From Verrucomicrobiota bacterium (lineage in GTDB: Bacteria > Verrucomicrobiota > Verrucomicrobiia > Limisphaerales > UBA11358), in contig JBEKHY010000012.1 of the NCBI GenBank assembly GCA_050012035.1, forward strand, positions 11,110 through 75,109: a stretch of DNA of 64,000 nt, given 5' to 3'. The notes beneath the pieces were generated by a model. The model was not told where the DNA came from. It did no database searches and worked only from the letters and a program-made list of their open reading frames with translations. Made by a program: the position numbers and the translations under genes. Positions 1-64,000 of this stretch are shown one piece after another; positions within the stretch are counted from its first letter, which is position 1, and each line of letters opens with the position of its first letter.

Positions 1-474
1 CCAAACGGCTGGATTGGCAGATGGCTTGCGCCGCTCGGTATCCAGGTCGCATTCACCCAACTCGGCGTGTTCATTGCGCTAATGTTCATCGGCTTGCCGT
101 TCATCGTCCGCACCGTGCAACCGGTGCTCGAAGACTTGGACCCGGAAATCGAGGAGGCCGCCGCTAGTCTTGGCGCGAATCGCTGGCAGACGTTCTGGCG
201 CGTCATCCTGCCGATGCTGTATCCGGCGCTGCTGACCGGCTTTTCGCTGGCGTTCGCCCGTGCGTTGGGCGAATACGGCTCGGTCATTTTCATCGCCGGC
301 AACATGCCGATGAAAACCGAAATCACGCCACTGCTTATCGTCACCAAGCTGGAGCAATTTGATTACGCCGGCGCAACAGCGTTGGCGGTGGTGATGCTCG
401 TCGGCTCGTTTGTGGTGTTATTGGCGGTCAATTTGCTTCAATGGCGGAGTGGCCGTCATCTCGCCCAGGTTTGA
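1..474 (+). CDS. cysT: sulfate/thiosulfate ABC transporter permease CysT (5' end outside window)
   Basis: Frame 1 is open from nt 1. The translation ...[51 protein letters not shown] carries the EAA-loop permease motif. It is followed directly by cysW and cysA. Confidence 0.85.
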
Positions 475-475
475 T

Positions 476-1369
476 ATGGGCGACACCACCACATTTTTCC
501 GCGCCGCCCGCCCGGGGCCGCATCGCCGGGCGACGGCCGAGTCGCCGTGGGTGCGCTGGTTGCTCATTACCGCCGCGTTGTTAGTTCTCGGAATTTTTCT
601 GGTCGTGCCGCTCGTGTCGGTTTTTGCAGAAGCGCTGGGCAAGGGACTCGGTTTCTATTTCCGCACGTTTGGCAATCCGCTGACGTTAAGCGCCATCAAA
701 TTGACGTTCATCGTGGCCGGCATTTCCGTGCCGTTGAACTGTATTTTCGGCGTGGCGGCGGCGTGGGCGATTGCGAAATTCGATTTTCGCGGCAAAAACC
801 TGCTCATCACGCTGATTGACCTGCCGTTCTCGGTTTCGCCGATAATTGCGGGTTTGATTTACGTGTTGCTGTTTGGTGCGCCCGGACCGTTTTGGGGATG
901 GCTGTACGAGCACAACGTCAAAATCATCTTTGCCGTGCCGGGCATCGTGCTGGCGACAACGTTTGTGACGTTTCCCTTTGTGGCGCGCGAGTTGATTCCG
1001 CTCATGCAGGCGCAGGGCCGCACCGAGGAGGAAGCGGCGCGCGTGCTGGGCGCGAGCGGCTGGCAGACGTTCTGGCGGGTGACGCTGCCGAACATCAAGT
1101 GGGGCCTGCTCTACGGCGTGATTTTGTGCAATGCCCGGGCGATGGGTGAATTCGGCGCGGTGTCGGTTGTGAGCGGCCACATCCGCGGGGTGACGAATAC
1201 CATCCCGCTGCACATCGAGATTCTTTACAATGATTACAACACCACGGGCGCGTTTGCCGTGGCGTCGCTGCTGGCGTTCCTCGGCCTCGTCACGCTGGTG
1301 TTGAAAACCTGGGTGGAACGGAAGAAAGAGGCCGCGTTGCAGGCGGCGGAAACCGATTTGACCGCATGA
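476..1369 (+). CDS. cysW: sulfate ABC transporter permease CysW
   Basis: ORF 410..1369. I chose ATG 476, 2 nt after the cysT stop. It is a multi-TM permease with the loop [22 protein letters not shown]. Its stop overlaps the cysA start (ATGA). Confidence 0.85.
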
Positions 1370-2442
1370 GCGTCGAAGTCCGCAACATCACGAAACGATT
1401 CGGAAACTTCACCGCGCTCGACAACGTGAATCTGAAGATCGAGTCCGGCGAACTCGTCGCCCTGCTCGGGCCGTCCGGTTCGGGCAAGACGACGCTGCTG
1501 CGCATCATTGCCGGTCTGGAATTTCCCGATCCCGGCGCGGGGCAGATTTTGTTTTACGGCGAGGACGTCACGAACGTTCCCGCGAGCGAGCGCAAAGCCA
1601 GTTTCGCGTTCCAGCATTACGCGCTGTTCCGGCACTTGGATGTCTTTGAAAACATCGCGTTCGGTTTGCGCGTGCTGCCGCGCTCGCAGCGGCCGAGGGA
1701 GCCTGAAATCCGCGAGCGCGTCGAAAAGTTGTTGAAGCTCATCCAGCTGGAAACGCTCGGCAGACGTTTCCCGTCGCAGCTTTCCGGCGGCCAGCGCCAG
1801 CGCGTCGCCCTGGCCCGCGCACTCGCCGTCGAGCCGAAGGTGTTGCTGCTCGACGAGCCGTTTGGCGCACTCGACGCGAAGGTGCGCAAGGAATTGCGTC
1901 GCTGGCTCCGACAATTGCACGAGGAAATACCCGTCACCACGCTGTTCGTGACGCACGACCGCGAAGAGGCGCTGGAGGTGGCCGGGCGCGTGGCGGTTTT
2001 GCGCGACGGGCGCATCGAGCAAATCGGCACGCCGGAGCAGATCTACGACCGGCCGGCCTCGGCGTTCGTTTATGATTTTCTCGGCAACGTCAATTTATTT
2101 CATGGCCCGGCCCATGGCGGTTCGGTGAAAATCGGCGACAAGGAATTCGCCGTGACCGAAAAAGGCGGCCCGTCGGAAACCCCCACCGTCGCGTTTGTGC
2201 GCCCACACGACATTCGCCTCAGCCGCGAACCACACGGACAGGCCACGCTGGCCGCGCGCATCATCCGCTGCCACACCGCCGGTCCGTCCGCGCACCTTGA
2301 GCTGCGGCGGCTCGACAACGACGGCTGGTTTGAGGTGGAATTGAGCAAGGAACAATACCATCAATTGCAATTGAAACCGGGTGACCAGGTGTACGTGGAA
2401 TTGCAAAATGTCCGCGTCTTTCCCGAAGATTATTCCATTTGA
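1366..2442 (+). CDS. cysA: sulfate ABC transporter ATP-binding protein CysA
   Basis: Walker [13 protein letters not shown] signature [15 protein letters not shown] and Walker B LLLDEPF are present, with a C-terminal regulatory (TOBE-like) extension. Confidence 0.9.
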
Positions 2443-2473
2443 ATGTTGCTGAAAATTTTGGGACGCTGGCATT

Positions 2474-2632
2474 ATGAAGCGGCTGTTGGGGAAGTTATTG
2501 TTTCCGAGTCTCCCGCCCGATTTGCAGAGACGCAAGGTCAATATCGCCTTGGCGGTGGTGTTGGTTGGCCTGCTCCTGGGCAGCCTGTTGGCGCTGATGG
2601 CGATCCTCGGCAACCGGGTGGGACCCCGTTGA
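2474..2632 (+). CDS. small hypothetical membrane protein (52 aa)
   Basis: ORF below the track cutoff, found by hand: MKRLLGKLLFPSLPPDLQRRKVNIALAVVLVGLLLGSLLALMAILGNRVGPR. It has one hydrophobic helix and GC3-rich codons like its neighbours. I recognise no homology. Confidence 0.25.
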   Translation: MKRLLGKLLFPSLPPDLQRRKVNIALAVVLVGLLLGSLLALMAILGNRVGPR

Positions 2633-3033
2633 GCCGTTTCCGCAGGCGTTGCGAAAGCCGGCTCGCCGAGCCGCAGTTTGAAAAGCATCCCTGCTGCAGG
2701 TTGCGGCCAGTCTTCTCCCGTTTTCCAGTCTTCGCTCTGCTCGGGCGCTTCAGAACGAAGACTGGGGCGCCCGACGGAATTTGAACCTGCGTCCCGCGCG
2801 CGGAGTTTGAGCAACCCGGCAGGCCAGCCACACTACTGCTTGGGGATCCGAAGCAGCACTGGTGGCTGAAGGGGGCGGTGGTGTTGAGGCCTTGAGCCGC
2901 CACTGCAATCTCCCGGCTTGGCGCGGGTGGCTGGCTTTTGCTAGACTCGCCACTGAAATGGTCGCTTGGAATCTCCAGCGCGCGGGGCAACGTCTCCGCA
3001 GGATTCGTAACGCCGCAGGGCTGCTGCTGCCAC

Positions 3034-3175
3034 GGATCACTGATTACTGTTCACTGATTACTGATCCCCGGCCTCTGCCGTTTCTGCGTCCCTCATTCGA
3101 TGTTGGATGTTCGGTGTTGGGTGTTCGATGTTTCCCGCCGCCCCTCGCCCCTCGCCCCTTGTCCCCCGTCACTCC
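3034..3175. repeat. three adjacent degenerate heptanucleotide arrays
   Basis: 3034-3068 reads GGATCAC TGATTAC TGTTCAC TGATTAC TGATCCC. 3094-3135 reads CATTCGA TGTTGGA TGTTCGG TGTTGGG TGTTCGA TGTTTCC. 3136-3175 reads CGCCGCC CCTCGCC CCTCGCC CCTTGTC CCCCGTC ACTCC. The last array ends 1 nt before ATG 3176. Confidence 0.85.
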
Positions 3176-5380
3176 ATGAGCTGGGTCACCATCATCTGGT
3201 CCATGATCGCGTCCGCGTGTCTGACGCTGGCGGCGGTGTATTTGCTGGTGTGGTGCAAACAGCGCACGGCGTGGGCCAGTCTGCTCTTTTCCCTGACGGC
3301 GATGGCGACGGCCGCCATGGCGTTTTGTGAGCTGGAGATGATGCGGGCGGAGACACCCGGACAATTCGGCACGGCGCTGCGTTGGATCCACGTGGCGGCC
3401 TTTGTGGTCATTGTCTCGCTGATCGGCTTCGTGCTGTTCTATATGCGGGCCGGGCGGCCGTGGCTTGCCTGGACCGTCTGCACTCTGCGGACTTTCTCGC
3501 TCCTGCTCAATTTTCTGACGGGGCAGAATCTCAACTATCGCGAGGTGACCGGGCTGCGGCATGTCCCGTTCCTCGGCGAATCGGTCTCGGTCGGCGAAGG
3601 GGTGTCGAATCCGTGGATGCTCGTCGGTCAGTTGAGCCTGTTGTTATTTGTGGTTTTCGTCGCCGACGCCACGATCACCGTCTGGCGGCGCGGTGACCGG
3701 CGACAAGTGCTGGTATTGGGTGGCAGCATTGTGTTCTTCGTGCTGGCCACCACCGTGCAGTCCGTGCTGGCGCTCTGGCAAATCGTTCACGCGCCGATCA
3801 CCCCGAGCTTGTTCTACATGAGCATCGTGGCGGCGATGGCCTTCGAAATGAGCCGTGTGGCGTTGCGCTCGGCGCAGTTGTCGGACGACCTCCGTGAGAG
3901 CGAAGAGCGGATGACCCTGGCTGCGGAGGCGGCGGGGATTGGCGTTTGGATGTGGAACATCGCGCGCAACCAGATCTGGGGCTCGGAGAGGTGGCTCCGC
4001 CTGTTCGGGTTCGAACCCGGTGCGGCCGTCAGCTTTGAAATGCTCGTCCAGCGAGTCCATCCGGACGACCGCGAGAGGGTGGAGCGCGAGGTGCGGCGCG
4101 CGTTGGAGGACCGGAGCGATTACATGGCGGATTACCGTGTGGTTTTGCCCGACGGCACCCAACGCTGGATCGCGGCCCGGGGACGGATGTACCCGGGCAC
4201 GCACGAGAAGCCGGCCCGGATGCTGAGCGCGACGATTGACATCACCGAGCGCAAGCGCACGGAAGAGGCCCTGCAAAATTCAGAAGAGAAATTCCGGCAA
4301 TTCTTTAAAAATACCCCTGACTACTGCTATATCATTTCAACGGAGGGGAATATTCTTCACGTAAATGAAGCGGCCCTTAAAACCCTTGGGTACAAGCGAG
4401 AGGAACTCGTCGGCCAGCCCCTGGCGAGGATCTATGCACCTGAGTCCGTGGCCAGGATGGAAGACCTCCTTAACCGGTGGAAAGAGAGCGGGCAGATCCG
4501 AGACGAAGAAATGGTGATCGTCACCAGGAAGGGCGAGCGACGCGTCGTTATTCTCAATGTTGGCGCGGTGAAGGATAAAGACGGAATGATCCTGCATTCG
4601 ACATCGGTGCAAACGGATATCACCGGGCGCAAACAGGCGGAGCTGGAGATCGTGCAACAGCGCAACGAACTGGCCCATGTCGGTCGCGTGTCCACGATCA
4701 GCCAACTGGCCTCCACGCTGGCTCATGAGTTGAACCAGCCGCTGGGCGCCATCCTGCGAAATGCGGAGGCCGCCGAACTTTTCCTGCAGAGTGACCCGCC
4801 GGACCTGGAGGAAGTGCGCGCCATCCTTGCCGACATCCGCAAGGATGACCAGCGCGCGGGTGAAGTCATTGATCGCATGCGGGCGCTCCTCAAACGGCGC
4901 GGACTGGAGCACACCACGCTGGACATCGTGGAGTTGGTGGAAGACGTCGTGCCCTTGGTCCATCCCGACGCGGTGAGCCGCAGGGTGAGGCTGGACATCG
5001 AAGTCCCTAGGAATCTGCCGCCGGTGCGCGGCGATCGCGTGCATTTGCAGCAGGTGCTGCTCAATCTCATCCTCAACGGCATGGACGCGATGGGCGAAGT
5101 TCCGGCCGAGGCTCGCCGCCTGACAGTGCGTGCCCGGCAGGCGGATGCCGGGACCATTGAGGTGGCGATCGCCGACGCGGGTCACGGCGTCCCCGCCGAG
5201 AAATTCGCGCGCCTCTTCGAGCCGTTCTTCACGACCAAACCCAATGGCATGGGCTTGGGGCTGCCCATCTCTTCCACCATCATCGAAGCGCACGGTGGCC
5301 GGATTTGGGCTGAAAACAGCTCCGCCGGGGCCACGTTCTACTTCACCGTGCCGGTGACAACGGAGAGAGTTGCATCATGA
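3176..5380 (+). CDS. sensor histidine kinase (multi-TM N-terminal sensor, 2 PAS, HisKA, HATPase_c)
   Basis: ORF 3107..5380. I chose ATG 3176 (MSWVTIIWSM...) because the upstream codons are repeat-derived. The H-box is LAHELNQPLGAI and the G-boxes are DAGHGVP / GMGLGLPIS. PAS S-box segments are present. The stop overlaps the response-regulator start. Confidence 0.85.
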   Translation: MSWVTIIWSMIASACLTLAAVYLLVWCKQRTAWASLLFSLTAMATAAMAFCELEMMRAETPGQFGTALRWIHVAAFVVIVSLIGFVLFYMRAGRPWLAWTVCTLRTFSLLLNFLTGQNLNYREVTGLRHVPFLGESVSVGEGVSNPWMLVGQLSLLLFVVFVADATITVWRRGDRRQVLVLGGSIVFFVLATTVQSVLALWQIVHAPITPSLFYMSIVAAMAFEMSRVALRSAQLSDDLRESEERMTLAAEAAGIGVWMWNIARNQIWGSERWLRLFGFEPGAAVSFEMLVQRVHPDDRERVEREVRRALEDRSDYMADYRVVLPDGTQRWIAARGRMYPGTHEKPARMLSATIDITERKRTEEALQNSEEKFRQFFKNTPDYCYIISTEGNILHVNEAALKTLGYKREELVGQPLARIYAPESVARMEDLLNRWKESGQIRDEEMVIVTRKGERRVVILNVGAVKDKDGMILHSTSVQTDITGRKQAELEIVQQRNELAHVGRVSTISQLASTLAHELNQPLGAILRNAEAAELFLQSDPPDLEEVRAILADIRKDDQRAGEVIDRMRALLKRRGLEHTTLDIVELVEDVVPLVHPDAVSRRVRLDIEVPRNLPPVRGDRVHLQQVLLNLILNGMDAMGEVPAEARRLTVRARQADAGTIEVAIADAGHGVPAEKFARLFEPFFTTKPNGMGLGLPISSTIIEAHGGRIWAENSSAGATFYFTVPVTTERVAS

Positions 5381-6018
5381 GTGCGCACACGCCGACGGTT
5401 TTCATTGTGGACGACGACGCTTCATTTCTGGCAGCCGTGTCGCGGTTGCTGCGGGCGACGGGGCATCCGGTGAAAACTTTTTCATCGGCCGCCGAGTTTC
5501 TGAAATACCTACCGGCCGCCGGCCCAGGTTGCGTGGTGGCGGATCTGCAGATGCCGGGCTTGAGCGGCTTGGATCTGCAGGCGGCGTTGGCCAGAACCAA
5601 CAACCCTTTGCCGGTGCTTTTTCTCACCGGTCATGGCGACATTCCCACCTCGGTTCGCGCGATGCGCCAGGGCGCGGAGGATTTCCTTACCAAGCGCGCG
5701 CCCAAGGAGAAGTTGCTCGACGCCGTGAACCGCGCGCTTGCCCGTGATGCGCGTGAACGAGCCGCGCGCACGCGGGTTCAGGCGTTGCGCGCCCGCTTTG
5801 ACACGCTCACGGAACGCGAGCGCGAGGTGTTGCAGCACGTCATTCGCGGCCAAATGAACAAGCAGATTGCGGCGGACCTTGGCATCCATGAACGCACCGT
5901 GAAACTCCACCGCACCGCCATCACGACCAAGCTGGGAGTGCCGTCCGTGGCGGAACTGACCCGGCTCGCCCAGGAAGCGGGGCTGAGTGGCGAGTGGCAG
6001 GTGGCAAGTGGCAAGTGA
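5377..6018 (+). CDS. response regulator, REC + LuxR/FixJ-type HTH
   Basis: Receiver domain (VFIVDDD...DLQMPGLSGLDL...LTGHGD) plus HTH (LTEREREVLQHVIRGQMNKQIAADLGIHERTVKLHR). The last 10 codons and the TGA stop lie inside a heptad array. Confidence 0.9.
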   Translation: MSAHTPTVFIVDDDASFLAAVSRLLRATGHPVKTFSSAAEFLKYLPAAGPGCVVADLQMPGLSGLDLQAALARTNNPLPVLFLTGHGDIPTSVRAMRQGAEDFLTKRAPKEKLLDAVNRALARDARERAARTRVQALRARFDTLTEREREVLQHVIRGQMNKQIAADLGIHERTVKLHRTAITTKLGVPSVAELTRLAQEAGLSGEWQVASGK

Positions 6019-6113
6019 CGGGGAGAAACGCCACCCGCCACCGCCTTCAAGCTGCTCCCACCCTTCGGTATTTCCCGCCTCGCCACTCGCCACCCGCCAC
6101 TCGTCACTTCCCC
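5985..6113. repeat. inverted pair of heptad arrays (RRGTGRC x5 ... CGCCACY x5)
   Basis: 5985-6019 reads GAGTGGC GAGTGGC AGGTGGC AAGTGGC AAGTGAC. 6074-6113 reads CCCGCCT CGCCACT CGCCACC CGCCACT CGTCACT TCCCC. The two arms are imperfectly complementary. Confidence 0.85.
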
Positions 6114-6177
6114 GACCTTCCCCAAAGGGCAGTAGCCGCCCGACCGCACCCCAGCCTACGCTGCTCATTCATTCCTT

Positions 6178-6567
6178 ATGAGCAGCACCCGCCAAACCTA
6201 CGTGGCTGTCGTTGATGATGACGAGAGCCTGTGCCGTTCCCTTGGCCGCCTGCTCCGGGCGGCGGGGATTCAGCCGGTCACCTATCCTTCCGCCGAGGCC
6301 TTCCTCGCCGACACCAAGCGGCCCCGGTTTGACTGCCTGGTGTTCGATATCCAATTGGACGGCATGTCCGGCATCGAACTGCACCGGCAACTCAACGCGT
6401 CCGGCTCGACGATCCCCGTCATTTACATTACCGCGTACGACGAACCCGCGACCCGCGAAGAAGCCCAAGCCGCAGGTTGCGCCGCTTACTTCCGCAAGAC
6501 CGCCCCCGGCGAAGACGTGCTCCAAGCCATCCGCCGCGCGGCGAACCTGAAGGAAGACCGGACATGA
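6178..6567 (+). CDS. single-domain response regulator (REC only)
   Basis: 129 aa. VAVVDDDESL...DIQLDGMSGIEL...ITAYDE is a receiver fold with no output domain. Confidence 0.85.
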   Translation: MSSTRQTYVAVVDDDESLCRSLGRLLRAAGIQPVTYPSAEAFLADTKRPRFDCLVFDIQLDGMSGIELHRQLNASGSTIPVIYITAYDEPATREEAQAAGCAAYFRKTAPGEDVLQAIRRAANLKEDRT

Positions 6568-6601
6568 AGGCCAATTCGCCCAGTAAACAGTAAACAACAC
6601 C

Positions 6602-7456
6602 ATGAAATCAAAACTCATCCTCCTCGCACTCGCCTCCGGGCTGGCGCTCGCCACCACTGCGCTGTTCGCACAGGACGCGGCGGCCGACGACAAAGCCGCC
6701 GCCGAACTGGCCAAGAAACTCGCGAACCCCGTCGCCAGCCTCATCAGCGTGCCCATCCAGAACAACTGGGACTTTGGCATCGGCCCGGCCAACGCCATGC
6801 GTTTCACGGCCAACATCCAGCCCGTGATTCCATTTTCGCTGAACACGAACTGGAATCTCATCACGCGCACCATTGTGCCGGTCATCTACGCCCAAGCACC
6901 GGTCAAGGGCGGCACCGACCAGTCCGGCCTCGGTGACATTGTGCAGAGCCTTTGGCTCTCGCCCAAAGCGCCGACGGGCAGCGGCTGGATTTGGGGCGCG
7001 GGCGCGGTGCTGCTTTATCCCAGCGGCACGGATGGCTTGAGCGGGCGCCACTGGGGCGCGGGACCGACGGCGCTCGCATTGAAGCAGCAGAACGGCTGGA
7101 CTTACGGTGCGCTGGTCAACCATCTTTGGTCCTACGCGCAGACCGGCGGCCACGGCTCGTCCGATGCCGGCGATGCCAGCGACGGCAGCGATGCCGGCAT
7201 CAACGCCACCTTCCTCCAGCCGTTCGTCTCCTACAGCACCAAGACTTTCACCACCTTCGGGTTGAACACCGAGTCCACCTACGACTGGTCGCACAGCCAG
7301 TGGACCGTGCCCTTGAACGCGAGCGTCAGCCAGCTCGTCAAGCTCGGCGGCAAGCCTGTGCAGTTCCAACTCGGCGTGAAGTATTACGCCGAGAAGCCCG
7401 ACGGTGGGCCGGACTGGGGCCTCCGCTTCACCGTCACGTTCCTGTTTCCGAAATGA
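6602..7456 (+). CDS. exported protein, putative outer-membrane beta-barrel/transporter-like (unknown function)
   Basis: Signal peptide MKSKLILLALASGLALATTALFA. The LANPVASLISVPIQNNWDFGIG...IQPVIPFSL pattern is one I recall from MetA-pathway/outer-membrane transporter-like proteins. Not verified. Confidence 0.5.
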   Translation: MKSKLILLALASGLALATTALFAQDAAADDKAAAELAKKLANPVASLISVPIQNNWDFGIGPANAMRFTANIQPVIPFSLNTNWNLITRTIVPVIYAQAPVKGGTDQSGLGDIVQSLWLSPKAPTGSGWIWGAGAVLLYPSGTDGLSGRHWGAGPTALALKQQNGWTYGALVNHLWSYAQTGGHGSSDAGDASDGSDAGINATFLQPFVSYSTKTFTTFGLNTESTYDWSHSQWTVPLNASVSQLVKLGGKPVQFQLGVKYYAEKPDGGPDWGLRFTVTFLFPK

Positions 7457-7462
7457 AAGAAC

Positions 7463-7517
7463 AGATAACTGATTACTGACCACCGACCACTCACCACCAC
7501 CACTGATTACTTAATCT
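7463..7517. repeat. heptad array (YGAYYAC-type) directly upstream of a start codon
   Basis: AGATAAC TGATTAC TGACCAC CGACCAC TCACCAC (CACCAC) TGATTAC TTAATCT. It ends at the ATG at 7518. Confidence 0.8.
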
Positions 7518-8126
7518 ATGAAAACGAAAATCTCAACTCTGGGCCTCGCGGCACTCCTGCCGGTGGCCATCCTGACCTTCAGTTCCTGCACTACCGAACA
7601 CCAAGTTACTAAAGGCCCTGACGTGATCGCGTTTCAGACCGGTGTCCCCGGCGGGGTCATGGTGAATACCTACAAGGAAACCGCCACGGTGACGGCCATT
7701 GACCCGGCCACCCACAAAGTGACGCTCGTCACCAAGGACGGCACCCAGACCACCGTCAAAGCCGGACCGGAGGTCGCCAATTTCGCGCAGATCGAAGTGG
7801 GCGATCAGGTCAAGGCCACCGTGACAGACAAGCTGTTGATCTTTGTGCCCAAGCCGGGGGAATCGGCGGTCGATCAGGCCGCCAGTGCAGTTGCCCTGGC
7901 TCCGCTGGGCGAAAAACCCGGCGGCACGATGGCCGAAACCACCCAGTTCACCACCAAGGTCACGGCCGTGGATTTGAAGCACCACACAGCCACGCTCCAA
8001 TTGCCGGATGGCACCAGCAAAACCTTCAATGTCCGCCCGGACGTGGAGTTGACGAAAGAAACCGTGGGCGTGGACGTGGTGATCCGCACCACCCAGGCCG
8101 TCGCCATTTCAGTGGAGAAACCGTGA
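7518..8126 (+). CDS. lipoprotein, unknown function
   Basis: Signal peptide with lipobox LTFSSC. 202 aa, with no recognisable domain. Confidence 0.6.
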   Translation: MKTKISTLGLAALLPVAILTFSSCTTEHQVTKGPDVIAFQTGVPGGVMVNTYKETATVTAIDPATHKVTLVTKDGTQTTVKAGPEVANFAQIEVGDQVKATVTDKLLIFVPKPGESAVDQAASAVALAPLGEKPGGTMAETTQFTTKVTAVDLKHHTATLQLPDGTSKTFNVRPDVELTKETVGVDVVIRTTQAVAISVEKP

Positions 8127-8141
8127 TGAAAAACCGGATTC

Positions 8142-8161
8142 AATCCCGATGCGTCGGGATT
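8142..8161 (+). terminator. stem-loop downstream of the lipoprotein gene
   Basis: AATCCCGA-TGCG-TCGGGATT is a perfect 8-bp stem 15 nt after the stop. No U-tract follows, so it is only a weak terminator candidate. Confidence 0.3.
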
Positions 8162-8246
8162 CAAGTTCCGAAAATCAATTTGCCCGGCGCTGAATGAGTC
8201 GAACCGCGCGACGGACAGAAAAAAGAAACAAGACAACAAAACATAT

Positions 8247-9872
<1,626 letters not shown>

Positions 9873-9882
9873 CGCCACGCTT

Positions 9883-9936
9883 GTGAAACACGCGGGCTGG
9901 CCGGGTGGCTGGCCCGCGACTTCACCAGCGAAGCAA
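9883..9936. repeat. REP-like element, copy 1 (GTGAAACACGCGGGCTGG...GGCCCGCGACTTCACCAGCGAAGCAAA)
   Basis: It shares both termini with the copy at 11637-11705. The internal stem is CGCGGGC...GCCCGCG. It begins 11 nt after the sulfatase stop. Confidence 0.8.
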
Positions 9937-9964
9937 AATATTCGTTGGCAACAAAACTAAAACC

Positions 9965-11608
9965 ATGAAAACCAAACGCAGCCTTAATCTCATCGCTGCC
10001 GCGCTCCTCGCTGCGGTGGCATTCACCACCACCACCGCCCGTGCCGCCGACCCGTTGCCCTCATGGAACGACGGCCCGGCCAAACAATCCATCATCAACT
10101 TCGTCGAGAAGGTGACGAAACCCGGCTCGCCCGATTTTGTGCCCGTCCCCGAACGCATCGCCGTGTATGACAACGACGGCACGCTCTGGAGCGAACAGCC
10201 GGCGCCGGTCCAGTTTTACTTCGTCGCCGATCGGGTGAAGGCGCTCGCCCCGCAGCATCCCGAGTGGAAGACGAAAGAACCGTTCGCCTCGCTGCTCAAG
10301 GGCGATGTGAAAAAGGCGCTCGAAGGCGGCGATCACGGGCTGATGGAACTTTTCATGGCCACGCATACGGGCATGACCACCGATGAGTTTGCGCAGCTCG
10401 TCAAGGACTGGATCGCCACCGCGAAACATCCGGAGACCGGCAAGCGCTTCATCGATATGACCTATCAGCCGATGCTCGAAGTGCTCGCGTATATGCGCGC
10501 GAACGGCTTCAAGAATTACATCGTCTCCGGTGGCGGCATCGAATTCATGCGCGTGTGGACGGAAGCGGTCTACGGCATCCCGCCGGAACAGGTCATCGGC
10601 AGCAGCATCAAGACGAAGTTTGAATTGCGCGACGGCAAGGCCGTGCTCGTGCGTCTGCCCGCGCTGAACTTCAACGACGACAAGGCCGACAAACCCGTGG
10701 GCATCAACCAGCACATTGGCCGCCGGCCCATCGCCGCATTCGGCAATTCCGTGGGCGACCAGCAGATGCTGGAATACGCGCAGAGCGGCAGCGGCGCGCG
10801 GTTTGAACTGCTCGTGCTGCACGATGATGCGAAGCGGGAATTTGCCTACGGCCCGGCGCGCGGACTTCCGGATGTGAAATACGGTTTCTTCACGCCCGCG
10901 TTGGAAGACCACGCGAAGAAGGACGGCTGGACCGTGGTCAGCATGAAGGACGATTGGAAGACCGTCTTCCCGTCCGAGATCATCGCCATCGACATTCTGC
11001 TGCAGCCGGACGCGACGATGCTCCAGCATGCCGCCGCCAACAACGCGCGTCTGCTCAAAGAATACTCGCAGGGCTTTGCCCTCGACGCAGCGCATACGCC
11101 GCACATTACGATGCTCCAGTGCTTCGTCCGCACGGCGGACCTGGAGAAGCTTTATGCCGCCGAAGAAAAGGTGCTCGCCGCGGCCAACGTCACCGCGATG
11201 CAGCTCGAAGCCTTTAAATATTATTATGCGCCAGGTGGCCCGGTGGGCGTAGCGGGCATCTGCGCGAAGCCCACGCCGGAAATCGTCAAGCTGCAGGCGG
11301 ACATCATTGCCGCCGCGAAACCTTTCCTCGTGGAACGCGGTCCCATCGGCGCCTTCACCGCGCCGCACGACAATCCCGCCCTGGACGCGGCCATCATTGA
11401 TTACGTTTCCACGTTTGATCCGAAGATGTCCCGCGCGAACTTCAATCCGCACGTCAGCACCGGCGTCGCCCCCACCGGCTACCTCGACCAGATGCTGGCC
11501 GAACCGTTTGAGAACTTCACTTTCTCGCCCGCTGGCGCGGCGGTTTACCAGCTCGGCCCGTTCGGCACGGCGGCGAAGAAGCTCAAGCAATTCGACCTGA
11601 AACCATGA
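9965..11608 (+). CDS. exported HAD-family hydrolase fused to a 2H-phosphoesterase-like domain
   Basis: ORF 9905..11608. I chose ATG 9965 (MKTKRSLNLIAAALLAAVAF is a signal peptide). HAD motif I is VYDNDGTLW. The C-terminal half has two H-x-T/S-x motifs (HTPHITML, NPHVSTGV). Confidence 0.7.
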   Translation: MKTKRSLNLIAAALLAAVAFTTTTARAADPLPSWNDGPAKQSIINFVEKVTKPGSPDFVPVPERIAVYDNDGTLWSEQPAPVQFYFVADRVKALAPQHPEWKTKEPFASLLKGDVKKALEGGDHGLMELFMATHTGMTTDEFAQLVKDWIATAKHPETGKRFIDMTYQPMLEVLAYMRANGFKNYIVSGGGIEFMRVWTEAVYGIPPEQVIGSSIKTKFELRDGKAVLVRLPALNFNDDKADKPVGINQHIGRRPIAAFGNSVGDQQMLEYAQSGSGARFELLVLHDDAKREFAYGPARGLPDVKYGFFTPALEDHAKKDGWTVVSMKDDWKTVFPSEIIAIDILLQPDATMLQHAAANNARLLKEYSQGFALDAAHTPHITMLQCFVRTADLEKLYAAEEKVLAAANVTAMQLEAFKYYYAPGGPVGVAGICAKPTPEIVKLQADIIAAAKPFLVERGPIGAFTAPHDNPALDAAIIDYVSTFDPKMSRANFNPHVSTGVAPTGYLDQMLAEPFENFTFSPAGAAVYQLGPFGTAAKKLKQFDLKP

Positions 11609-11636
11609 ACCGGTTAAGCAACCTGAGAATTCGATT

Positions 11637-11705
11637 GTGGAACACGCGGGCTGGTCCGTGCCGGACTGGCCATCGGCCCGGCCCGCGACTTCACCAGCGA
11701 AACAA
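11637..11705. repeat. REP-like element, copy 2
   Basis: GTGGAACACGCGGGCTGG...GGCCCGCGACTTCACCAGCGAAACAAA has the same termini as 9883-9936 and a longer central part. Confidence 0.8.
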
Positions 11706-11706
11706 A

Positions 11707-11727
11707 CATAACTGATAACTGATTATG
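11707..11727. repeat. heptad array containing a start codon
   Basis: CATAACT GATAACT GATTATG. The final ATG (11725-11727) is the start of the next CDS. Confidence 0.7.
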
Positions 11728-12168
11728 AAATGTCCCTCCTGCAAGAATCCGCTGCGCGAGAAAGGCGCGGGCGGCATGACCCTCGACGTTTGTTACGGCG
11801 GGTGCGGCGGCATCTGGTTTGATGCCACGGAACTGGAGCGCGTGAGCGCCAGTGCCGCCACCACGCTCCACACGATCTGGCAAGTCCCGGTCACCAACGT
11901 GAAGCTCACCGAGCCGCGCTGGTGCCCGCGCTGCCCCGAGCTGGTGCTCGAACGCAAATGGTTTTCGGAGTTGAAACAGGTCGAGATTGACCAATGTCCC
12001 AAATGCGGCGGCATCTGGCTGGACGCCGGAGAATTCACCCGCATCTACGACGAGATCAAGGGTGCGAAGGTGGCCCCGCCGCGCTGGGCCGCCGCCATGG
12101 CGGAAGCCGCCGCGCTCGTGGAAAAGAAGACGGGAGCAGCCGACAAACCCAAAACCCCCAATGTTTGA
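11725..12168 (+). CDS. zinc-ribbon protein (TFIIB-type zf, two copies)
   Basis: Two CPxC...GGCGGIWFD/CPKCGGIWLD modules, typical of zf-TFIIB (PF13453-like) proteins. Confidence 0.7.
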   Translation: MKCPSCKNPLREKGAGGMTLDVCYGGCGGIWFDATELERVSASAATTLHTIWQVPVTNVKLTEPRWCPRCPELVLERKWFSELKQVEIDQCPKCGGIWLDAGEFTRIYDEIKGAKVAPPRWAAAMAEAAALVEKKTGAADKPKTPNV

Positions 12169-12955
12169 ATCCCTCTTCGATCTTCCGTTGCTGATCACCG
12201 GCCCGGCGATTGTCGGGCTGCTGTGGCTGTTCGCCGTGGCCGGGTTGCTGCTGGTCCGCCGCCGCGTGCTGCCGCGCCTGCGCATTCAGGCGGCAGATTC
12301 GGAATTCAGCGGCGCCATGCTGCAGTCGGTGATGGTGTTCTATGGCCTGGCCGTGGCGCTGATCGCTATAAGCGTCTGGCAGACCTACTCGGATACCTCG
12401 AAGACCATTTCCGGCGAGGCCAGCGCACTGAACGCGCTTTACCGCGACGTGAGCAGTTATCCCGAACCGATCCGCCTGGACTTGCAGCAGGAACTTCGTG
12501 ACTACACGGATCAGGTCATCCATCAAGCGTGGCCATTGCAGCGGCGCGGACAAATTCCGATGGCCGGCATCGCGCACATGACCCGCTTCCAGGCGGTGCT
12601 GGACAAATTCGAGCCGGCCACCGAGGGCCAGAAACTTCTGCACGGAGAAACCCTCCGCGCCTATAACCTGATGATCCAGGCCCGCCGTCTGCGGCTGGAT
12701 GCGGTGAACACCGGCCTGCCGGGGGTGATGTGGGGCGTGATTGTGGTGGGCGCGTTCATCGGTCTAAGTGCCTCCTTCTTTTTCAAAGTGGAAGATGCGC
12801 GACTGCACGGAATCCAGGTGCTCCTCCTGGCGACGTTCATCGGTCTGGTCATTTTCATGATTTTCGCGCTGGACCAACCTTTTCGCGGCGACCTGGGACT
12901 GGGGCCGGAGCCGTATCAATTAATTTACGATCAGTTGATGAAAGTGAAGCAGTGA
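12161..12955 (+). CDS. membrane protein, DUF4239-like
   Basis: ORF 11987..12955. I chose ATG 12161, which overlaps the upstream stop by 8 nt (ATGTTTGA). It has N- and C-terminal TM helices flanking a soluble region. The family assignment is from memory. Confidence 0.6.
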   Translation: MFESLFDLPLLITGPAIVGLLWLFAVAGLLLVRRRVLPRLRIQAADSEFSGAMLQSVMVFYGLAVALIAISVWQTYSDTSKTISGEASALNALYRDVSSYPEPIRLDLQQELRDYTDQVIHQAWPLQRRGQIPMAGIAHMTRFQAVLDKFEPATEGQKLLHGETLRAYNLMIQARRLRLDAVNTGLPGVMWGVIVVGAFIGLSASFFFKVEDARLHGIQVLLLATFIGLVIFMIFALDQPFRGDLGLGPEPYQLIYDQLMKVKQ

Positions 12956-12986
12956 CAAGTGGCGAGTGGCAAGTGACAAGTGAACA
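12943..12986. repeat. heptad array (AGTGRCR) containing a stop codon
   Basis: AGTGAAGC AGTGACA AGTGGCG AGTGGCA AGTGACA AGTGAAC. TGA 12953-12955 terminates the DUF4239-like CDS. Confidence 0.85.
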
Positions 12987-13002
12987 GAAAGAAAGAAGCG
13001 CA

Positions 13003-14346
13003 ATGATGAAAACGAAACGGAAACCCGCCTTCGCGGCGCTACGGCGCGGCAGGCAAAACTTCGCAACAGCAGTGCTGATCTGCGGGCTGGCGGCGGGTTG
13101 GCTGTGCGCGCGGGCCGCTCAAGCGCAGTCGGAGGAATCTGAGCCGGCGCCGGCCCGCGGCGAATTCGAAGCCGCGCCGCTGCCGCCGCCGGACCAGCCG
13201 TTTTTCATTCCCGATGTGCCGCAGTCCGTCGTTGACCAAACGCAAGTCAAGTCTCGCTGGATCACGGTCAAATTCGGATTGGTGATGCTTGTGGATTACA
13301 ACGCGTTCCAACAGGACGCGAACAGCCTCGCTCAGGTGGGCAGACAGCCGGATGGGTGGGATGACCGCTCCGAGCGAGTGATGGTGCGCGGCACCACCGG
13401 ACAGGACTACAAGATCAGCTATCTCATCGCCGGCGAATACAAGGGTTTTGAGACCGAACCGGAGGATTTGTGGAATTTGACCGACCTCGCTTTTACTTTC
13501 CCGCTCGGCGGCCCGGCGACGAAGCTCACGGTGGGCAAGACCAAGGAGACGTTCGCCTACGAAATGGTGGGCGACGCGGCCAATCTACCGCAACAAGAGC
13601 GCGTGCTGACTCCCTTCTTCGTCTCGCGCAACGTTGGCGTGAAAGTGATTCACGTCTTCGGTGACGACCAGCGCATGACCCTTTCCGGCGGCGTCTTCAA
13701 CGATTGGTTTGTGACCGGCGATTCGCTTTCCGACAGCGGCACGGATGTCTCGGCGCGCTTCACGGGACTAGTGTGGGATAAGCGTGACGGCAAGAGCTTT
13801 CTGCACCTCGGCGTTTCCGGGCGTTACGCCGGCGCGGACAACAACACGCTGCGCTACGCCGGTCGGCCCGAATCCAACGTCACCGACAATTATGTGGACA
13901 CAGGCAATCTGACGGCGGACCACGCGTGGCATCTCGGCCTCGAAGCGTTGTGGAATGAAGGCCCGTTCTCGGTGCTCGCCGAATACAACCGTGCCTGGGT
14001 GAGTTCTGCCGCGTCGGGCAACCCGCAGTTTTACGGCTATTACATCACGGGCAGTTGGATTCTCACCGGCGAAACGCGGCCTTACGACCGCACCGTCGGC
14101 TACGCGCGCCGCGTCATGCCGGCGGGTCGCTGGGGCGCACCCGAACTCGTCGCGCGATTTTCGAATGTAAACCTCGACGACGGCGCGGTGCAGGGCGGCA
14201 AGTTCAACAAGACCTATCTCGGCATCAACTGGTGGGCGACGCGGCGCTGGAAAGTCGGGTTCGGCTGGGGACACACCTGGCTGGATCGTTTCGGCACGAC
14301 CGGCGTGACGGACAGTTTTCAAACGCGCATCCAATGGATTTATTGA
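13003..14346 (+). CDS. anion-selective porin (phosphate-selective porin O/P-like)
   Basis: ORF 12730..14346. I chose ATG 13003 (MMKTKRKPAF...ARAAQA is a signal peptide). Alternating beta-strand pattern with a C-terminal aromatic residue (IQWIY). Confidence 0.6.
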   Translation: MMKTKRKPAFAALRRGRQNFATAVLICGLAAGWLCARAAQAQSEESEPAPARGEFEAAPLPPPDQPFFIPDVPQSVVDQTQVKSRWITVKFGLVMLVDYNAFQQDANSLAQVGRQPDGWDDRSERVMVRGTTGQDYKISYLIAGEYKGFETEPEDLWNLTDLAFTFPLGGPATKLTVGKTKETFAYEMVGDAANLPQQERVLTPFFVSRNVGVKVIHVFGDDQRMTLSGGVFNDWFVTGDSLSDSGTDVSARFTGLVWDKRDGKSFLHLGVSGRYAGADNNTLRYAGRPESNVTDNYVDTGNLTADHAWHLGLEALWNEGPFSVLAEYNRAWVSSAASGNPQFYGYYITGSWILTGETRPYDRTVGYARRVMPAGRWGAPELVARFSNVNLDDGAVQGGKFNKTYLGINWWATRRWKVGFGWGHTWLDRFGTTGVTDSFQTRIQWIY

Positions 14347-14392
14347 CACATCCGGGAATGAACATGAAACCGACGATAAAAATCGAGACACG

Positions 14393-15091
14393 ATGAAACG
14401 CATTATCCAGTTTTTGCGGACGACGCTCGTGGGCGGCCTTCTGTTTCTGGTGCCGATCGTCGTGTTGGTCATCGTCCTCGGCAAAGCGCTGGTCCTCGCG
14501 CGCAAAATCGTGGATCCGCTGGCGGAGCACCTTCCCGTCCATTCGATCATCGGTTTGCAGACGCCACTGTTTCTGGCCATCGGCGGGATCGTGTTGCTCT
14601 GTTTTCTCGCCGGGTTCTTTGCGCGGACGGTGCTCGCCCGGAAGATCGTCAACCGGTTGGAGGAGTCGGTGCTTTCGAACGTGCCCGGCTACGAGTTCCT
14701 CAAGCGCATGAGTGGGAGCACGCTGGGCGTCGAGCAGGATGGAGCTTATCCGGTCGTGCTCGCGCATTTCGACGACGCCTCGCAAATCGGATTCCGGATC
14801 GAAGTGCTGGAGAACGGCTTCGTCGTGGTGTTTGTCCCCGGTGTGCCCAATGCAAGCGCCGGTGACGTTTATTTAATGAACCCTGACCGGGTCACGCCGC
14901 TCGAAGTCCCGCCAGCCCGGGCGCTGAAATGTCTGAAACGTCTTGGTGCAGGCTCAAACGCGCTGTTGCGCGGTTTTTCCATCGCGGCGGCTCCCGTGAA
15001 CAGACCGGGAACCAATGATCCGATTCAACCCATGAACGACGGCAAACATCCGCTCATTCATTTCAAAGGCGCACGAATTGTTTCAGCCTGA
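14393..15091 (+). CDS. DUF502-family membrane protein
   Basis: MKRIIQFLRTTLVGGLLFLVPIVVLVIVLGKAL is the characteristic DUF502 N-terminus. Two TM helices. Confidence 0.65.
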   Translation: MKRIIQFLRTTLVGGLLFLVPIVVLVIVLGKALVLARKIVDPLAEHLPVHSIIGLQTPLFLAIGGIVLLCFLAGFFARTVLARKIVNRLEESVLSNVPGYEFLKRMSGSTLGVEQDGAYPVVLAHFDDASQIGFRIEVLENGFVVVFVPGVPNASAGDVYLMNPDRVTPLEVPPARALKCLKRLGAGSNALLRGFSIAAAPVNRPGTNDPIQPMNDGKHPLIHFKGARIVSA

Positions 15092-15104
15092 GAAAGCCAC
15101 TCGC

Positions 15105-16283
15105 ATGAAGAAAAAAACAATTTTCCAAAACACACTGCCCGCTTCGGTTGCGGGTATCATTGGGTTCGTGACGCTCTGGTCGTCTCCCGCCATGGGTGCC
15201 ACCAACGCCGTCGCGGTTGCCGGCCAGACGATCGCCGCCGAGGCGTCTGTTTCACCTTTCGCGCCCACGATCCCCAACCAGTCGCCCGCGCCTTCGAACG
15301 CGCCGGCAGGGATGGTGTGGATTCCCGGCGGTGAATTTTCGATGGGTTGCATGGCGCCGTCCGAAGGTTACTGCACCGTGGCCACGATGAATGCCGTGAA
15401 CGACGCGCAGCCCGTCCACCGGGTTTATGTGGACGGTTTCTGGATGGACACGAACGATGTGACCAACGAGAAGTTTGAAAAATTCGTCAAGGCCACCGGC
15501 TACAAGACGATCGCGGAGATCGCGCCGACGAGGGAGCAGTTTCCCACCGCGCCGCCGGAAAATCTCGTGGCCGGTTCCACGGTCTTCACGCCCACGACCA
15601 ACGCGGTACCGTTGGATGATTATTTTCAATGGTGGCGTTATGTGCATGGCGCCAACTGGCGTCATCCCACCGGGCCGGACAGCGACTTGAAGGGCCGGGA
15701 AAAATATCCGGTGGTGCAGATTGCCTACGAAGACGCCGCGGCTTACGCGAAGTGGGCGGGCAAACGGCTGCCTACCGAGGCGGAATGGGAATTCGCTGCG
15801 CGCGGAGGGTTGAGCGGCAAATCTTATGCCTGGGGCGATGAGTTCAAGCCCGGTGGCAAATGGATGGCGAACATTTATGAAGGCCAATTTCCGGTGAAGG
15901 ACACGGGTGAAGATGGTTTTGCGGGACTCGCGCCAGTCGGGCAATTCCCGCCAAATGGCTACGGACTTTTCGACATGGCGGGCAACGTCTGGCAATGGTG
16001 CAGCGACTGGTATCGGCCCGACTATTATGCGCGGCTCAAGCTCGCGGGCATCGTCCTGGTGCGTAATCCACAAGGCCCGGCCTCCAGCTACACTCCCGGC
16101 GATGACCAGCCCCAGCGGGTGCAACGCGGCGGCTCATTCCTCTGCACGGACCAGTATTGCACCCGTTACATGATGGGGACGCGTGGCAAAGGGGATGTTG
16201 ACACCGGCAGCAATCACCTCGGCTTTCGCTGCGTCGAAACGGTTGAGGCGGAGGCAACGGGAAAGGAGAGCCCGGCACGATGA
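15105..16283 (+). CDS. formylglycine-generating enzyme (FGE/SUMF1 family)
   Basis: Signal peptide, then GMVWIPGGEFSMG, NVWQWCSDWY and RGGSFLC motifs typical of FGE-sulfatase domain proteins. Confidence 0.9.
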   Translation: MKKKTIFQNTLPASVAGIIGFVTLWSSPAMGATNAVAVAGQTIAAEASVSPFAPTIPNQSPAPSNAPAGMVWIPGGEFSMGCMAPSEGYCTVATMNAVNDAQPVHRVYVDGFWMDTNDVTNEKFEKFVKATGYKTIAEIAPTREQFPTAPPENLVAGSTVFTPTTNAVPLDDYFQWWRYVHGANWRHPTGPDSDLKGREKYPVVQIAYEDAAAYAKWAGKRLPTEAEWEFAARGGLSGKSYAWGDEFKPGGKWMANIYEGQFPVKDTGEDGFAGLAPVGQFPPNGYGLFDMAGNVWQWCSDWYRPDYYARLKLAGIVLVRNPQGPASSYTPGDDQPQRVQRGGSFLCTDQYCTRYMMGTRGKGDVDTGSNHLGFRCVETVEAEATGKESPAR

Positions 16284-17572
16284 AAACCGCCTTCGATCAC
16301 CCGGTGGACAAATACGACGCGCCCTTGCTGCTCGGAAATCAGGCCCGGCGGCGATTCCACGTCATGGTCAAGCCGGGCAGTTCCACCTGCAACCTCGATT
16401 GCGACTACTGTTTTTACCTGAGCAAGGCCACACTACCGGGCGCGTCCGGCACCGGCCGGATGTCCGATGAGGTGCTGGAGCGGTTCATCCAGCAATACAT
16501 CGCGGGTGTGACCGGGCCGGAGGTGGTCTTTTCCTGGCAGGGTGGCGAGCCGACATTGATGGGTCTGGATTTCTTCCGCAAGGTCGTCGCGCTCGAAAAG
16601 AAATACGCCAAGCCCGGCCAGAAAATCGAAAATGATTTGCAGACCAACGGGACGTTGATCACCGAGGAATGGTGCGAGTTTCTGAAGGAGAACCGTTTCC
16701 TGGTCGGCTTGAGCATTGACGGTCCCAGGGAGATTCACAACCGGTATCGCGTCACCAAAGGCCGGAAGCCCACGTTCGAAAAAGTGTTCAACACCGCGAA
16801 GCTGTTCAGAAATTTTGGAGTTCCCTTCAATACGCTGACGTGCGTCAACCGGTTCAATGCCCGGCGACCGCTGGACGTTTACCGCTTTCTCCGGCGCGAA
16901 CTGGATTCCACTTACATGCAGTTCATCCCGATTGTCGAATACAAGGGCTTCGAGAAAACCGCGCCGCACAAGTGGGACAACAACGCCCTGCCCAAAGATG
17001 GCGACCCCGAAGCCCGGCCCGGCCATCCGAATTCCATCGTGACCGACTGGTCGGTGGACCCGGAAGACTGGGGTTATTTCCTGTGCAAGGTCTTTGATGA
17101 ATGGCGCAAAAATGATGTCGGCAAGGTTCTGGTCAATCATTTCGAGACGCTGGTGTCACAGCACATGGGGTTGGGCTCGCAGATTTGCATTTACGGCGAG
17201 TTTTGCGGCAAAGGCGTGGCGGTGGAACATGACGGCAGCGTCTATTCCTGCGATCACTATGTGTATCCGGAGTATCGCCTGGCCAACATCAAAGATAAGG
17301 CGCTCGACACCCAGGTATTTTCCCGGACGCAGGTGAAATTTGGTTACGCCAAGAATGAAACCCTGCCGCAGTATTGCCGTCAGTGCCCGTATCTCACGGA
17401 TTGCTGGGGCGAATGCCCGAAGAACCGGATCATCCGCACGCCCGACGGCGAGCCGGGTCTGAACTACCTTTGCCGCGGCTTCAAGCAATACTTCGCGCAC
17501 GCCATTCCCGAAGTGGAGCGCATCGTCGCGGACTTGCGGAAGCAACCCCTTCAACCCCGGAAACGGATGTGA
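16280..17572 (+). CDS. anaerobic sulfatase-maturating enzyme (radical SAM, SPASM)
   Basis: CNLDCDYC radical-SAM cluster motif plus C-terminal Cys clusters (CIYGEFCG...CDHY...CRQCPYLTDCWGECP). The start overlaps the FGE stop (ATGA). Confidence 0.9.
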   Translation: MKTAFDHPVDKYDAPLLLGNQARRRFHVMVKPGSSTCNLDCDYCFYLSKATLPGASGTGRMSDEVLERFIQQYIAGVTGPEVVFSWQGGEPTLMGLDFFRKVVALEKKYAKPGQKIENDLQTNGTLITEEWCEFLKENRFLVGLSIDGPREIHNRYRVTKGRKPTFEKVFNTAKLFRNFGVPFNTLTCVNRFNARRPLDVYRFLRRELDSTYMQFIPIVEYKGFEKTAPHKWDNNALPKDGDPEARPGHPNSIVTDWSVDPEDWGYFLCKVFDEWRKNDVGKVLVNHFETLVSQHMGLGSQICIYGEFCGKGVAVEHDGSVYSCDHYVYPEYRLANIKDKALDTQVFSRTQVKFGYAKNETLPQYCRQCPYLTDCWGECPKNRIIRTPDGEPGLNYLCRGFKQYFAHAIPEVERIVADLRKQPLQPRKRM

Positions 17573-17595
17573 CCTGTGCCTGTTTTTTTGAACCA

Positions 17596-18609
17596 ATGAA
17601 AGCCGCCACCATCAAACGTATTAATTGCTCTAATCACCCAGCCACGTTGCGCCGGGTCGTGAATGGCGTGGTGCTGATTGGCGCGGCAGCCCCGGCTTTC
17701 GCCCAATTGCCCGTTGTGCCTCCCGCCGCCGTTGAACAATTCCAGCACGTCATCGGCAGCCGGGTGGAGGCGGTGACGATCCTCGGCGGTGATTATGGAG
17801 CGGCGGGCGGAATTTACACCTTCCGCGGCGGCGAAGTCGCCAACTTGAGCGTCACCAAGGTCGGCGGTGGCGGAATCGTTGCGGAGCCGCGTCCCTTGGG
17901 TGAAAGCGGCTTGAGATGGGCGCCCGTGCTGCAAGGCAACCTCGGCCACATTTCGGCGCAGAACGAATTCGCGACGGGCTACCTGCAAGGCAACAAGTCG
18001 GTGTATGACGTGCTGGCCGTGCAGGGGGGCGGCGGCGCGCGTTTCTTTTTCACGGATAATTTCAGCCTCGCGCCCACGGTCAGCGGCATCTACGGCCACA
18101 CCGAAAACGAGTTCAAGCCGCAGAACGCCGTCGGCGACTACGTCAAGTCGGTCGCCAGCGGGACCTACGTGGACTGGAATTTGGACACCTGGTCGGTGCA
18201 GCCGTCGCTGGATTTAAATTATGATTTTCAATGGCGGCGGATAACCTTCGAGTTCGGGTCGCGCTACAATTTTTTTCACACGGAAAGTTTCAACAGCTCG
18301 TCGTCCGTGGTCGGCGTGAACGGCGACTCGCACACCTGGGAGAACAAGCTGGACGTGGACGTGCCGCTGGGCTGGAAGCTGTTTGACCGGGAACTGCACA
18401 CGGGCGGCTTCTTTTCGCGCACGGAACTGTTTGGAAACGCCGCCGAGGGCCTCAACGAAAACCACATTTATACGGTGAACGGACGCTTCGTCCTGGATGT
18501 GCTGGGCAAAGTCTGGAAGGTCCGCTGGCTCGGCGTCGGCTACTCCTATTTTTGGGGCGACCACTTCGGCGGCTGGTCCGCCGGCCTGGATATGCGGTTC
18601 AAATTCTGA
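17596..18609 (+). CDS. outer-membrane beta-barrel protein, unknown function
   Basis: ORF 17374..18609. I chose ATG 17596. Signal peptide ending AFAQ, and a C-terminal ...DMRFKF (terminal Phe, OMP-like). Confidence 0.5.
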   Translation: MKAATIKRINCSNHPATLRRVVNGVVLIGAAAPAFAQLPVVPPAAVEQFQHVIGSRVEAVTILGGDYGAAGGIYTFRGGEVANLSVTKVGGGGIVAEPRPLGESGLRWAPVLQGNLGHISAQNEFATGYLQGNKSVYDVLAVQGGGGARFFFTDNFSLAPTVSGIYGHTENEFKPQNAVGDYVKSVASGTYVDWNLDTWSVQPSLDLNYDFQWRRITFEFGSRYNFFHTESFNSSSSVVGVNGDSHTWENKLDVDVPLGWKLFDRELHTGGFFSRTELFGNAAEGLNENHIYTVNGRFVLDVLGKVWKVRWLGVGYSYFWGDHFGGWSAGLDMRFKF

Positions 18610-18670
18610 CCGGTGAAACGCCCGAAAGCATGAAACACCAAATAAACCTCAAAACCAAAGGCAGAATTCT

Positions 18671-19030
18671 ATGAGCATTGAGATCGTTGAAGTATCTGAT
18701 GGTGTCCTGACCTTCAAGGTCACGGGCCGGCTGAACCAGGCTGAATTCGCCGCTGCCCAGAAGCGGGCGGGCGAGATCATCCGGCAGCAGGGAAAAGTCC
18801 GGTTCCTCGTGCTGGTCGAAAACTTCGCCGGCACGGAGAAGGCGGGCGACTGGGGCGATGTCTCGTTCCAGGCCGACTACGATCCGTTCATCGAAAAGAT
18901 CGCCATCGTGGGCGACAAGCAATGGGAGGACGTGGCGCTGCTGTTCACCAGCAAAGGCATCCGGCGCGTCGCGATCGAATACTTTCAACCCGCGGACCTG
19001 GTGAAAGCCAAAGCGTGGCTGGCCGCTTGA
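18671..19030 (+). CDS. STAS/SpoIIAA-like protein (DUF3478-like)
   Basis: 119 aa. The FLVLVENFAGTEKAGDWGDV...EKIAIVGDKQWE pattern is that of SpoIIAA-like DUF3478 proteins. Confidence 0.55.
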   Translation: MSIEIVEVSDGVLTFKVTGRLNQAEFAAAQKRAGEIIRQQGKVRFLVLVENFAGTEKAGDWGDVSFQADYDPFIEKIAIVGDKQWEDVALLFTSKGIRRVAIEYFQPADLVKAKAWLAA

Positions 19031-19086
19031 AAACTCGTTTAGAAACCATCATCAAACCAAACACAAACACAACCAAAAATCCTGCC

Positions 19087-19641
19087 ATGAAATACTCATT
19101 CTTCGTCACGCTCAATCTGGCCGCACTCCTCGTCGCCGGTTGCAGTTCCACGCCCACCAGGGTGGACACCGGCCCGATCCGCGCCGCCAGCTACAACTTT
19201 ATTTCCCCGCCTCCCAGCACCACTCCGGCTTTTGCCGATGGCCGGGAACAGATTCACGCGATGATCCAGGATTCCATCAGCCGGAATCTTGCGGGCAAAG
19301 GCCTGAGCAAAGTGGCCTCCGGCGGCGACGTGATCGTGGCGTATCTTGTGATCGTCGGCAACAATGCCAGCACCACGGCCATCAATACTTACTTTGGTTA
19401 TGACCGTGACGCCGCCGAACTGCACGACAAGGCGCAAGATGCCTATACCAGCAGCAAGAACCCAAATTACTTCGAGGCGGGCACGCTGCTGGTGGACATC
19501 ATTGATGCGAAGACTTACAAACTGCTCAAACGGTCTTACGTCGTGCGGCCTTTGCTGCGCAACCCCTCCGCGGATGTTCGGGCGGAGCGGATACAGGAGG
19601 CCGTGGATGCAGTGCTCAAGGACGTGCGCATCGCCCGTTGA
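19087..19641 (+). CDS. lipoprotein, DUF4136-like
   Basis: ORF 18922..19641. I chose ATG 19087. Lipobox LLVAGCSS. Confidence 0.55.
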   Translation: MKYSFFVTLNLAALLVAGCSSTPTRVDTGPIRAASYNFISPPPSTTPAFADGREQIHAMIQDSISRNLAGKGLSKVASGGDVIVAYLVIVGNNASTTAINTYFGYDRDAAELHDKAQDAYTSSKNPNYFEAGTLLVDIIDAKTYKLLKRSYVVRPLLRNPSADVRAERIQEAVDAVLKDVRIAR

Positions 19642-19665
19642 AACAAAATCAAAAAGAATCCCAAA

Positions 19666-19866
19666 ATGAACAATCTACGCGAGGTCATTGACAAGGTCAC
19701 TTCGGGCAATGCCCCTGTCTGGGTGATGGGCGGAGCAGGCATCATCCTGTTCCTGCTCGCGCTGAAGACAGCCAAAGGCTTTTTGAAATTCGTTTTCGTC
19801 GTGCTCGCCCTGGCCGCGCTGGCCGGAGCAGGTTGGTGGTATTTTCACAAACAAGGCAGAATATGA
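19666..19866 (+). CDS. small membrane protein (66 aa, two TM helices)
   Basis: GAGIILFLLALKTA and VFVVLALAALAGAGWWYF are hydrophobic helices. The stop overlaps the next start (ATATGA). Confidence 0.4.
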   Translation: MNNLREVIDKVTSGNAPVWVMGGAGIILFLLALKTAKGFLKFVFVVLALAALAGAGWWYFHKQGRI

Positions 19867-21035
19867 AACACAACAAAATACTCGTTATCCCTGCGCTCGC
19901 ATTCGCCCTGATTTCAGCGTCCGCGAACGCACAACCAGACACCCCGTCGGTCGCGCCCGCGCCGCCCCCGTCCGCGCCGGCCCAGAGCAGCGCGACGGAT
20001 CTGGAGAAACTTGCCGCGCCCATCGCACTTTATCCCGACCCGCTGATTGCGACCATCCTGCCGGCGTCGGCTTATCCGCTGGAGATAGTGCAGGCGGCGC
20101 GTTTCGTGGCGGACACGAACAACCTCGCCAACCTGGATGCGCAGCCGTGGGACGAAAACGTAAAAGCGGTGGCGCGCGTGCCGGCGGCCATTCAGAAGAT
20201 GAACGACGATCTGCCGTGGACCATCGCGCTGGGCGAGGCGTTCATCGAGCAGCCCAAGGAATTGATGGACACGATCCAGAGTTTGCGCGCCAAGGCGCAG
20301 TCCCTCGGCACGCTCAAGACCTCGCCGCAGCAGGTGGTGATCGTCACCAACTACGTCGTGGTGCAGACCAACCTCACGCAAGTGGTCATGGTGACGAACC
20401 AGGTTGTGCAAATCCAGCCGGCCAACCCGCAGGTGATCTATGTGCCGGCTTACGATCCGTGGTATGTCTATTATCCACCGCCGGCTTACTATGTCGGCCC
20501 GCCGCCGGTCGTGACATTCGCCGTTGGCGTCACGGTGGGTCTTATTATCGCCAACAATTGCGACTGGCATGGCGGCGGCATTTATGTGGGGCACCACGGT
20601 GCGGTGGTCTGGGGCGGCGGTGGCTACCACCATGGCGATGTGGACATTGACATTAACCGCAACGTGAACATCAACCACAACACGATTAACAATGTCAATC
20701 GGACGCCGCAGAAGTGGCAGCCGGACCAGAGCCGCTTGCGCACAAGCGGTTCGCCCGGGGCCTTGGCCTCGGCGCGCAGCCTGGAGTCGCGCGGTTGGAG
20801 TTCCCAGGCGACACCCGCGACGCGGTCGGCCGCCCGAACACCGACGATCAGCCGCCCCAATCCGTCACCGAAACTTGCCAGCCCTGCTTTCAATCGTTCC
20901 GCCCAACCCGCCGTTTCCCGGGGCAGCGCGTTTGGCGGTGTGAGCAACAGCGGCAGCGCGCGGAATTTCAGCAATCGCGGCGCTTCCAGCCGCAGCGGCA
21001 GTTCAGGCGGCGGACGCTTTGGTGGTCGCCGATAA
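19863..21035 (+). CDS. DUF3300-family exported protein with Gly/Ser/Arg-rich tail
   Basis: Signal peptide. The LAAPIALYPDPLIATILPASAYPLEIVQAARF motif is the DUF3300 signature. Confidence 0.7.
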   Translation: MKHNKILVIPALAFALISASANAQPDTPSVAPAPPPSAPAQSSATDLEKLAAPIALYPDPLIATILPASAYPLEIVQAARFVADTNNLANLDAQPWDENVKAVARVPAAIQKMNDDLPWTIALGEAFIEQPKELMDTIQSLRAKAQSLGTLKTSPQQVVIVTNYVVVQTNLTQVVMVTNQVVQIQPANPQVIYVPAYDPWYVYYPPPAYYVGPPPVVTFAVGVTVGLIIANNCDWHGGGIYVGHHGAVVWGGGGYHHGDVDIDINRNVNINHNTINNVNRTPQKWQPDQSRLRTSGSPGALASARSLESRGWSSQATPATRSAARTPTISRPNPSPKLASPAFNRSAQPAVSRGSAFGGVSNSGSARNFSNRGASSRSGSSGGGRFGGRR

Positions 21036-21066
21036 ATTTAAAATTCAAAATCTTTTTTTCAACAAT

Positions 21067-22032
21067 ATGAAAACATCACCCAAAAGTTTTTCCATGACTA
21101 TGCTAAAACAGTTCTTTCAATCCGCCGTCCATCGCCGTTTGGTTTTGGCGCTGGCCTTCACCACTCCCCTCGCCATTAACGCGGCGGACATCGGCAAGAC
21201 ATTTGCGACGCCCGAAGAAGCGGTCAGCGCGCTCGTGGCCGCCGCCAGCGCGAAAGACACCAATGCGCTGCGCGATATTTTCGGACCGGCGACGGCAGAA
21301 ATCGAGAACCCGGATCGTGTGCAGGCCGCGAACGAGCTTGGCGCGTTTACTGCCGCACTCAACCAGACCAACCGGATTGTGCGCGAGTCGGATTCCAAGT
21401 GCGTGCTGGAAGTGGGAGAAAAATTCTGGCCGTTCCCGATTCCCGTCGTGAAGCAGGATGGCCAATGGTTTTTCGATACCGAGGCCGGCAAGGACGAAAT
21501 CCTGAACCGCCGCATTGGCGAGAACGAACTGGCCACGCTCCAGGTGGTTCGCGCCTACGTCGAAGCCCAGCGGGAATACGCTGCGCAGGACCGCGATGGC
21601 AAAGAGGTACTGAAGTTCGCGCAGAAAATCATCAGCACACCCGGCACGAAAGACGGACTTTACTGGCCACCGGAACTCGATGGTGAAATCAGTCCGCTCG
21701 GCCCGCTCGCGGCGGACGCCGCCGCCGAAGGCTACGGCAAAACTCCCGGCACCGAACGGCAGCCTTTCCACGGCTACTTTTTCAAGATTCTCACGCGCCA
21801 GGGCAAACACACGCCGGGCGGTAAATACAATTATGTCATCAACGGAAACATGATCGGCGGCTTCGCTCTCGTGGCGTGGCCCGCCGAATATGGCGAGAGC
21901 GGCGTCATGACGTTCATCGTGAATCAACAAGGCCGCGTCTATCAGAAAGACCTTGGCCCGCAGACGGCGAAAACCGCCGGAGCAATGCAGTCATACGACT
22001 CAGACAAAACATGGGCCGTGTCGCCGGATTGA
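21067..22032 (+). CDS. DUF2950-family exported protein
   Basis: ORF 21019..22032. I chose ATG 21067. FATPEEAVSALVAAASAKD...FWPFPIPVVK...GGFALVAWPAEYGESGVMTFIV is typical of DUF2950, which is usually paired with DUF3300. Confidence 0.7.
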   Translation: MKTSPKSFSMTMLKQFFQSAVHRRLVLALAFTTPLAINAADIGKTFATPEEAVSALVAAASAKDTNALRDIFGPATAEIENPDRVQAANELGAFTAALNQTNRIVRESDSKCVLEVGEKFWPFPIPVVKQDGQWFFDTEAGKDEILNRRIGENELATLQVVRAYVEAQREYAAQDRDGKEVLKFAQKIISTPGTKDGLYWPPELDGEISPLGPLAADAAAEGYGKTPGTERQPFHGYFFKILTRQGKHTPGGKYNYVINGNMIGGFALVAWPAEYGESGVMTFIVNQQGRVYQKDLGPQTAKTAGAMQSYDSDKTWAVSPD

Positions 22033-22049
22033 ACCATGAACCCATAACA

Positions 22050-22535
22050 ATGAAACCAACCATGAAAATACTTACCACATTGCTGGGATCCCTCTCGCTG
22101 TTGCTGATGTGTGGCCTGACCGGCACCGGCTGCAGCTCGCTGAACAAGCCGGCGTCGGCCAGCTTTGCGTCGGTCACCATCAGCGGCAAAAGCGCCGGGG
22201 AGATTCGTGACGCCACCATCGCCGTCTTCCGCGAAAACGGCTACCAGGTGTTCGGCTCCAGCCGGGGGTTGACCTTTGAGAAGGAAGGCTCGAAGGCCAA
22301 CTCCATTGCGCGTGACGGCTTCGTGGGTTCGCACTACGGCGCGGTGACGATCATCCGGGTGCGGGCGGAACTGGTGGATCTCGGCAACGGCGCACAGCGG
22401 CTGCAATGCCAGGCCTCCATGGTGAGCGGTGTCGGCGACGCCTTTACGGAGGATGAACATCGGCTCGCGAATTACCGCAGCGGACCTTACCAGGATCTAT
22501 TGGACGAAGTTGCCAAAAGACTGAAGCAGCCTTAA
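22050..22535 (+). CDS. lipoprotein, unknown function
   Basis: ATG 22050. Lipobox LTGTGCSS. Confidence 0.5.
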   Translation: MKPTMKILTTLLGSLSLLLMCGLTGTGCSSLNKPASASFASVTISGKSAGEIRDATIAVFRENGYQVFGSSRGLTFEKEGSKANSIARDGFVGSHYGAVTIIRVRAELVDLGNGAQRLQCQASMVSGVGDAFTEDEHRLANYRSGPYQDLLDEVAKRLKQP

Positions 22536-22544
22536 ATCGCCGCA

Positions 22545-23087
22545 ATGAAACCACTCAAGACCATTCAATTCCTGTTGCTGTTCGCGCTCCTAGCGCTGGG
22601 GGCTTCGGGATGTGCCACGCAAAACGTCAACCCGCCGCAGCCCCGCGCGAACACGGGTTACGTGGATTTCCACGCCGATCCGTCCGCCGAGTTGTGTTGG
22701 GACGTGGCGCGCTTCGATGACCGCACGCAGAGCTTCAAAAGCGTCTTCTCAGATTTGGAGCCGCCTTCAGACGGGGTATTGCGCCTGGCGTTTGCGCCGG
22801 GTCATCACCGATTACGGATTACCTTCCTCAATCGTGTCATCGCCAAACCGGCGGAGGTTGAAGTCGAAGTTCAGGACGGAAAAATAACACCGGTCCGCAT
22901 CACATTGACCGCAGCCGGCACCGTGCTGGTCGAATCCAGAGACGTGAGTCACGGCGGCACGGCCAAGGGCCGCTACGGTCGGCGCACCAAATACGGCAGC
23001 GAGGAAACGGCCATTAACAGCCTTTCCGCCGCGGCGGCCCCGCCCGTTGCTTACCAAGTAAAGGAGAGAATGCCCTATGCGCGCTAA
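22545..23087 (+). CDS. lipoprotein, unknown function
   Basis: Lipobox LGASGCAT. 180 aa. Confidence 0.5.
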   Translation: MKPLKTIQFLLLFALLALGASGCATQNVNPPQPRANTGYVDFHADPSAELCWDVARFDDRTQSFKSVFSDLEPPSDGVLRLAFAPGHHRLRITFLNRVIAKPAEVEVEVQDGKITPVRITLTAAGTVLVESRDVSHGGTAKGRYGRRTKYGSEETAINSLSAAAAPPVAYQVKERMPYAR

Positions 23088-24513
23088 ATTCAGAAAACTG
23101 GCAAGTGACGGGTGGCGGGTGACGAGTGACGGCCACTGGTCACTGATCACTGGCCACCTGCCACTTTGCCTGGTCTTTTTGCTCCTCACCCTCGGCACGG
23201 GTTGCCGCTTGCTGCAGAAGGCAGCGAATGCTCCGGGCCAGGCCGTCCATGCCGTCACGCCGGGCAAGAAGGACAAACACCCGGTGGACCCGGTGGAAGT
23301 ACAGCAAAAGCTGTTGCGCTTCGCCGACGAATACTCGATGCGGATGATTGGCGGCGTGGACAACCTTCGGCGCGGCACCAACGCACTGACTTCCGCCAAA
23401 GCGCTGCAAACGAAAATTGAGATCGGCTCCGAGACCTGGTCCATCGCCGCCGGCCCGAACGCCGTCGCCGATCTGCTCGACATGACCGTTTTTGTGACGG
23501 TGACGCGGATGGCGTTGGAGGAATATTGGCAGCCCAAGGTTTTTGGCGAATCCGCCCGGCCCTTGCTGGAATATTCCCGAAACGCCGAGGCGGAAATCTG
23601 GGAGCTGGCCGGCACGGTGCTGACGCCGGAGCAGCAGACGGAATTGCGCGGGGGAATTGCGGTGTGGCATAGCAAGAATCCGTTGCCGGAGAGCCTGGTG
23701 GCGGCGCGCGCGCTGGGTTTCGCTTCGCAAATCGCGGAGGCCGGCAAGGACGAGGAGGCCAAACCCGGGAGCGTGTTCAGTCTGCTTGGGGTTGATCCGC
23801 TTGCCGGCATGGACCCGGCCGTGCGCGAGATTGCCCAGACGCGGATGTTTGCCGAGCGCGCTCTCTTCGTGACCCAGAAGATGCCAATGTTGCTGCGGTG
23901 GCAGACGGAACTTTTGAGTCTCAACGCCGTGGAAATGCCCGCGGTGCAGCAGGTGGTCTCGAACTCCACACAAATTGCGGCGTCGGTGGAACGCTTCGCC
24001 GCCGTCGCCGAAAAACTGCCGGGACAGGTCAGCGCCGAGCGCGAGGAAATTCTCAAGGCGCTCCAGGTGCAGGAAAAAGATGTCGCGTCACTCATGTCGT
24101 CAGGAACGCAGTTTTCCGCTTCCCTGAACACGACGCTCACGACCCTCGATGCGTTGATGAAACGTTTTGGCGTTGGTGAAACGAACAGTGCCGGGCCGCC
24201 GAAGACCAATGCCGAACCGTTCCGTATTCAGGACTACACGCAAACGGCAGCGCAACTGGAAGTGACGGCACGACAACTGACCGAACTGCTCGTCACGCTC
24301 GACCAGACGCTCGGCTCGACCAATCTCGCGAAACTTTCGGCGCAAATCGGGCCGGTGGTTCAACAGGCGCAAACCGGCGGCAGGGAAATCGTGGATTATG
24401 CTTTCTGGAAAGGCATCCTGCTCGTGGTCATTGCGCTGTTGGCCGCTTTGATCTACCGCTTTCTTGTCGTACGCCTGTTTCCGCCGGGAAAAACCAAAAA
24501 CAACCCACCATGA
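23077..24513 (+). CDS. lipoprotein-like protein with C-terminal TM helix, unknown function
   Basis: The N-terminus is MRAKFRKLASDGWRVTSDGHWSLITGHLPLCLVFLLLTLGTGC. Residues 9-30 are encoded by a heptad array. The C-terminal helix is ILLVVIALLAALIYRFLVV. Confidence 0.5.
   Translation: MRAKFRKLASDGWRVTSDGHWSLITGHLPLCLVFLLLTLGTGCRLLQKAANAPGQAVHAVTPGKKDKHPVDPVEVQQKLLRFADEYSMRMIGGVDNLRRGTNALTSAKALQTKIEIGSETWSIAAGPNAVADLLDMTVFVTVTRMALEEYWQPKVFGESARPLLEYSRNAEAEIWELAGTVLTPEQQTELRGGIAVWHSKNPLPESLVAARALGFASQIAEAGKDEEAKPGSVFSLLGVDPLAGMDPAVREIAQTRMFAERALFVTQKMPMLLRWQTELLSLNAVEMPAVQQVVSNSTQIAASVERFAAVAEKLPGQVSAEREEILKALQVQEKDVASLMSSGTQFSASLNTTLTTLDALMKRFGVGETNSAGPPKTNAEPFRIQDYTQTAAQLEVTARQLTELLVTLDQTLGSTNLAKLSAQIGPVVQQAQTGGREIVDYAFWKGILLVVIALLAALIYRFLVVRLFPPGKTKNNPP
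23103..23165. repeat. palindromic heptad array (4x NNGTGRC then 5x GNYCACY)
   Basis: AAGTGAC GGGTGGC GGGTGAC GAGTGAC | GGCCACT GGTCACT GATCACT GGCCACC TGCCACT. The symmetry centre is at 23130/23131. Confidence 0.85.
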
Positions 24514-25637
24514 CAAAACAATCCAATCCCATGCGTCTCCCCACTCCCCACCCGCCACCCGCCACCCGCCACCTGCCACTTGGCCTGTGTCTCGCAGCGG
24601 CGACGCTGTTCACCGGTTGCGCTCATCTCGGTCCCAAGACCGTGGCCGTGGACCGTTTCGACTACAGCACGGCCATCGCCGACTCGTGGAAACAGCAGAC
24701 GCTCCTCAACATTGTCAAACTCCGCTACATGGACCTGCCGGTGTTCGTGGACGTGGCATCTATCGTCGCCGGCTATTCCATGCAAACCGGGGTGAGCGTC
24801 AACGGAACCCTCTCTTCTGAAAAGGCGATCCAGGGCAACTACCTGGCGGCGGGCGGACAAGCCATCTACACCGACCGGCCCACCATCACCTACGTCCCGC
24901 TGACCGGGGAAAAGTTCCTGCATGGATTGATCACCCCGATTGATCCGAAGAACATCTTCTTCATGCTCCAGGCAGGTTACCCGGCGGACTTCCTTCTGGG
25001 GCTGACCGTCGAGTCGCTCAACGGCGTGCGCAATCGTTCGACAGCGGGCGGCACGGCGCGGGAGGCGGACCCGGAGTTTATTCGCGCGCTCCAGTTGATG
25101 CGCGAAGTGCAGGCCGCCGGCGCGGTGGGGATGCGCGTGGAGGAGGACAAGGCCAGAGGCTCGACCGCCGTGCTGTTCTTCCGGCGTGACGACGTGCCCG
25201 CCGACATCGTGGAGAAAACGGCTGAAATCCGGCGGTTGCTCAAGCTGCCGGCGGATCAGCAGAAATTCGTGCTCACCTATTCGCCGGTGCGCGGGGCGGA
25301 CAATGAACTGGCCGTGAACAGCCGTTCCATGCTGCAAATCATGGGGGCCTTTGCCAGCTACCTGGACGTGCCGGAAGCGCACCTGAAAGACCACAGCGCG
25401 CTGCCCGCGTTTGAAAACGCCGCCCCGGAGAGCCGGCGGGACGCAGTGCGGATTCACAGCGGCAAGGAGAAGCCCGCGAACGCGTTCGCCGCCGTGCATT
25501 ATCACGGTTACTGGTTTTGGATTGACGACGGCGACTGGCAGACGAAACGCGCGATGACGGCGATCATGTTTTTCTTTACACTGGCAGAAACCGGCGACAG
25601 CGGGAAGCTGCCGTTGATCACCATCCCCGCGCAGTGA
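24510..25637 (+). CDS. lipoprotein, conserved hypothetical
   Basis: MTKQSNPMRLPTPHPPPATRHLPLGLCLAAATLFTGC has a lipobox. The n-region is encoded by a heptad array. The start overlaps the upstream stop (ATGA). Confidence 0.55.
   Translation: MTKQSNPMRLPTPHPPPATRHLPLGLCLAAATLFTGCAHLGPKTVAVDRFDYSTAIADSWKQQTLLNIVKLRYMDLPVFVDVASIVAGYSMQTGVSVNGTLSSEKAIQGNYLAAGGQAIYTDRPTITYVPLTGEKFLHGLITPIDPKNIFFMLQAGYPADFLLGLTVESLNGVRNRSTAGGTAREADPEFIRALQLMREVQAAGAVGMRVEEDKARGSTAVLFFRRDDVPADIVEKTAEIRRLLKLPADQQKFVLTYSPVRGADNELAVNSRSMLQIMGAFASYLDVPEAHLKDHSALPAFENAAPESRRDAVRIHSGKEKPANAFAAVHYHGYWFWIDDGDWQTKRAMTAIMFFFTLAETGDSGKLPLITIPAQ
24538..24579. repeat. heptad array (YCSCCAC x6) inside a signal-peptide n-region
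   Basis: TCCCCAC TCCCCAC CCGCCAC CCGCCAC CCGCCAC CTGCCAC. Confidence 0.85.
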
Positions 25638-25642
25638 ATGGG

Positions 25643-25670
25643 CAGTAATCAGTGATCAGTAATCCGTGAC
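25643..25670. repeat. heptad array (CAGTRAT)
   Basis: CAGTAAT CAGTGAT CAGTAAT CCGTGAC. It lies between stop 25637 and ATG 25678. Confidence 0.8.
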
Positions 25671-25677
25671 AACTCGG

Positions 25678-26937
25678 ATGAATACAAAGCCACACTGCCG
25701 CAGCCGGTCAGCGCACACGCTGCTGTTGACTTTGGTTTGCTGCCTCATGCCGCTGCGGAGTTTCTGCGCGGAGCCTGCCATTGCCCCAACACTCGCGGCC
25801 ACACCTGTGGTCGCGACCAATTGCGTGCTCGTGACGAATATCGTGGTCGTGACGGTCACCAATTACGTGGTCACCACGAATGTCGTGCCCGGTACGAACA
25901 ACCTGGCGGTGGTGCGCACGAACTCCTCCCTGCCCGACCTGAGCTGGGTCCCGCCGGAGGACGGCTTTGACTGGATTCAACTCAAGTCCGGCGAGTGGCT
26001 CAAGGGCCAGCTCAAGGCCATGCAGCAGCGACAGCTCGAATTCGACAGCGAGGAGTTGGATGACCTGACGTTCGATTGGAAAGACATCCGCCAGGTGCGC
26101 TCTTTCCACACCCTCGACTTGTTGTTCGTAGATGGCAAGAAGGCATCCGGCCCCGTCACAATCACGCCGGCGGAGGTTGCGGTGGGCGGTGCGGAGCCGC
26201 AGGTTTTTCCCCGTGACCAGCTTCAAAGCCTCACACCGGGCGGGTCCAAGGAGTGGAATTACTGGTCGGGCATGATGTCGTTGGGCCTGACCCTGCGGGC
26301 GGGCAACACCGAACAGGTCGAATACAACGCCCAGGCCCGCCTCCAGCGCCGCACCCCGGCCACGCGCCTCAGTCTCGATTACATCGGCAACATCAGCAGC
26401 ATTAACGGCGTCGAGAACGCCAACAATAACCGTGTGAACAGCGAGTTTGACCTGTGGCTCTCGCGGCGGTTCTATCTGATCCTGCCGCAAATCGAGTATT
26501 ACCAGGACCCGATTCAAAAACTGAAGGCCCGGATCACGGCCGGCGGCGGAGCCGGCTACGACCTTGTTGACCACCCGAATCTGGAATGGAACATCTCCAC
26601 CGGTCCGGCCTACCAGTATGCCTGGTTTGAATCCAGCCAGCCCGGCGAACCGACGGAAAAAGGCACGGCCGCGCTCGTCTTTGGCAGCCGCTTCGACTGG
26701 GACATTACCCAGCGCATCGGCTTGATCCTGGAATACCGCGGCCAATACACCAGCCGTCAAGTCGGCGAAACCACCCACCATGCCGTCGGCACGCTGTCAC
26801 TCGAACTGACCAAACGCTTCGACCTGAATGTCTCACTCATCTGGGATCGCATCTCCAATCCCAAGATCGGCTCGGACAGCGTTCAACCCAAACCGGATGA
26901 CTTCCGTCTCGTCGTCGGGGTGGGAGCGCATTTCTAA
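25678..26937 (+). CDS. DUF481-family outer-membrane protein
   Basis: ORF 25666..26937. I chose ATG 25678. Signal peptide, then a V/T/N-rich low-complexity stretch, then GLTLRAGNTEQVEYNA...LSLDY...SEFDLWLSRRFYL, typical of DUF481 (YdiY-like). Confidence 0.65.
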   Translation: MNTKPHCRSRSAHTLLLTLVCCLMPLRSFCAEPAIAPTLAATPVVATNCVLVTNIVVVTVTNYVVTTNVVPGTNNLAVVRTNSSLPDLSWVPPEDGFDWIQLKSGEWLKGQLKAMQQRQLEFDSEELDDLTFDWKDIRQVRSFHTLDLLFVDGKKASGPVTITPAEVAVGGAEPQVFPRDQLQSLTPGGSKEWNYWSGMMSLGLTLRAGNTEQVEYNAQARLQRRTPATRLSLDYIGNISSINGVENANNNRVNSEFDLWLSRRFYLILPQIEYYQDPIQKLKARITAGGGAGYDLVDHPNLEWNISTGPAYQYAWFESSQPGEPTEKGTAALVFGSRFDWDITQRIGLILEYRGQYTSRQVGETTHHAVGTLSLELTKRFDLNVSLIWDRISNPKIGSDSVQPKPDDFRLVVGVGAHF

Positions 26938-27072
26938 ATCAAATTCGCTTTCGAATCAAAACACAACATGCATCGTGTCATTGCCTGCGCAAACGGACAA
27001 TGCATTTCGTGACCGGAACCGGCCAAATGCATGGGTTCAGTCACAAGCAGCCCCGAAAGCTTTTGGGGCTGA

Positions 27073-27119
27073 GGTGGCCGACGAAATTTGAACCCGCAAC
27101 AGCCAGATCCACAATCTGG
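27073..27119 (-). pseudogene. 3' two-thirds of a tRNA-His-like sequence (relic / att-like fragment)
   Basis: The minus strand reads CCAGA-TTGTGGA-TCTGG (anticodon GTG), then CTGTT, then GCGGG-TTCAAAT-TTCGT (a T arm with 3 G-U pairs), then CGGCCAC-C. The 26 nt in the 5' position cannot form an acceptor or D arm. Confidence 0.4.
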
Positions 27120-27211
27120 AGCGCTGGCCGGGCTGAACTCCGACCCTCAACCAGCTATCAGTTTAAATTCTCGAATGCCCCGCGGCAGGTTTGCGACGGA
27201 CGTGGCACAGC

Positions 27212-28075
27212 TTATTTCCCCTCCACACCTTTGAGATAGGCGAAGATGAGTTCGGGCAATTCGCGACTATAACCGCCTTCAAGCAGGCTGAACATCGGCA
27301 CGCCCAGCGCGCGCAGCGACTGGCCCAACCAATAATAATCGTCCAACACCAGCGCACCCTGAACGAGCGGGTCGCGCACGTAGGCGTCGAACCCGGCGGA
27401 CACGGCGACGAGGTCGGGCCGGAACTTTTTCAAATCGGCGAGCGCGCGGGCGAGTGCGGCCCGGTAGGTTTCGCGCGGCGTGAACGGCTCGACGGGATAA
27501 TTGAAACAGTTTTTGCCAACGTTGGTTGCGCCGGTGCCGGGATAAAACGGATACAGGTGGATGGAAAAAAAGGCGATACCGGGCCGATCAAGCAGAATTG
27601 CTTCCGTGCCGTTACCATGATGGACGTCGAAGTCGTAAACCGCAACGCGCTCCGTCCCGCAGGCCGCGGCTTCAAGCACGGCGATGGCGATGTTGTTCAA
27701 ATAACAAAACCCCATGGCGCGGTTGCGCATGGCGTGGTGGCCGGGCGGCCGCATGAGGCTGAAAACATTCTCCCCGGCGCTCGCGGATTTCAGCGCGTCC
27801 AGCGCGGCGGCCACGGAGGCGCGCGCATAATCGCCGATGTTTTCGTAAAACGGCGTGTCGGCGTCGAAGTCCTCCGGTTCATTCAAGCGTGCGAGATGTT
27901 TCGCCGAATGCGCGCGCAGAATGGGTGCGTCGTCCACCCGGCCCGGCGCCGCCCAGGTGATGGGCAGTTCGGTCTGATTTCGCAGCAACTCGAGCGTGCC
28001 GATGATGCGCAACGGACGTTCGGGATGACCGATGCTTGAGTAACCGGTGCAACGTTCATCGGTGATGATTTTCAC
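27212..28075 (-). CDS. histone deacetylase-family protein (acetylpolyamine/acetoin-type deacetylase)
   Basis: ORF 27212..28291. I chose GTG 28075 (VKIITDERCTGYSSIGHPERPLR). Motifs PPGHHAMRNRAMGFCYLNN and DFDVHHGNGT are present. Confidence 0.85.
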   Translation of the reverse strand: MKIITDERCTGYSSIGHPERPLRIIGTLELLRNQTELPITWAAPGRVDDAPILRAHSAKHLARLNEPEDFDADTPFYENIGDYARASVAAALDALKSASAGENVFSLMRPPGHHAMRNRAMGFCYLNNIAIAVLEAAACGTERVAVYDFDVHHGNGTEAILLDRPGIAFFSIHLYPFYPGTGATNVGKNCFNYPVEPFTPRETYRAALARALADLKKFRPDLVAVSAGFDAYVRDPLVQGALVLDDYYWLGQSLRALGVPMFSLLEGGYSRELPELIFAYLKGVEGK

Positions 28076-28238
28076 GGGCCGCAGTTTAACCGCGAATGGA
28101 CATGAAGGAACACGAATTTTGATTTGGTGGGGCGGCGTCCGGCCAGTGCGCCTGACAAAAATTTCACAGACCGGAGGGTGGATTATTTTGGCAACAACAA
28201 AGCCTTTCGCTAAATTGGGCGGCAGCAGCATTTTGATT

Positions 28239-29264
28239 ATGAAACGAAACGTATTCGCCCTGGCAGCCGCGCTTGGCGGGTTCACCTTCAACCTCGGCGC
28301 ATGGGATTACGAGGAGCATCATGCCATCAATGAACTGGCGCTGGCATCCTTGTCGGCGGATTTCGGAGGATTCACGCTGACACCCGCCTTGAAGCAGCGC
28401 ATCGCGTTTCTCGGCGGCGAGCCGGACCGCTGGCGCAACGTGGGCGATTTGCCGTTGAAAAACGCCAACGTGCCGGACCATTACATTGATTTGGAGGATT
28501 TGAAACTTTACGGCCTGACGCCGGAAACGCTGCCGCTCATGCGTTACGATTTCGCCGCCGACATCGCGCGGGCGCGGGCGGCGTATCCGGAAAAGTTTCC
28601 GCCCATTGACCCGGCCCGGGACGCCGACCACACGCGCGAGTTGGACGGGTTCCTGCCGTGGGCCATCACGGAAAATTACGAAAAATTGAAATCGTGCTTC
28701 AGTTATCTCAAGACCTTCCAGAAATCCGGCGGCACGCCGGAGGAAATCGCGAACGCGCGGGCGAACGTCGTTTATGTGATGGGTGTGATGGGGCATTTTG
28801 TGGGTGACGGCTCACAGCCGCTGCATACGACGGTGTATTTTAATGGCTGGGTCGGCAACAATCCGCACGGCTACACAACCAGCCTGAAATTTCACGCGTG
28901 GATTGACGGCGGTTATTTCCGTGCGACCGGCGGGCTCAAAGTGGAAACACTGGTCGGCAAAATTCATCCAGCCGAACGCATCGCGAATGCCGAAATGCCG
29001 GACGGGATGTTCCGCTCCGCCGTGGCTTATTTGGTCGAGCAAAACAAACTCGTCGAACCGCTTTACGAATTGGAAAAGAAAGGCAAGCTGACTGGCGAAG
29101 GCAACACGGGTTTGGCCGGTCGGCCGTTTCTCGAAGGCCAGCTCGTGAAAGCCGGCCAGATGCTCGGCAACATCTGGTACACGGCGTGGCTCGAAGCGCC
29201 GGAGGACCAATACCTCCAAAAGCAACTGGAGCAGCGCGATGCGGCAAATTCGCATGCGAAGTAA
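28239..29264 (+). CDS. S1/P1 nuclease-family protein (exported)
   Basis: ORF 28047..29264. I chose ATG 28239 (a signal peptide). WDYEEHHAINELA, PDHYIDL, GHFVGDGSQPLHT and FHAWIDGG resemble the S1/P1 zinc-ligand motifs. Confidence 0.6.
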   Translation: MKRNVFALAAALGGFTFNLGAWDYEEHHAINELALASLSADFGGFTLTPALKQRIAFLGGEPDRWRNVGDLPLKNANVPDHYIDLEDLKLYGLTPETLPLMRYDFAADIARARAAYPEKFPPIDPARDADHTRELDGFLPWAITENYEKLKSCFSYLKTFQKSGGTPEEIANARANVVYVMGVMGHFVGDGSQPLHTTVYFNGWVGNNPHGYTTSLKFHAWIDGGYFRATGGLKVETLVGKIHPAERIANAEMPDGMFRSAVAYLVEQNKLVEPLYELEKKGKLTGEGNTGLAGRPFLEGQLVKAGQMLGNIWYTAWLEAPEDQYLQKQLEQRDAANSHAK

Positions 29265-29334
29265 GGCAACGGGTCAGACTGGCTTGCGAATTAATTCGTC
29301 GCCGTGAGTGAGCCGGCGCAAAAGGGTTTAATTC

Positions 29335-29410
29335 GGGCCTGTAGCACACTGGTCAGAGCAGCCCCGAAAGCGTTCAGGGTTGGTCAGTTCAAATCCTGTC
29401 GCTCCGACCA
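29335..29410 (+). pseudogene. 76-nt tRNA-derived element ending in CCA (non-foldable; related to the tRNA-Met at 33261-33333)
   Basis: GGGCCTGTAGCACACTGGTCAGAGCA...TTGGTCAGTTCAAATCCTGTCGCTCCGACCA. The 5' third and the T-loop region match the tRNA-Met. The anticodon arm is replaced by a CCCCGAA-AGCG-TTCAGGG hairpin. The acceptor and T stems do not pair. Confidence 0.45.
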
Positions 29411-30122
29411 TTTTCCCTCGTTCGCCCCGGTGCGACTTCTGGGGAAACCAGCGACTTTAGCCCCTATCTAACGGGGGATTCTCACTTTTACTTGTCGGTG
29501 GAGGAGAGACAGCAAATGGCCCGTTTTGACCGGCTGCGACCGAATTTTGTGTGTCGAGTTGTGTATCATCTTTTGACGGACGGCCATGCGGTGGAAATTC
29601 AGTTTCTCAATCGCTTCTTTCAACGGCGGCATAATCCCGAAATCCAGCGATTGATGGTCGTTCGAAGTGATGCTCTGACTTGGAGGGAAGAGGCGCGATT
29701 AAAATCCGGGCGGGATCCTCGCGTGTCTTGTCTATTAGAACTACAACTCAGGTATCATAATATTACGGTCCGACTATTTTTCTTGTATTTTAAACCAGCA
29801 TCAGGTAATGTGCGGCTCGTTCTGGGAAAGTCAGGCTGGGACGCGTCTACCTCATCCATCAGGCGATGAGCATTGTGGCACCAGACAGACTGCGGGCGAG
29901 CAGGACGAAGCGGAGCCAGGCGTTTGCGAGCTTCGTTTTCGCAGGAAGGCGTTGTGAGTTTCAGGGCAGCGAAGTCGGGGCGCCCTGCGTGTGCCTGGAC
30001 TCGTTGCTGTCATCGTTTTTCCGCCTCTGCTGGTTCACCTGCACAGCGGTTGCCCGGGAAAAGCCACACGTCGCGTGGCACCAACAGACGGTCCGATTGA
30101 TAACCAGAAAGGAGCAAACACC

Positions 30123-32780
30123 ATGAAGTTTAACACACCGAAGAATCTCATTCTTGTAGCGCCGGCGTTGGCCGCGCTGACGCTCAGTCTAGGTGTTGTT
30201 CAGCCGGTAAGAGGCGCTTCTTTCCTCTACACCGGCCCGCTAAACACCGCACGCGTTTCTCACACGGCGACGTTGCTGCCCAATGGCCAGGTGCTGGTCG
30301 CGGGGGGCGGTATCACCGGCAGCAGTCTGGCTGGCGCCGAGCTGTATGATCCGGCCAGCGGGACGTGGACGGCGACCAACTCGCTGAACACCGCACGCGA
30401 ATCTCACACGGCGACGCTGCTGCCCAATGGCCAGGTGCTGGTCGCGGGGGGCTGGGGCAACAGCGGCTATCTGGCCAGCGCCGAGCTGTATGATCCGGCC
30501 AGCGGGACGTGGACGGCGACCAACTCGCTGAATACCGCACGCGAGTCTCACACGGCGACGCTGCTGCCCAATGGCCAGGTGCTGGTCGCGGGGGGCTGGA
30601 ACGGCAGCAGTGTTCTGGCCAGCGCCGAGCTGTATGATCCGGCCAGCGGGACGTGGACGGCGACCGGCTCGCTGAACAACGCACGCGAGTATCACACGGC
30701 GACGCTGCTGCCCAATGGCCAGGTGCTGGTCGCGGGGGGCTGGAACGGCAGTAGTGTTCTGGCCAGCGCCGAGCTGTACGACCCGGCCAGCGGGACGTGG
30801 ACGGCGACCAACTCGCTGAACACGGCACGCTATGATCACACGGCAACGTTGCTGCCTAATGGCAAGGTGTTGGTCGCGGGGGGCTGGGGCGCCAGCGGCG
30901 TTCTGACCAACGCGGAGCTGTATGATCCGGCCAGCGGGACGTGGACGGCGACCGGCTCGCTGAAGATCGCACGCTCTGTTCACACGGCGACATTGCTGCC
31001 CAATGGCCAGGTGCTGATCGCGGGCGGCTATAACATCCTCAGCGGCTATCAGATCAGCGCCGAGTTGTATGATCCGGTCAGCGAGACGTGGACGGCGGCC
31101 GGCTCGCTGAACACTGCCCGCGGTAATCAGCCGGCGACGTTGTTGCCTGATGGGAAGGTGCTGGTCGCGGGGGGGTGGAACGGCAGCAGTGTTCTTGGCA
31201 GCGCTGAGCTGTATGATCCAGCCGGCGGGATGTGGACGGCGACCGGCTCGCTGAAAACCGCCCGCTATGATCATACCACCACATTACTGCCCAATGGGAA
31301 GGTACTGGTCGCGGGGGGCTGGACCAATACCAGCGGCTATCTGGCCAGCGCCGAGCTGTATGATCCAGCCAGCGGGACGTGGACGAACACCGGCTCGCTG
31401 AACACCGCACGCGGTGATCACACGGCGACGTTGCTGCCCAATGGCCAGGTGCTGGTCGCGGGGGGGTGGGGTGCCAGCGGCGTTCTGACCAACGCGGAGC
31501 TATACGATCCGGCCGGCGGGACGTGGACGAACACCGGCTCGCTGAACACCGGACGCTATCTGCACCCGGCAACGTTGCTGCCCAATGGGAAGGTGCTGGT
31601 CGCGGGGGGCTGGAACGATAGCGGCGGCTATCTGGCCAGTGCTGAGTTGTACGATCCGGCCAGCGGGACGTGGACGGTGACCGGCTCGCTGAGCACGGCA
31701 CGCGAGTACCCCACGGCGACGTTGCTGCCCAATGGCAAGGTGCTGGCCGCGGGCGGTTATAACAACGGCAGCGGCTATCTGGCCAGCGCCGAGTTGTATG
31801 ATCCGGCCAAAGGGACGTGGACGAACACCGGCTCGTTGAACACGGCACGCGAATTTCCCGCGACGGCGTTGTTGCCCAATGGCAAAGTGCTGGTCGCGGG
31901 GGGGTTTAACAATAACATCTACTATCTGGTCAGCGCCGAGCTGTATGATCCGGTCAGCGGGACGTGGACGGTGACCGGCTCGCTGAACACGGCACGCGAG
32001 TATCCCACGGCGACGTTGCTGCCCAATGGCAAGGTGCTGGTCGCGGGTGGTTATAAAAGCAGCAGCGGCTATCTGGCCAGTGTTGAGCTGTATGATCCGG
32101 CCAGTGGGACGTGGGTGGCGACCGATTCGCTGGACACCGCACGCGAGTCTCCCCCGGCGACGTTGCTGCCCAATGGCAGGGTGCTGGTCGCGGGGGGCTG
32201 GGGTACCAGCGGCTATCTTGCCGACGCCGAGCTGTATGATGTCGGTCTGGGCTTCAATGCCTCCTGGCGGCCGCAAATCGCCACGGTCACTTCGCCGCTC
32301 TTAAATGGTAGGAGCTTGGCGCTCACCGGCTCCCGGTTCCGAGGCGTGTCCGAAGGTTCGGGCGGCAATACTCAAGATTCACCGGCTGATTATCCGGTGG
32401 TGCAATTGCGGAGTTTGGGAAACGAGCAGACCTTGTTCTTGTCGCCCATGAATTGGTCAACGAATTCGTACAACTCCGCGCCAGTGACCGGTTTGCCGCC
32501 CGGCTATGCGCTGGTGACGGTGTTCGTCAATGGCATACCCAGCGCGGCGAGTATCCTCAGCATCGGTGCGCTGCCGCTGCTTAACATCACGTACTCCGGC
32601 AACAGCGTTGTCGTCTTCTGGCCATCGGCTTCGACGGGCTGGACGTTGCAGCAAAGGTCCAATCTGGCGGCAGGCAGTTGGGCCACCAACAGCTTTACCG
32701 TTTCCGACGACGGCACGAACAAGAGCATCACCATCACGTCACCAACGGGGAATCTGTTTTTCCGGCTGTATAGCCCATAA
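30123..32780 (+). CDS. secreted Kelch-repeat protein (about 14 blades) with C-terminal beta-sandwich domains
   Basis: ORF 29991..32780. I chose ATG 30123, preceded by AAAGGAG, giving a signal peptide MKFNTPKNLILVAPALAALTLSLG. There are 13 full ELYDPxSGTW..TGSLNTAR..HTATLLPNGxVLVAGG repeats plus flanking partial blades. Confidence 0.9.
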   Translation: MKFNTPKNLILVAPALAALTLSLGVVQPVRGASFLYTGPLNTARVSHTATLLPNGQVLVAGGGITGSSLAGAELYDPASGTWTATNSLNTARESHTATLLPNGQVLVAGGWGNSGYLASAELYDPASGTWTATNSLNTARESHTATLLPNGQVLVAGGWNGSSVLASAELYDPASGTWTATGSLNNAREYHTATLLPNGQVLVAGGWNGSSVLASAELYDPASGTWTATNSLNTARYDHTATLLPNGKVLVAGGWGASGVLTNAELYDPASGTWTATGSLKIARSVHTATLLPNGQVLIAGGYNILSGYQISAELYDPVSETWTAAGSLNTARGNQPATLLPDGKVLVAGGWNGSSVLGSAELYDPAGGMWTATGSLKTARYDHTTTLLPNGKVLVAGGWTNTSGYLASAELYDPASGTWTNTGSLNTARGDHTATLLPNGQVLVAGGWGASGVLTNAELYDPAGGTWTNTGSLNTGRYLHPATLLPNGKVLVAGGWNDSGGYLASAELYDPASGTWTVTGSLSTAREYPTATLLPNGKVLAAGGYNNGSGYLASAELYDPAKGTWTNTGSLNTAREFPATALLPNGKVLVAGGFNNNIYYLVSAELYDPVSGTWTVTGSLNTAREYPTATLLPNGKVLVAGGYKSSSGYLASVELYDPASGTWVATDSLDTARESPPATLLPNGRVLVAGGWGTSGYLADAELYDVGLGFNASWRPQIATVTSPLLNGRSLALTGSRFRGVSEGSGGNTQDSPADYPVVQLRSLGNEQTLFLSPMNWSTNSYNSAPVTGLPPGYALVTVFVNGIPSAASILSIGALPLLNITYSGNSVVVFWPSASTGWTLQQRSNLAAGSWATNSFTVSDDGTNKSITITSPTGNLFFRLYSP
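30225..32245 (+). repeat. intragenic tandem repeat, unit 144-150 bp (Kelch blades)
   Basis: GCCGAGCTGTATGATCC recurs at 30336, 30480, 30624, 30768, 30912, 31059 and onward. Units 30336-30479 and 30480-30623 differ at only 2 positions over their first ~115 nt. Confidence 0.9.
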
Positions 32781-32906
32781 TTCGAAGTGCGGCGGCTGGA
32801 TGTCCCTTTCCCCGGCAGCGCGGTCGCGTCGCCTCGCAGTGAAATTTTGCCGTGCCGATTAACTGATGGAGACGCCGCCTGATTTGTGGAAAATGAAGGT
32901 GCAACA

Positions 32907-33096
32907 ATGAGTAATAAGACCAGCTAACCGAAAAACTTCGTCTATCCGGAAACCACTTCTGGAGCACGCGCGGCCAAGCGGGTGCGCGCGGAAGCCAACA
33001 AGCTGCTGTAGCATCGGCGTGAAGAACTTTTCAAACGCGGAATGCAAACCATTTATAGCGGCACGGGGACAAAAAACTGTTGGCGCTGGACATTAA
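32907..33096 (+). pseudogene. decayed small ORF (antitoxin-like), with two in-frame stops and a frameshift
   Basis: MSNKTS*PKNFVYPETTSGARAAKRVRAEANKLL*HRREELFKRGMQTIYSGTGTK, with TAA at 32925 and TAG at 33009. After the A6 run (33071-33076) the +1 frame gives ..KTVGAGH* ending at 33096. A TTG-initiated 73-codon ORF (33080..33301) follows and runs into the tRNA. Confidence 0.4.
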
Positions 33097-33260
33097 CCGG
33101 TTGTCCGGCTTGGCTGCTGAAAAGGATTTCATCCACGCCTTCCACGAAGTGTATCAGGAACGGGGGTATTCGCTGGCAGTCCCGCCGGCGGCCATTCAGG
33201 AATTGGCGTATTGCGCCCTGGAGAAGCGAAGCGACGAAACACCGCTGGCCTTGAAAGCTC

Positions 33261-33333
33261 TGGGCCCGACAGGATTTGAACCTGTGACCAAGCGATTATG
33301 AGTCGCCTGCTCTAACCACTGAGCTACGGGCCC
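33261..33333 (-). tRNA. tRNA-Met (anticodon CAT; elongator-type, or possibly Ile2 if lysidinylated)
   Basis: The reverse complement folds as a clean cloverleaf: GGGCCCG TA GCTC AGTGGTTA GAGC A GGCGA CTCATAA TCGCT TGGTC ACAGG TTCAAAT CCTGT CGGGCCC A. CCA is not encoded. Confidence 0.9.
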
Positions 33334-33374
33334 GAAGTGAAATCATTTTGCGCCGGCCCGGGCGCGCGACAAGT

Positions 33375-35135
<1,761 letters not shown>

Positions 35136-35251
35136 ACAACACTCAATACTCCACGCCCGCTGACCGAAAGTGGTAGGTTAATATCAATTGTCATTTCCAT
35201 TTCGTCAAGCGGGGAAACGCCGGGTTCGGAAAGCCGCAGGTGCCAAGGTGT

Positions 35252-36580
35252 TTAGATGTCATACACAATGTAAATTTGCCGTTTCTTGAGATGTTCCAGG
35301 ATCATTTCCAGGGTGCGGTCAATCGCGCCGAGATTTTCGCGAACGACCTTAAGCGCATTGCGACCCAATTCCGCACGGCGCTTTTCGTCAGCGAGCAATT
35401 CCGCGACGGCGTTCTCCAACGTTCCCGGGTCTTGCACCTGGATCGCCGCGTTTCGCGCCAGAAAGCTCCGCGCGATGTCGGCAAAATTTTGCATGTTCGG
35501 CCCGAAAATCATCGCCTTGCCGAGTGCGCCCGGCTCAATCGGGTTCTGTCCGCCCGTGGCCGTCAGGCTTTTGCCGACGAATACCACGGTCGCCGTCCGG
35601 TAAAAAAACCGCAGCTCGCCGGTCGTGTTGACCAGCAGGCAATTCGCCTCCCCTTCGTGAAATTGCGTGCTGGCGGCAATTTCATTGCGATAAACAAACT
35701 TCACGCCGCGCTCGCGCAGTTGCCGCCCGACTTCCCGGCAACGTTCGAAGTGCCGCGGCACCAAAATGAGAAACAATTTCGGGAACCGCGTGCGGAGCCG
35801 CTTCGCCATTTCCGCCAAAATCATCTCCTCGCCGTCATGCGTGCTGCCGCCAATCAAAACCGGGGCGTCCCGCGTCACGCCGAGTTGCCGCAACAGCGCG
35901 GACGCGTCCAGCCTGCGGCGCTCGTCCAGTTTCGCCGCGTCAAATTTCAGGTTCCCCACGACCCGAACCGCCTCCGGGCGGCAGCCGACCTCGCGCAACC
36001 GCGCGGCGTCCGCCTCGTTTTGCGCGCCGACGCCGGCCAACGACGCAAAGAGCGGTCGGAACAAAAACCCGAAGCGTTTGTACCCGCGGAACGAGCGGTC
36101 GGACAGTCGCGCGTTGGTCAGAAACACCGGGATGCCCAGCGCCTGCGCGCGCCAGAGGAAGTTTGGCCAGATCTCGGCCTCGACGAGCACAATGGCTTCC
36201 GGCTTGATGGTGCCCAGGGCATGGGACACCCAACCGCGCCGGTCAATGGGATAGTAAATTTTGATGACGTGCGTGGGCAAATGGCGGCGCAGTTCGGCCA
36301 TCCCGGTGGTTGTGGTGGTGGACACGACGACGGTGACATTGGGCAGGCGCGGCTCCAGCGCCCGGATGAGTTGCGTGCAGAGATTGACTTCGCCGACACT
36401 GACGGCGTGGAGCCAGAGGACATGGCGGTTCGTCAGCGCCTGGTTGACGTTCTCGTCGAAGCGACCGAAGCGCTGGAAAAAACCGGGCAGCCAGCCGCCG
36501 CGTCGCCACATGCGCATGAAGTAATACGGCGACGACAGCACGAAAAAAATCGTGAACAGAATGTTGTAAAGCGTTCGCAC
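35252..36580 (-). CDS. waaA: 3-deoxy-D-manno-octulosonic acid (Kdo) transferase
   Basis: 442 aa. The N-terminal membrane anchor, LWLHAVSVGEVN and the GGS...GGQNPIEP motifs are typical of WaaA/KdtA. Confidence 0.9.
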   Translation of the reverse strand: MRTLYNILFTIFFVLSSPYYFMRMWRRGGWLPGFFQRFGRFDENVNQALTNRHVLWLHAVSVGEVNLCTQLIRALEPRLPNVTVVVSTTTTTGMAELRRHLPTHVIKIYYPIDRRGWVSHALGTIKPEAIVLVEAEIWPNFLWRAQALGIPVFLTNARLSDRSFRGYKRFGFLFRPLFASLAGVGAQNEADAARLREVGCRPEAVRVVGNLKFDAAKLDERRRLDASALLRQLGVTRDAPVLIGGSTHDGEEMILAEMAKRLRTRFPKLFLILVPRHFERCREVGRQLRERGVKFVYRNEIAASTQFHEGEANCLLVNTTGELRFFYRTATVVFVGKSLTATGGQNPIEPGALGKAMIFGPNMQNFADIARSFLARNAAIQVQDPGTLENAVAELLADEKRRAELGRNALKVVRENLGAIDRTLEMILEHLKKRQIYIVYDI

Positions 36581-36660
36581 TCTGATGTCCTGAACAGCAA
36601 CAGTTTATATTCCCACAAAAAGGCGGTTTGCGCAAAAAATGTGTTGCGAGGGTAACACCT

Positions 36661-37917
36661 TCAACTGCGAAAGAAAAGCAGCCAGACCGCCAGTAATGCC
36701 GGCAGCAGAAACGGCAGCGTGAATTTGCAGATAAATTCCAGAAACGCGGGCGCGCGGATTTTTTGCCGGTCGGCGATGGCTTTGATCATGAAATTGGGGC
36801 CGTTGCCGATGTAAGTCGCCGCGCCGAAGAAAACCGCGCCCACACTGATGGCGAGCAGGCTCGCCGGGTTTTGATTCAACACTTCCGGGATTTCCTTCAC
36901 GCCGGTCATGCCGAAAAGCGCATTCAGAAAACCGAGATACGTCGGCGCGTTGTCGAGCATGCTGGACAAAATGCCCGTGCCCCAAAAGAAAATTCCGGGC
37001 GAGGGATGGTCGCCGAGCAACGAACGGGCGTTGAGATGGAGCCAGTCGAGCGCGGGCATCATCGTGGCAAAAATGCCGGCGAACAAAACGGCGACCTCCC
37101 GAACTGGATGAAAACTGAAATCGTTGGCCGCATGGACGGTTTTTGGGGTAGTGAAATATGAGCCGAGCGCGGCGGCAAGCATCAAGGCCTCGCGTAGAAA
37201 AATCGGACGGGCCACAAAAACCGCGCCGAGGATGACGGCGAGAAAAAACAGGTTCGCCAGGCCATCGCAACGCCACGTTTCCTGCGCCGTTTCCTTTTCG
37301 CGCACGGTGCGCGGCGCGCGCGAAAAATTGAGCCGGTCAACGATGTAGAACATCACCAGCAAGATACCGACACCCGTCGCCCACATCGGCCAGCAGTTTT
37401 TGGCGACCCACCAGAATGGCACGCCCTGCAGATAGCCAAGAAAGAGCGGCGGGTCGCCGACGGGCGTGAGGCAGCCGCCGGCGTTGGCGACGATGAAAAT
37501 AAAAAAAACGATGTGATGCGCCGTGACACGGTATTGGTTCATCCGAATCCACGGACGAATCAGCAGCATCGCCGCACCGGTGGTGCCCAAAACGTTGGCG
37601 ACGGTGGCGCCGAGGAACAGAAAAATCACATTCGCCAGCGGCGTAGCTTCACCCTTGACGCGGATATGGATGCCGCCGGAGACGACGAAAAGCGAGCCGA
37701 TAAGCGCGATGAAACCGGCGTAGTCGTGCGCCGTGTGCAGCACGCGGGGCGCATCACGCAAAACGAGCAGGTAATAACCGAGCGTGACCGCGCCGAGGCC
37801 GAAAGCGACTTTGGCATAATGGCGCAGCCACCATTGTGGTGCATGCAATGGCGCCAGCGCCATCGCGCCAAGCAGCAGCGCGAACGGCAGAATCATCCAG
37901 GGATTGGGCGTTGCCAT
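36661..37917 (-). CDS. ion transporter of the ArsB/NhaD (citrate-transporter-like) permease superfamily
   Basis: ORF 36661..38046. I chose ATG 37917 (MATPNPWMILPFALLLGAMALAP). It has about 11 TM helices. The family assignment is by overall similarity, from memory. Confidence 0.6.
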   Translation of the reverse strand: MATPNPWMILPFALLLGAMALAPLHAPQWWLRHYAKVAFGLGAVTLGYYLLVLRDAPRVLHTAHDYAGFIALIGSLFVVSGGIHIRVKGEATPLANVIFLFLGATVANVLGTTGAAMLLIRPWIRMNQYRVTAHHIVFFIFIVANAGGCLTPVGDPPLFLGYLQGVPFWWVAKNCWPMWATGVGILLVMFYIVDRLNFSRAPRTVREKETAQETWRCDGLANLFFLAVILGAVFVARPIFLREALMLAAALGSYFTTPKTVHAANDFSFHPVREVAVLFAGIFATMMPALDWLHLNARSLLGDHPSPGIFFWGTGILSSMLDNAPTYLGFLNALFGMTGVKEIPEVLNQNPASLLAISVGAVFFGAATYIGNGPNFMIKAIADRQKIRAPAFLEFICKFTLPFLLPALLAVWLLFFRS

Positions 37918-38060
37918 TTGTGTGCAAGGTTGCGCGGGCGGAGGAAACCGGGTCAAACAGAAACGCCCAGGATTTGAGTTGAACTCGGGCATGTGGTTCG
38001 TAAGAATGCGCGCCGCTCGTGAAATTTCACCTGAATTACAAACCATCAGCCATTGAATTG

Positions 38061-39041
38061 ATGTTTATGAAAAAATCCATTTTGAGGATTGCCGGGCTGG
38101 CCGCGTTGCTGGCGCTGGCATTGGCGCAAAATGTGCCGGCAACGGAAAACGTCCCGCACGCGCCCTTCGCAGAATGGGCGGATGTGCCGCAGCCGGGCCA
38201 GTTGATCGCGGGCTTTTTTTACGATGAATCGGAGGCATATCACATCTGGGCGAACGGTGGGCAGCGCTACAACATTGATTCCCCCGTCGATGGCGAGCAC
38301 TACGGCATTGACATCAATCAAGGCTGGTTCACGTTTCAATACGGCATCACCAAAAGATGGGCTGCGGACTTGAACGTCGGTGCGACGACGGCCGGCTGGC
38401 GCTCGTTTGATTATCAAGGCCGGACCGCGCCAGACATCCGCTCGACGACGGGTTTGATGGATTATTCCTTTGGCGTGCGCTACCAGATTTTCAACGAAGA
38501 CACAGACACCAACTCGCCGTGGATTCCAACGCTGACGTTCCGTGCCGGTGCCGTGCTGCCGGGCAGCTACAGCCAGAATTTTCCGTTTGCGCCGGGCGTG
38601 CGTTCGGCGGCGATCGAACCGGAACTGCTGGCGAAGAAACATTTCGGCTGGCCGGGCTTCGGCGCGTATGCGGACGCGTTGTATCGCTGGAACCGGACGA
38701 CGGCCAACGACCAGGTCATTGCCTCGGTCGGCTTCTCCCAGCAAATCAAGGGTTGGGAATTGGATGCGGGTTACCGTCATTTGCAGACGATTGGAGGCGT
38801 GGATTTGGTCTATGATCCAACCAGCGGCCAAATTTCAACCACCGGTTCTGATCCCAATGCTTTTGCCGAACTGCGCGAAATCAACGATTCTGTCGAGGCG
38901 GGTTTCAGCTACACCACCTCCAAGCGGCACATCAAGTATTCGTTCTACACGCGCACCGTTTTCAACGGCAACAACAGCGACCAGAAATTCTGGATTGGCG
39001 GGGGCGTCTCAATGCCGTTCCAGATCCTCAAGCGCGACTGA
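38061..39041 (+). CDS. exported/outer-membrane protein, unknown function
   Basis: ORF 38019..39041. I chose ATG 38061 (MFMKKSILRIAGLAALLALALA is a signal peptide). Beta-rich composition. Confidence 0.45.
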   Translation: MFMKKSILRIAGLAALLALALAQNVPATENVPHAPFAEWADVPQPGQLIAGFFYDESEAYHIWANGGQRYNIDSPVDGEHYGIDINQGWFTFQYGITKRWAADLNVGATTAGWRSFDYQGRTAPDIRSTTGLMDYSFGVRYQIFNEDTDTNSPWIPTLTFRAGAVLPGSYSQNFPFAPGVRSAAIEPELLAKKHFGWPGFGAYADALYRWNRTTANDQVIASVGFSQQIKGWELDAGYRHLQTIGGVDLVYDPTSGQISTTGSDPNAFAELREINDSVEAGFSYTTSKRHIKYSFYTRTVFNGNNSDQKFWIGGGVSMPFQILKRD

Positions 39042-39080
39042 CGGCAAATCCGCTTGTCTCCCGGCGGCTGATTTGGTCAA

Positions 39081-40727
39081 TTGCCGCGCATGACGCCGCC
39101 TACCGTCGCGCCGACCGCGCCCTCCAGACTTTTCCAGCGGCATTGGTTGTGGTGGTTCATGGTGGCGACACTCGTCATCGTCGCCGCCGTCCGGCTCCGG
39201 CTTCTGAACCTTCCGCTGGAGCGCGACGAAGGCGAATACGCCTATGCCGGCCAGCTTATGCTTCAGGGCATCCCGCCCTACCAACTGGCCTACAACATGA
39301 AATTCCCCGGCACGTATGCCGCCTATGCGGTCATCATGGCGCTGTTCGGCCAGACGCCGGCGGGCATTCATTTCGGCTTGCTGTGCCTGACCACGCTGAC
39401 AGCGCTGATGCTTTTCTGGCTCGGCAAAAAAATGCTGGATGAAACGGCAGGAGCCGTTGCTGCTAGCGCCTACGCCGTGCTGGCGGCCTGCCCTTCGATG
39501 CTCGGACTTGCCGGACACGCCACGCACTTTTGCGCGCTTTTTGCCACCGCCGGTCTGTGCGCGATGTGGCTGGCACGGCAGAATGGAAACCGGCTGATCG
39601 CCCTGGCTGCCGGACTCCTTTTCGGCACGGCGGTTTTGATGAAGCAACACGCGGCACTGGTCGCGCTGTGGGCGTTGCTGGCTTGGTTGGTCTGGTGCTT
39701 CCGCAAAACCGGAATCTCCGTCGGCAAACGACTGGTGGCCATTGCGATTTTTGGTGCGGGAATTGTTCTGCCTTTTGCCTTGTGTTGCCTGATTCTCTGG
39801 CAGGCGGACATTTTCGACAAATTCTGGTTCTGGACCGTAAAGTACGGGTGGCAATACGCATCGGTCGTGCCGCTGGATCAAGCACCCGGACTGTTCTGGG
39901 AAGGCGTTCGTCTGGTGACCGTGAGATGTTCCTTGATCTGGCTGATTGCCGGGGCGGGGCTGGTCTGGCTTTGGTTCGATGAACGGCTGAGACCGTCCCG
40001 CCGGTGGTTTCTGGGATTCTGCCTCGCTTCCGTGCTGGCCGTTTGCCCCGATTTTTATTTTCGAAAACACTATTTTTTAATCACGCTGCCCGCGGTGGCG
40101 TTGCTGGCCGGCTGCGCCGTCAGCACGGCGAGCCGCCGGTGGGCGCAAAAGAATTGGGCTTCCTGGTTGAGCGGCTGGCCGGTCTGGGTGTGGGTGGCGG
40201 CGATTGCGTTTACGATTGCGGCCAACCGCGATATCTGGTTCCGGATGACGCCGGCGCGGGCCACGCTTGTAATCTACGGCGACGACCCGTTTGGCCAGGC
40301 GGCAATCATGGCCAAATACATCCAGCTCAACTCACCGCCCGACGCGCGCGTGGCCGTGATGGGCTCCGAACCGGAGATTTATTTTCTGGCCCGTCGCCAC
40401 TCGGCCACCGGCTACCTTTACACTTATCCGTTGATGGAACCGCAGCCGTTTGCGCGGAAAATGCAGGACGACATGATCAGCGAAATCGAAACCAACGCGC
40501 CGGAGTTTGTCATCTTTGCCGATAATCCGCTGTTCTCGTGGGCGCGCCAGCCCGACTCCAACCCGTGGATTTTCGAATGGTGGAATTCCTATCAGACCAA
40601 TTACGTCCGTGTCGGGCTGGTTGACGTGGTGTCGCACTCGGCAACCGTGTTCCGGTTTGGCGCGGAAGACGCGGCGCGCTACGGAAAAATCCGCGGACTC
40701 GGTCTGGAAACCTTTCAACGCAAATAA
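39081..40727 (+). CDS. membrane glycosyltransferase (GT39/ArnT/PMT_2-like)
   Basis: Multi-TM N-terminal domain with a first-loop motif LERDEGEYAYAGQ (the DE motif of GT-C enzymes), then a soluble C-terminal domain. Confidence 0.6.
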   Translation: MPRMTPPTVAPTAPSRLFQRHWLWWFMVATLVIVAAVRLRLLNLPLERDEGEYAYAGQLMLQGIPPYQLAYNMKFPGTYAAYAVIMALFGQTPAGIHFGLLCLTTLTALMLFWLGKKMLDETAGAVAASAYAVLAACPSMLGLAGHATHFCALFATAGLCAMWLARQNGNRLIALAAGLLFGTAVLMKQHAALVALWALLAWLVWCFRKTGISVGKRLVAIAIFGAGIVLPFALCCLILWQADIFDKFWFWTVKYGWQYASVVPLDQAPGLFWEGVRLVTVRCSLIWLIAGAGLVWLWFDERLRPSRRWFLGFCLASVLAVCPDFYFRKHYFLITLPAVALLAGCAVSTASRRWAQKNWASWLSGWPVWVWVAAIAFTIAANRDIWFRMTPARATLVIYGDDPFGQAAIMAKYIQLNSPPDARVAVMGSEPEIYFLARRHSATGYLYTYPLMEPQPFARKMQDDMISEIETNAPEFVIFADNPLFSWARQPDSNPWIFEWWNSYQTNYVRVGLVDVVSHSATVFRFGAEDAARYGKIRGLGLETFQRK

Positions 40728-40731
40728 TCCC

Positions 40732-42387
40732 ATGACTGTGCCACCCGAAAAGGACATTTTCCGCCAAACGGCATGGTGCGCGGCGATTTTGATGACCGCC
40801 GCCGCCGTCTGGCTGCATTTCTATTTTCTATTTCACGCCGGCGGCTTGTGGCGCGACGAAGTGCATGTTGTCAATCTCGCCGCCGGCCACTCCCTGAGCG
40901 ACCTGACCAAGGATTCATTTCCCGCGCTGATGCCGCTGCTGCTCCGCGGCTGGTCCGCCCTCGGCCTCGGGCAAGGCGATTTGAGTTTGCGGCTCCTGGG
41001 AATGCTGGTAGGGATCGGAATCCTGGCGGCACTCTGGGCCACGGCGTGGACGGCGCGACGGCCACCGCTCCTCAGCCTGGCGCTGGTGGGTCTGAACAGT
41101 CTGGTGATTTTTTACGGCGACTCGTTGCGCGGTTACGGCCTGGGCAGCCTGTTCATCCTGCTGACGATGGGGGCCGCGTGGGCATTTCTGAAGAAACCGA
41201 CCTGGGCGCGCGCCGGGATTCTGGCGGCAACGGCCATCTTGAGCGTGCAGGCGCTTTACCAAAACGCCGTGCTGCTGGCCGCCGTCTGCTTCGGCGCGTG
41301 GGTGATTTGCTGGCGGCAGGGAAATTTTCGCGCCGCCATGAAAATCTTACTGGCGGGGCTGGCCGCCGCCGCGTCGTTGTTACCCTATTGGAGCAACCTT
41401 GCCACGCTGCCGCAGACCAGCACGTCATTGCGCATGGGTTTTTATCCGGGCATTGCCTTTGGCAACTTCGATTCCATCGTTGCCTTTCCGCTGACGCAGT
41501 ACCTTTACGTCTGGGAATTTCTCGCGTTGGCGGTTGTCGGGTTTGGCGTCACGTCATTATGGCGCATGGCTTCGTCGAAATCCACCGCGCCGGCCGGTGG
41601 AGCTTCACCGGACGATTTGCGGTTGTTTGCCGCCGCCACCTTGCTGGCGGCGCTGGCCGGTCTCATCGGCTTTTTGTGGTATGCAGCGCTGCCGACCCAG
41701 CCGTGGTATTTCCTGCCGCTCGTGGTTTTGCTGGCCGGATGTTTCGATTTCGGCGTGCCGGTGATGTCGCCGCCGCGAACCTTCCGCGCCGCGGCGTTCG
41801 GGTTCATTGCGGCAACGGCGCTCATTGCGGTGCCGTTCGCGCAACGGGATTTGGACTGGCACTTCACCAACGTTGACCGGCTGGCGCGGCAATTGGCGGC
41901 GGAAGCCGCGCCGCAGGATTTCATCGTCGTCACCCCCTGGTTTTGCGGCATTACCTTTGAGCGTTACTTCAAGGCGCCGACGCCGTGGCAGACTTTGCCG
42001 CCGCTGGCCGACCATTCGCGGCACCGTTACGACCTGGTCCAGGAGCAAATGAAAACGCCCAATGCCCTGCAGCCCGTCTACGATGGAATCGCGGCCACGC
42101 TCCAGTCCGGCCACCGCGTGTGGGTGGTCGGGAACATGCAGATCCCCGAACCCGGCACGCCGTTACCGGGCGATCTGCCGCCGCCGCCGCTGAAACATTC
42201 CGGCTGGTCGGACCTGCCTTATTCCGGAAGGTGGGCGGCGCAGGCCGCCGGCTTCCTCGAAAATCACAGCCTCCAATTTGAGCGCGTGGATCATGAAACC
42301 AACGCCAACGTGAATTACTACGAAAGCCTGCAGTTATTCGAAGCCAGCGGTTGGAGAAATTCCGCCCCGGAAACAAACAAGCCCTGA
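40732..42387 (+). CDS. second GT-C-type membrane glycosyltransferase-like protein
   Basis: ORF 40507..42387. I chose ATG 40732, 5 nt after the upstream stop. The GGLWRDEVHVVNLA loop motif is followed by about 10 TM helices. Confidence 0.5.
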   Translation: MTVPPEKDIFRQTAWCAAILMTAAAVWLHFYFLFHAGGLWRDEVHVVNLAAGHSLSDLTKDSFPALMPLLLRGWSALGLGQGDLSLRLLGMLVGIGILAALWATAWTARRPPLLSLALVGLNSLVIFYGDSLRGYGLGSLFILLTMGAAWAFLKKPTWARAGILAATAILSVQALYQNAVLLAAVCFGAWVICWRQGNFRAAMKILLAGLAAAASLLPYWSNLATLPQTSTSLRMGFYPGIAFGNFDSIVAFPLTQYLYVWEFLALAVVGFGVTSLWRMASSKSTAPAGGASPDDLRLFAAATLLAALAGLIGFLWYAALPTQPWYFLPLVVLLAGCFDFGVPVMSPPRTFRAAAFGFIAATALIAVPFAQRDLDWHFTNVDRLARQLAAEAAPQDFIVVTPWFCGITFERYFKAPTPWQTLPPLADHSRHRYDLVQEQMKTPNALQPVYDGIAATLQSGHRVWVVGNMQIPEPGTPLPGDLPPPPLKHSGWSDLPYSGRWAAQAAGFLENHSLQFERVDHETNANVNYYESLQLFEASGWRNSAPETNKP

Positions 42388-42500
42388 TTTTTCGTACGGC
42401 CCCGGCTTGACGCCGCCGTCTGTCGCTGCGACCTTCTTTTCGCTTGGCGCAAAACGCGGCAGCGTCAGCGGCAGGCCCGTCCTCCGTAGCACTGCGGAGG

Positions 42501-45500
42501 GTGGACAACCTGTTCGCTGACATTGCGAAAGCTCCCGCCGTGCAATCCCTTGCCCGGCGACTGGAGGATGGCGGAGTGTTTACTTGCGCCGGCGTTTGCC
42601 AGGCAGCGCAGCCGTTTTTTGCCGTTCTCCTTCAAAATATTTTCTCGGACCAGCCACTCATCCTCATCACGCCGGATTTGAAAACGCAGGAAAATTTCCA
42701 CCAGGACATCGAAACGTGGCTCGATATGAGTCGAGTATCGGAAAAAACAGCAAGCGCGAACGCCGATTTCAGCTCTCGTCTCTCGACTCTCGACCTTCGA
42801 CCGTTGTTTTATCCCGCCTGGGAAATTTTGCCGCACGAAGGCAAGCTCCCGCACGCCGACACCATCAGCGACCGGTTGCAGACGCTGGTTTCACTCTCCA
42901 ACAATTCCGCACTCCGCACTCCGCACCCCATATTGGTCGTGACCAGCATCACCGCCCTTTTGCAGAAAACCTTCCTGCCCGGCGAAATCCAAAACCGCAC
43001 CCGCTCACTTCGCCGCGCCGATAAAGTAAATCCACTCGACCTGATTGAGTGGTTGGAGGAGCAGGGCTACGACCCTGAGGCGCAGGTCACGCAGAAGGGC
43101 GAAATCGCCTTGCGCGGTGGCATCCTGGACATTTGGCCGCTTATCAGTTCGTGGCCCGTGCGGCTCGAATTCTTCGGCGACGAACTGGAATCACTCCGCC
43201 ATTTCGATCCCCTCACGCAAATTTCGCGCGAGGAAATTTCGAGCGTCACAATTCCGCCCGCCGGCGAACTGGGAATGCTTATGAAGCGGCAGGTGACAGG
43301 TGACAAGTGGCATGACGAAGATTCTCCAGCCAGTAAGCCGAATCCTGTCACTCGTCACGTGTCACTGGCCACCCTCCTGGATTATCTGCCGCGCAAAGCC
43401 ATTTTCATTTTGTGCGAGCCTGAACAACTTTCCGTTCATGCCGACGAATACGCCCAACAAATTCCGGCAGACGACCCGTTTTTCATTTCGTGGCCGGATT
43501 TTCTCCTCGAATCAAACCGGCGCGGCTTCACCTCAATCGAGTTGACCGAAGAAATCGAAATCCGCGAAGCCAATCGCCAATCGGCAATCGGCAATCCGCA
43601 TTTCGCATCGCTCGACGCCTATCGTCCGCTGGCCGAACGCGCGCCGGAACTGCAAATTGCCGAGGCGCAGCGCCGCGAGTTCTTCCATCAACTCCATCGC
43701 TGGCTGCGACAGGGTTATGCGGTTCACGTCTTCTGCAACAACGACGGCGAACGGCAGCGGTTTGAAGAAATCTGGATGGAACTCGTGGGACAGGCTTCCA
43801 GCCTGTCTCCATCTGAAAAAGGCCCCCGGAAAGAAATTGGAGACAGGCGGGACGCCTGTCCTGCACTGCACCTCGGCATGCTTTCCCGCGGCTTCGTCTG
43901 CGAAGATGCCAAACTGGTCGTCGTCACCGACGCCGAGATTTTCGGGCGCTACAAAATCCAGCGGCCGCGCCGGCTCAAATCCCCACACGCGGCGGCGATG
44001 CGCTCGGCGCTGGAGATTGATTTCACAGATTTGGAGGAAGGTGACCTGGTCGTGCATCTGCAATACGGCATCGGCCGTTATCTCGGCCTGAAAAATCTGC
44101 CCGCCAGTTCGCGAACCGAAGCCCCAGATGCCAGACGCCAGACGCCAGATGCCGGCACGGAGTGCCTTGTCATCGAATACGCGCCCGCGAATCCCGGCGA
44201 TGAGCCGCCCAAACTTTACGTGCCGGTCAGCGAGGCGCACTTGGTCAGCAAATACGTTGGCGCGGGCAAGGCGCATCCGCCGTTGAACACGCTGGGCGGC
44301 ACGCGCTGGAAAAAGGCGAAGGCGCAGGCGGAACGCGCCGTGCGCGATGTCGCCGCCGAACTGCTGGCCATCCAGGCTGCGCGGGAAACACAGCCCGGCC
44401 ACGCCTTTGCGCCGGACGCGCCCTGGCAGCGCGAATTTGAGAGTGCGTTCATCTACGAGGAAACGCCCGACCAGTTCCGCTCCATCGTCGAAACCAAGGC
44501 CGATATGGAGCGCGCGAAACCGATGGACCGGCTGATTTGCGGCGACGCCGGCTTTGGCAAAACCGAGGTCGCCATCCGTGCCGCGTTCAAAGCGGTGATA
44601 GGCGGCAAACAAGTCGCCGTGCTCGTGCCGACAACGGTACTGGCCCAGCAACATTTCAACACGTTCCGCGAGCGCATGGCGGATTACCCCATGCGCATCG
44701 AATTGCTCTCACGCTTCCGCTCGCGCCGCCAGCAACAGCGTGTCGTGAAAGATTTGGCCAACGGCTCGGTGGACATTGTTATTGGCACGCACCGGCTGAT
44801 TCAAAACGACATCACCTTCAAGGAACTCGGTCTGGTCGTGATTGACGAGGAACAGCGGTTCGGCGTGTTACACAAGGAAAAATTCAAGCGCCTGCGCACA
44901 CTGGTGGACGTGCTCACGCTCAGCGCCACGCCGATTCCGCGCACGCTCTACCTTGCGCTCACCGGCGCGCGCGACATGAGCACCATCCAGACGCCGCCGC
45001 AGGATCGCTTGCCGGTCGAAACCATCGTCACCCAATTCGACGAGCGCGTCATTCGCGACGCCATTCAGCGTGAACTGAATCGCGGCGGACAGGTTTTCTT
45101 TTTGCACAACCGCGTGATGACCATTCAAACGATGGCCGACCGGTTGAAACGGTTGCAGCCGCACGCGCGCATCGTCGTCGGCCACGGCCAGATGGAATCG
45201 GACGAACTCGAAGAGGTCATGACGAAATTCGTCAATGGCGAGGCGGATGTTCTACTTTCCACGACCATTATCGAGAGCGGCCTCGACATTCCGAACGCGA
45301 ACACCATCATCATTGACCGCGCCGACCGTTTCGGTCTGAGCGATTTGTATCAACTGCGCGGGCGCGTCGGGCGTTACAAGCATCAGGCTTACGCTTACCT
45401 GATGTTGCCGCGCCATGTGAGCCTGCTCACCGATGTGCGCAAACGCATCAGCGCCATTCGGCAATACTCGACGCTCGGCAGCGGCTTCAAAATCGCCATG

Positions 45501-46082
45501 CGCGATCTGGAAATCCGCGGTGCCGGCAATCTGCTCGGCGCGGAACAAAGCGGCCACATCACCGCTATCGGCTTCGAGCTTTACTGCCAGTTACTCAAAC
45601 AAAGTATTGGCGCGCTGAAGGGTGAAAAAGTGAAACCGAGAGTGGACGTGGCAATGAAATTGGATTTCCTGAACCAGTCAGTCGTCAGTAGTCAGTCGTC
45701 CGTAGCTACTGACTACAAACCATTGACCGCTGACAAATCTGCTTCCCTTCCTCACCACTACATCACCGAACCGCAACACCGTATCGAAATCTACCGCAAA
45801 CTCGCACAGGCGACGGACAAGCTGGCGCTGGAAAATTTGCAAACGGAATTGCGCGACCGCTTCGGTCCGTTGCCGCCGCCAGTAGAGTTGCTCTTGCTCG
45901 TGGCCGAACTGAAAATTCTCGCCAGCGAAAAAGCCGTGACTGCCATTGAAGTGAAGGATGACAAGCTGATGCTCACGCGCTACGGCGATTTCCTCACGCT
46001 CGGTGGCAAATTCCCGCGACTCACGAAAAAGGACGCCAAGGCGCGGTTGAAGGAAATCAAGAAACTGCTGCTGGCGATCTAG
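42501..46082 (+). CDS. mfd: transcription-repair coupling factor Mfd
   Basis: ORF 42444..46082. GTG 42501 is the likely start, since the upstream codons are a REP hairpin. Motifs [36 protein letters not shown] and QLRGRVGR are present. The ORF carries several in-frame repeat cassettes. Confidence 0.9.
42775..42802. repeat. heptad array within mfd
   Basis: CTCGTCT CTCGACT CTCGACC TTCGACC. Confidence 0.8.
42906..42926. repeat. three perfect TCCGCAC heptads within mfd
   Basis: TCCGCAC TCCGCAC TCCGCAC. Confidence 0.85.
43291..43372. repeat. inverted heptad arms within mfd
   Basis: AGGTGAC AGGTGAC AAGTGGC (43291-43311), then 33 nt, then CTGTCAC TCGTCAC GTGTCAC TGGCCAC (43345-43372). Confidence 0.85.
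43551..43613. repeat. nine-unit heptad array within mfd
   Basis: GAAATCG AAATCCG CGAAGCC AATCGCC AATCGGC AATCGGC AATCCGC ATTTCGC ATCGCTC. Confidence 0.8.
43787..43861. repeat. two GC-rich REP-like hairpins within mfd
   Basis: GGGACAGGCT-TCC-AGCCTGTCTCC (43787-43810) and GGAGACAGGCG-GGA-CGCCTGTCC (43839-43861). Confidence 0.8.
44124..44151. repeat. heptad array within mfd
   Basis: CCAGATG CCAGACG CCAGACG CCAGATG. Confidence 0.85.
45680..45714. repeat. heptad array with internal inverted repeat, within mfd
   Basis: AGTCGTC AGTAGTC AGTCGTC CGTAGCT ACTGACT. GTAGTCAGT and ACTGACTAC are complementary. Confidence 0.8.
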
Positions 46083-46274
46083 CGCCGGAGGTGCGACAGA
46101 CAGTAGCCCACGGTGAAACCGTGGGAAAACGAGGGTTGGATTCAAGCCCCGGACGGGGCGAAAGAAAATTCCCATCATCGTCCGAATCTGCCGCCCCTGC
46201 CGGGGCTTTGCGCGTTTTGACGAACGAACCCACGGCTACCGCCGTGGGCTATTTTCTTCCGCGCCTCCGGCGCT
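46081..46274. mobile_element. MITE-like nested palindromic element (about 194 nt, no ORF)
   Basis: The terminal inverted repeats AGCGCCGGAGGTGCG (46081-46095) and CGCGCCTCCGGCGCT (46260-46274) match at 14 of 15 positions. The sub-terminal hairpins are CCCACGG-TGAAA-CCGTGGG and CCCACGGC-TACC-GCCGTGGG. The central inverted repeat is AAGCCCCGGACGGGGCG ... CGCCCCTGCCGGGGCTT. Confidence 0.55.
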
Positions 46275-46275
46275 G

Positions 46276-46350
46276 AAAATTGCACCTCAAACAAAATCGG
46301 ATGCCAGGGCGCGGCTGAAGGAAATCAAGAAACTGCTGCTGGCGATTTGA
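46276..46350 (+). repeat. orphan diverged duplicate of the last 25 codons of mfd
   Basis: It translates to [24 protein letters not shown], against [24 protein letters not shown] at 46008-46082. The last 51 nt are 46/51 identical. Confidence 0.85.
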
Positions 46351-46548
46351 GTTTGGGGAGCGCAGCCGCCCTCGGCTGCGGTTCGACGCGCCTTCGCGGC
46401 GAACACCGTGATGAGCCTGTGTCAACGACGAGGCGTCGTTGGCGGCACGCGAGGCGCGTGCGCTCCTGTTTCAAATCACGCCCGGTTGTAGATTGCCAGC
46501 AATGAAAAAGACTCGCGGATAAGCTGTCCTCGCTCCTATTTTCTCCGC

Positions 46549-47625
46549 GTGCATCTGGCCCATTTGCGACTCCGCGACTTCCGCAATTACGCGCGGTTGG
46601 ACGTGGATTTCGCGCCCGGCTTCCATCTGCTGCTCGGCGACAACGCGCAGGGCAAGACGAACATCCTCGAAGCGGTTTATCTCATGGCCACGCTGCGCTC
46701 GTTCCGTGGCGTCGGCGGCGCGCAGATAATCCGGCACGGACAGAAAGGCTACTTCGTCGGCGGCAATGTGGTGGGGCAGGGCGAGCACGAAATCAAAATT
46801 TACTGGTCGGCGCGCGAACGCAAACTGGCGCTGGATGGCCAGCCGGTGAGAAAACTTTCCGACTATCTCGGCGTGCTGCGCGCGGTGGTGTTTTGCACGG
46901 AGGATGTGCACCTGGTCAAGGGCACGGCCCGCGCACGCCGGCGGTTTTTGGATTTGCTGCTGGCACAGACGCAGCCCCGTTATCTGCCGCTGCTCCAGCG
47001 TTACCTGCGCGCCGTCCGCGCCCGCAACGCGTTGCTGAAACAACACGCCGTTGATGAAGCTGCACTCGACAGTTTCTCGCAGGAGCTGGTGAAGCTCGGC
47101 GATGAAATCGTCCGCGCCCGGCGTGAACTGGTGCCGAAATTTTCGCCGCTGGCGCGCCTCGCGTATCGCCGTGTTTCCAACGACGCCGAGGAATTGCGTA
47201 TTGAATATCAGCCAAGCGTGAAGAAGGATTTCGCCGTCGAACTCGCGCAATCCCGTGCCCGCGAGCGGACGTATCGCTTCACGCTCGTCGGGCCGCACCG
47301 TGACGATTTGCAATTGCTGCTCGACGAAAAATCCGCCGCGCAGTTCGGCAGCGAAGGCCAGAAACGCACCCTGGCCATCGCCTTGAAAATGGCGCAGGCG
47401 GAATATCTGACCGGCATCCATGGCAGTCCGCCGGTGCTGTTGATTGACGACGTGATGGGTGAGCTGGACGAGAAGCGGCGCGCCGGTTTCCTGCCGTTGC
47501 TGGAACAGGCGCGCAGAACCCACGGCCAGGTCTTCATGACTGCCACCGGGGAAAACTGGCCTTGCGAGCTGGGCAAAGATTTGCAGAAATGGGAAGTGAT
47601 AGCCGGAACTTTATTGAAACACTAA
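46549..47625 (+). CDS. recF: DNA replication and repair protein RecF
   Basis: GTG start. MHLAHLRLRDFRNY, Walker A GDNAQGKTNILEA, and C-terminal LLIDDVMGELDEKRR. Confidence 0.9.
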   Translation: MHLAHLRLRDFRNYARLDVDFAPGFHLLLGDNAQGKTNILEAVYLMATLRSFRGVGGAQIIRHGQKGYFVGGNVVGQGEHEIKIYWSARERKLALDGQPVRKLSDYLGVLRAVVFCTEDVHLVKGTARARRRFLDLLLAQTQPRYLPLLQRYLRAVRARNALLKQHAVDEAALDSFSQELVKLGDEIVRARRELVPKFSPLARLAYRRVSNDAEELRIEYQPSVKKDFAVELAQSRARERTYRFTLVGPHRDDLQLLLDEKSAAQFGSEGQKRTLAIALKMAQAEYLTGIHGSPPVLLIDDVMGELDEKRRAGFLPLLEQARRTHGQVFMTATGENWPCELGKDLQKWEVIAGTLLKH

Positions 47626-47692
47626 TTTCACGAATTGACGCGAATTGAAAAATGAATTCGTGAAAATTCGTGCAATTCGTGGCTGTTTTTTT
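47626..47692. repeat. cluster of five AATTCGYG octamers (2 reverse, 3 forward) followed by a T-run
   Basis: TTTCACGAATT (47626-36) is complementary to AATTCGTGAAA (47655-65). Forward copies are at 47655, 47665 and 47674. T7 lies at 47686-47692, 12 nt before the trpS ATG. Confidence 0.75.
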
Positions 47693-47703
47693 ATCTTTCG
47701 GTC

Positions 47704-48669
47704 ATGCGAATTTTGTCAGGCATCCAACCCAGCGGCGCGCTGCATCTCGGAAATTATTTCGGGATGATGCGGCCCGCCATCGAGTTGCAGGAAAAAGGCG
47801 AGGCGTTTTACTTCATTGCAAACTACCATTCCATGACGTCGCTGTTCGATCCCGCCGAGCGGCGCAAAAACACAATGGAGGTGGCGCTGGATTTCCTCGC
47901 GTGCGGCCTTGACCCCAAGCGGACCGTGTTCTTCCGCCAATCCGACGTGCCGGAAGTGACCGAGTTGACGTGGCTGCTTTCCACGGTGACGCCGATGGGC
48001 CTGCTCGAACGCGCCCACAGCTACAAGGACAAAATCGCCAAGGGCATCGCGCCGAGCCACGGCCTGTTCGCCTATCCGGTGCTCATGGCGGCGGACATTT
48101 TGATTTACGACTCGAACGTCGTGCCGGTGGGCCAGGACCAGAAACAGCACGTCGAGATGACGCGCGACATCGCCATCAAGTTCAACGAACAGTACGGCGA
48201 GACGTTTGTGGTTCCTGAACCGCAGGTCCGTGACGAAGTGGCCAAGGTGCCCGGCACGGATGGCGAGAAAATGAGCAAGAGTTACGGCAACACCATCGAG
48301 ATTTTCGGCAACGAGAAGGTACTGCGCAAAAAAGTCATGAGCATCAAAATGGACAGCCGCACGCCGCAGGAGCCGAAACCCGACGCCGACCAGAACAACG
48401 CGATCCAATTGCTCAAACTCGTCGCCCCGGCGGATGTGGCGAAGGATTTTGAAAATCGTCTCCGTGCTGGCGGGCTAGGCTACGGCGATTTGAAGAAGGC
48501 GTTGTTCGAGCATTACTGGAATTATTTTGCCGACGCGCGGAAGAAACGCGCGGAACTCGCGGCGAATCCGGATTTCGTGAACAAGGTTTTGAGCGATGGC
48601 GCGGCCAAGGCGCGGGCGAAGGCTGGAGAGGTTTTGAAACGGGCGCGCAAGGCGAGCGGGCTGGAGTAA
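47704..48669 (+). CDS. trpS: tryptophan--tRNA ligase
   Basis: 321 aa. GIQPSGALHLGNY is the HIGH-type motif and KMSKS is present (GEKMSKSYGN). Confidence 0.95.
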   Translation: MRILSGIQPSGALHLGNYFGMMRPAIELQEKGEAFYFIANYHSMTSLFDPAERRKNTMEVALDFLACGLDPKRTVFFRQSDVPEVTELTWLLSTVTPMGLLERAHSYKDKIAKGIAPSHGLFAYPVLMAADILIYDSNVVPVGQDQKQHVEMTRDIAIKFNEQYGETFVVPEPQVRDEVAKVPGTDGEKMSKSYGNTIEIFGNEKVLRKKVMSIKMDSRTPQEPKPDADQNNAIQLLKLVAPADVAKDFENRLRAGGLGYGDLKKALFEHYWNYFADARKKRAELAANPDFVNKVLSDGAAKARAKAGEVLKRARKASGLE

Positions 48670-48690
48670 CAGCAAAATCGTATTTGTAGC

Positions 48691-48729
48691 CGCAGGCTTT
48701 AGCCTGCGCAACGCAACCTGAAGGTTGCG
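48691..48729. terminator. two tandem perfect hairpins between convergent trpS and kdsD
   Basis: CGCAGGCT-TT-AGCCTGCG (48691-48708) and CGCAACCT-GA-AGGTTGCG (48712-48729). They may act as a bidirectional terminator or be REP-like. The 2-nt loops are unusually tight. Confidence 0.45.
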
Positions 48730-48730
48730 G

Positions 48731-49732
48731 TTACATTATTTTCAACTTCGGCAAATCCTGCGAATCCACCAAACCTACCGGCTCTTTCTTCACGTTCACC
48801 ACGATCAAATCGTCAATGTTCCGCTCGTTGAAAATTTTCAGCGCCTCGGCGGCCAGCGCGTTTTCGCAAATGCAAATCGGATGGCGCGTCATCACTTTTT
48901 TCAACGGTTTCGCCAGCAGATGTTCGTCCGTGGCCATGTGCCGGCGGAAATCGCCGTCAGTGAACACACCCACCAGCTTGCCGCGCGCATTCACCACGCT
49001 CAAGCTGCCGGATTTGGCATGCGTCATCACCAGCAACGCGTCCTTGACCGGCAGGTTTTCGCCCGCCACCGCGTTGCGTTCGCCGGTGCGCATGATGTCG
49101 CCCACGCGCAACAGCATCGCCCGGCCAATGGCGCCGCTCGGATGCAGTCGCGCGTAATCTTTCTGCTTGAAGCCGCGCGCCTGCAACACCGCCATCGCCA
49201 GGGCGTCGCCCATCACGAGCATGGCCGTGGTGCTGGAGGTCGGCGCCAGGTTGAACGGACAGGCTTCCTTGGGCACGCGCACATTCAGCGCCACGTCACT
49301 GTGCCGGGCCAATGACGATTTAAGGTTCCCGGTCAGCGAAATCATTTTGACGGGAAATCGTTTCAGCGCGGGCAGCAGGTTCAACAATTCCTCCGATTCG
49401 CCGGAATAACTCAACGCCAGAATCACGTCGCCGTCGTTGACGATGCCGAGGTCGCCATGCAAGGCGTCCACGCTGTTGAGCACGATGCTGGTCGAGCCGG
49501 TGCTGGTGAGGGTGGCGGCGATTTTCTGGCCGACGTTCCCCGATTTGCCGATGCCGGCGACAACGACTTTGCCGCGCCGGCCCAACGCTTCGGTAATCAT
49601 CTCCACCGCCCGGCCAAAGGCCGGGTTGAGTTGGGCGCGCACGGCCTTGAGCGCGGCGAGTTCGATATCAAACACTTTGCGGGCTTGGTCAAGATGGCTC
49701 ACACGCCGAGCATGCGCGGAAGCGGCGCGCAT
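48731..49732 (-). CDS. kdsD: arabinose-5-phosphate isomerase (KdsD/KpsF; SIS + 2 CBS)
   Basis: GRRGKVVVAGIGKSGNVGQKIAATLTSTG is the SIS domain. The C-terminus has tandem CBS domains. Confidence 0.9.
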   Translation of the reverse strand: MRAASAHARRVSHLDQARKVFDIELAALKAVRAQLNPAFGRAVEMITEALGRRGKVVVAGIGKSGNVGQKIAATLTSTGSTSIVLNSVDALHGDLGIVNDGDVILALSYSGESEELLNLLPALKRFPVKMISLTGNLKSSLARHSDVALNVRVPKEACPFNLAPTSSTTAMLVMGDALAMAVLQARGFKQKDYARLHPSGAIGRAMLLRVGDIMRTGERNAVAGENLPVKDALLVMTHAKSGSLSVVNARGKLVGVFTDGDFRRHMATDEHLLAKPLKKVMTRHPICICENALAAEALKIFNERNIDDLIVVNVKKEPVGLVDSQDLPKLKIM

Positions 49733-49914
49733 TTCAATTCACTTTTCGGCAGTGGGTCAATTTGGTGGGGCGAGTGTCCTCACGAGCCGGAACTGATAAA
49801 ATTTGTTGTCAAAGTCGGCTCGCCGGGAGTCTCGACCCACCGATCTTGGTTTAGACTGACCAACTACACGCTTTTTCGGCCCGTGAACGCCTATCCCACC
49901 CGATGAAACCGGTT

Positions 49915-50349
49915 TTATTTCGTTTGCGCAAAGAGCATGAGCACGCGCGGGCCCCGTTCAGTCTTCAACGCATACTGCGCCTCCTGTGCGTTGCGCGGGA
50001 TGGCGAGGCCGTTGCATTGCTCATCGCGGACCGGTTTGCCGTCCACCAGCAGCATGTAATGATGCGTGCGGTTAACGGGCATGTCATGCAGCGTCACGTG
50101 CCACGCGCGTTCCGCCTCGTCATAGACCAGCGGCACCTTCTGCCATTTGGTGAACGTGCCCACGACTTCGACCGTGGCGGGTTCGCGCGTCTGGCCGGCG
50201 GGCGAACGCCAGCGAAAAATCTTGGTGAACGTCTGCGGCCGTTCCGACTTGGGCATCCGGACCGCCAGTCGGGTCGGGACATAATGGAAGGTTGAACCGG
50301 GCCCCTGCGGCGGCTTCCGGTCATAGGGATTGCCAGAATCTGGAAACAT
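49915..50349 (-). CDS. small protein with AMPK-beta/CBM48-like glycogen-binding domain
   Basis: ORF 49915..50601. I chose ATG 50349. VEVVGTFTKWQKVPLVYDEAERAWHVTLHDMPVNRTHHYMLLVDGKPVRDE matches the CBM48/E-set pattern. Confidence 0.55.
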   Translation of the reverse strand: MFPDSGNPYDRKPPQGPGSTFHYVPTRLAVRMPKSERPQTFTKIFRWRSPAGQTREPATVEVVGTFTKWQKVPLVYDEAERAWHVTLHDMPVNRTHHYMLLVDGKPVRDEQCNGLAIPRNAQEAQYALKTERGPRVLMLFAQTK

Positions 50350-50443
50350 GCTTTTTTCTTTTGTAAAGGTGTTGAACAAATTTGCCGCCCGGTCCCCCCT
50401 GCGCCGTGCGGGTGTTAAAACGTCATAAATTTTGCGGGTGAGA

Positions 50444-51535
50444 CTATTCCATGTTGGGATACGAGCCGAGGACTTTGACAAAATTGCAATGCTCGCCGAG
50501 AAGCCGGATCGCTTGGGCGACTTTCCGGTCCTGGGCGTGGCCTTCGCAATCAATGAAGAAGAAATATTCCCACGCCTTCCGTTTGCTCGGGCGCGATTCA
50601 ATCTTCGTCATATTGATTTGGTAACGGCGGAAGGCGGCAATCGCCTCGTGCAACGCGCCGGCCTTGTCGGCCACACTGAGCATCAGGCTGGTGCGGTCGT
50701 TGCCGGTGGGCGGACTGCACTGGCGGCCCAGCACGAGGAAGCGCGTGGCGTTGTCGGCGCTGTCCTGGATGTCCTGTTCCAGCACGCGCAGGCCGTATTT
50801 TTCGGCGGCGAGCACGCCGGCGATGGCCGCTGTGGATTTTTCCCTGGCCGCCAGTTCCGCCGAACGCGCGTTCGATGACGTCTCGACAATTTCCACGCCC
50901 GGGAGATGGGTTTGAATCCAGCCGCGGCATTGCGCGAGCGACTGTGGATGCACGTAAAGTTTTCTGATTTGCGCGCGCTTCCCGCCCCGCGGAACCATGA
51001 GACATTGCTGCACGGGCAGAACGATTTGCGAAACGACTTTCAAATCGCTGTCCATGAACATGTCGAGCGTGTGCGTGACGACGCCTTCGGTGGAATTTTC
51101 CACCGGCACCACGCCGTAATCCGCGCTTTTTTTGCTGACCTCGGTGAAAACGTCCGCGATGGTCTTCTGCGGCGAGTATTTCAAACTCGAACCGAACCGT
51201 TGGATGGCCGCCTGATGCGTGAAGGTCGCCTCCGGCCCGAAATAGGCGATGGTCATCGTCTTTTCGAGTGCCAGCGCGCTGGACATGACTTCGCGGTAAA
51301 CCGCGCGGAGTTGGTCATCTGTCATCGGCCCCTGGTTTAGCTCGCAGATGCGTTTGAGCACGGCTTGTTCGCGGTGCGGCGCATAGACCTCCTCGCCGGC
51401 CTTGAGCTTGATGTCGCCGATGGCCAGGACGTGGCGCGTGCGTTCGTTGAGCAGCCGGACGATGTGCGCGTCCAGTTTGTCAATCGCCTTGCGATGTTTG
51501 GAAATGTTCACGCAGAGGAAGAATGCAGAATTCAA
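50444..51535 (-). CDS. pheA: bifunctional chorismate mutase / prephenate dehydratase (P-protein)
   Basis: N-terminal CM_2 (IDKLDAHIVRLLNERTRHVLAIGDIK), a PDT domain (IAYFGPEATFTHQAA...ENSTEGVV) and a C-terminal ACT domain (ESRPSK). Confidence 0.9.
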   Translation of the reverse strand: MNSAFFLCVNISKHRKAIDKLDAHIVRLLNERTRHVLAIGDIKLKAGEEVYAPHREQAVLKRICELNQGPMTDDQLRAVYREVMSSALALEKTMTIAYFGPEATFTHQAAIQRFGSSLKYSPQKTIADVFTEVSKKSADYGVVPVENSTEGVVTHTLDMFMDSDLKVVSQIVLPVQQCLMVPRGGKRAQIRKLYVHPQSLAQCRGWIQTHLPGVEIVETSSNARSAELAAREKSTAAIAGVLAAEKYGLRVLEQDIQDSADNATRFLVLGRQCSPPTGNDRTSLMLSVADKAGALHEAIAAFRRYQINMTKIESRPSKRKAWEYFFFIDCEGHAQDRKVAQAIRLLGEHCNFVKVLGSYPNME

Positions 51536-51591
51536 CAGGAAGAATCAAATCTGTTTCGCGCGTGCAAATGAAAGCTCTAGCGCTTGCCTCC

Positions 51592-52527
51592 TCATCTTCC
51601 ATGACATTTCTTAAATTTCAGCCCGCTTCCGCACGGACATTTATCATTTCTTCCCACGCGTTTAGCATTTTCTTTCACCCTTTCATGATCTGACAAGTCA
51701 GCCACTATTGATTTCATAAAATCCGAACCTTCAAGTTCCTCCCATTTGGATTCGATATTTTTTGCGATAGATTTTGTTTGTTTCTGACTGAATCCAGATT
51801 CAATCATTTTATCCACTTCGCGCGTTCGATCCACAAGCCACCCGCCCACTGCAACATCTTCAATTATCTGCGGTGGTTCTAAAAAGCCTGAACCGAAGTT
51901 TATCCTTGTTCCTTTCCAAGTGTTTTCATCATACGGATTCAAAATTGCCGCGCAAAGGAAACGAGCGAATTTAGCAACAACATAAACTCGGGTGCCTCTC
52001 TTAAACAAAGAAGCCGCAATTCCCCTAGTCGCAAAAAAATTTGCATACGTTGTTCCAGGAGGATTCTGATTCATGGTGTCCAAGATGAACAAATGGAGAT
52101 GAGAAATTTTTGGCGTTTCAAAGTTAATCAAGAATTTGCGCCATTCAAATTCAGCCTCTTCAACTAGATTCAAATAACCACAGGTGTCTGCCTTAGCTTT
52201 TGGCAAATGGACATGAAGAACTCGCCAGCAAATCGATACCAAAAAATAGGCTAGTCGTTCGTCATAATTGATGCGGCTGAAGAAACCATTAAGCGTTGGA
52301 CGGAAAAATGTTGATGCGAAATATTCCTCGCGTTTGGAAAAATGCTGCTCGCACGAGTCGCATAAAAGTGGAATTATTTGGCCGTCTTGCTGACGAACAT
52401 TTGGGTTTTCAGAGAAACGTAGGTAACCCGGTCCGGTTTCTTTCATCCAGCGAATCACGAAATCTGGAAAGATATGGCTCTTTCTGAGCTCTGCTATTTT
52501 ACCGCACAACTTGCACAAATCTTTCAC
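51592..52527 (-). CDS. HNH-like zinc-ribbon protein with C-terminal SEC-C motif, on a low-GC insert
   Basis: N-terminus CKLCGK..SHIFP..ENPN..CDSCEQH follows the pattern CxxC...H-hydrophobic-x-P...N...CxxCxxH. The C-terminus CPCGSGLKFKKCHG is a SEC-C metal-binding motif. Hand counts of two 100-nt samples give about 42-43% GC, against about 60% in the flanks. Confidence 0.7.
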   Translation of the reverse strand: MKDLCKLCGKIAELRKSHIFPDFVIRWMKETGPGYLRFSENPNVRQQDGQIIPLLCDSCEQHFSKREEYFASTFFRPTLNGFFSRINYDERLAYFLVSICWRVLHVHLPKAKADTCGYLNLVEEAEFEWRKFLINFETPKISHLHLFILDTMNQNPPGTTYANFFATRGIAASLFKRGTRVYVVAKFARFLCAAILNPYDENTWKGTRINFGSGFLEPPQIIEDVAVGGWLVDRTREVDKMIESGFSQKQTKSIAKNIESKWEELEGSDFMKSIVADLSDHERVKENAKRVGRNDKCPCGSGLKFKKCHGR

Positions 52528-52537
52528 TGCGTTTTTC

Positions 52538-53257
52538 CTATTCCGCTTTTTGACTTTCGCCTTCTTTATTTTCCAACGCCAACTGCTCCGGCGGATTTAT
52601 GGCCAAACCGGGTTCGGCCGTGACGGGTGCGGGCGGTTTTTCGACCACAATTTTCCTGAGTTCATCCCCCGCGGGCAAATCTCCCAGACCGCGCAGGCCG
52701 AAGTATTCAAGGAACAGCGCCGTGGTGCCGTAAGTCGGCGGACGACCGACCACCTCGGCGCGGCCGACGGCCTCGGCCAAACCGCGTTCCATGAGCGTTT
52801 GCATGACGCCGTCCACGTTCACGCCGCGAATCTGCTCGATCTCGGCGCGCGTAATCGGCTGGCGATAGGCGATGATGGCCAGCGTTTCCAGCGCGGGCTG
52901 CGAGAGGCGCGGCGGACGGATTTTTTGTCCGACGAGCGCCTTGAGCCACGGCGCAAATTCCGGTTGCGTGACGAATTGCCACGCGCCCGCGACGCACGCG
53001 AGGCGATAACTGCGCGCGGCGGTTTCGTGCTCGCGCGCCAGTTGTTCCAGCGCGGCGGACAATTCGCCTTCCTTGATTTTGGCGAGCGATTTGGCGGTGG
53101 CGTCGGCGTCCTCCGCTTCGGCGGCAGCAGCCAGCACGTCGCGAAGCTCCTTCACGTTGAGCGGTTTTTGCGCGGAGAACAGGAGCGATTCCAGAATGAA
53201 TTTCAATTCCATGTTAAAACGGTGGCTGAGGTTATGCGATTCGGTCAAAGCGGTCAA
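52538..53257 (-). CDS. scpB: segregation and condensation protein B
   Basis: LKFILESLLFSAQKPLNVKELRDVL...ALETLAIIAYRQPITRAEIEQIRGVNVDGVMQTLMERGL has the tandem winged-helix pattern of ScpB. Confidence 0.9.
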   Translation of the reverse strand: MTALTESHNLSHRFNMELKFILESLLFSAQKPLNVKELRDVLAAAAEAEDADATAKSLAKIKEGELSAALEQLAREHETAARSYRLACVAGAWQFVTQPEFAPWLKALVGQKIRPPRLSQPALETLAIIAYRQPITRAEIEQIRGVNVDGVMQTLMERGLAEAVGRAEVVGRPPTYGTTALFLEYFGLRGLGDLPAGDELRKIVVEKPPAPVTAEPGLAINPPEQLALENKEGESQKAE

Positions 53258-53292
53258 CGAGCGAGCCGATATGTTAGAGTTTCAGTATGTAA

Positions 53293-53346
53293 GGCAGGGT
53301 CATTGCGCCGCGATGACCGACGGACGCCTCGGCGAGGCGTCCCCAC
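53293..53346. repeat. GC-rich REP-like double hairpin
   Basis: GGTCAT-TGCGCCGCG-ATGACC (53298-53318) and GGACGCCTC-GGC-GAGGCGTCC (53322-53342), flanked by GGCAGGG...CCCCACC. Confidence 0.7.
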
Positions 53347-53447
53347 CAAATCAAAACGATCCCGCCAAACCTGCCAAAACTCATCCTTGAACAAGCCGAA
53401 CATTGATGATTGAATGAAATATCAACCCAACTTGTAAGCGGGAATTT

Positions 53448-54617
53448 ATGAAATTAAAGACGTTCGCCGCGCTTGCCTCATTAACGGGAATTTTCATTTT
53501 CCAATCCGAAGCCCAATCCAATCTCTCCCCGGTGATTGCCACGAACTGGGTAACGGCCGTGCCGTATTTTCGGGAGGTGAACGGCCAGCTTTACAACACC
53601 GAACGCAGTGTTTTATGGACAAATTTTCAGGGCGACATCCTGAAAGTTTTGACCGACGAAATCGTGGTTTCAACATTCACCATGGAACCGGTATATAAAA
53701 CAGAGCCGGTCAAAATACCGATCTATAACAATTTGGGGGTAACTACGGGCTACCGGTTGGTTCGCACACAAGTTCAGACCGGCGAAAAGAAAGTTCGCGG
53801 CAGAAAAATCGTTCTCAGTCATTACCCGGCCAATCTTGCACCCGCTGTAGGCCAAACCGTTTCATTCCGCGCCATGCGGGTCGGAACGTCAATTTATAAA
53901 GGCGACGTGCTTGAACTCTGGGACTATGGAACGCCGCATGTCATGATGGTGGTCAGCACAAATTCCGGGCCGCCGGCTGCGAAGACTGTGACTGCCGGCG
54001 TCACTAACTCGATTGCTTTTGGGGGACTGTTAAACGAAGACCAGCGCCTGGTGATGCAATGGACCCGCAACCATTCCGGGAGGTTTTCCGACACGCGCAC
54101 GTTTGACGGTTGGTCGAGCGAAGAACGCGCCAATCTGGAAAGGCGTTTGATTGACGCGCTCAAGGGGCCGCAGACAGATGAGTATTACCAGGCTATCAAC
54201 ACGCTGGGTGCCTTGCACTCGACCAAGGCATTGCCGGCGCTGCGCGAAATCGCCTTTGATCACCGGGAAAAAAATAATCGCGGCCGATGGATGGCCATTC
54301 GAACGCTCGGTGCTATCGGGGACAAGCAGTCTGTGCCCGAACTGATCCACCTGCTTTACCATTACAACGGGGATGTGCGCTGGTGGGCGCAAATTTCTCT
54401 GGTGCAATTGACCGGGCAGAATTTTGGCGGGGACTGGAATGCGTGGGGTAATTGGTGGAATGCGCAAAAGGGACGACCGCCGTTTGATCCGAAGATTGTT
54501 CGCTGGTCGGACAGCCAGCCTGAACCGGACAAGCTGGCGGAGAAGCTTGGCGAAAAGGACAGGATATTTCTCGCCCGGCTCAAGTCTCACGGCGCGTCGC
54601 CTGTCGGGGGCAACTGA
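53448..54617 (+). CDS. exported HEAT-repeat protein
   Basis: Signal peptide. The C-terminal half has PBS-lyase/HEAT-like repeats (ALPALREIAFD...RWMAIRTLGAIGDKQSVPELIHLL...DVRWWAQISLVQL). GC is somewhat below that of the neighbours. Confidence 0.6.
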   Translation: MKLKTFAALASLTGIFIFQSEAQSNLSPVIATNWVTAVPYFREVNGQLYNTERSVLWTNFQGDILKVLTDEIVVSTFTMEPVYKTEPVKIPIYNNLGVTTGYRLVRTQVQTGEKKVRGRKIVLSHYPANLAPAVGQTVSFRAMRVGTSIYKGDVLELWDYGTPHVMMVVSTNSGPPAAKTVTAGVTNSIAFGGLLNEDQRLVMQWTRNHSGRFSDTRTFDGWSSEERANLERRLIDALKGPQTDEYYQAINTLGALHSTKALPALREIAFDHREKNNRGRWMAIRTLGAIGDKQSVPELIHLLYHYNGDVRWWAQISLVQLTGQNFGGDWNAWGNWWNAQKGRPPFDPKIVRWSDSQPEPDKLAEKLGEKDRIFLARLKSHGASPVGGN

Positions 54618-54675
54618 TTTTTGAGCCGGTTGCGGAACGACCACTGATGGTAGCCGGGGTTTTCTAATCCCGGAT

Positions 54676-57600
54676 TCAAGTCCCCGATTTATCACCGTCG
54701 CGGAGCGACGATTGAGATAACGACCTTGCCCGCCATAGATAAAAAACCGCCGGATAAACAATCAGTTCCATGACCACCGAGGTTACAACACCGCCGACCA
54801 TCGGCGTGGCGATGCGTTTCATCACGTCCGCGCCGGTGCCGTGGCTCCACAGAATTGGCGCCAGGCCGGCAATGATGACGCACGCGGTCATGACCTTGGG
54901 CCGGACGCGCTTGACCGCGCCGTGGTAAATCGCGTCCCGCAGGTCGCCGAGCGTACGCAATCGGCCGTCACGTTTCCATTCGTCATAAGCGAGGTTGAGA
55001 TAAAGCAACATGACGACGCCGGTTTCCGCGCTCACGCCGGCCAGCGCAATCAGTCCAATCCAGACCGCCACACTCAGGTTGTAACCGTTGAGGTAGAGCA
55101 TCCAGAACGAACCCACCAACGCCAGCGGCACCGACAACAGGATGATGGCCGTGGCCACCGCCGAGCGCGTGTTCAGATAGACGATCAAAATGATGATGAG
55201 CAGCGTCAGCGGCACGACCATCATCAGGCGTTGCTGGGCGCGCAGCATATATTCGTATTGGCCGCTCCAGAAAAGGTTGTAGCCCGGCGGCAACTTGATT
55301 TCGCCTTTGGCGATGGCCTCGTTCACGGCATGCATGGCCATTTGCACGTAAGTACCCACGTCAATGCCCTGGATGTCCACATAGACCCAGTCTTCCGGCA
55401 CGGCGCCTTCGGTTTTGATGGACATCGGACCGTCCACGACTTTGATGCTGGCGAGCTGGCCGAGCGGAATCTGCGCCCCGGTCGGCGTGGGTATGACGAT
55501 ATCGTGTTTGAGCGCGTGCAAGTCGGAACGGAAATCGCGGTCGTAACGTAAATTGATGGTGTAGCGCTGCAGCCCTTCGACGGTGGTCGTGAGTGGCATG
55601 CCGCCCAGCGCGACGGACAGCACGTCCTGCACGTCGCCGATGGTCAGGCCGTAACGCGCGATGGCGTCGCGGTCAATTTCAAATTCAATGTAGTGCCCGC
55701 CCATCACGCGCTCGGCAAAGACGCTGGTGGTGTGCGGCACTTCCCGGACCACGCCTTCCACCTTCTCGCCGATGCGCTGCAAAGTGGCCAGGTCCGGCCC
55801 GGCGATTTTGATGCCGACCGGCGTTTTGATGCCCGTGGACAGCATGTCAATGCGGGTCCGGATGGGCATGGTCCAGGCGTTGTTAAGCCCGGGTATCTGT
55901 ACGGCGGCGTTCAGCGCGTCCACCAGTTCATCCGGCGTGCGGCGGCGATACGCAACGACGCGGCCATTGTCGTCCTTGATGTCCACCGCCGGCCATTCCG
56001 ATTCAGGCTTCAACTGAATGGTAGTTTCAATCATGTCCATGGGCGCCGGGTCGGTGGCGGTTTCGGCGCGGCCAGCCTTGCCGAACACCGTTTTCACCTC
56101 GGGAAAACTTTTGATGATGCGGTCGGTGATCTGGAGAATCTGCCGCGCCTTGGTGGGTGAGATGCCGGGGAACGTCGTGGGCATGTACAGCAAATCGCCT
56201 TCGTAGAGGGGTGGCATGAATTCCGAGCCGATGTTTTGGTACGGGAACAGTTTGCCGATTGCTTCGGCAAAACTTCTGAGTTTGGCAGGGCCGACCTGCC
56301 GGTCGGCTTGGACGCGCGGCAGCGTGTCCGTCCCGGGCAGATTATCCACCACCAGCCGGTTCCACGGAAAGAAGACCCAAACCACAATCAAAACGGCGGT
56401 GATGACAACGGTCCAACGCCGTTTGATGACCCAATCAATCACCGGGTGATAAAGCCAGATGAGGAATCGGTTGATGGGATTCTTTTCCTCCTTCGGAATT
56501 TTTCCGCGGATGAACCAGCCCATCAGCACCGGCGCCAACGTGATGGACAACACCGCCGCCGCCGCCATGGAATACGTTTTGGTAAATGCCAGCGGTTTGA
56601 ACAGCCGGCCTTCCTGTTCCTGCAACGTGAACACCGGCAGGAACGAAACCGTGATGACCAGCAGCGAATAGAACAGCGCCGGCCCGACTTCGATGGCCGC
56701 ATCCCGGATGATTTCCCAATGCGATTTTTTGCCCTGGTCACGTTCCAGGTGTTTGTGGGCGTTTTCAATCATGATGATAACCGCGTCCACCATCGCGCCG
56801 ATGGCGATGGCGATGCCGCCGAGTGACATGATATTCGAGCTGAGGCCCTGGCCGAACATGATGAGAAATGAAGTCAACACCGCGAGCGGCAGGATGACGA
56901 TGGCCACCAGCGCGCTGCGCAGGTGCAGCAGGAAGGCGAGGCAGACCAGCGCCACCACGAGGCTTTCTTCGACCAGTTTTTCTTCGAGCGTGGCCACTGC
57001 GCGGTCAATCAACGCAGTGCGGTCATAGACGACAGTGGCTTTCACATCCGGCGGCAGCGCCTTCATCGCCTGATCCAGCCGCTGTTTCACATCCTGAATC
57101 ACCTGGTAAGCGTTCGCGCCGTAACGGATCACGACGATGCCGCCGACGGTTTCGCCGTTGCCGTTCAAATCGGCGATGCCGCGGCGTTCATCGGGGCCGA
57201 ACTGGACGTTCGCCACGTCCCGCAACAAAATCGGCACACCATCCTTGCCGACGCCCACGGCGACTTTTTTCAAATCATCCAGATTTTGAATGTAGCCTTT
57301 GATGCGCAGGATGAATTCGGTTTCCGCCAGTTCAATGGAACGGCCGCCGACTTCGCCATTGCTGCGTTCAACGGCCCGGCTGACATCCTGGAGGGAAAGG
57401 TTGTAGGCGCGCAATTTCATCGGATCCACCGTGACCTGATATTGCTTCACGAAGCCGCCGATGGACGCGACCTCCGAGACGCCCGGCACGGCGGTGAGTT
57501 GGTACTTCAAAAACCAGTCCTGAATGGAATGCAGGTCGGCGAGGTCGCGGTTGGTGGAATTGATGGAATACATGAACGCCCAGCCGACGCCGGTGGCGTC

Positions 57601-57993
57601 CGGGCCGAGCGTGGGCGTCACGCCGCGCGGCAGTTGGCCGCTCAAACTGCTGAGATATTCGAGCACGCGGCTGCGCGCCCAGTAAGGATCCGTGCCGTCT
57701 TCGAAAATCACATAAACGAACGAGTAGCCGTAAAACGAATAACCGCGCACCACTTTCGCGCGCGGCACGGAAAGCATCTTGGTCGTGATGGGATAAGTGA
57801 CCTGATCTTCGACGATGTTCGGCGCTTGGCCTGCCCACGGCGTGTAGATGATGACCTGCGTGTCCGAAAGGTCGGGGATGGCGTCGAGCGGAATGTTTTT
57901 GATGGAGTAAATACCGCCGAGCACCAGCGCCGCCGTCACCAGCAACACGATGAACTTGTTCTTCAGCGAAAAATCGATGACGCGTTGGAGCAT
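54676..57993 (-). CDS. heavy-metal efflux RND transporter, CusA/CzcA family
   Basis: 1105 aa. MLQRVIDFSLKNKFIVLLVTAALVLGGIYSIKNIPLDAIPDLSDTQVIIYT is the classic HME-RND N-terminus, with a 12-TM architecture. Confidence 0.92.
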   Translation of the reverse strand: MLQRVIDFSLKNKFIVLLVTAALVLGGIYSIKNIPLDAIPDLSDTQVIIYTPWAGQAPNIVEDQVTYPITTKMLSVPRAKVVRGYSFYGYSFVYVIFEDGTDPYWARSRVLEYLSSLSGQLPRGVTPTLGPDATGVGWAFMYSINSTNRDLADLHSIQDWFLKYQLTAVPGVSEVASIGGFVKQYQVTVDPMKLRAYNLSLQDVSRAVERSNGEVGGRSIELAETEFILRIKGYIQNLDDLKKVAVGVGKDGVPILLRDVANVQFGPDERRGIADLNGNGETVGGIVVIRYGANAYQVIQDVKQRLDQAMKALPPDVKATVVYDRTALIDRAVATLEEKLVEESLVVALVCLAFLLHLRSALVAIVILPLAVLTSFLIMFGQGLSSNIMSLGGIAIAIGAMVDAVIIMIENAHKHLERDQGKKSHWEIIRDAAIEVGPALFYSLLVITVSFLPVFTLQEQEGRLFKPLAFTKTYSMAAAAVLSITLAPVLMGWFIRGKIPKEEKNPINRFLIWLYHPVIDWVIKRRWTVVITAVLIVVWVFFPWNRLVVDNLPGTDTLPRVQADRQVGPAKLRSFAEAIGKLFPYQNIGSEFMPPLYEGDLLYMPTTFPGISPTKARQILQITDRIIKSFPEVKTVFGKAGRAETATDPAPMDMIETTIQLKPESEWPAVDIKDDNGRVVAYRRRTPDELVDALNAAVQIPGLNNAWTMPIRTRIDMLSTGIKTPVGIKIAGPDLATLQRIGEKVEGVVREVPHTTSVFAERVMGGHYIEFEIDRDAIARYGLTIGDVQDVLSVALGGMPLTTTVEGLQRYTINLRYDRDFRSDLHALKHDIVIPTPTGAQIPLGQLASIKVVDGPMSIKTEGAVPEDWVYVDIQGIDVGTYVQMAMHAVNEAIAKGEIKLPPGYNLFWSGQYEYMLRAQQRLMMVVPLTLLIIILIVYLNTRSAVATAIILLSVPLALVGSFWMLYLNGYNLSVAVWIGLIALAGVSAETGVVMLLYLNLAYDEWKRDGRLRTLGDLRDAIYHGAVKRVRPKVMTACVIIAGLAPILWSHGTGADVMKRIATPMVGGVVTSVVMELIVYPAVFYLWRARSLSQSSLRDGDKSGT

Positions 57994-58003
57994 GTTTTAA
58001 TTT

Positions 58004-58062
58004 GGCAGGGACGCGCTGCCGCGCGTCCAGAATTACGGCGGTGCAGCAGCGCCGCCCTACCG
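58004..58062. repeat. GC-rich REP-like double hairpin between RND and adaptor genes
   Basis: GGACGCGC-TGCC-GCGCGTCC (58009-58028) and GGCGGTGC-AGCA-GCGCCGCC (58037-58056), flanked by GGCAGGG...CCCTACC. Confidence 0.75.
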
Positions 58063-58065
58063 GGT

Positions 58066-59772
58066 TTATGGTTGTTGACTCGTGGAATTTGTTCCCGGAG
58101 ATGGCGCTTCCATCACCGGAATAAGTGTCATGCCGCAGATGGGACATTTGCCCGGTTTGTCTTCGTGAATGTAACTGTGTTCCGGCATCGGGCAGGTGTA
58201 GTAAAGCACCTTGCCGCCCGGCTGAAGCTCCTTGAGTTCGCCGGGGGTTACCGGCACGAGGGTCATGCCACAAATCGGGCATTTGCCCGGATGATCGTAA
58301 ACGATCGAAACGTGTTCCGGCATCGGGCAGACATAAACCACACCTTCGCTTTCGACATTGGTAGATGAAGCCTGCTCCATTTTGCTCGTGTTGGTGGCTG
58401 CCGGCATTTCCATCGTGGCTTCCGCCGGCGCGCGCATTTTTTGAATCGCCTCGCGCAACTGGCTTTCCGAATCGAGCATGAACTGGCCGGACGTGACCAC
58501 GCGCTCGCCTGCCTGCAAGCCGCTGACCACCTCGTACATGTCATGTTCCGCCTCCGGGCCGAGCACCACCGTGCGTGGATCAAATTTCCCACCAGGCAGG
58601 GCAACGAACACGGTGTTCTTCTCGCCGCTGCGCAGGATGGCGGAATCCGGTATCAACAGCGCCGCGGGTTCCAGCTCGGACGTGATTTGCACGGAGACGA
58701 ACATGCCGGGCTTAAGGAAATATCCGGGATTTTCAAACTCCAGCCGTACCCGTGCCGTGCGCGTCTTTTCATCCACGTTCGGGTAAACATAGGTGACGCG
58801 TCCGCGAAACTCGCGGTCGGGCAGCGATGAGAGTTTGACCACGGCTTCCTGTCCCAGCCGGATGTAGGGGAGGTCCTGCTCGTAAATCTGCGCATAAACC
58901 CAGACAATTCCCAAGTCGGCCAGTTGATAGAGCTTCATGCCGGCGTCCACCATTTGTCCCTGCACAACATTTTTCTCAATCACAAAGCCGTCAATCGGCG
59001 CGAGAATCTGCAGGGTCTTGCGGGGCTGGTCCGTTTTTTTCAACTCGGCGATTTGCGCATCGGAAATGTCGTAAAATTTCAGCTTGTTTGCCGCCGTCTC
59101 GCGGAGCGCCGCCGTGCCGGAATCGTTGGTGGAATTCAAAACCGCCAGATACTCGGCCTCGGCGCTGTAAAGTTCCGGCGAATAGATAGCAAACAACGGT
59201 TCGCCGCGATGCACCAGTTCGCCGGTCGCATCCACGTAAAGCTTTTCGATCCAGCCCTTGAATTTGGTTGTCACGTCCGCCAGCGCGGTTTCGTTGTAAT
59301 CAATCGTGCCGACGGTGCGGATGGTTCGGCGCAGCGGGCCGCGTGTGATTTCCGCCGTCTGGATGTTCATCAGTTGAATCGTCGCCGGGTCAATCGCGAT
59401 TCCGGAAGAGCCGGCGGCCGCATTTTCATAAACCGGCACCATGTCCATGCCCATGCTGTCCTTGGCCGGCACCGGGCTGGTCTCGCCCGGCTTCATCGTG
59501 GACGTGTAATACAGGATTTTGCGTTCGCTGGCCGGAGCCGCGCCGGTCGTCTTGTGGACCGGTTCGAGTTTCATGCCGCAAATCGGGCAGTTGCCGGGAT
59601 GATCCTGGATGATCCACGGGTGCATCCCGCAGGTGTAGAGCGTCTTCCCGGATGAAGCGGCGGCAGTGTCGGTGGCGTCCGGTTTGCGGGAACTGTCAGC
59701 GGCAAATACGCCCTGGCCAACCACCGCGATGAGCAATGTGCCGACTAAAATCAATTTCCATTTTGATTTCAT
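58066..59772 (-). CDS. efflux RND periplasmic adaptor with three heavy-metal-binding (HMBD) modules
   Basis: A membrane-fusion-protein core plus one N-terminal and two C-terminal Y(T/V)CPMHP-type modules: YTCGMHPWIIQDHPGNCPICGMKL, YVCPMPEHVSIVYDHPGKCPICGMTL and YYTCPMPEHSYIHEDKPGKCPICGMTL. Confidence 0.85.
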   Translation of the reverse strand: MKSKWKLILVGTLLIAVVGQGVFAADSSRKPDATDTAAASSGKTLYTCGMHPWIIQDHPGNCPICGMKLEPVHKTTGAAPASERKILYYTSTMKPGETSPVPAKDSMGMDMVPVYENAAAGSSGIAIDPATIQLMNIQTAEITRGPLRRTIRTVGTIDYNETALADVTTKFKGWIEKLYVDATGELVHRGEPLFAIYSPELYSAEAEYLAVLNSTNDSGTAALRETAANKLKFYDISDAQIAELKKTDQPRKTLQILAPIDGFVIEKNVVQGQMVDAGMKLYQLADLGIVWVYAQIYEQDLPYIRLGQEAVVKLSSLPDREFRGRVTYVYPNVDEKTRTARVRLEFENPGYFLKPGMFVSVQITSELEPAALLIPDSAILRSGEKNTVFVALPGGKFDPRTVVLGPEAEHDMYEVVSGLQAGERVVTSGQFMLDSESQLREAIQKMRAPAEATMEMPAATNTSKMEQASSTNVESEGVVYVCPMPEHVSIVYDHPGKCPICGMTLVPVTPGELKELQPGGKVLYYTCPMPEHSYIHEDKPGKCPICGMTLIPVMEAPSPGTNSTSQQP

Positions 59773-59778
59773 AAAATT

Positions 59779-61215
59779 TCAAGGTTGATGAGTGTTCGAC
59801 AAAAATGGTGCATTCGCCGGTGGCAATCCGGCGACCATGATGGACAATTCCGCGAGCGCAATTTCGCGCGCCGTGCGGGCTTCGGCGGCTTCGAGTTGTA
59901 AATCCAACGGCAGCCGTTCCGCGCCGGTCACGGCAGAAAAATCCATCGTGCCCGTGCGATAACCGGCGCGGACGGTTTCCAGCGATTGACGCGCTTGCGG
60001 CAGGAGTTTGTCCTCGATCAAGTCGAGGTTGCGGCTGGTTTCACGGCAGGCGAACAGTTTTTCGGCGAAGCTGACGGCGAGGTCAATTTGCGCCGCTTTC
60101 AGCCGCGACTTTGCCGCGAGTTCGTTCGCCTTGGCCTGCGCGATTTCCGCCGCGATTTTGTCGCGCCAGATCGGGAGACTCATACTCGCCTGCGGCCAGT
60201 AAAGCACGGGCGACGCCTTCACGTCGGCCATCAGCGCCAGGCTGAAATCCGGCACGCGCTCCCTGTAAGCCACCGCGATGCCGGCTTCGGCGGCGCGCAC
60301 GTCGGCTTCCGTCGCCTTGAGTTGCGGGTTGCGCGCGAACGCTACACGGAGCAGTTCGTCGGCGTCAGGATTTTCGCCGCCAGTTTCAAAATGCGCGGGT
60401 GTGGGCGGGTCCGGTTGGTCCGGCGTTAAGCCCAGCGCAGCCTTGAAATTTGCCAGTAGTGAAGGGCGCGAATCTTCGAGATTGGCAAGGTCGGTGTGGA
60501 CGCGGTCGCGCTCGCTTTGGACACGCAACACGTCCGGCAACGCTGCCACGCCGGTCGCATTTTGGGCGCGGACGGCGCGCTCCTGATTTTCCAACAGCGA
60601 AAGCGTCTCGCGTTTGAGACGAAGCTGCTCATCCAGCAGGCCAAGTTGGTAATACGCGCGTTTCAGGTTAAACGCGGTTTGGAGCACGGCACTTTCAAAA
60701 GCGAAGTATTTGTCCTGACTTTCAGCGGCGGCGACGCGGGCGCGTGCCTTGAGCTTGCCGGGGCCGGGAAAATTCCAGGCAAATCCCGGCATCAGCGACG
60801 TGATGACATCCTGAATGTAAGCCTGAAAGGTCAACTGCGGATCCGGCAACGAGCGCGTCACCGTGATGTTCTCGACCGACGCCGACCAGTCGTAAAACGC
60901 CGCTGCGACAGTCGGCGAGTTCAGAAGCGCGAACGCGAGGAAATTGCTCAAGCTCGAATCCGGCGTAAGTTCGGGCAGCGCCAAGCGTTGGTTGCCGGGC
61001 CGATACTGGCCGGCGACTGCGTCGAGATCGTGGTGTGCTTGCTTTTCGCCCGAGGTCGGCACACCCCGGCAACCGGTCAGGGCCAGGGTCGCCAGAATGA
61101 TTGCGGCAAGGCCAAAGATGAGAGGTAGGGACGGCCCGCCGGGCCGTCCGCGGACGCCGTCGCGCGGCGTCCCTACCTTTTCCCAAACCATTCCTGGTAT
61201 TTGTTTGTAACTCAT
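59779..61215 (-). CDS. TolC-family outer-membrane efflux lipoprotein
   Basis: Lipobox LALTGC and two OEP repeats. The signal-peptide n-region (GTPRDGVRGRPGGPSLP) is encoded by a REP element. The start could instead be the second ATG (MVWEK). Confidence 0.8.
   Translation of the reverse strand: MSYKQIPGMVWEKVGTPRDGVRGRPGGPSLPLIFGLAAIILATLALTGCRGVPTSGEKQAHHDLDAVAGQYRPGNQRLALPELTPDSSLSNFLAFALLNSPTVAAAFYDWSASVENITVTRSLPDPQLTFQAYIQDVITSLMPGFAWNFPGPGKLKARARVAAAESQDKYFAFESAVLQTAFNLKRAYYQLGLLDEQLRLKRETLSLLENQERAVRAQNATGVAALPDVLRVQSERDRVHTDLANLEDSRPSLLANFKAALGLTPDQPDPPTPAHFETGGENPDADELLRVAFARNPQLKATEADVRAAEAGIAVAYRERVPDFSLALMADVKASPVLYWPQASMSLPIWRDKIAAEIAQAKANELAAKSRLKAAQIDLAVSFAEKLFACRETSRNLDLIEDKLLPQARQSLETVRAGYRTGTMDFSAVTGAERLPLDLQLEAAEARTAREIALAELSIMVAGLPPANAPFLSNTHQP
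61124..61177. repeat. GC-rich REP-like double hairpin inside the TolC-family CDS
   Basis: GGTAGGGACGGCCCG-CC-GGGCCGTCC GC GGACGCCG-TCGCG-CGGCGTCCCTACC. The termini GGTAGGGAC and GTCCCTACC are complementary. Confidence 0.85.
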
Positions 61216-61314
61216 TTATAAAATCCGATTGTTGACGAAAATATTTAACGCAGACACGACAAGACACCCCCCGCATGCCTGCGTGGGCACACTGCGGGCG
61301 TGGAAATGGAAAAA

Positions 61315-61650
61315 TCAGATGAGCCGGGCGCAATTCCGCGTGTAGAGCGGAGTGCGACTCGCCGTCAACAGCGAGGAAACCGAAGCGGAAAAATCCGGCG
61401 CCGGTGTGTCTGGCAAAGACCAGGCCAACGCGGCAGGTGCAAAGGTCGAAAGCTGACTTTGATACGAAGCCGGAACCGGAGCCGCAGGGACAGGCTGTGA
61501 CTCTGGTGAAACCGGCACAGTACAGCATGCCCTGCCACAATGGCAGGGGGCGTGCGCGACGCGTTTGACGCAGGCCGCCGGTGCTGGCGCGGAGACGATT
61601 GGCGTCCACGCCAGCAACAGGCTGCAAACAATGGTCAGCGTCGTTTTCAC
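61315..61650 (-). CDS. small secreted Cys/His-rich protein (possible metal-binding)
   Basis: Signal peptide MKTTLTIVCSLLLAWTPIVSA, then VAHAPCHCGRACC. It lies directly upstream of the efflux operon on the same strand. Confidence 0.4.
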   Translation of the reverse strand: MKTTLTIVCSLLLAWTPIVSAPAPAACVKRVAHAPCHCGRACCTVPVSPESQPVPAAPVPASYQSQLSTFAPAALAWSLPDTPAPDFSASVSSLLTASRTPLYTRNCARLI

Positions 61651-61707
61651 AGTTTGAATTTCATCCGCCGGTCACCGGATGACTAAACGGTTTTTAACTT
61701 TTTTTGG

Positions 61708-62004
61708 TCAATTTTTGGCGCTCTTGTCGGCGGCGCGAATTTTCGCAAGGTATTTGGCCGGGTCCTTGTCGAAATCCTTTTTGCAGCCCGAACAGCACAA
61801 TTTCACTTCCTGGCCTTTATAGATGAAAACGTAAGGTGGGGCCATTTCGCCGAGTTTGTCACCGGAAACCGGACAGGTGGTTAGCAAATCGGGTTTGAGC
61901 CTGGCGGGGGCAACCGAATTTGTGTCACCCGCCTGGCCGGCGAACGGCAGGGCGAGGAAAGTACCGGCCACCGCCATGGCCGCGAACATTTTCAACTTCT
62001 TCAT
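61708..62004 (-). CDS. YHS/TRASH-type metal-binding domain protein (exported)
   Basis: ORF 61708..62028. I chose the ATG at 62004 (MKKLKMFAAMAVAG is a signal peptide). CPVSGDKL...YKGQEVKLCCSGCKKDFDKDPAKYL is YHS-like. Confidence 0.55.
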   Translation of the reverse strand: MKKLKMFAAMAVAGTFLALPFAGQAGDTNSVAPARLKPDLLTTCPVSGDKLGEMAPPYVFIYKGQEVKLCCSGCKKDFDKDPAKYLAKIRAADKSAKN

Positions 62005-62155
62005 AATTGATGTCGGATATAACTGCACCTATTATACACCAACTCACGAAAATCCCCTCAAAAAAAACTTTGCGGGATTTTGCGCGCGCCGGGGTAACAC
62101 AGACATAACCATACGACGGCGCAATGAAGCGCCGCCGGAAATGAAAGCGAGTTAT

Positions 62156-62509
62156 ATGAAAAACAAAATTCTCCTGACGACAATCGGCGTGGCCGTCCTG
62201 GCCACATTCACCCTCAGCGCGAGCGCTTACGACCTTGCGCTTTCCCCCCGCGCCAAAGACAACCAAATCAAAGTTGTCCTCGGTTACACGGCCGCCCAGC
62301 CGGCCCAGCCGGCACCGGCGACCGGTGTCGCCCTGTCCCCGCGCGCCGCCGCCAATCAGACCCCAACGGTCGCCAGTGTAGCGAACGACGTTAATCCGAC
62401 CCTGCAATGCCGTAATATGACGGCCAGCCCGAAGGCCATAGCGGCGTGTCAGGCGAATCCGGCGATGCCCGGTTGCAGGGCCACCGCGACGGCCAGCGCC
62501 GCGCCTTAA
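62156..62509 (+). CDS. small secreted protein, unknown function
   Basis: ORF 61856..62509. I chose ATG 62156 (MKNKILLTTIGVAVLATFTLSASA). It contains a repeated LSPRA motif and Cys residues near the C-terminus. Confidence 0.4.
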   Translation: MKNKILLTTIGVAVLATFTLSASAYDLALSPRAKDNQIKVVLGYTAAQPAQPAPATGVALSPRAAANQTPTVASVANDVNPTLQCRNMTASPKAIAACQANPAMPGCRATATASAAP

Positions 62510-62588
62510 TTCTTGACCGGGTTGTCTTCGCACGACGAAAACAGTAGATTACGGGCGGCGGACGAAAATCTCCGCCGCCCCAAATCCG

Positions 62589-62906
62589 ATGAACAAAGAA
62601 AATCTCAATCCTGGTGATGTCCGGCTCGGCGCGCTCCTGCGTGCGTCGCGCCCGTTGCCGTCGTTGCCACCCCGTTTCCAGGAAGCCGTCTGGCGGCGGA
62701 TCGAAGAGGCCGAAGCGCCGGCGAAATCCGATTCCTGGCTGGACGCGCTGGCCGCGCTGGTGCTGCGGCCACGACTTGCGTACGCCACCGTCGCCGCGCT
62801 GGTGCTGGCCGGTGTTTTGCTGGGCACATACCAGGGCGCACAAATCGCCAAACGGAATCAGCAGGCGCGCTACCTTGCCGTGGTCGCGCCGGACACACTG
62901 CGTTGA
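62589..62906 (+). CDS. putative anti-sigma factor (single TM)
   Basis: 105 aa with one TM helix (LAYATVAALVLAGVLLGTY). It sits in an ECF sigma module. The call rests on context only. Confidence 0.4.
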   Translation: MNKENLNPGDVRLGALLRASRPLPSLPPRFQEAVWRRIEEAEAPAKSDSWLDALAALVLRPRLAYATVAALVLAGVLLGTYQGAQIAKRNQQARYLAVVAPDTLR

Positions 62907-62909
62907 TTC

Positions 62910-63404
62910 ATGAACCGCTCGCTCATCATCGTGCTGGGGGCGTTGGTGCTGGGCGCGGCGGTCTTTGCCAGCTCCTATTTCGTCAGCCAGCGCGCATGCG
63001 TCGTGACCATGACGCGTTCGGCGGATGATTTAAGCTGGTTGCGCGATGAATTTCACCTGAGCGATGCCGACCTGGCGCGCGTCCGGCAGTTGCACGAGGG
63101 CTACAAACCGAAATGCGCCGAAATGTGCGCGCGCATCGCCGCCAAGAAAGCCGAAGTCCAGGCGGCGCTGGCCAGGGGAACCAATGTCACTGCCGAGGCG
63201 CAAAAAAAACTGACCGAACTGGGCGAACTTCGCGCCCAATGCCAGGCACAAATGCTCGCGCACTTTATGGAAGTCAGCCAGGCCATGCCACCGGCGGAAG
63301 GCCGCCGTTACCTCGCCCAAATGAAAAGCCTCACCCTCGGTTTCCATGAAGAAATCGAGCAATCCATGTCCGAACCCACCGGCCATGAGCATCACCAGCC
63401 CTGA
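62910..63404 (+). CDS. periplasmic heavy-metal sensor / Spy-CpxP-family protein
   Basis: N-terminal anchor. The coiled LSDADLARVRQLHEGYKPKCAEM...EAQKKLTELGELRAQCQAQMLAHF pattern and the His-rich tail GHEHHQP fit this family. Confidence 0.55.
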   Translation: MNRSLIIVLGALVLGAAVFASSYFVSQRACVVTMTRSADDLSWLRDEFHLSDADLARVRQLHEGYKPKCAEMCARIAAKKAEVQAALARGTNVTAEAQKKLTELGELRAQCQAQMLAHFMEVSQAMPPAEGRRYLAQMKSLTLGFHEEIEQSMSEPTGHEHHQP

Positions 63405-64000
63405 TGCCCGGCCTTTGCCGGAGGCTTCCGCCTCCGCTGCGCTCCGGCGCGACGAGTCGGTGCGGCAAGCCGATGCCCGCGACCGGGCTGACATGGAACG
63501 CCTGATTGCCGGCCAGGATGCGGCGCTCAATAACCTGATGGAACGCCACGCGACGCCCATCTTCCAATTCCTTTGCCGGATGGTTGGCAACGAGGCTGAT
63601 GCCAATGATCTGGCGCAGGAAACATTCGTCCGCGTCTTCCGCTCACGAACGAGTTTTCGGACGAACGAAAGATTTTCCGCCTGGCTCTACACCATTGCCG
63701 CCAACCTCGCGCGTAATCATTTCCGCTGGCGGGCGCGGCATCCGAATGTCTCGCTCGAAGCCGGAACCGGGGATTCGGGACAAACCCTCGGCAGCATGCT
63801 TCCGGCGAACGAGCCTGTGCCGAATGAACAGGTGCTGGCCGCCGAGCGTGCGGCCGCCGTTCGCGCTGCGGTCGGCAATTTACCGGAAGATTTACGCGCG
63901 GCGATTGTGCTGTGCGAATGGGAGGAACTCAGCGTGGCAGAAGCGGCGGCAGTTTTGGAGACGACGCCGAAGGCCGTTGAATCGCGGCTGTATCGCGCGC
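63386..64000 (+). CDS. ECF-type RNA polymerase sigma factor (3' end outside window)
   Basis: Frame open to the window end and not in the ORF track. Region 2 is DLAQETFVRVFR...FSAWLYTIAANLARN. Region 4 is LPEDLRAAIVLCEWEELSVAEAAAVLETTPKAVESRLYRA. Confidence 0.85.

Follow-up and report, generated by a model that had tools for sequence, protein, structure and literature searches.

The window, by which we mean the whole 64-kb stretch of DNA analysed here, comes from the genome of an uncultured Verrucomicrobiae lineage with a soil or sediment habitat, and its host is thus a member of the PVC group, as an earlier note on this DNA had assumed. It carries short tandem arrays of heptanucleotide units that are almost restricted to intergenic spacers and to the gene mfd, other coding DNA being at chance level. 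Array densities are 1.49 per kb in intergenic DNA, 1.68 in mfd and 0.077 in other coding sequence (0.51, 1.58 and 0.013 per kb in close relatives), with a chance density in shuffled sequence of about 0.03 per kb. All features described below lie on the forward strand.

Arrays and cassettes in intergenic spacers

Three arrays precede a histidine kinase gene. The first, (CACTGAT/TACTGTT) x5 at 3031–3068 (TRF; lag-7 identity 0.71), lies about 110 nt 5' of the kinase start, and its position is conserved, with diverged sequence, in the relatives L001 and L004. The second, (TTSGRTG) x5.3 at 3094–3135 (TRF), has a 14-nt super-period and is specific to the window's lineage, being missing at the orthologous spot in L001 and L004; its unit class also occurs at a non-orthologous site, 20453–20482 of L119, as one arm of a hairpin. 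The third, at 3136–3175, consists of three perfect CGCCCCT units with further degenerate ones and ends at the kinase-gene ATG (3176), and the orthologous arrays of L001 and L004 are built from CACCACT/CGCCACT units.

A hairpin cassette occupies 5973–6121. Its left arm, (GAGTGGC/AAGTGGC)n at 5985–6019, forms the 3' end of a response-regulator gene, final codons and TGA stop included, and its right arm is (CTCGCCA)n at 6074–6113. The inverted repeat is 43 nt long and 77% complementary, with a predicted RNA fold of -78.4 kcal/mol (z = -6.4); folding is likewise predicted for the orthologous spacers, at z = -4.7 in L004 and z = -2.4 in L001, although their arm sequences are different. A second cassette, at 23097–23174 (TRF), is made of the opposed arrays (GTGACGG)n (23103–23132) and (CACTGGT)n (23134–23165) and folds at -48.8 kcal/mol (z = -6.0).

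Between the two cassettes, a short array of (CAGTAAA) x2.3 (6581–6596; TRF) lies 5 nt 5' of the ATG at 6602, and a weak, borderline one of (AGAAACA) x3.1, with one indel and a TRF score of 30, lies at 8217–8239, 5' of the ATG at 8247. The array at 7463–7517 (GATAACT GATTACT GACCACC GACCACT ... GATTACT) mixes AT-rich and GC-rich units and ends at ATG 7518; the orthologous spacer of L004 holds a different, REP-like palindrome. (TAACTGA) x2.3 at 11707–11724 abuts the ATG (11725) of a zinc-ribbon gene, and its L053 orthologue, of some 8–9 units, ends at the same ATG. The array (AGTGACA/AGTGGCG) x4.7 at 12943–12986 is predicted to be unstructured (fold z = +1.3), as is the cleanest of the intergenic arrays (fold z = -1.0), (CTCCCCA) x2 plus (CCACCCG) x4.6 at 24537–24579, which has 96% matches by TRF and a lag-7 identity of 0.91. 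The last, (CAGTAAT/CAGTGAT) x4 at 25643–25670, lies just 3' of a stop at 25637, and its unit is the reverse complement of the type found at 3031.

The proposal that arrays adjoin start codons and supply stop codons is borne out, as the ATGs at 3176, 7518 and 11725 each directly follow an array and the TGA codons at 6016–6018 and 12953–12955 lie inside one. Six of the 13 intergenic arrays end 25 nt or less from a start codon, several of these starts being without a Shine–Dalgarno sequence; the spacers are short (34–170 nt), so that such proximity is expected regardless. All 13 are found between 1 and 26 kb, which contains 1.9 kb of intergenic DNA (P = 2.5e-9), and are concentrated within one 23-kb gene run, while the 6.8 kb of intergenic DNA between 26 and 64 kb holds none and 13 other co-directional spacers in the window are array-free. 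The arrays, described earlier as scattered across the window, are thus not spread evenly. Their orientation relative to transcription has a weak bias (17:8) that is not significant, no positional polarity was found, and there is no transposase, reverse transcriptase or known RNA family at the arrays. Overall density is graded by lineage, from 0.36 per kb in the window and 0.32 in L001 to 0.07 over 595 kb of relatives, the last value still being 3.4 times that of shuffled sequence.

In-frame arrays in mfd

The gene for the transcription-repair coupling factor, mfd (42501–46082; PDB match to Mfd, E = 3.5e-211), is the sole array-rich coding region in the window. Its arrays sit in non-conserved inter-domain linkers and insertions, where they are read in frame and translate to low-complexity peptide with a seven-residue period. 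They comprise (CTCTCGA) x3.1 at 42773–42794 (aa 91–98; TRF); a perfect (TCCGCAC) x3 at 42906–42926 (aa 136–142, SALRTPH; TRF), at whose site orthologues carry other heptad peptides; (GCCAATC/GGCAATC) x4 with degenerate units at 43551–43600 (aa 351–367; TRF), a unit class also present at aa 144–154 of the L121 Mfd; and (CCAGACG) x4.3 at 44124–44153 (aa 542–551; TRF), which lies within a 13-residue insertion relative to M. smegmatis Mfd and whose unit L126 and L119 carry at a different site.

Inverted repeats also occur in frame. The hairpin at about 43288–43370 (aa 261–291) pairs (CAGGTGA)n at 43290–43309 with (CTGTCAC)n at 43345–43372 and folds at -39.3 kcal/mol (z = -2.9); the insert is a constant 93 nt in 9 of 11 orthologues, and no covariation was found on comparing orthologues. 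The window's strongest inverted repeat (24-nt arms, 92% complementary; -49.8 kcal/mol, z = -6.2) is a non-heptad palindromic insert in the linker at aa 430–455 (43788–43861). Finally, the linker between D6 and D7 (aa 1059–1078) holds a hairpin cassette that we refer to as type A (45675–45734; -25.1 kcal/mol, z = -4.7), in which (AGTCAGY)n is followed by CTACTGAC...; it is orthologous in L118, L122, L124 and L125, and a type B cassette takes its place in L120, L121 and L123.

Ten mfd orthologues contain 51 arrays, which makes the gene a hotspot throughout the clade; 85 of 120 close orthologues bear the signature, which is missing from all 150 distant Mfd representatives. The Mfd linkers are some ten times as dense in arrays as the intergenic DNA of the same loci. 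L120 has five Mfd arrays against no intergenic ones, and even in genomes almost devoid of intergenic arrays many of those in Mfd are perfect and hence young. Linker lengths show a local bump at 7 aa and no global mod-7 pattern.

Statistics of the period-7 signal

At a minimum score of 30, TRF reports 23 period-7 and 8 period-14 rows in the window, against 1.8 ± 1.3 (maximum 5) and 0.33 in 30 dinucleotide-preserving shuffles, a twelve-fold excess at period 7. Strict lag-k runs were found at lags 7 and 14 only, and the count of trimers phased three times is 124 at lag 7, compared with 29, 9 and 15 at lags 5, 8 and 10. Plain autocorrelation at lag 7 is raised to z = 2.8 in intergenic DNA and to z = 3.6 in mfd, with no rise in the other coding sequences of the window (z = 0.6). 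The earlier note's central claim, a family of heptanucleotide repeats, accordingly stands after the lag-7 excess test in the window; all 18 of the coordinate ranges it gave verify, with lag-7 identities of 0.58–1.00 over a background of 0.256, and its argument that codon periodicity cannot be the source, seven not being a multiple of three, agrees with the null in other coding DNA. Some arrays are short (2.3 copies each at 11708–11723 and 6581–6596) and weak single rows of 2.1–2.3 copies with scores of 30–32 exist, for example at 6444–6458 and 40818–40833. The chance that the whole pattern is random, a codon effect or an assembly artefact is nevertheless negligible, this reading being refuted by the shuffle excess, by the other-CDS null and by the arrays of relatives, the same arrays recurring in independent assemblies from different samples.

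A related repertoire of units

The consensus NRYYACY put forward earlier is supported, since alignment of the units, with the best rotation and strand picked for each before scoring, yields CACT-S-R-Y at 5.05 bits (null 4.00 ± 0.25), or 5.16 bits (null 3.89 ± 0.18) when the two closest genomes are added. The units have a conserved core and variable flanks, and they form a limited, related repertoire with the degenerate consensus NRYYACT, common to the clade and including TAACTGA. The ACTGATN class makes up 9 of 44 intergenic arrays, TAACTGA being one minor member of a broad family, and exact unit classes recur at different sites in 10 pairs where 2.4 are expected (P ~0.001). Differences between units, described earlier as mostly transitions, are only mildly so (74 transitions and 62 transversions, or 54%, with a random expectation of 33%).

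Turnover between relatives

Comparison of related genomes shows arrays being gained and lost, expanding and mutating. The comparison of orthologous loci that had been proposed finds relatives bearing arrays in the same spacers with units and copy numbers changed: the TAACTGA array, with 2.3 units in the window, reaches about 9 in L053, and arrays at conserved positions drift by point substitution. A subset consists of opposed arrays that fold into long hairpins and behave as cassettes copyable between sites. These are gained or lost as units of 90–150 nt. The kinase and regulator genes overlap in the window, and in L001 an additional cassette of 150 nt stands between them; in the L125 Mfd, the copy at aa ~450 can be aligned with the cassette at aa ~1080 over the loop as well as the two arms. 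Within the ORF of another multi-domain protein, in L115, a 21-nt (three-unit) stretch has been amplified at 96% identity. A strain at 94% nucleotide identity shows no copy-number difference in its mfd arrays, and slippage is therefore not fast.

Relationship to known repeats

Heptamer arrays of this kind are known in cyanobacteria and a few other bacteria and are apparently undescribed in Verrucomicrobiota. The cyanobacterial STRRs share with them the many dispersed, mostly intergenic arrays of tandem heptanucleotides, the inverted arrays that form hairpins between co-transcribed genes (as in hupS–hupL), and a conserved location with variable sequence, function being established in neither. 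One STRR is reportedly inserted in helix P12 of a cyanobacterial RNase P RNA, a tolerant part of a functional gene. The Verrucomicrobiota arrays are shorter and more degenerate, STRR1–3 units are absent, and they have a protein-coding hotspot, mfd, of which no counterpart was found described for STRRs in the literature searched. The label STRR-like given to them earlier hence holds as a likeness of class and not as sequence membership, since CCCCAGT, TTGGTCA and CAACAGT are all missing here.

The novelty that was suggested holds in part: no Verrucomicrobia description was found in the literature searched, which is weak evidence that none exists, and the general phenomenon has already been reported, namely that SSRs of heptanucleotides, their units varied, are over-represented in a number of phyla (Mrazek 2007, as described in PMC4679880 and PMC4692102). 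Long SSRs (Mrazek, Guo & Shah 2007; Rehm et al. 2015) are likewise in excess at period 7 specifically, favour intergenic DNA, keep their location across related species while length and sequence vary, and occasionally form inverted pairs; DNA polymerase slippage is their proposed cause. Those of heptanucleotides are known from Burkholderia, Xanthomonas (GGGAATC) and Nostoc (GGGGAYT). In Xanthomonas and Nostoc one G-rich unit, with quadruplex potential, dominates each genome, whereas the Verrucomicrobiae repertoire, in a new lineage, is degenerate around NRYYACT and has no G-tract.

Direct repeats of TAACTGA occur in marine Beggiatoaceae, some cyanobacteria and Bacteroidetes (MacGregor 2015, PMC4679880), and the exact unit, forward and abutting a start, is found at 11707–11724 of the window and also in L001 and L053. 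In both settings repeats overlap upstream stop codons and rare in-frame copies lie at the protein periphery; related heptamers are rarely repeated in Beggiatoaceae, unlike the broad family seen here. Geobacter metallireducens has elements of GGGACCG x4 (49 copies within and between genes) and MTYCTGA x5, interpreted as regulator sites or RNA elements, with fixed unit and copy number (4 or 5) where both vary here. The L115 unit GGGACCA is one base away from the Geobacter one. Rickettsia palindromic elements and REP/BIME resemble the cassettes in being hairpin-forming repeats, in frame in tolerant parts of conserved proteins and also in intra-operon spacers, with one element at several sites. 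The cassettes differ in consisting of tandem heptads without fixed length or termini and in being concentrated in one gene, transposase mobility being only putative.

Origin of the arrays

The arrays may be functional cis-elements in transcripts, though we consider this unlikely. Unstructured sense arrays just 5' of starts would serve for ribosome landing or translational coupling, and AT-rich units (TAACTGA, for instance) have stops in all three frames; hairpins of opposed arrays would shield the 3' ends of the preceding cistrons, or cause transcription to pause or terminate. The candidate reader would be a protein that binds single strands with a footprint of about 7 nt per unit, either of the cold-shock or S1 type or a ring protein like HutP, which reads triplets spaced 7 nt apart. 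The starts within 25 nt of 6 of 13 arrays, several without a Shine–Dalgarno sequence, are consistent with such roles, as are the conserved core of the units, the positions, constant in three genomes, of the arrays that precede the kinase gene and of those at the 3' end of the regulator gene, the regulator hairpin kept in 3 of 3 genomes despite different arms, and a region in which no canonical terminators were found; the same roles were proposed for TAACTGA repeats (MacGregor 2015, PMC4679880), and a part in transcript stability or translational coupling has been suggested for STRRs. Short spacers, however, make start proximity expected, orientation and polarity carry no significant signal, 13 other co-directional spacers lack arrays, and arrays appear and disappear between close relatives. 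Inside mfd they occur in both orientations, where cis-element roles make no sense, and the one testable hairpin, also in mfd, has no compensatory changes, while templated copying can maintain arm complementarity without any selection.

It is rather improbable that the hairpin cassettes, perhaps with single arrays as half-cassettes, are non-autonomous mobile elements akin to REP/BIME, MITEs or Rickettsia palindromic elements, inserting into spacers and in frame into tolerant gene parts by a transposase encoded elsewhere (for example RAYT-type Y1). In-frame palindromic insertions are reported to have a precedent in Rickettsia. Gain and loss of whole 90–150-nt cassettes, the homology of the two L125 Mfd copies through arms and loop, the alternative cassette types in one Mfd linker and identical unit classes at non-orthologous sites in different genomes all fit this idea, and other palindromes share these linkers and spacers (GTAG...CTAC hairpins at window 61123–61178 and L004 13984–14060, and the non-heptad hairpin at 43788–43861). 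Against it, the cassettes lack fixed length, conserved termini and target-site duplications, many arrays have no partner arm, and from copy to copy the arms vary in their sequence and in how many units they have, an indication of growth in situ; no transposase was found in the window, and the DDE transposases at the L119 and L120 edges are unrelated to arrays. Contingency loci, in which high-frequency changes of length would turn expression on and off and mfd would be a toggled mutation-rate modifier, are highly improbable. Gain or loss of 7-nt units does shift the reading frame except in multiples of three, there are arrays within mfd and beside start codons, and heptanucleotide phase-variable genes are known (E. 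coli K1 neuO, H. influenzae hmw promoters), yet the arrays are short (3–5 units) and mostly imperfect, all examined mfd genes are intact, every mfd array keeps its copy number in the strain at 94% identity, and the arrays are spread over linkers along the whole gene and not in one 5' tract.

The reading we favour, with a probability of roughly 55%, is that the arrays are lineage-specific heptanucleotide simple-sequence DNA of the STRR/long-SSR class, turned over by slippage and template switching and retained where constraint is low. Several points count against it. Pure slippage of arbitrary local 7-mers predicts no common consensus, nor identical units at non-orthologous places or in other phyla (TAACTGA), and a simple tolerance filter fails to explain the roughly ten-fold density of Mfd linkers over intergenic DNA; the intergenic clustering in a 23-kb run, the unchanged mfd copy numbers at 94% identity and the lack of a global mod-7 pattern in linker lengths also count against it, and the 7-nt register preference is a postulate. 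In its favour are the confinement of the excess to periods 7 and 14, the turnover between relatives, the lineage-graded density, the weak orientation bias, the copied cassette, the recurrence of unit classes at different sites, the three-unit amplification in L115, the lack of a transposase, reverse transcriptase or known RNA family at the arrays, and the published parallels. The arrays do occupy low-constraint places, namely spacers, the 3'-terminal codons of a single gene and the linkers between Mfd domains. On the slippage reading, arrays would be created and turned over as DNA is synthesised, by slippage of strands and by template switching over short distances, in a preferred register of 7 nt; switching onto the complementary strand would yield the inverted arms, and ectopic copying between arrays would maintain the small unit repertoire. 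Selection would purge arrays outside tolerant DNA, survival in coding DNA being limited to three-unit (21 nt) steps, and mfd would be a hotspot as an unusually insertion-tolerant, non-essential, multi-linker protein. The arrays would then be essentially selfish or neutral by-products, any effects on transcripts being secondary.

Reality and location of the period-7 arrays

Tandem Repeats Finder (TRF, minimum score 30) returns 23 period-7 rows in the 64-kb window, compared with 1.8 ± 1.3 (maximum 5) in 30 dinucleotide-preserving shuffles of it, and eight period-14 rows compared with 0.33. Among periods that are not multiples of three, 7 and 14 alone exceed the shuffles; the surplus seen at periods 6, 9 and 12 reflects normal codon structure. 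Strict ungapped lag-k runs in the window are likewise confined to lags 7 and 14, and in-phase triple trimers number 124 at lag 7, with 29 at lag 5, 15 at lag 10 and nine at lag 8. Plain autocorrelation likewise shows a lag-7 signal in spacers (z = 2.8) and in mfd, the gene for the transcription-repair coupling factor (42501..46082, + strand; z = 3.6, with lag 14 also up), but not in other coding sequences (z = 0.6). The family of degenerate heptanucleotide arrays that an earlier note had read from the sequence is therefore real, and every range it listed has a lag-7 identity of 0.58–1.00 against a background of 0.256; its further claim that units within an array differ mostly by transitions is mildly true, at 74 transitions to 62 transversions. 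Other repeats in the window include 13.8 tandem copies, 81% identical, of a 144-nt (48-aa) unit (30231–32240), within an ORF (30273–32780) that by Pfam encodes a multi-bladed Kelch-repeat protein with 13 Kelch_1 stretches, and a 9-nt coding repeat, CGATGCCAG, of 3.8 copies, which is hosted by an unannotated protein (6602–7456) and conserved in both the window (7162–7195) and its relative L004 (13661–13694).

With one codon-usage gene caller used for all loci, array density in the window is 1.49 per kb in intergenic DNA (13 arrays), 1.68 in mfd and 0.077 in other coding sequences; the close relatives give 0.51, 1.58 and 0.013, and the wider set of relatives 0.15 intergenically and 0.046 in other coding sequences, with about 0.03 per kb expected by chance. 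Coding sequences are thus at chance level with the exception of mfd, where the arrays lie in frame in linkers. The intergenic arrays are also strongly clustered (P = 2.5e-9): 13 of 13 fall within the first 26 kb, where intergenic DNA totals 1.9 kb, and the 6.8 kb of spacers further on have none. A co-directional gene run at 2.4–25.8 kb carries arrays in ten of its 14 spacers, compared with none of 13 co-directional spacers elsewhere in the window. As had been proposed, arrays abut start codons and supply stop codons: the ATGs at 3176 (histidine kinase), 7518 and 11725 (zinc-ribbon protein) lie directly 3′ of arrays, and the TGAs at 6016–6018 (response regulator) and 12953–12955 lie inside them.

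The run encodes a sulfate ABC transporter, a two-component system, a sulfatase, an FGE-sulfatase and a radical-SAM/SPASM maturase. A sulfatase-themed cluster overlaps the array-rich stretch, comprising the sulfatase (8247–9872), the FGE-type sulfatase-modifying enzyme (15078–16283) and the radical-SAM/SPASM protein (16280–17572), which is probably an anaerobic sulfatase maturase, with the CysW/CysA-like sulfate transporter (449–2442) in the same run.

A single family of units

Units were compared by taking one consensus per array in the best of its 14 rotation and strand options, the null being random window heptamers treated alike. The 23 window units align to CACT-[C/G]-[G/A]-[C/T] with 5.05 bits, against 4.00 ± 0.25 (maximum 4.50) for the null, and addition of L001 and L004, the two nearest genomes, gives 5.16 bits against 3.89 ± 0.18. 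This is the consensus NRYYACY, which the earlier note had proposed, in another rotation. The array at 7463–7517 contains GATAACT, GATTACT, GACCACC and GACCACT side by side, and orthologous arrays drift across genomes from CAGTAAT through CAGTGGC to AAGTGGC, so that units rich in AT and units rich in GC belong to a single family as its variants. Across all loci, 44 intergenic arrays fall into 33 unit classes, nine of which turn up again at non-orthologous sites or in other genomes; ACTGATN variants, among them ACTGATA (that is, TAACTGA), account for nine of the 44. A protein-database search with the array-encoded peptides returned only spurious short ORFs over long satellites, eukaryotic ones included. 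Arrays can mislead annotation, as they give proteins low-complexity inserts with a 7-residue period and produce spurious ORFs between genes.

Lineage distribution and turnover

The nearest genomes in a species-representative collection are two uncultured Verrucomicrobiae MAGs, L001 and L004, whose histidine kinases are 84% and 76% identical to that of the window and both of which are syntenic with it over 2.9–17 kb. A strain at about 94% nucleotide identity (L036 and L037) spans 32.5–56 kb, and the analysis also took in a wider set of 80 orthologous metagenome loci (595 kb) and, separately, nine further mfd loci. The 595 kb of relatives hold 42 period-7 rows where 12.4 are expected (3.4-fold). 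Rows per kb fall from 0.36 in the window through 0.32 in L001 and 0.09 in L004 to 0.07 in the wider set, a gradation from which we conclude that the trait is lineage-specific and strongest in the window's own clade.

Comparison of orthologous loci, which had been suggested as a check on presence, absence and unit number, reveals that arrays are gained and lost. Those 5′ of the kinase gene and at the 3′ end of the regulator gene are conserved in position and have diverged by point substitution, the TTSGRTG array at 3094–3135 is missing from both L001 and L004, and in L001 a 150-nt cassette (opposed arrays able to fold into a hairpin) separates the kinase and regulator genes, which overlap in the window. 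At the ATG of the zinc-ribbon gene the TAACTGA array has 2.3 units in the window and about 8–9 in L053, with an identical junction sequence; this was the one locus found among the 80 by a regex search, tblastn anchors having given none. Within the kinase gene, some 360 nt (4255–4615) have no blastn counterpart in L001 and L004, where 4254 joins 4616, and this segment may be an extra PAS module.

Hairpins and single arrays

Most arrays are single and unstructured, and the folds of 12940–13010 (z = +1.3), 24514–24645 (z = −1.0), 44105–44165 (z = +1.9), 25630–25700 and 42765–42805 are no more stable than those of shuffles. Only about a third occur as opposed pairs forming long imperfect hairpins, and the hairpin was therefore rejected as a general property of the arrays. 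Outside mfd, examples are found at 5973–6121 (−78.4 kcal/mol, z = −6.4) and 23097–23174 (−48.8 kcal/mol, z = −6.0) in the window, at 11818–11945 in L001 (z = −4.2) and at 20395–20490 in the related locus L119 (z = −4.8). The window, L001 and L004 all have the hairpin 3′ of the response-regulator gene, but its arms differ in sequence: those of the window are GC-rich (GTGGCRA) and those of L004 AT-rich (CAGTAAT).

Palindromes of the form GTAG...CTAC, which are REP-like, occur at 61123–61178 (z = −5.4) and at L004 13984–14060 (z = −10.4), the latter filling a spacer that in the window holds a heptad array; these palindromes suggest that the clade has another hairpin-element family. No match to the Rfam 15 covariance models at gathering score overlaps any array in the window or in eight related loci. 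The window does contain a tRNA gene (33261–33333, − strand; 76 bits) adjoining rpoD (33375–35135, − strand), and an inverted pair of Acido-Lenti-1 RNA matches directly 3′ of the mfd stop (46081–46125, − strand, and 46229–46274, + strand), scoring 54.6 and 40.9 bits against a gathering score of 37 and not found in the eight related loci.

A hotspot within mfd

Seven heptad sites are present in the Mfd protein of the window (aa 91–98, 136–142, 264–270, 282–291, 351–367, 542–551 and 1059–1069), all in non-conserved linkers, with 542–551 inside a 13-residue insertion relative to the Mycobacterium smegmatis Mfd. The 120 closest orthologues (74–98% identical; 1139 to 1262 residues) carry different 7-residue-periodic peptides at matching linker sites, for example SEIRNPKSEI. 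They contain 28 segments periodic at lag 7, compared with 0–4 for each other lag; with a lower threshold, such a segment is found in 85 of the 120. In the DNA of ten distinct orthologues (36.1 kb of mfd) there are 51 period-7 arrays, or 1.41 per kb compared with 0.15 outside mfd, and hardly any repeats of other periods. The lag-7 excess is absent from 150 representatives of more distant Mfd proteins (42–78% identity), which makes the hotspot a feature of the clade rather than of Mfd generally. Linker lengths among the 120 orthologues show a local bump at 7 aa and no global enrichment for multiples of 7, a comparison that is confounded by phylogeny. Our literature search, although incomplete, found no report of mfd as a repeat hotspot.

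In-frame hairpins are also found here, at 8720–8794 of the related locus L118 (−62 kcal/mol, z = −9.4) and at 45677–45734 (z = −4.7) and 43288–43370 (z = −2.9) in the window. The last encodes aa 261–291 and is an insert of constant length (93 nt) in nine of 11 orthologues, its arms being conserved and its loop hypervariable; in the nine sequences no compensatory changes were seen, with 87.4% of cells paired against 86.6% in shuffles, a result that fits both the presence and the absence of selection on the structure. Between different Mfd linker sites, exact unit classes are shared by ten pairs, where a conservative null predicts 2.4 (P about 0.001); with one mismatch allowed, the count (49 pairs, null 36) carried no information. 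The D6–D7 linker holds either of two alternative cassettes, depending on the orthologue.

The strongest inverted repeat of the whole window is a non-heptad palindrome in the linker at aa 430–455 (43788–43861), in frame, with 24-nt arms that are 92% complementary (fold z = −6.2) and are each a small palindrome, GACAGGC...GCCTGTC. Its motif GGCGGGACGCC is not a dispersed repeat in the window (ten matches against 4.9 expected, one of them exact). Further non-heptad in-frame inserts occur in the orthologues P0002–P0031 at aa ~265, ~355, ~545 and ~1070, including TLSPPGGERAGARGA, GAHGVTRPTEETG, 'EGRVTRVP...GTRVTRPSE' and 'GVQALAC..LKLELQRAGL'; they recur at different sites in different orthologues and look like translations of other small dispersed repeats.

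Arrays in other genes

In-gene heptads are not unique to mfd in principle, as a more distant locus, L115, encodes a Trans_reg_C and AAA_16 regulator (38–3226) with two in-frame heptad hairpin cassettes (306–447 and 612–746). Heptad elements of Geobacter metallireducens have also been reported within genes, and the L115 unit TGGTCCC/GGGACCA is one base from the Geobacter element GGGACCG. In the first cassette a 21-nt unit is repeated 4.6 times at 96% identity, which corresponds to joint amplification of three heptads, the sole step that keeps the frame. Four more arrays, of (CGAAATC)n and (TTCGAAT)n, follow at 3174–3817. In L118 a heptad array (ACGCAAC, 3.4 copies; 14261–14284) lies about 80 nt 5′ of a bacterial RNase P RNA gene (14367–14814; 215 bits), which is 448 nt long compared with 367 positions in the model. 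Cyanobacterial RNase P RNA genes carry inserts of the short tandemly repeated repetitive (STRR) sequences.

Comparison with known heptanucleotide repeats

In cyanobacteria, the STRRs have a 7-bp unit and no known function, and they fold into hairpins in intergenic regions such as hupS–hupL. The arrays described here resemble them in having tandem heptanucleotide units in many dispersed, mainly intergenic copies, with mfd as the exception, and in inverted arrays able to form hairpins between co-directional genes (5973–6121 and 23097–23174). The label 'STRR-like' thus holds as a class assignment, based on period, intergenic location and hairpins, but not for unit sequence. The earlier note had likened the units to CCCCAGT, TTGGTCA and CAACAGT; across the window and some 0.8 Mb of relatives, no array consensus belongs to these classes (STRR1–3), nor to GGGAATC, GGGGAYT, GGACCGG, AAGACTC or GTGATTA. 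Unlike the STRR hosts, this organism is not a heterocystous cyanobacterium, its nearest genomes being Verrucomicrobiae MAGs and its Mfd orthologues being named as Verrucomicrobiota, -ia or -iae.

A broader class of long simple sequence repeats (SSRs), with units of 5–11 nt that are longer or more frequent than expected (Mrazek 2007, as described in two later papers), is also similar in the dominance of period 7 and the large exclusion from coding DNA of units that are not multiples of three. Copy-number change by whole units, a further feature of that class, is seen at the TAACTGA array and as the 21-nt amplification in L115, but not in the mfd arrays at 94% nucleotide identity. In Xanthomonas and Nostoc, heptameric SSRs are over-represented intergenically, sometimes as inverted pairs, and occupy the same gene junctions in related species with extensive variation in length and sequence, for which polymerase slippage was the proposed cause (Rehm et al. 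2015). TAACTGA repeats abut start codons, overlap upstream stops and rarely occur at protein peripheries (MacGregor 2015, PMC4679880), and the window has a forward array of 2.3 such units (11707–11724) directly before the ATG at 11725. [quoted passage not shown] No published description of heptad arrays in Verrucomicrobia was found in our incomplete literature search.

Origin of the arrays

The most economical reading is that the arrays are heptanucleotide simple-sequence DNA of the class represented by the cyanobacterial STRRs and the repeats of Burkholderia, Xanthomonas and Nostoc. Slippage and template switching in a 7-nt register would make them and turn them over, and they would be retained only where constraint is low. 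A transcript-level role, of the kind considered possible for STRRs (transcript stability or translational coupling), is a rival explanation. A scan for consensus promoters and terminators gave nothing above shuffle level, array orientation relative to transcription is 17:8, which is not significant, and the proposal that AGTG-strand arrays follow stops and CACT-strand arrays precede starts was rejected for 33 arrays in co-directional spacers (Mann–Whitney p = 0.75). Phase variation, with the arrays as contingency SSRs, is another rival and was rejected because the mfd arrays of L036 and L037, at 94% nucleotide identity, differ from those of the window by substitutions only, with identical copy numbers, and are therefore not hypermutable. 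All mfd ORFs examined are intact. In the related locus L125, cassettes at aa ~450 and aa ~1080 of Mfd align across both arms and the loop, indicating that whole cassettes get copied. A transposase-driven mobile element, of REP/BIME or MITE type, is a further rival; no fixed cassette ends were seen, and the window has no transposase. An origin at the DNA level and largely without function is favoured because orientation bias is weak, arrays are present or absent among close relatives, both orientations occur inside a protein-coding gene and density is graded by lineage. The shared consensus, small shared repertoire, cassette copying and regional clustering go beyond simple slippage, and we infer that they would arise through templated copying between arrays.

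For the mfd hotspot a tolerance filter is plausible, since Mfd is non-essential and has eight domains with variable linkers, in which other palindromes accumulate too. Such a filter does not explain why array density is roughly ten-fold higher in the linkers than in intergenic DNA, nor the young mfd arrays of genomes such as L120, which have almost none elsewhere. It is conceivable, although we consider it very improbable, that the concentration of arrays and hairpins is tied to the action of Mfd itself. In one version the in-frame hairpins would be pause or roadblock sites for RNA polymerase, at which Mfd would terminate transcription of its own gene and so autoregulate. In the other, newly made Mfd would act preferentially in cis on polymerases transcribing mfd, and Mfd-linked R-loops and repair synthesis would make the gene a hotspot for slippage and template switching. 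If either were true, this Verrucomicrobiae clade would be a natural read-out of Mfd-associated mutagenesis.

Why SSR-accumulating bacteria so often favour 7-nt units has been a standing question since 2007, and the function of the cyanobacterial STRRs, if any, since 1990. The occurrence of such arrays in a third, unrelated phylum, with the period, the hairpin architecture and one unit (TAACTGA) in common, argues that the cause is general to DNA synthesis or repair in bacteria, or is some factor that many of them share, rather than lying in cyanobacterial biology. In mfd, a conserved housekeeping gene with 2–10 arrays per orthologue, the clade offers what earlier systems lack: a gene tree on which the appearance and loss of arrays, changes of unit and the copying of cassettes can be mapped, with ordinary substitutions to date them.

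Follow-up and report, generated by a model that had tools for sequence, protein, structure and literature searches.

Seven islands of tandem and palindromic repeats lie in frame within an uninterrupted mfd gene of a soil or peat Verrucomicrobiota bacterium. They were probably produced by a genome-wide heptad and palindrome repeat process which, filtered by selection to keep the frame open and free of stop codons and to spare all but tolerant loops, overwrote seven ancestral tolerant loops or linkers of the encoded protein. This is a clear case of repeat DNA inside a conserved gene, with a precedent from 2013 in the in-frame palindromes of verrucomicrobial repair genes.

Seven repeat islands in an intact mfd gene

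The gene, which encodes the transcription-repair coupling factor Mfd, lies in the window (the whole 64-kb stretch of DNA that was analysed). Its reading frame runs without interruption to 46082 from either TTG 42444 or GTG 42501; the 1193-aa product in public data begins at GTG 42501, and island residues are numbered here from TTG 42444. The features are as follows.

mfd, 42501–46082, + strand: transcription-repair coupling factor, GTG 42501 start, frame open from TTG 42444
S1, 42726–42803, + strand: residues 95–120; CTCTCGA/CCTTCGA heptads at 42773–42794 that extend as far as approximately 42808, with a left arm that is degenerate
S2, 42894–42932, + strand: residues 151–163; three perfect TCCGCAC units at 42906–42926
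S3, 43284–43372, + strand: residues 281–308; hairpin with arms 43286–43311 and 43347–43372 made of GTGRCRR heptads
S4, 43548–43613, + strand: residues 369–386; CAATCGG/GCCAATC heptad array with core 43569–43596
S5, 43782–43862, + strand: residues 447–473; two inverted 24-nt palindromes, 43788–43811 and 43838–43861
S6, 44100–44159, + strand: residues 553–572; CCAGACG array of 4.3 units at 44124–44153, inside the RNAP-interacting domain
S7, 45669–45740, + strand: residues 1076–1099; GTCAGTC/CAGTCGT array at 45677–45700 with an inverted ACTGACT arm (45703–45734), in the D6–D7 linker

The translation matched the solved structures of Mfd from M. smegmatis (6ac6, E = 4e-211 over residues 122–1169) and E. 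coli (2eyq, E = 1e-202). Pfam domains were identified for UvrB_inter (PF17757, residues 189–274), CarD_TRCF_RID (PF02559, 530–605), DEAD (PF00270, 694–834), Helicase_C (PF00271, 873–978) and the C-terminal TRCF, or D7 (PF03461, 1099–1178). Membership of the Mfd/TRCF family is indicated both by this full-length similarity and by the combination of a UvrB-interaction module, RID, SF2 translocase motifs and TRCF (D7). As the preliminary description held, the frame is open throughout, and the helicase motifs (including QLRGRVGR) and all the peptides it quoted are present. An independent metagenome contig (L159) matched the window over 8130 bp at 96.9% identity without a gap, with 108 synonymous versus 22 non-synonymous codon changes in the mfd core. 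The window's Mfd cluster comprises ten distinct sequences, nine at 98–100% and one at 95% identity to the window protein, and S1–S6 are common to all of them. Judged from its sequence, the window mfd is apparently an intact, full-length and functional gene.

The islands occupy about 156 of 1212 codons (13% of the gene), always in frame and stop-free. Head-to-tail short units exceeded chance: TRF detected six period-7 tandem arrays in mfd (42773–42794, 42906–42926, 43290–43309, 43569–43596, 44124–44153 and 45677–45700), against a mean of 0.056 and a maximum of 2 in 500 codon shuffles. The three TCCGCAC units, the inverted arm pair and both GC-rich hairpins of the preliminary description are real, and its counts need correction: there are seven islands in place of eight cassettes, and its nine-unit array (43551–43613) has just four to five clean units with degenerate flanks.

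The window copies of S1, S2, S4 and S6 are plain direct arrays, for which no significant fold was found; at S2 the three units are translated across all three frames, giving SALRTPH. S3, S5 and S7 are palindromic repeats kept open in frame within the conserved ORF. The inverted arm pair of S3 (translated as QVTGDKW...NPVTRHVSL) folds at −38.0 kcal/mol (z −3.5) and the S7 cassette, 45677–45734, at −25.1 kcal/mol (z −4.0). The S5 arms (GQASSLSP...GDRRDACP) are 92% complementary, lie 26 nt apart and each form a hairpin individually, the whole folding at −48.6 kcal/mol (z −7.0).

Repeat families shared with DNA outside mfd

The repeat families of the seven islands also sit at gene ends and in spacers, in agreement with the earlier statement that non-coding-type repeats are here translated in frame. 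The GTGRCRR family occurs at S3 and at six other loci in the 64-kb window, seven in total, with 23 overlapping matches against 0.28 expected. No second copy of the S5 doublet was found in the 64-kb window, a point against the reading favoured below. Copies of S5 type (GTAGGACAGGCG..GCCTGTCTCC / GGAGACAGGCG..GCCTGTCCTAC) were present outside mfd in L105, L040, L015, L009/L097 and L013, the palindrome giving ten matches at six fetched loci of five genomes (L009 and L097 are one genome). These copies start with GTAGGACAGGC and end with GCCTGTCCTAC. The window S5 tag reads GTGGGACAGGC, the GTGG variant of the GTAG tag that has been reported in O. terrae (PMC3733652). A palindromic unit of about 20–25 nt in an inverted doublet with a short spacer gives S5 the shape of a REP/REPIN, and we take it as a putative GTAG-type, REPIN-like doublet.

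We surveyed 160 fetched mfd copies, 143 of them complete, from related Verrucomicrobiota, and related loci totalling 2.09 Mb. These 143 copies were intact and open through all seven islands. Period-7 arrays numbered 739 in the 2.09 Mb, versus 82 of period 6, 74 of period 8 and 83 of period 10, and the heptads were often paired as inverted arms. Inside the 143 mfd genes, which are not phylogenetically independent, we counted 523 heptad arrays (1.0/kb) compared with 141 in the flanks (0.10/kb), and all but about six of the 523 fell within the seven islands. Array density in mfd was approximately 25 times that of other coding sequence. The mfd core was 90–100% conserved across relatives, whereas the islands varied in sequence and length. 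At S1, some relatives are nearly empty (e.g. WLGASPLFY) and others carry GTCGAGA/CTCGACC hairpins; at S2, relatives have CGGCAAT, TCAACYC, CCGCAAT or CAAAACT arrays. The CAATCGG/GCCAATC unit of S4 turns up in relatives at S2 and S6, and L110 has it in a gene flanking mfd. More broadly, 55% of non-mfd arrays were built from heptad units seen in mfd too, such units being 125 of 1172 possible. Among the other genes of relatives with heptad arrays are those for RecG, MutL and a pseudouridine synthase-methyltransferase fusion, so such arrays are not peculiar to mfd.

Islands occupy ancestral, probably tolerant loops

Compared with E. coli Mfd, a net gain in length is seen only at S1, S2, S6 and S7 (approximately +23, +5, +13 and +17 aa); S3 and S5 are about as long as the corresponding E. 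coli segments, and S4 could not be aligned to E. coli. S1 falls between E. coli residues 65 and 71, and S7 immediately precedes the Pfam TRCF domain on its N-terminal side. S6 is an insertion relative to both E. coli (between T505 and G506) and M. smegmatis, and the Pfam RID profile of 57 positions is stretched over 76 residues spanning it. The preliminary description was right that E. coli has only a short loop at the 44124 cassette, 13 residues being inserted between GMTTLEAGGIT and GEYLML.

Six of the seven islands lie outside Pfam domains. Structural placement is drawn from sequence alignment and from a model that is poor overall (pLDDT 52.8), in which low-pLDDT segments coincide with S1–S5 and S7. 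Island composition is rich in Ser, Pro, Asn and Gly, with Ser enriched 3.3-fold, Asn and Pro 2-fold, and aromatic and aliphatic residues depleted. Long flexible linkers are known to connect the modules of Mfd, whose D3 is not conserved (PMC7864632). Low pLDDT, composition and position outside domains back the proposal that surface loops tolerate the repeats.

In distant Verrucomicrobiota (L061, L062, L067 and L058), each of the seven sites is filled by a linker that is not repetitive and contains no arrays, the total length being similar, which argues that the variable sites are ancestral and were overwritten, not created, by repeats. The idea that the cassettes are insertions thus survives in part. 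Their sequences are lineage-specific, with relatives holding other cassettes or almost nothing, but the sites have counterparts in distant orthologues and two of the seven have about the E. coli length. Only the repeat content of the islands is lineage-specific, the sites being ancestral and probably tolerant loops.

Stepwise and whole-cassette turnover

Close relatives differ at the islands by steps of three heptad units. L090 and L092, with 7 mismatches in total, are separated by a single 21-nt indel, at S6; L147 and L042 also differ by a single 21-nt indel, and L002 and L090 by one in the left arm of S3. Across 13 close pairs, all indels fell in the seven sites except one of 9 nt near residue 609. 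Such three-unit indels between near-identical genomes support the proposed selection of frame-compatible events. The anticipated length polymorphism was therefore found as whole-unit steps between close relatives but not in the window's own Mfd cluster, where the ten sequences showed no length change at S1–S6.

Cassettes are also exchanged entire. Per-site cassette identity was bimodal, either at least 0.9 or 0.3–0.7. The number of replaced sites rose from 0–1 of seven where fourfold-site divergence (d) was near 0.03 to 5–6 of seven at d 0.15–0.2; by the time synonymous divergence reaches roughly 10%, about half of the sites have been replaced. For 9 of 14 pairs, the flanks beside replaced cassettes were more diverged than those beside kept ones, and one sequence (P0126) carries a different S7 cassette and resembles a recombinant allele. 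Whole-cassette swaps increase with divergence, probably in part by allelic recombination. Kept cassettes evolved at 4.8%, about equally at the codon positions, versus 7.1% at third positions of the local flanks; evolution of the islands is thus close to neutral at each of the three codon positions.

Proposed mechanism and alternative explanations

In the reading we favour, the source material is clade DNA rich in tandem 7-nt arrays, about 10-fold over periods 6, 8 and 10, which also carries GTAG-type palindrome doublets. The seven islands are filled by families otherwise found in spacers and at the ends of genes, and they shift by 21-nt steps (three heptads, frame kept) or by whole-cassette replacement, the rest of the gene being essentially indel-free. 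Arrays would arise and be resized through slipped-strand mispairing in a 7-nt register. Heptamers are the most over-represented class of long simple-sequence repeat in bacteria, with polymerase slippage proposed, according to two reports that both cite Mrazek 2007 (PMC4692102, PMC4679880). Palindromic cassettes may enter by transposition-like or gene-conversion copying of dispersed copies; no target-site duplications were seen at the cassettes, so the copying step is one that we infer. Homologous recombination through the conserved core could then shuffle cassettes among lineages, while purifying selection would purge frameshifts, stop codons and hits in folded domains, so that only seven permissive sites accumulate cassettes. 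Frequent targeting of mfd may reflect a long, modular, probably weakly expressed protein whose modules sit on flexible linkers, and its roughly 25-fold array density, a point against this reading, would have to come from such tolerance and low expression.

A different possibility is that hairpins at domain boundaries slow ribosomes or RNA polymerase and so aid co-translational folding of modules or autoregulation of mfd, the peptide being incidental. The sites do lie at module boundaries, S3, S5 and S7 fold far better than their shuffles, and hairpin-type cassettes recur at the same sites though their sequence turns over: z was below −2 in 65% (S7), 55% (S5) and 47% (S4) of relatives' unrelated cassettes versus 1–29% of control segments. 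However, S2 and S6 are never structured, S1 and S4 are unstructured in the window, some relatives are almost empty at a site (as at S1), and non-repetitive linkers suffice in distant relatives. Kept cassettes are near-neutral after control for local divergence, no convincing compensatory changes were found at S7, and the same elements occur in spacers, so the hairpin shape belongs to the repeat family and not to the mfd sites. We consider this general explanation unlikely, although the strong hairpins at S3, S5 and S7 of the window and at S4, S5 and S7 of relatives could still reflect selection on structure and not mere tolerance.

Mfd has been described as an evolvability factor (PMC6320318). 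It influences mutagenesis, and if adding or dropping a 7-nt unit or two shifted the frame and reversibly switched it off, mfd (perhaps also recG and mutL of relatives) would be a contingency locus that tunes evolvability. Seven is not divisible by three, the tracts are within the ORF, and RecG and MutL of relatives have arrays. In one Illumina MAG (L051), exactly one CGGCAAT unit is missing at S2, causing a frameshift, and in broken MAG copies the cassette sites, 13% of the gene by length, contain about 6 of 10 frame breaks. Most broken copies, however, come from long-read MAG assemblies, in which indel errors are common, and 143 of 160 copies are intact. With tracts this short (3–4 units) and imperfect, slippage is expected to be infrequent; the window's cluster lacks length change at S1–S6, and close genomes differ by 21-nt steps that preserve the frame. 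A contingency function is accordingly very improbable. The population-level version, in which peat and soil Verrucomicrobiota keep both Mfd-on and Mfd-off cells in their populations through seven slippage-prone tracts, with recG and mutL of relatives possibly matching, is also quite improbable; if true, the mix would modulate transcription-coupled repair and mutagenesis.

That the islands are ordinary low-complexity linkers, shaped by point mutation and codon-level indels with an incidental 7-nt periodicity, is hardly credible. Linkers of similar length do occur at all seven sites in distant relatives and the composition is that of disordered linkers, but period 7, which is not a codon multiple, dominates (6 arrays versus 0.056 expected), indels come in 21-nt, three-unit steps, rates are equal at all three codon positions, and units and palindromes recur in non-coding DNA. 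This explanation is largely refuted by the statistics on period 7 and by the families shared with non-coding DNA. Misassembly or chimeric joining, for which repeats are classic sites and of which P0126 could be an instance, has next to no chance of explaining the islands, since a contig from another sample (L159) matches without gaps over 8130 bp, many contigs and sources in the window's cluster agree at S1–S6, and 143 independent genomes or contigs hold frame through seven islands, so the chimera that the preliminary description allowed for is not borne out.

Significance and comparison with known systems

The mfd case documents, in more detail than is usual, how repeat DNA can colonise a conserved multi-domain repair protein without breaking it. 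It offers dozens of alternative cassettes at seven fixed sites of landing, measured turnover and a frame filter made visible by the 21-nt steps. The islands are a natural map of insertion-tolerant positions in Mfd, which is under consideration as an anti-evolution drug target, and they are hypervariable strain markers. They also cause trouble in annotation and assembly, including frameshifted MAG genes and N-terminal extensions.

Phase-variable contingency loci, such as the heptanucleotide tracts of Haemophilus (PMC8262952), likewise have units that are not multiples of three within an ORF, and the one-unit loss in L051 shifts the frame. Unlike those loci, the mfd tracts are short and imperfect, and their variation is almost all frame-preserving.

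Heptameric simple-sequence repeats (cyanobacterial STRR, Xanthomonas and Nostoc GGGAATC-type repeats, Beggiatoaceae TAACTGA) show the same lineage-specific 7-nt excess, typically in 2–6 copies. Some form inverted pairs, they lie near gene starts or ends, their length varies among close relatives, and slippage in a 7-nt register has been proposed (PMC4692102, PMC4679880). They are, however, reported as intergenic, under-represented in coding regions and usually built from one dominant unit (PMC4692102, PMC4679880), whereas the mfd arrays use many units, lie deep in an essential-type ORF and are read in three frames. Cyanobacterial STRR share the heptanucleotide unit, but the Verrucomicrobiota host, the other units and the intragenic position rule them out.

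Rickettsia palindromic elements (Ogata et al. 2000, 2002; reviewed in PMC10969869) are likewise selfish palindromes translated in frame at fold-compatible positions of housekeeping genes. As described there, they are approximately 100–150 bp long, encode conserved peptides and form ten defined families in an intracellular alphaproteobacterium. The mfd cassettes, at 20–90 nt, mostly of period 7, quickly replaced at fixed sites and with peptides that differ among relatives, do not correspond to them in size, family or conserved peptide.

S5 resembles the REPINs mobilised by RAYTs (Bertels and Rainey 2011, PMC3116915), with an inverted palindrome pair, a short spacer, one long hairpin and dispersed copies in related genomes; it differs in being a single copy in the window and in its in-frame, intragenic location.

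Di Nocera et al. (2013) described intragenic GTAG/CGTC REPs in frame in known genes, with the top count in Opitutus terrae (PMC3733652). Their intragenic REP dimers encode 20–30 aa and are over-represented in genes of replication and repair (uvrA, uvrB, uvrD, polA, recBCD, dnaE2, ligase) and in pseudouridine synthases, and the authors offered both neutral placement in flexible linkers and modified repair function as explanations (PMC3733652). That list does not include mfd, and seven recurrent sites in a single gene across an order-level clade, with measured turnover, are not described there; those elements are classic REPs, whereas the mfd cassettes are mostly tandem heptads or hairpins with heptad-built arms. 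The likeness lies in palindromes of extragenic families standing in frame in the repair genes of a verrucomicrobium, and apparently in the GTGG form of the tag, seen in both O. terrae and S5. Beyond the in-frame REPs of 2013, the present case adds three-frame tandem heptamers, a further gene (mfd) and occurrence throughout a clade of uncultured bacteria from soil and peat.

Repeat cassettes within an intact mfd gene

The mfd frame is open on the + strand from TTG 42444 to the stop at 46082, and a start at GTG 42501 gives a 1193-aa product, as in public data. The protein matched the solved Mfd structures of M. smegmatis (6ac6, E = 4e-211) and E. coli (2eyq, 1e-202) and carried Pfam domains in the canonical order UvrB_inter, CarD_TRCF_RID, DEAD, Helicase_C and TRCF. 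A preliminary description had reported repeat cassettes translated in frame within mfd. The peptides and helicase motifs it quoted were all present in the translation, and the observation was confirmed: the Mfd ORF is intact and Tandem Repeats Finder reported six period-7 arrays within it, against a chance mean of 0.056 (maximum 2 in 500 codon shuffles). An array described as having nine units had only four to five clean ones. Arrays and hairpins were grouped into seven islands, S1–S7, of ~156 codons together.

Period-7 arrays (Tandem Repeats Finder) and hairpins of mfd.
42773-42794, + strand, period-7 array
42906-42926, + strand, period-7 array, three perfect TCCGCAC units
43290-43309, + strand, period-7 array
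43569-43596, + strand, period-7 array
44124-44153, + strand, period-7 array
45677-45700, + strand, period-7 array
43286-43311 / 43347-43372, arms of S3 hairpin, MFE -38.0 kcal/mol, z -3.5
43788-43811 / 43838-43861, arms of S5 hairpin, MFE -48.6 kcal/mol, z -7.0
45677-45734, S7 hairpin, MFE -25.1 kcal/mol, z -4.0

S1, S2, S4 and S6 are plain direct arrays. The folds of S3, S5 and S7 were equalled by 0 of 200 dinucleotide shuffles, which were used for the window cassettes; relatives were tested with mononucleotide shuffles and control segments. That the hairpins have a structural or regulatory role is an improbable explanation of the cassettes. Internal terminators and promoters were sought in the cassettes and rejected as a function, since their counts were no different from those in shuffles. 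For covariation in the S7 hairpin we make no claim, as only 12 unique sequences were alignable and changes were mostly invariant or one-sided.

The islands are not an assembly artefact. The independent metagenome contig L159 matched window positions 39444-47573 at 96.9% identity with zero gaps. The window's Mfd cluster comprised ten distinct sequences (identity to the window protein 98–100% for nine and 95% for the tenth), drawn from many contigs and sources, and S1–S6 were common to all ten.

Positions of the islands, by sequence alignment to solved Mfds and Pfam.
S1, in place of E. coli residues 66-70, about +23 aa
S2, after E. coli residue 101, +5 aa
S3, aligned to E. coli about 224-253, no net gain
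S4, poorly conserved D1b/D3 region, unalignable to E. coli
S5, aligned to E. coli about 403-425, D3, +4 aa
S6, between E. coli T505 and G506, RID, +13 aa
S7, lengthened D6-D7 linker, E. coli about 991-1008, about +17 aa

Six of the seven islands lie outside Pfam domains; S6, an insertion relative to M. smegmatis too, spreads the 57-position RID profile across 76 residues. AlphaFold2, given 51 close homologues, produced a poor model (mean pLDDT 52.8, pTM 0.42), whose low-confidence segments matched S1–S5 and S7, in the better-modelled N-terminal half and C-terminus. Mfd is built of modules on long flexible linkers, and its D3 domain is non-conserved and lineage-specific (PMC7864632).

The islands in related genes

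The best 120 protein matches were Verrucomicrobiota Mfds of 1139–1262 aa with 73–98% identity. Aligned, they were 90–100% conserved nearly throughout, apart from seven islands that are hypervariable and differ in length, and whose positions match the window cassettes. The DNA comparison set comprised 160 loci (2.09 Mb) from Limisphaerales/Pedosphaera-type MAGs and peat or soil metagenome contigs. It contained 739 arrays of period 7, compared with 82, 74 and 83 of periods 6, 8 and 10, respectively. The 143 complete mfd genes held 523 period-7 arrays (1.0/kb) versus 141 in flanks (0.10/kb), and only ~6 of the 523 lay outside the seven sites.

What fills the sites varies among relatives. Units at S2 include TCCGCAC, CGGCAAT, TCAACYC, CCGCAAT and CAAAACT, and other sites are taken up by hairpins whose arms are built of heptads (TCCAAAG/CTTTGGA, CCACAGT/ACTGTGG, GTCGAGA/CTCGACC) or by GC-rich palindromes, or are nearly empty (S1 as WLGASPLFY). 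Arrays per mfd rose with core identity, from 0 below 0.70 to 1.6 at 0.70–0.75 and 4–4.5 at 0.80 or above. Four distant Verrucomicrobiota loci (L061, L062, L067 and L058, core identity <0.70) had zero heptad arrays in mfd and non-repetitive linkers at all seven sites, of similar total length (143–148 aa). Because distant relatives have array-free linkers of similar length, the permissive sites are ancestral and their repeat content is clade-specific. The preliminary interpretation is partly supported. Its tolerant loops and its frame filter stand; its view of the cassettes as insertions throughout does not, as the sites are ancestral and three of them replacements.

Several GTDB records with titles that do not match (Bifidobacteriaceae, Bifidobacterium, Acidiferrales, Acidoferrum, Sulfopaludibacter, Terracidiphilus and Akkermansia muciniphila; loci L010, L021, L024, L033, L038, L044, L059, L064, L072, L075 and L077) carry a Verrucomicrobiota-type mfd of 64–80% identity, likely through bin contamination or mislabelling.

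Turnover and probable recombination

All indels among close pairs but one fell within the seven sites, the exception being 9 nt near residue 609 (loci L011/L097). The pair L090/L092, with 7 mismatches in 3.5 kb, was separated by a single indel of 21 nt, located in the S6 array; L147/L042 likewise had a single 21-nt indel in an S3 array, and L002/L090 had one in the left arm of S3. In each case the length is that of exactly three heptads, the smallest step that keeps the frame. Compensated pairs of out-of-frame indels also occurred inside islands.

Per-site identity between related genes was bimodal, either at least 0.9 or 0.3–0.7. With fourfold-site divergence rising from ~0.03 through ~0.1 to 0.15–0.2, the number of replaced or resized sites among the seven rose from 0–1 through 2–4 to 5–6. 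In 9 of 14 pairs, core flanks were more diverged beside replaced cassettes than beside kept ones. Mismatches between the near-identical genomes of the window and L159 were patchy (0.3–1% over 40344-43343; 5–10% over 43644-45443 and 46644-47543), which suggests recent recombination between strains. Compared over window 45669-46079, the cluster member P0126 (95% identity to the window protein) has an S7 cassette wholly unlike the window's and identical to that of the ~80%-identical L102 lineage, and its C-terminal part is more diverged; it is either a recombinant allele or a chimeric contig. Cassette replacement thus appears to be partly allelic import.

Could the tracts act as a contingency switch of mfd? 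The mfd of L051, an Illumina MAG, is frameshifted and is short of exactly one 7-nt CGGCAAT unit at S2 (L051:670-790), and ~6 of the 10 frame breaks seen in broken copies from MAGs fell within cassette sites (also in L054, L057, L060 and L074); however, the broken copies are mostly from long-read assemblies, the breaks could be either real off-variants or repeat-associated assembly errors, and we think a switch very unlikely.

Constraint and composition

In a gene-wide comparison, cassettes diverged by 1.9% versus 11.4% at fourfold sites (P = 1e-9; pooled P = 1e-13). Strong cassette conservation was nevertheless rejected, because divergence between the window and L159 is very uneven along the gene and a local control, the third positions of 40 adjacent core codons on each side, removed nearly all of the effect: third positions of kept cassettes diverged by 5.8% against 7.1% in local flanks (P = 0.07). 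Over all positions kept cassettes diverged by 4.8%, the three codon positions about equally. These near-equal rates and the local-flank result show that the islands evolve almost neutrally, the codon positions giving no sign of selection on the protein other than that for an open frame. The core, with 108 synonymous versus 22 non-synonymous codon changes between window and L159, is strongly constrained.

Island peptides were enriched in Ser (3.3-fold), Asn and Pro (2-fold) and depleted in Tyr, Phe, Ile, Trp, Met, Val and Leu. A local trace of the stop filter can be seen in arrays of CTACTGA, where CTACAAA stands in for the unit that would place TGA in frame.

Repeat families and other genes

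Heptad units shared with mfd made up 55% of arrays outside it, although those units are only 125 of the 1172 possible. Across the 64 kb, other copies of mfd cassettes were found for one family only, the GTGRCRR heptads of the S3 arms, with 23 overlapping matches at seven window loci versus 0.28 expected. Besides S3 the family has six loci, each placed at the start or the end of a gene or between convergent ORFs.

GTGRCRR loci outside mfd.
3147-3172
5987-6019 / 6082-6107
12952-12984
23098-23164
24547-24586

Several of these loci are just upstream of genes or at first codons, and one is an inverted pair between convergent ORFs. Those after ATG 23077 and ATG 24510 would, on translation, give N-terminal extensions ahead of signal-peptide-like segments, unless the true starts are downstream.

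In S5 a 24-nt palindrome is present as a doublet, and the window copy starts GTGG; no second copy was found within the 64-kb window. Outside mfd, loci L105, L040, L015, L009/L097 and L013 carry copies built as GTAGGACAGGCG..GCCTGTCTCC - spacer - GGAGACAGGCG..GCCTGTCCTAC. By its anatomy this doublet would be a GTAG-type REP/REPIN, and the cassettes in general appear to be members of dispersed, mostly non-coding repeat families. A repeat pool pre-adapted to coding was rejected: arrays outside mfd gave no such signal, 82% being stop-free in all frames versus 76.5% expected.

No gene of the window other than mfd has arrays deep in its ORF; the remaining arrays lie in spacers or gene termini. Flank genes of the 160 loci had internal arrays in RecG, MutL, O-antigen ligase, alcohol dehydrogenase and a pseudouridine synthase-methyltransferase fusion; in the fusion they recur at a position between the two domains.

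Array-bearing ORFs of relatives, which include a zinc alcohol dehydrogenase.
L002:18640-20382, - strand
L110:7650-9446, - strand
L027:19633-21789
L059:3389-5527
L070:20581-22629
L020:2-1912
L025:10488-11726

Because internal arrays recur in these genes, the phenomenon is general for modular proteins of the clade. The array density of mfd was roughly 25 times that of other coding sequence, the heaviest load in the sample, and may be due to its many tolerant linkers and presumably low expression.

Elsewhere in the window, 13.8 tandem copies of a 144-nt unit (81% matches) lie at 30231-32240, inside ORF 29991..32780; by eye we take these to resemble Kelch-type 48-aa repeats. Immediately downstream of mfd, ORF 46549-47625 has an N-terminal sequence that we, again by eye, assume to be recF-like.

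Probable mechanism and comparison with known systems

The most likely mechanism, in which we have good confidence, is a genome-wide repeat process, with slippage and copying of palindromic elements, which would be followed by recombination between alleles, the outcomes being filtered by selection.

In-frame GTAG and CGTC REPs were reported by Di Nocera et al. 2013, with the top count in the verrucomicrobium Opitutus terrae and many in replication/repair genes and pseudouridine synthases; the authors considered both that such repeats are neutral within flexible linkers and that they might affect mutability (PMC3733652). Unlike those genes, mfd is absent from that paper's text and tables. The classic in-frame palindromes are those of Rickettsia, the RPEs (PMC10969869). 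Among the long simple sequence repeats of bacteria, heptamers are the class most over-represented; in Xanthomonas, Nostoc and Beggiatoaceae they were studied as repeats between genes, and polymerase slippage has been proposed for their 7-nt register (PMC4692102, PMC4679880). Our literature search found nothing specific on heptanucleotide repeats in Verrucomicrobia. New here are tandem heptamers translated in all three frames within a conserved gene, seven cassette sites that recur throughout a clade, and a quantified cassette turnover with a 21-nt quantum.

Follow-up and report, generated by a model that had tools for sequence, protein, structure and literature searches.

The locus described here lies in a draft genome (labeled G000; 3.59 Mb in 57 contigs), within the region C12:11110-75109; this whole stretch of 64,000 nucleotides is referred to as the window, and coordinates are positions in the window unless another contig is named. 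Two forward-strand genes delimit the locus, one for the transcription-repair coupling factor Mfd (42444-46082; a 1212-aa open reading frame with the Pfam domains DEAD, Helicase_C, TRCF, UvrB_inter and CarD_TRCF_RID) and one for RecF (46549-47625; Pfam SMC_N, RecF/RecN/SMC), and genes for a tRNA synthetase and a SIS/CBS protein are the other neighbors. The final part of mfd and the 466 nt that separate it from recF contain, in this order, the copy of the mfd terminus that belongs to the functional gene (46006-46080, forward strand; delineated by direct repeat, BLAST and orthologue comparison); a palindromic, non-coding repeat of 194 nt (46081-46274) with the organization of a MITE/REPIN-like doublet, as judged from its terminal inverted repeats, its fold and its dispersed family copies; an orphan copy of the mfd terminus identified by repeat and BLAST analysis (46275-46350, forward strand), with its own TGA at 46348-46350 and still joined to the native intergenic region; a second palindromic repeat, of an unrelated family, inside the native mfd-recF spacer (approximately 46355-46466, bracketed by GTTT); and the rest of the native intergenic region (46467-46548, forward strand), which aligns with the spacers of three related species (G230, G232 and G312). 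Neither a real open reading frame in the 194-nt insert nor a mobility gene in or beside it was found in the ORF list or by Pfam analysis.

The element is placed exactly between the two copies of the mfd terminus, as the sequence-only reading had it: homology to mfd stops at 46080 and resumes at 46275. The stop codon of mfd (TAG, 46080-46082) is a composite in which the T comes from the gene and the AG, in agreement with the earlier reading, consists of the first bases of the element. Once the element is taken out, ATC|TGA is regained and the orphan follows directly. The right sub-terminal hairpin of the element (46229-46248) is followed by a T-run, CTATTTTCTT, and gives a terminator-like match, which suggests that the hairpin probably supplies a terminator for mfd.

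The core of the duplication is a direct repeat of 56 nt (46023-46078 and 46291-46346, spacing 268) with 50 identical positions (89%), and the duplication extends to approximately 75 nt once two small indels are allowed. BLAST comparison of the repeat with the whole genome yielded E = 4e-15 and no third copy. A candidate for a further mfd-end remnant, at 46476-46497, was dropped as not significant (z about 2). Aligning the first 18 nt of the orphan (46275-46292, GAAAATTGCACCTCAAAC) to GGAAAATTCCCGCGCCTCAC of the mfd orthologues requires one deletion of 3 nt and one insertion of 2 nt, and this alignment is significant (p<0.01) against orthologues with GGAAAATT and weak against the others. The orphan is therefore, as originally described, a copy of some 75 nt that abuts the element, but the peptide KIAPQ that had been read from it is not codon-for-codon homologous to the Mfd terminus, given the indels.

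Indels aside, 7 of 57 positions differ between the copies, of which 3 are novelties specific to the orphan and 4 are sites variable among species; the changes in the orphan, which comprise these 3 substitutions and 2 indels, include AAG>TCG and GAC>GAT. Of 35 orthologues, 30 are nearer to the functional copy than to the orphan, the outcome of a comparison proposed in the sequence-only reading, and that reading's assignment of the upstream copy as functional and the downstream copy as orphan is borne out as well by the native spacer context and the private changes of the latter. With 3 orphan novelties and 4 variable sites, closeness to the orthologues does not decide which copy was donor and which resident. 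The differences fall on codon positions 1, 2 and 3 in the proportion [2,2,3], too few for a codon-position test. Because the copies are approximately 11% different, the event is old and its intermediates are lost. No clear foreign 3' tract was apparent in mfd when its last 3 kb were compared with 12 relatives in 150-nt windows, the nearest relative shifting by only 1-4 points along the gene, so that a version of events with an imported allele has no direct support at mfd. The possibility that the copies form the TR/VR pair of a diversity-generating retroelement was rejected: adenines are not singled out by the differences (the orphan has an A at just 1 of the 7 sites), and no reverse-transcriptase open reading frame was found among the neighbors of the locus in the ORF list or by Pfam analysis. 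An exact 28-mer scan returned 0 matches to the orphan in a set of metagenome contigs from which near-identical records may be missing.

The 194-nt element is a nested palindrome, as first noticed from the sequence. Its terminal arms span 33 nt and are 85% complementary, with 14 matches in the outer 15 nt; the central inverted repeat (46144-46208) is present too, with arms of 22 nt at 82% complementarity rather than the 17 nt given previously. The element is predicted to fold into a single nested hairpin of -64 kcal/mol (z = -8.4; 0 of 200 shuffled sequences as stable). BLAST and nhmmer searches revealed a family of approximately 12 full and 5 partial copies in G000, 192-204 nt long and 70-80% identical, all intergenic, which preserve the hairpins and the termini AGC.GC.GGAG ... 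CTCC.GC.GCT; the earlier conjecture of a multi-copy, non-coding repeat bounded by terminal inverted repeats thus proved correct, and copies of the family were found in many genomes of the genus. Family members are often located 3-20 nt from stop codons, a habit that would allow a later, independent landing in the mfd stop. The search for long duplications at other copies, suggested with the original observation, had a negative result: none of the 16 other copies (11 near full length, the rest partial) is flanked by a direct repeat of more than 10 nt within 150 nt, and at the 11 copies there is no consistent flanking direct repeat that would represent a short target-site duplication. A long target duplication was accordingly rejected as the normal footprint of the family, since none of the 16 shows it, and the duplication at mfd is independent of that footprint.

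Both ends of the element match the Acido-Lenti-1 motif (RF01687) in cmscan, the left terminal module (46081-46125, reverse strand) with 40.9 bits and the right one (46229-46274, forward strand) with 54.6 bits, each above the gathering score of the family, 37 bits. Altogether, G000 contains 41 matches to RF01687, 21 of them above the cut-off, many arranged as inverted pairs about 150 nt apart. Weinberg et al. 2010 (PMC2864571) list Acido-Lenti-1 among probable non-coding RNAs, found in Acidobacteria and Lentisphaerae, whereas here its matches form the inverted-pair termini of a dispersed DNA repeat of 192-204 nt; the motif behaves here as a module of a repeat or mobile element and not as a stand-alone small-RNA gene. 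Like MITEs and the REPINs of REPIN/RAYT systems, the element is small, non-coding, bounded by terminal inverted repeats, strongly folded, multi-copy and intergenic, and is present or absent between related genomes. With REPINs it additionally shares the organization of an inverted doublet of REP-like hairpins, in this case the two inverted RF01687 modules; unlike a MITE, it lacks a short target-site duplication, and a flanking duplication of 75 nt belongs to neither class. G000 yielded neither an autonomous partner nor a cognate RAYT that shares the ends of the element. An open reading frame of 163 aa with an HUH-like motif (C36:6323-6811) is associated with inverted repeats that differ from those of the element and has no Pfam match, for which reason we do not call it a RAYT; a Y1_Tnp-like stretch sits inside a DinG-like open reading frame of G000.

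The empty-site comparison envisaged in the sequence-only reading was made at the level of species. In G230, G232 and G312, which are among the closest species (88-91% identity across the last 93 nt of mfd), the mfd stop is followed by 79-107 nt and then by recF, with neither the orphan nor the 194-nt repeat; the second palindromic repeat, which is multi-copy in relatives, is also absent from this position in the three species. The sequence that follows the orphan TGA in G000 is homologous to their spacers (GTTTCAA...AAAAAGACTCGCGG...), with the second repeat as an interruption, and the shared pattern can be written as GTTTCAA...AAAAA(G)ACTCGCGG... The interval of 466 nt in G000 is accounted for by the ancestral spacer, 194 nt of the element, 75 nt of the copy and approximately 115 nt of the second repeat. 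Because the native spacer follows the orphan, it is the orphan that lies in the native context, and the added material is the functional copy together with the element.

Orphan mfd ends are not restricted to G000. In a genus sample of 120 other species, with matches in 110 genomes including G000, a second partial mfd end is present in about 20 of the 110 (~18% of species); across the order, the count is 6 of 187. All these orphans reach the stop codon, and their starts range from 32 to about 113 nt before it. The inserts differ widely. In G028, which belongs to another family of the order, the mfd end is duplicated (101 nt at 82%) around a YefM/YoeB cassette; in G018, the duplication encloses the gene for a 306-aa secreted protein, the orphan being frameshifted and without its stop; in G017, a frameshifted orphan adjoins recF and mfd itself is 19 kb away; and in G238, G259, G290, G229 and G295 the duplications surround inserts unlike the 194-nt element, namely a pseudouridine-synthase/methyltransferase gene, an antitoxin-like open reading frame, a membrane protein, a large secreted protein and a glycosidase-like gene. 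The mfd-recF interval reaches 1.6-19 kb in several relatives, and in G022, G004 and G294 the duplicated part is the recF 5' end instead of the mfd end. Decayed mfd orphans are found in independent assemblies (G017, G018). No recombinase or integrase was found among the mfd-end inserts that were read. Variable limits, different inserts and the lack of a recombinase in the inserts read leave no room for a fixed att site or an integrase, and the resemblance to integrative elements targeting gene 3' ends that had been seen in the sequence finds no support. Relatives that carry the duplication and not the element, which had been named in advance as a sign of local duplication with a hairpin artefact, do exist and separate the duplication from transposition; a local hairpin artefact is nevertheless not indicated, because this type of scar is general in G000.

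Self-comparison of G000 combined with a crude ORF map revealed at least 13 other genes with a 3'-end duplication. The extra copies of the gene ends are 45-185 nt long, 84-97% identical to the source and located 0.2-5 kb downstream of the intact gene; their 5' limits are sharp, and the homology stops at the stop codon. The intervening cargo includes ParE/Phd-type, ParE-like, Gp49-like and PIN cassettes recognized by Pfam, other two-gene cassettes, large secreted proteins, and the open reading frame with the HUH motif, which is accompanied by perfect inverted repeats of 24 nt. The thiC pair at C3:139725/140343 was recovered by the same self-comparison, and several 5'-end duplications are present in the genome as well.

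Two further loci in G000 resemble the mfd locus in that the cargo is a small palindrome. The gene for a DinG-like helicase (Helicase_C_2, DEAD_2) is followed by a tandem array with a period of 258, in which four copies of the last 152 nt of the gene, each with TGA, alternate with three palindromic repeats of 106 nt, and the final gene-end copy is in the native context. The orphan-to-orphan differences in this array are distributed over codon positions as [3,1,9] and [2,1,11], and the palindromes are about 97% identical. The helicase terminus (49 encoded residues) is 86-100% identical across the genus, mostly at least 92%, and an orphan helicase end occurs in about 7% of the species of the genus. 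At dnaG, an orphan of the first ~110 nt of the gene is followed by a 65-nt hairpin element and then by the intact gene. With three loci at which hairpin repeats are bracketed exactly by duplications of gene termini, a chance landing of the mfd element at an already existing junction becomes less likely.

In the clean pairs of G000, the differences fall on codon positions 1, 2 and 3 as 19/9/55, and stops are kept with differences in type; we estimate that this spread is far from that expected of decay in situ. From the substitution pattern, the copies in the clean pairs and in the helicase array appear to have diverged mostly under purifying selection, which suggests that they are alleles of different lineages that were joined or refreshed by recombination rather than copies decaying in place. 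Frameshifts or stops in the orphans of other genomes show that orphans are not generally selected. Ku is absent from G000; ComEC and DprA are present, as they are in most control genomes, and cannot be taken as markers of competence.

Insertion with long target duplication is known from restriction-modification (RM) gene complexes (Nobusato et al. 2000; Furuta, Abe & Kobayashi 2010, PMC2853133). In Furuta 2010 (PMC2853133), a member of the class has a direct repeat of more than 30 bp, is free of mobility genes and corresponds to an empty site in some relative; the authors suggest that the insertion involves a feature shared by RM systems, double-strand breakage for example, and describe amplification by way of the repeats. 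The mfd locus has a direct repeat above that length (56 nt at 89% ungapped; ~75 nt with indels), one copy of the repeat and no insert in relatives (G230, G232 and G312, compared at the species level), and an insert of 194 nt, well within the 20 kb allowed, with no mobility gene; restriction and modification genes are missing from it, the cargo being non-coding. For this last reason, we consider the mfd locus a variant of the same kind that lies outside the RM set. The likeness to the RM cases consists in foreign DNA directly enclosed by a direct repeat of more than 30 bp, of which a related genome has a single copy, in the lack of a transposase or integrase in the insert, in a repeat length that varies from case to case, and in the capacity of the repeats to drive amplification, represented here by the four-copy helicase array. 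The cargo, in contrast, is a 194-nt non-coding repeat where the RM cases have a gene complex that encodes a nuclease, the duplication covers a gene terminus and finishes at the stop codon, and the mfd copies are 89% identical, compared with 95-100% in the RM cases.

Two other systems invite comparison. CIMEs, the att-bounded relics that integrative elements leave at gene 3' ends (for example ICESt1/3 in fda of Streptococcus thermophilus), are likewise small, enzyme-less elements between direct copies of a gene 3' end with the gene left intact; the scars of the mfd type, however, have no fixed crossover core and no integrase family, their boundaries vary, and they occur at many unrelated genes. 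Homology-facilitated illegitimate recombination, which is reportedly observed in natural transformation (de Vries & Wackernagel 2002; Prudhomme et al. 2002), combines a homologous anchor with a microhomology joint; the imported gene end and its cargo would then stand in front of the truncated resident end. Such a process fits the third-position-biased differences in most of the other G000 pairs and differs from the mfd case in that no foreign tract was detected in mfd.

On balance, we lean towards the view that the mfd locus represents an insertion with long target duplication in which a non-coding palindromic repeat is the sole cargo. The ancestral order would have been mfd with its TGA, a spacer of about 80-100 nt and recF. 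An Acido-Lenti-1-doublet repeat of 194 nt would have been joined to mfd at two points. The joints lie behind the T of the mfd stop codon (T|GA) for the left end of the element and approximately 74 nt further upstream in mfd for the right end; staggered in this manner, they account for the 74-75 nt of mfd that flank the element on either side. The upstream copy would have stayed with mfd and gained from the element a stop composed of T+AG and, probably, a terminator hairpin, and the downstream copy would have kept the old TGA and the native spacer, untranslated and decaying. We infer a single host-mediated event that brought in element and duplication together: the joining process itself would be a matter of host-level recombination or repair without a recombinase, possibly with microhomology at the joints, and neither the ordinary transposition of the element nor an integrase would have made the duplication. 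The right terminus of the element, CTCCGGCGCT, resembles CTCGGCGG, the mfd sequence just upstream of the duplicated segment, and this resemblance possibly reflects microhomology at the joint. In an alternative form of the single event, an element-bearing mfd end would have been imported, with one illegitimate joint.

The main rival, which we regard as unlikely but still substantial, divides this history into two unrelated events: a cargo-less mfd-end remnant or tandem duplication would have arisen first, through slippage or through import of the mfd allele of a relative with one illegitimate joint approximately 75 nt before the resident stop, and the repeat would have later transposed in the normal way into the stop codon (T|GA). 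Excision of the element leaves ...ATC TGA and then the orphan directly, as this history would have it; the differences in the mfd pair are spread evenly over codon positions, as in neutral orphan decay; and both the proximity of family members to stop codons and the frequency of gene-end remnants with variable limits in the genus are compatible with two separate steps. The element would, however, have had to land within 2 nt of the junction, and the exact bracketing of small palindromes by gene-end duplications at two more loci of G000 speaks against such a coincidence. A more speculative scenario, which we consider rather improbable, invokes pseudo-end (one-ended) mobilization by a single-strand transposase of the HUH/Y1 type: the enzyme would have taken a look-alike sequence within mfd, 74 nt upstream, for the left end of the element and cut there, so that the mfd end and the element could move as a unit and be re-inserted at the same site of a naive chromosome. 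It would explain the exact abutment, the orphan in the native context and the occurrence of n gene-end copies with n-1 palindromes and, in the helicase array, the identical junctions and the third-position differences between gene ends that are separated by palindromes about 97% identical. The similarity of the element terminus to the mfd sequence upstream of the duplicated segment would fit as well, and the other copies lack a short target duplication, as expected of Y1-type elements. Yet the helicase-array junction motifs show no such similarity, toxin-antitoxin cassettes without hairpin ends bear the same scar, and in G000 these ends were not found around any cognate Y1 transposase.

That the locus is a relic of a site-specific integrative element of the CIME type, which would have targeted the mfd 3' end, provided a replacement terminus and later lost its interior down to the repeat, appears very unlikely to us. 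The topology does equal attL-element-attR in a gene 3' end, and intervals of 1.6-19 kb between mfd and recF in several relatives count in its favor; but the 5' limits of the orphan mfd ends range between 32 and about 113 nt, three genomes have a duplicated recF 5' end instead, the inserts read contain no integrase, the 13 or more other scarred genes of G000 would require as many integrases, and the 194 nt constitute one intact family member and not debris. Least probable of all is that the transposase of the element itself generates very long target duplications or that the structure is an assembly artefact. Long direct repeats are mentioned for a Mycoplasma transposon by Furuta 2010 (PMC2853133), though these are shorter, and none of the 16 other copies of the present element has a flanking repeat above 10 nt. 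An artefact might be suspected in a draft of 57 contigs; the copies differ, however, at 7 of 57 positions and by indels, which is not what a collapsed or duplicated assembly path would give, and similar decayed orphans occur in independent assemblies. The Mycoplasma transposon in question is presumably IS1634.

Beyond the preferred reading of the mfd locus as a single host-mediated insertion, we tentatively raise a broader possibility, in which our confidence is low, namely that long target duplications are the footprint of a general, recombinase-free entry of any DNA into conserved gene termini. Such a route would combine one homologous anchor in a conserved gene with one illegitimate or microhomology joint, the latter possibly set by a stable hairpin ending the incoming strand, and would cover toxin-antitoxin cassettes, enzymes and gene-less hairpin repeats alike. 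If this were true, the orphans would be fossils of resident or foreign alleles, which would explain why differences are mostly synonymous and stops are kept in most pairs and likewise between the three helicase-array orphans, and the non-coding cargo at mfd would mean that a cargo-encoded nuclease is unnecessary.

The mode of insertion seen at mfd is already known; what is new at this locus is the non-coding cargo, and the mode is unusually frequent in G000 and in the genus. Such insertions, described as early as 2000, have been attributed to the DNA-breaking activity of the RM genes within them. A gene-less cargo of 194 nt, the two loci with small palindromes and the many toxin-antitoxin cases indicate that the cargo need not encode anything, which suggests recombination or repair by the host. 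The recurrence across the genus presents conserved gene ends as repeated landing pads and offers a data set from which the rules governing the junctions may be derived. The locus further strengthens the case for regarding the Rfam 'small RNA' Acido-Lenti-1 as the terminal module of a mobile DNA repeat.

Duplicated gene 3' ends recur elsewhere in the source genome, a draft of 57 contigs, where at least 13 were found, 45-185 nt in length and 84-97% identical. In every case, the stop codon marks the limit of homology, and the type of stop codon often differs between the copies. Example pairs of copies lie at C3:139725/140343, C7:72915/73673, C53:3310/3876, C6:29434/32189, C8:5131/7174, C11:174/3446, C36:6197/6905 and C2:3030/6323 (contig:positions). 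The cargo between the duplicated ends includes ParE/Phd, ParE-like, Gp49-like and PIN cassettes, two-gene cassettes and large secreted-protein genes. On contig C36 (6282-6904), an ORF of 163 aa carries an HUH-like motif, MPDHLHLF; it sits between two 3'-end copies of a 594-aa gene and is flanked on either side by perfect 24-nt inverted repeats, GGAGGGGCGAGTTCCACGAGCCCC. A Pfam search with this ORF gave no match, so it is at most a candidate RAYT.

Outside the window, a tandem array with a period of 258 (C2:74330-75255) lies behind a gene for a DinG-like helicase: the terminal 152 nt of the gene occur four times, and a 106-nt palindromic repeat, present three times, separates these copies. Identity is 88-92% among the gene-end copies and about 97% among the palindromes; third-position differences predominate among the gene-end copies, including comparisons of one orphan (detached) copy with another. 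All gene-end copies preserve the reading frame and the TGA stop, and an in-frame ATG supplied by each palindrome opens a 61-aa ORF. Diverged alleles may have been imported serially, or the mini-ORFs may be under selection. The helicase ORF directly 5' of the palindrome array (C2:71551-74478) encodes about 970 aa, compared with about 720 aa in most relatives, that is, some 250 aa extra; its residues 631-702 give a weak match to the Pfam family Y1_Tnp, an IS200-like transposase (25 bits; cut-off 23), and an HUH domain may be embedded in the helicase.

Gene 5' ends are duplicated as well. At the dnaG locus (C14:13929-14263), a 5'-end counterpart of the mfd scar, the initial ~110 nt of the gene are present as an orphan copy (84.5% identical), followed by an element of ~65 nt that forms a perfect hairpin and then by the intact dnaG start. 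In two related genomes, the duplication affects the 5' end of recF and the region upstream of it, not the mfd 3' end: the copies lie at 1023-1115 and 2370-2462 of locus L014 (contig C2 of G022), around a 1.3-kb insert, and at 639-708 and 5949-6018 of locus L023 (contig C3 of G004), around a 5.3-kb insert. In another relative, G294, a 34-nt remnant of the recF start lies downstream of mfd, ~0.7 kb from its stop codon.

The native mfd-recF spacer itself contains a member of a second palindromic repeat family (window 46355-46466; arms GGAGCGCAGCCGCC...GGCGCGTGCGCTCC), which has numerous copies across related genomes, has no match in Rfam and is absent from the mfd-recF spacers of the three empty-site species compared (G230, G232 and G312). 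GTTT brackets this repeat on both sides, possibly as a 4-nt target duplication.

The two ends of the mfd element (46081-46125 and 46229-46274) match Acido-Lenti-1 (RF01687), an Rfam 'small RNA'. Its 41 sites in the source genome mostly form inverted pairs that bound a DNA repeat of ~195 nt; in this genome, Acido-Lenti-1 is probably a module of a mobile repeat rather than an RNA gene.
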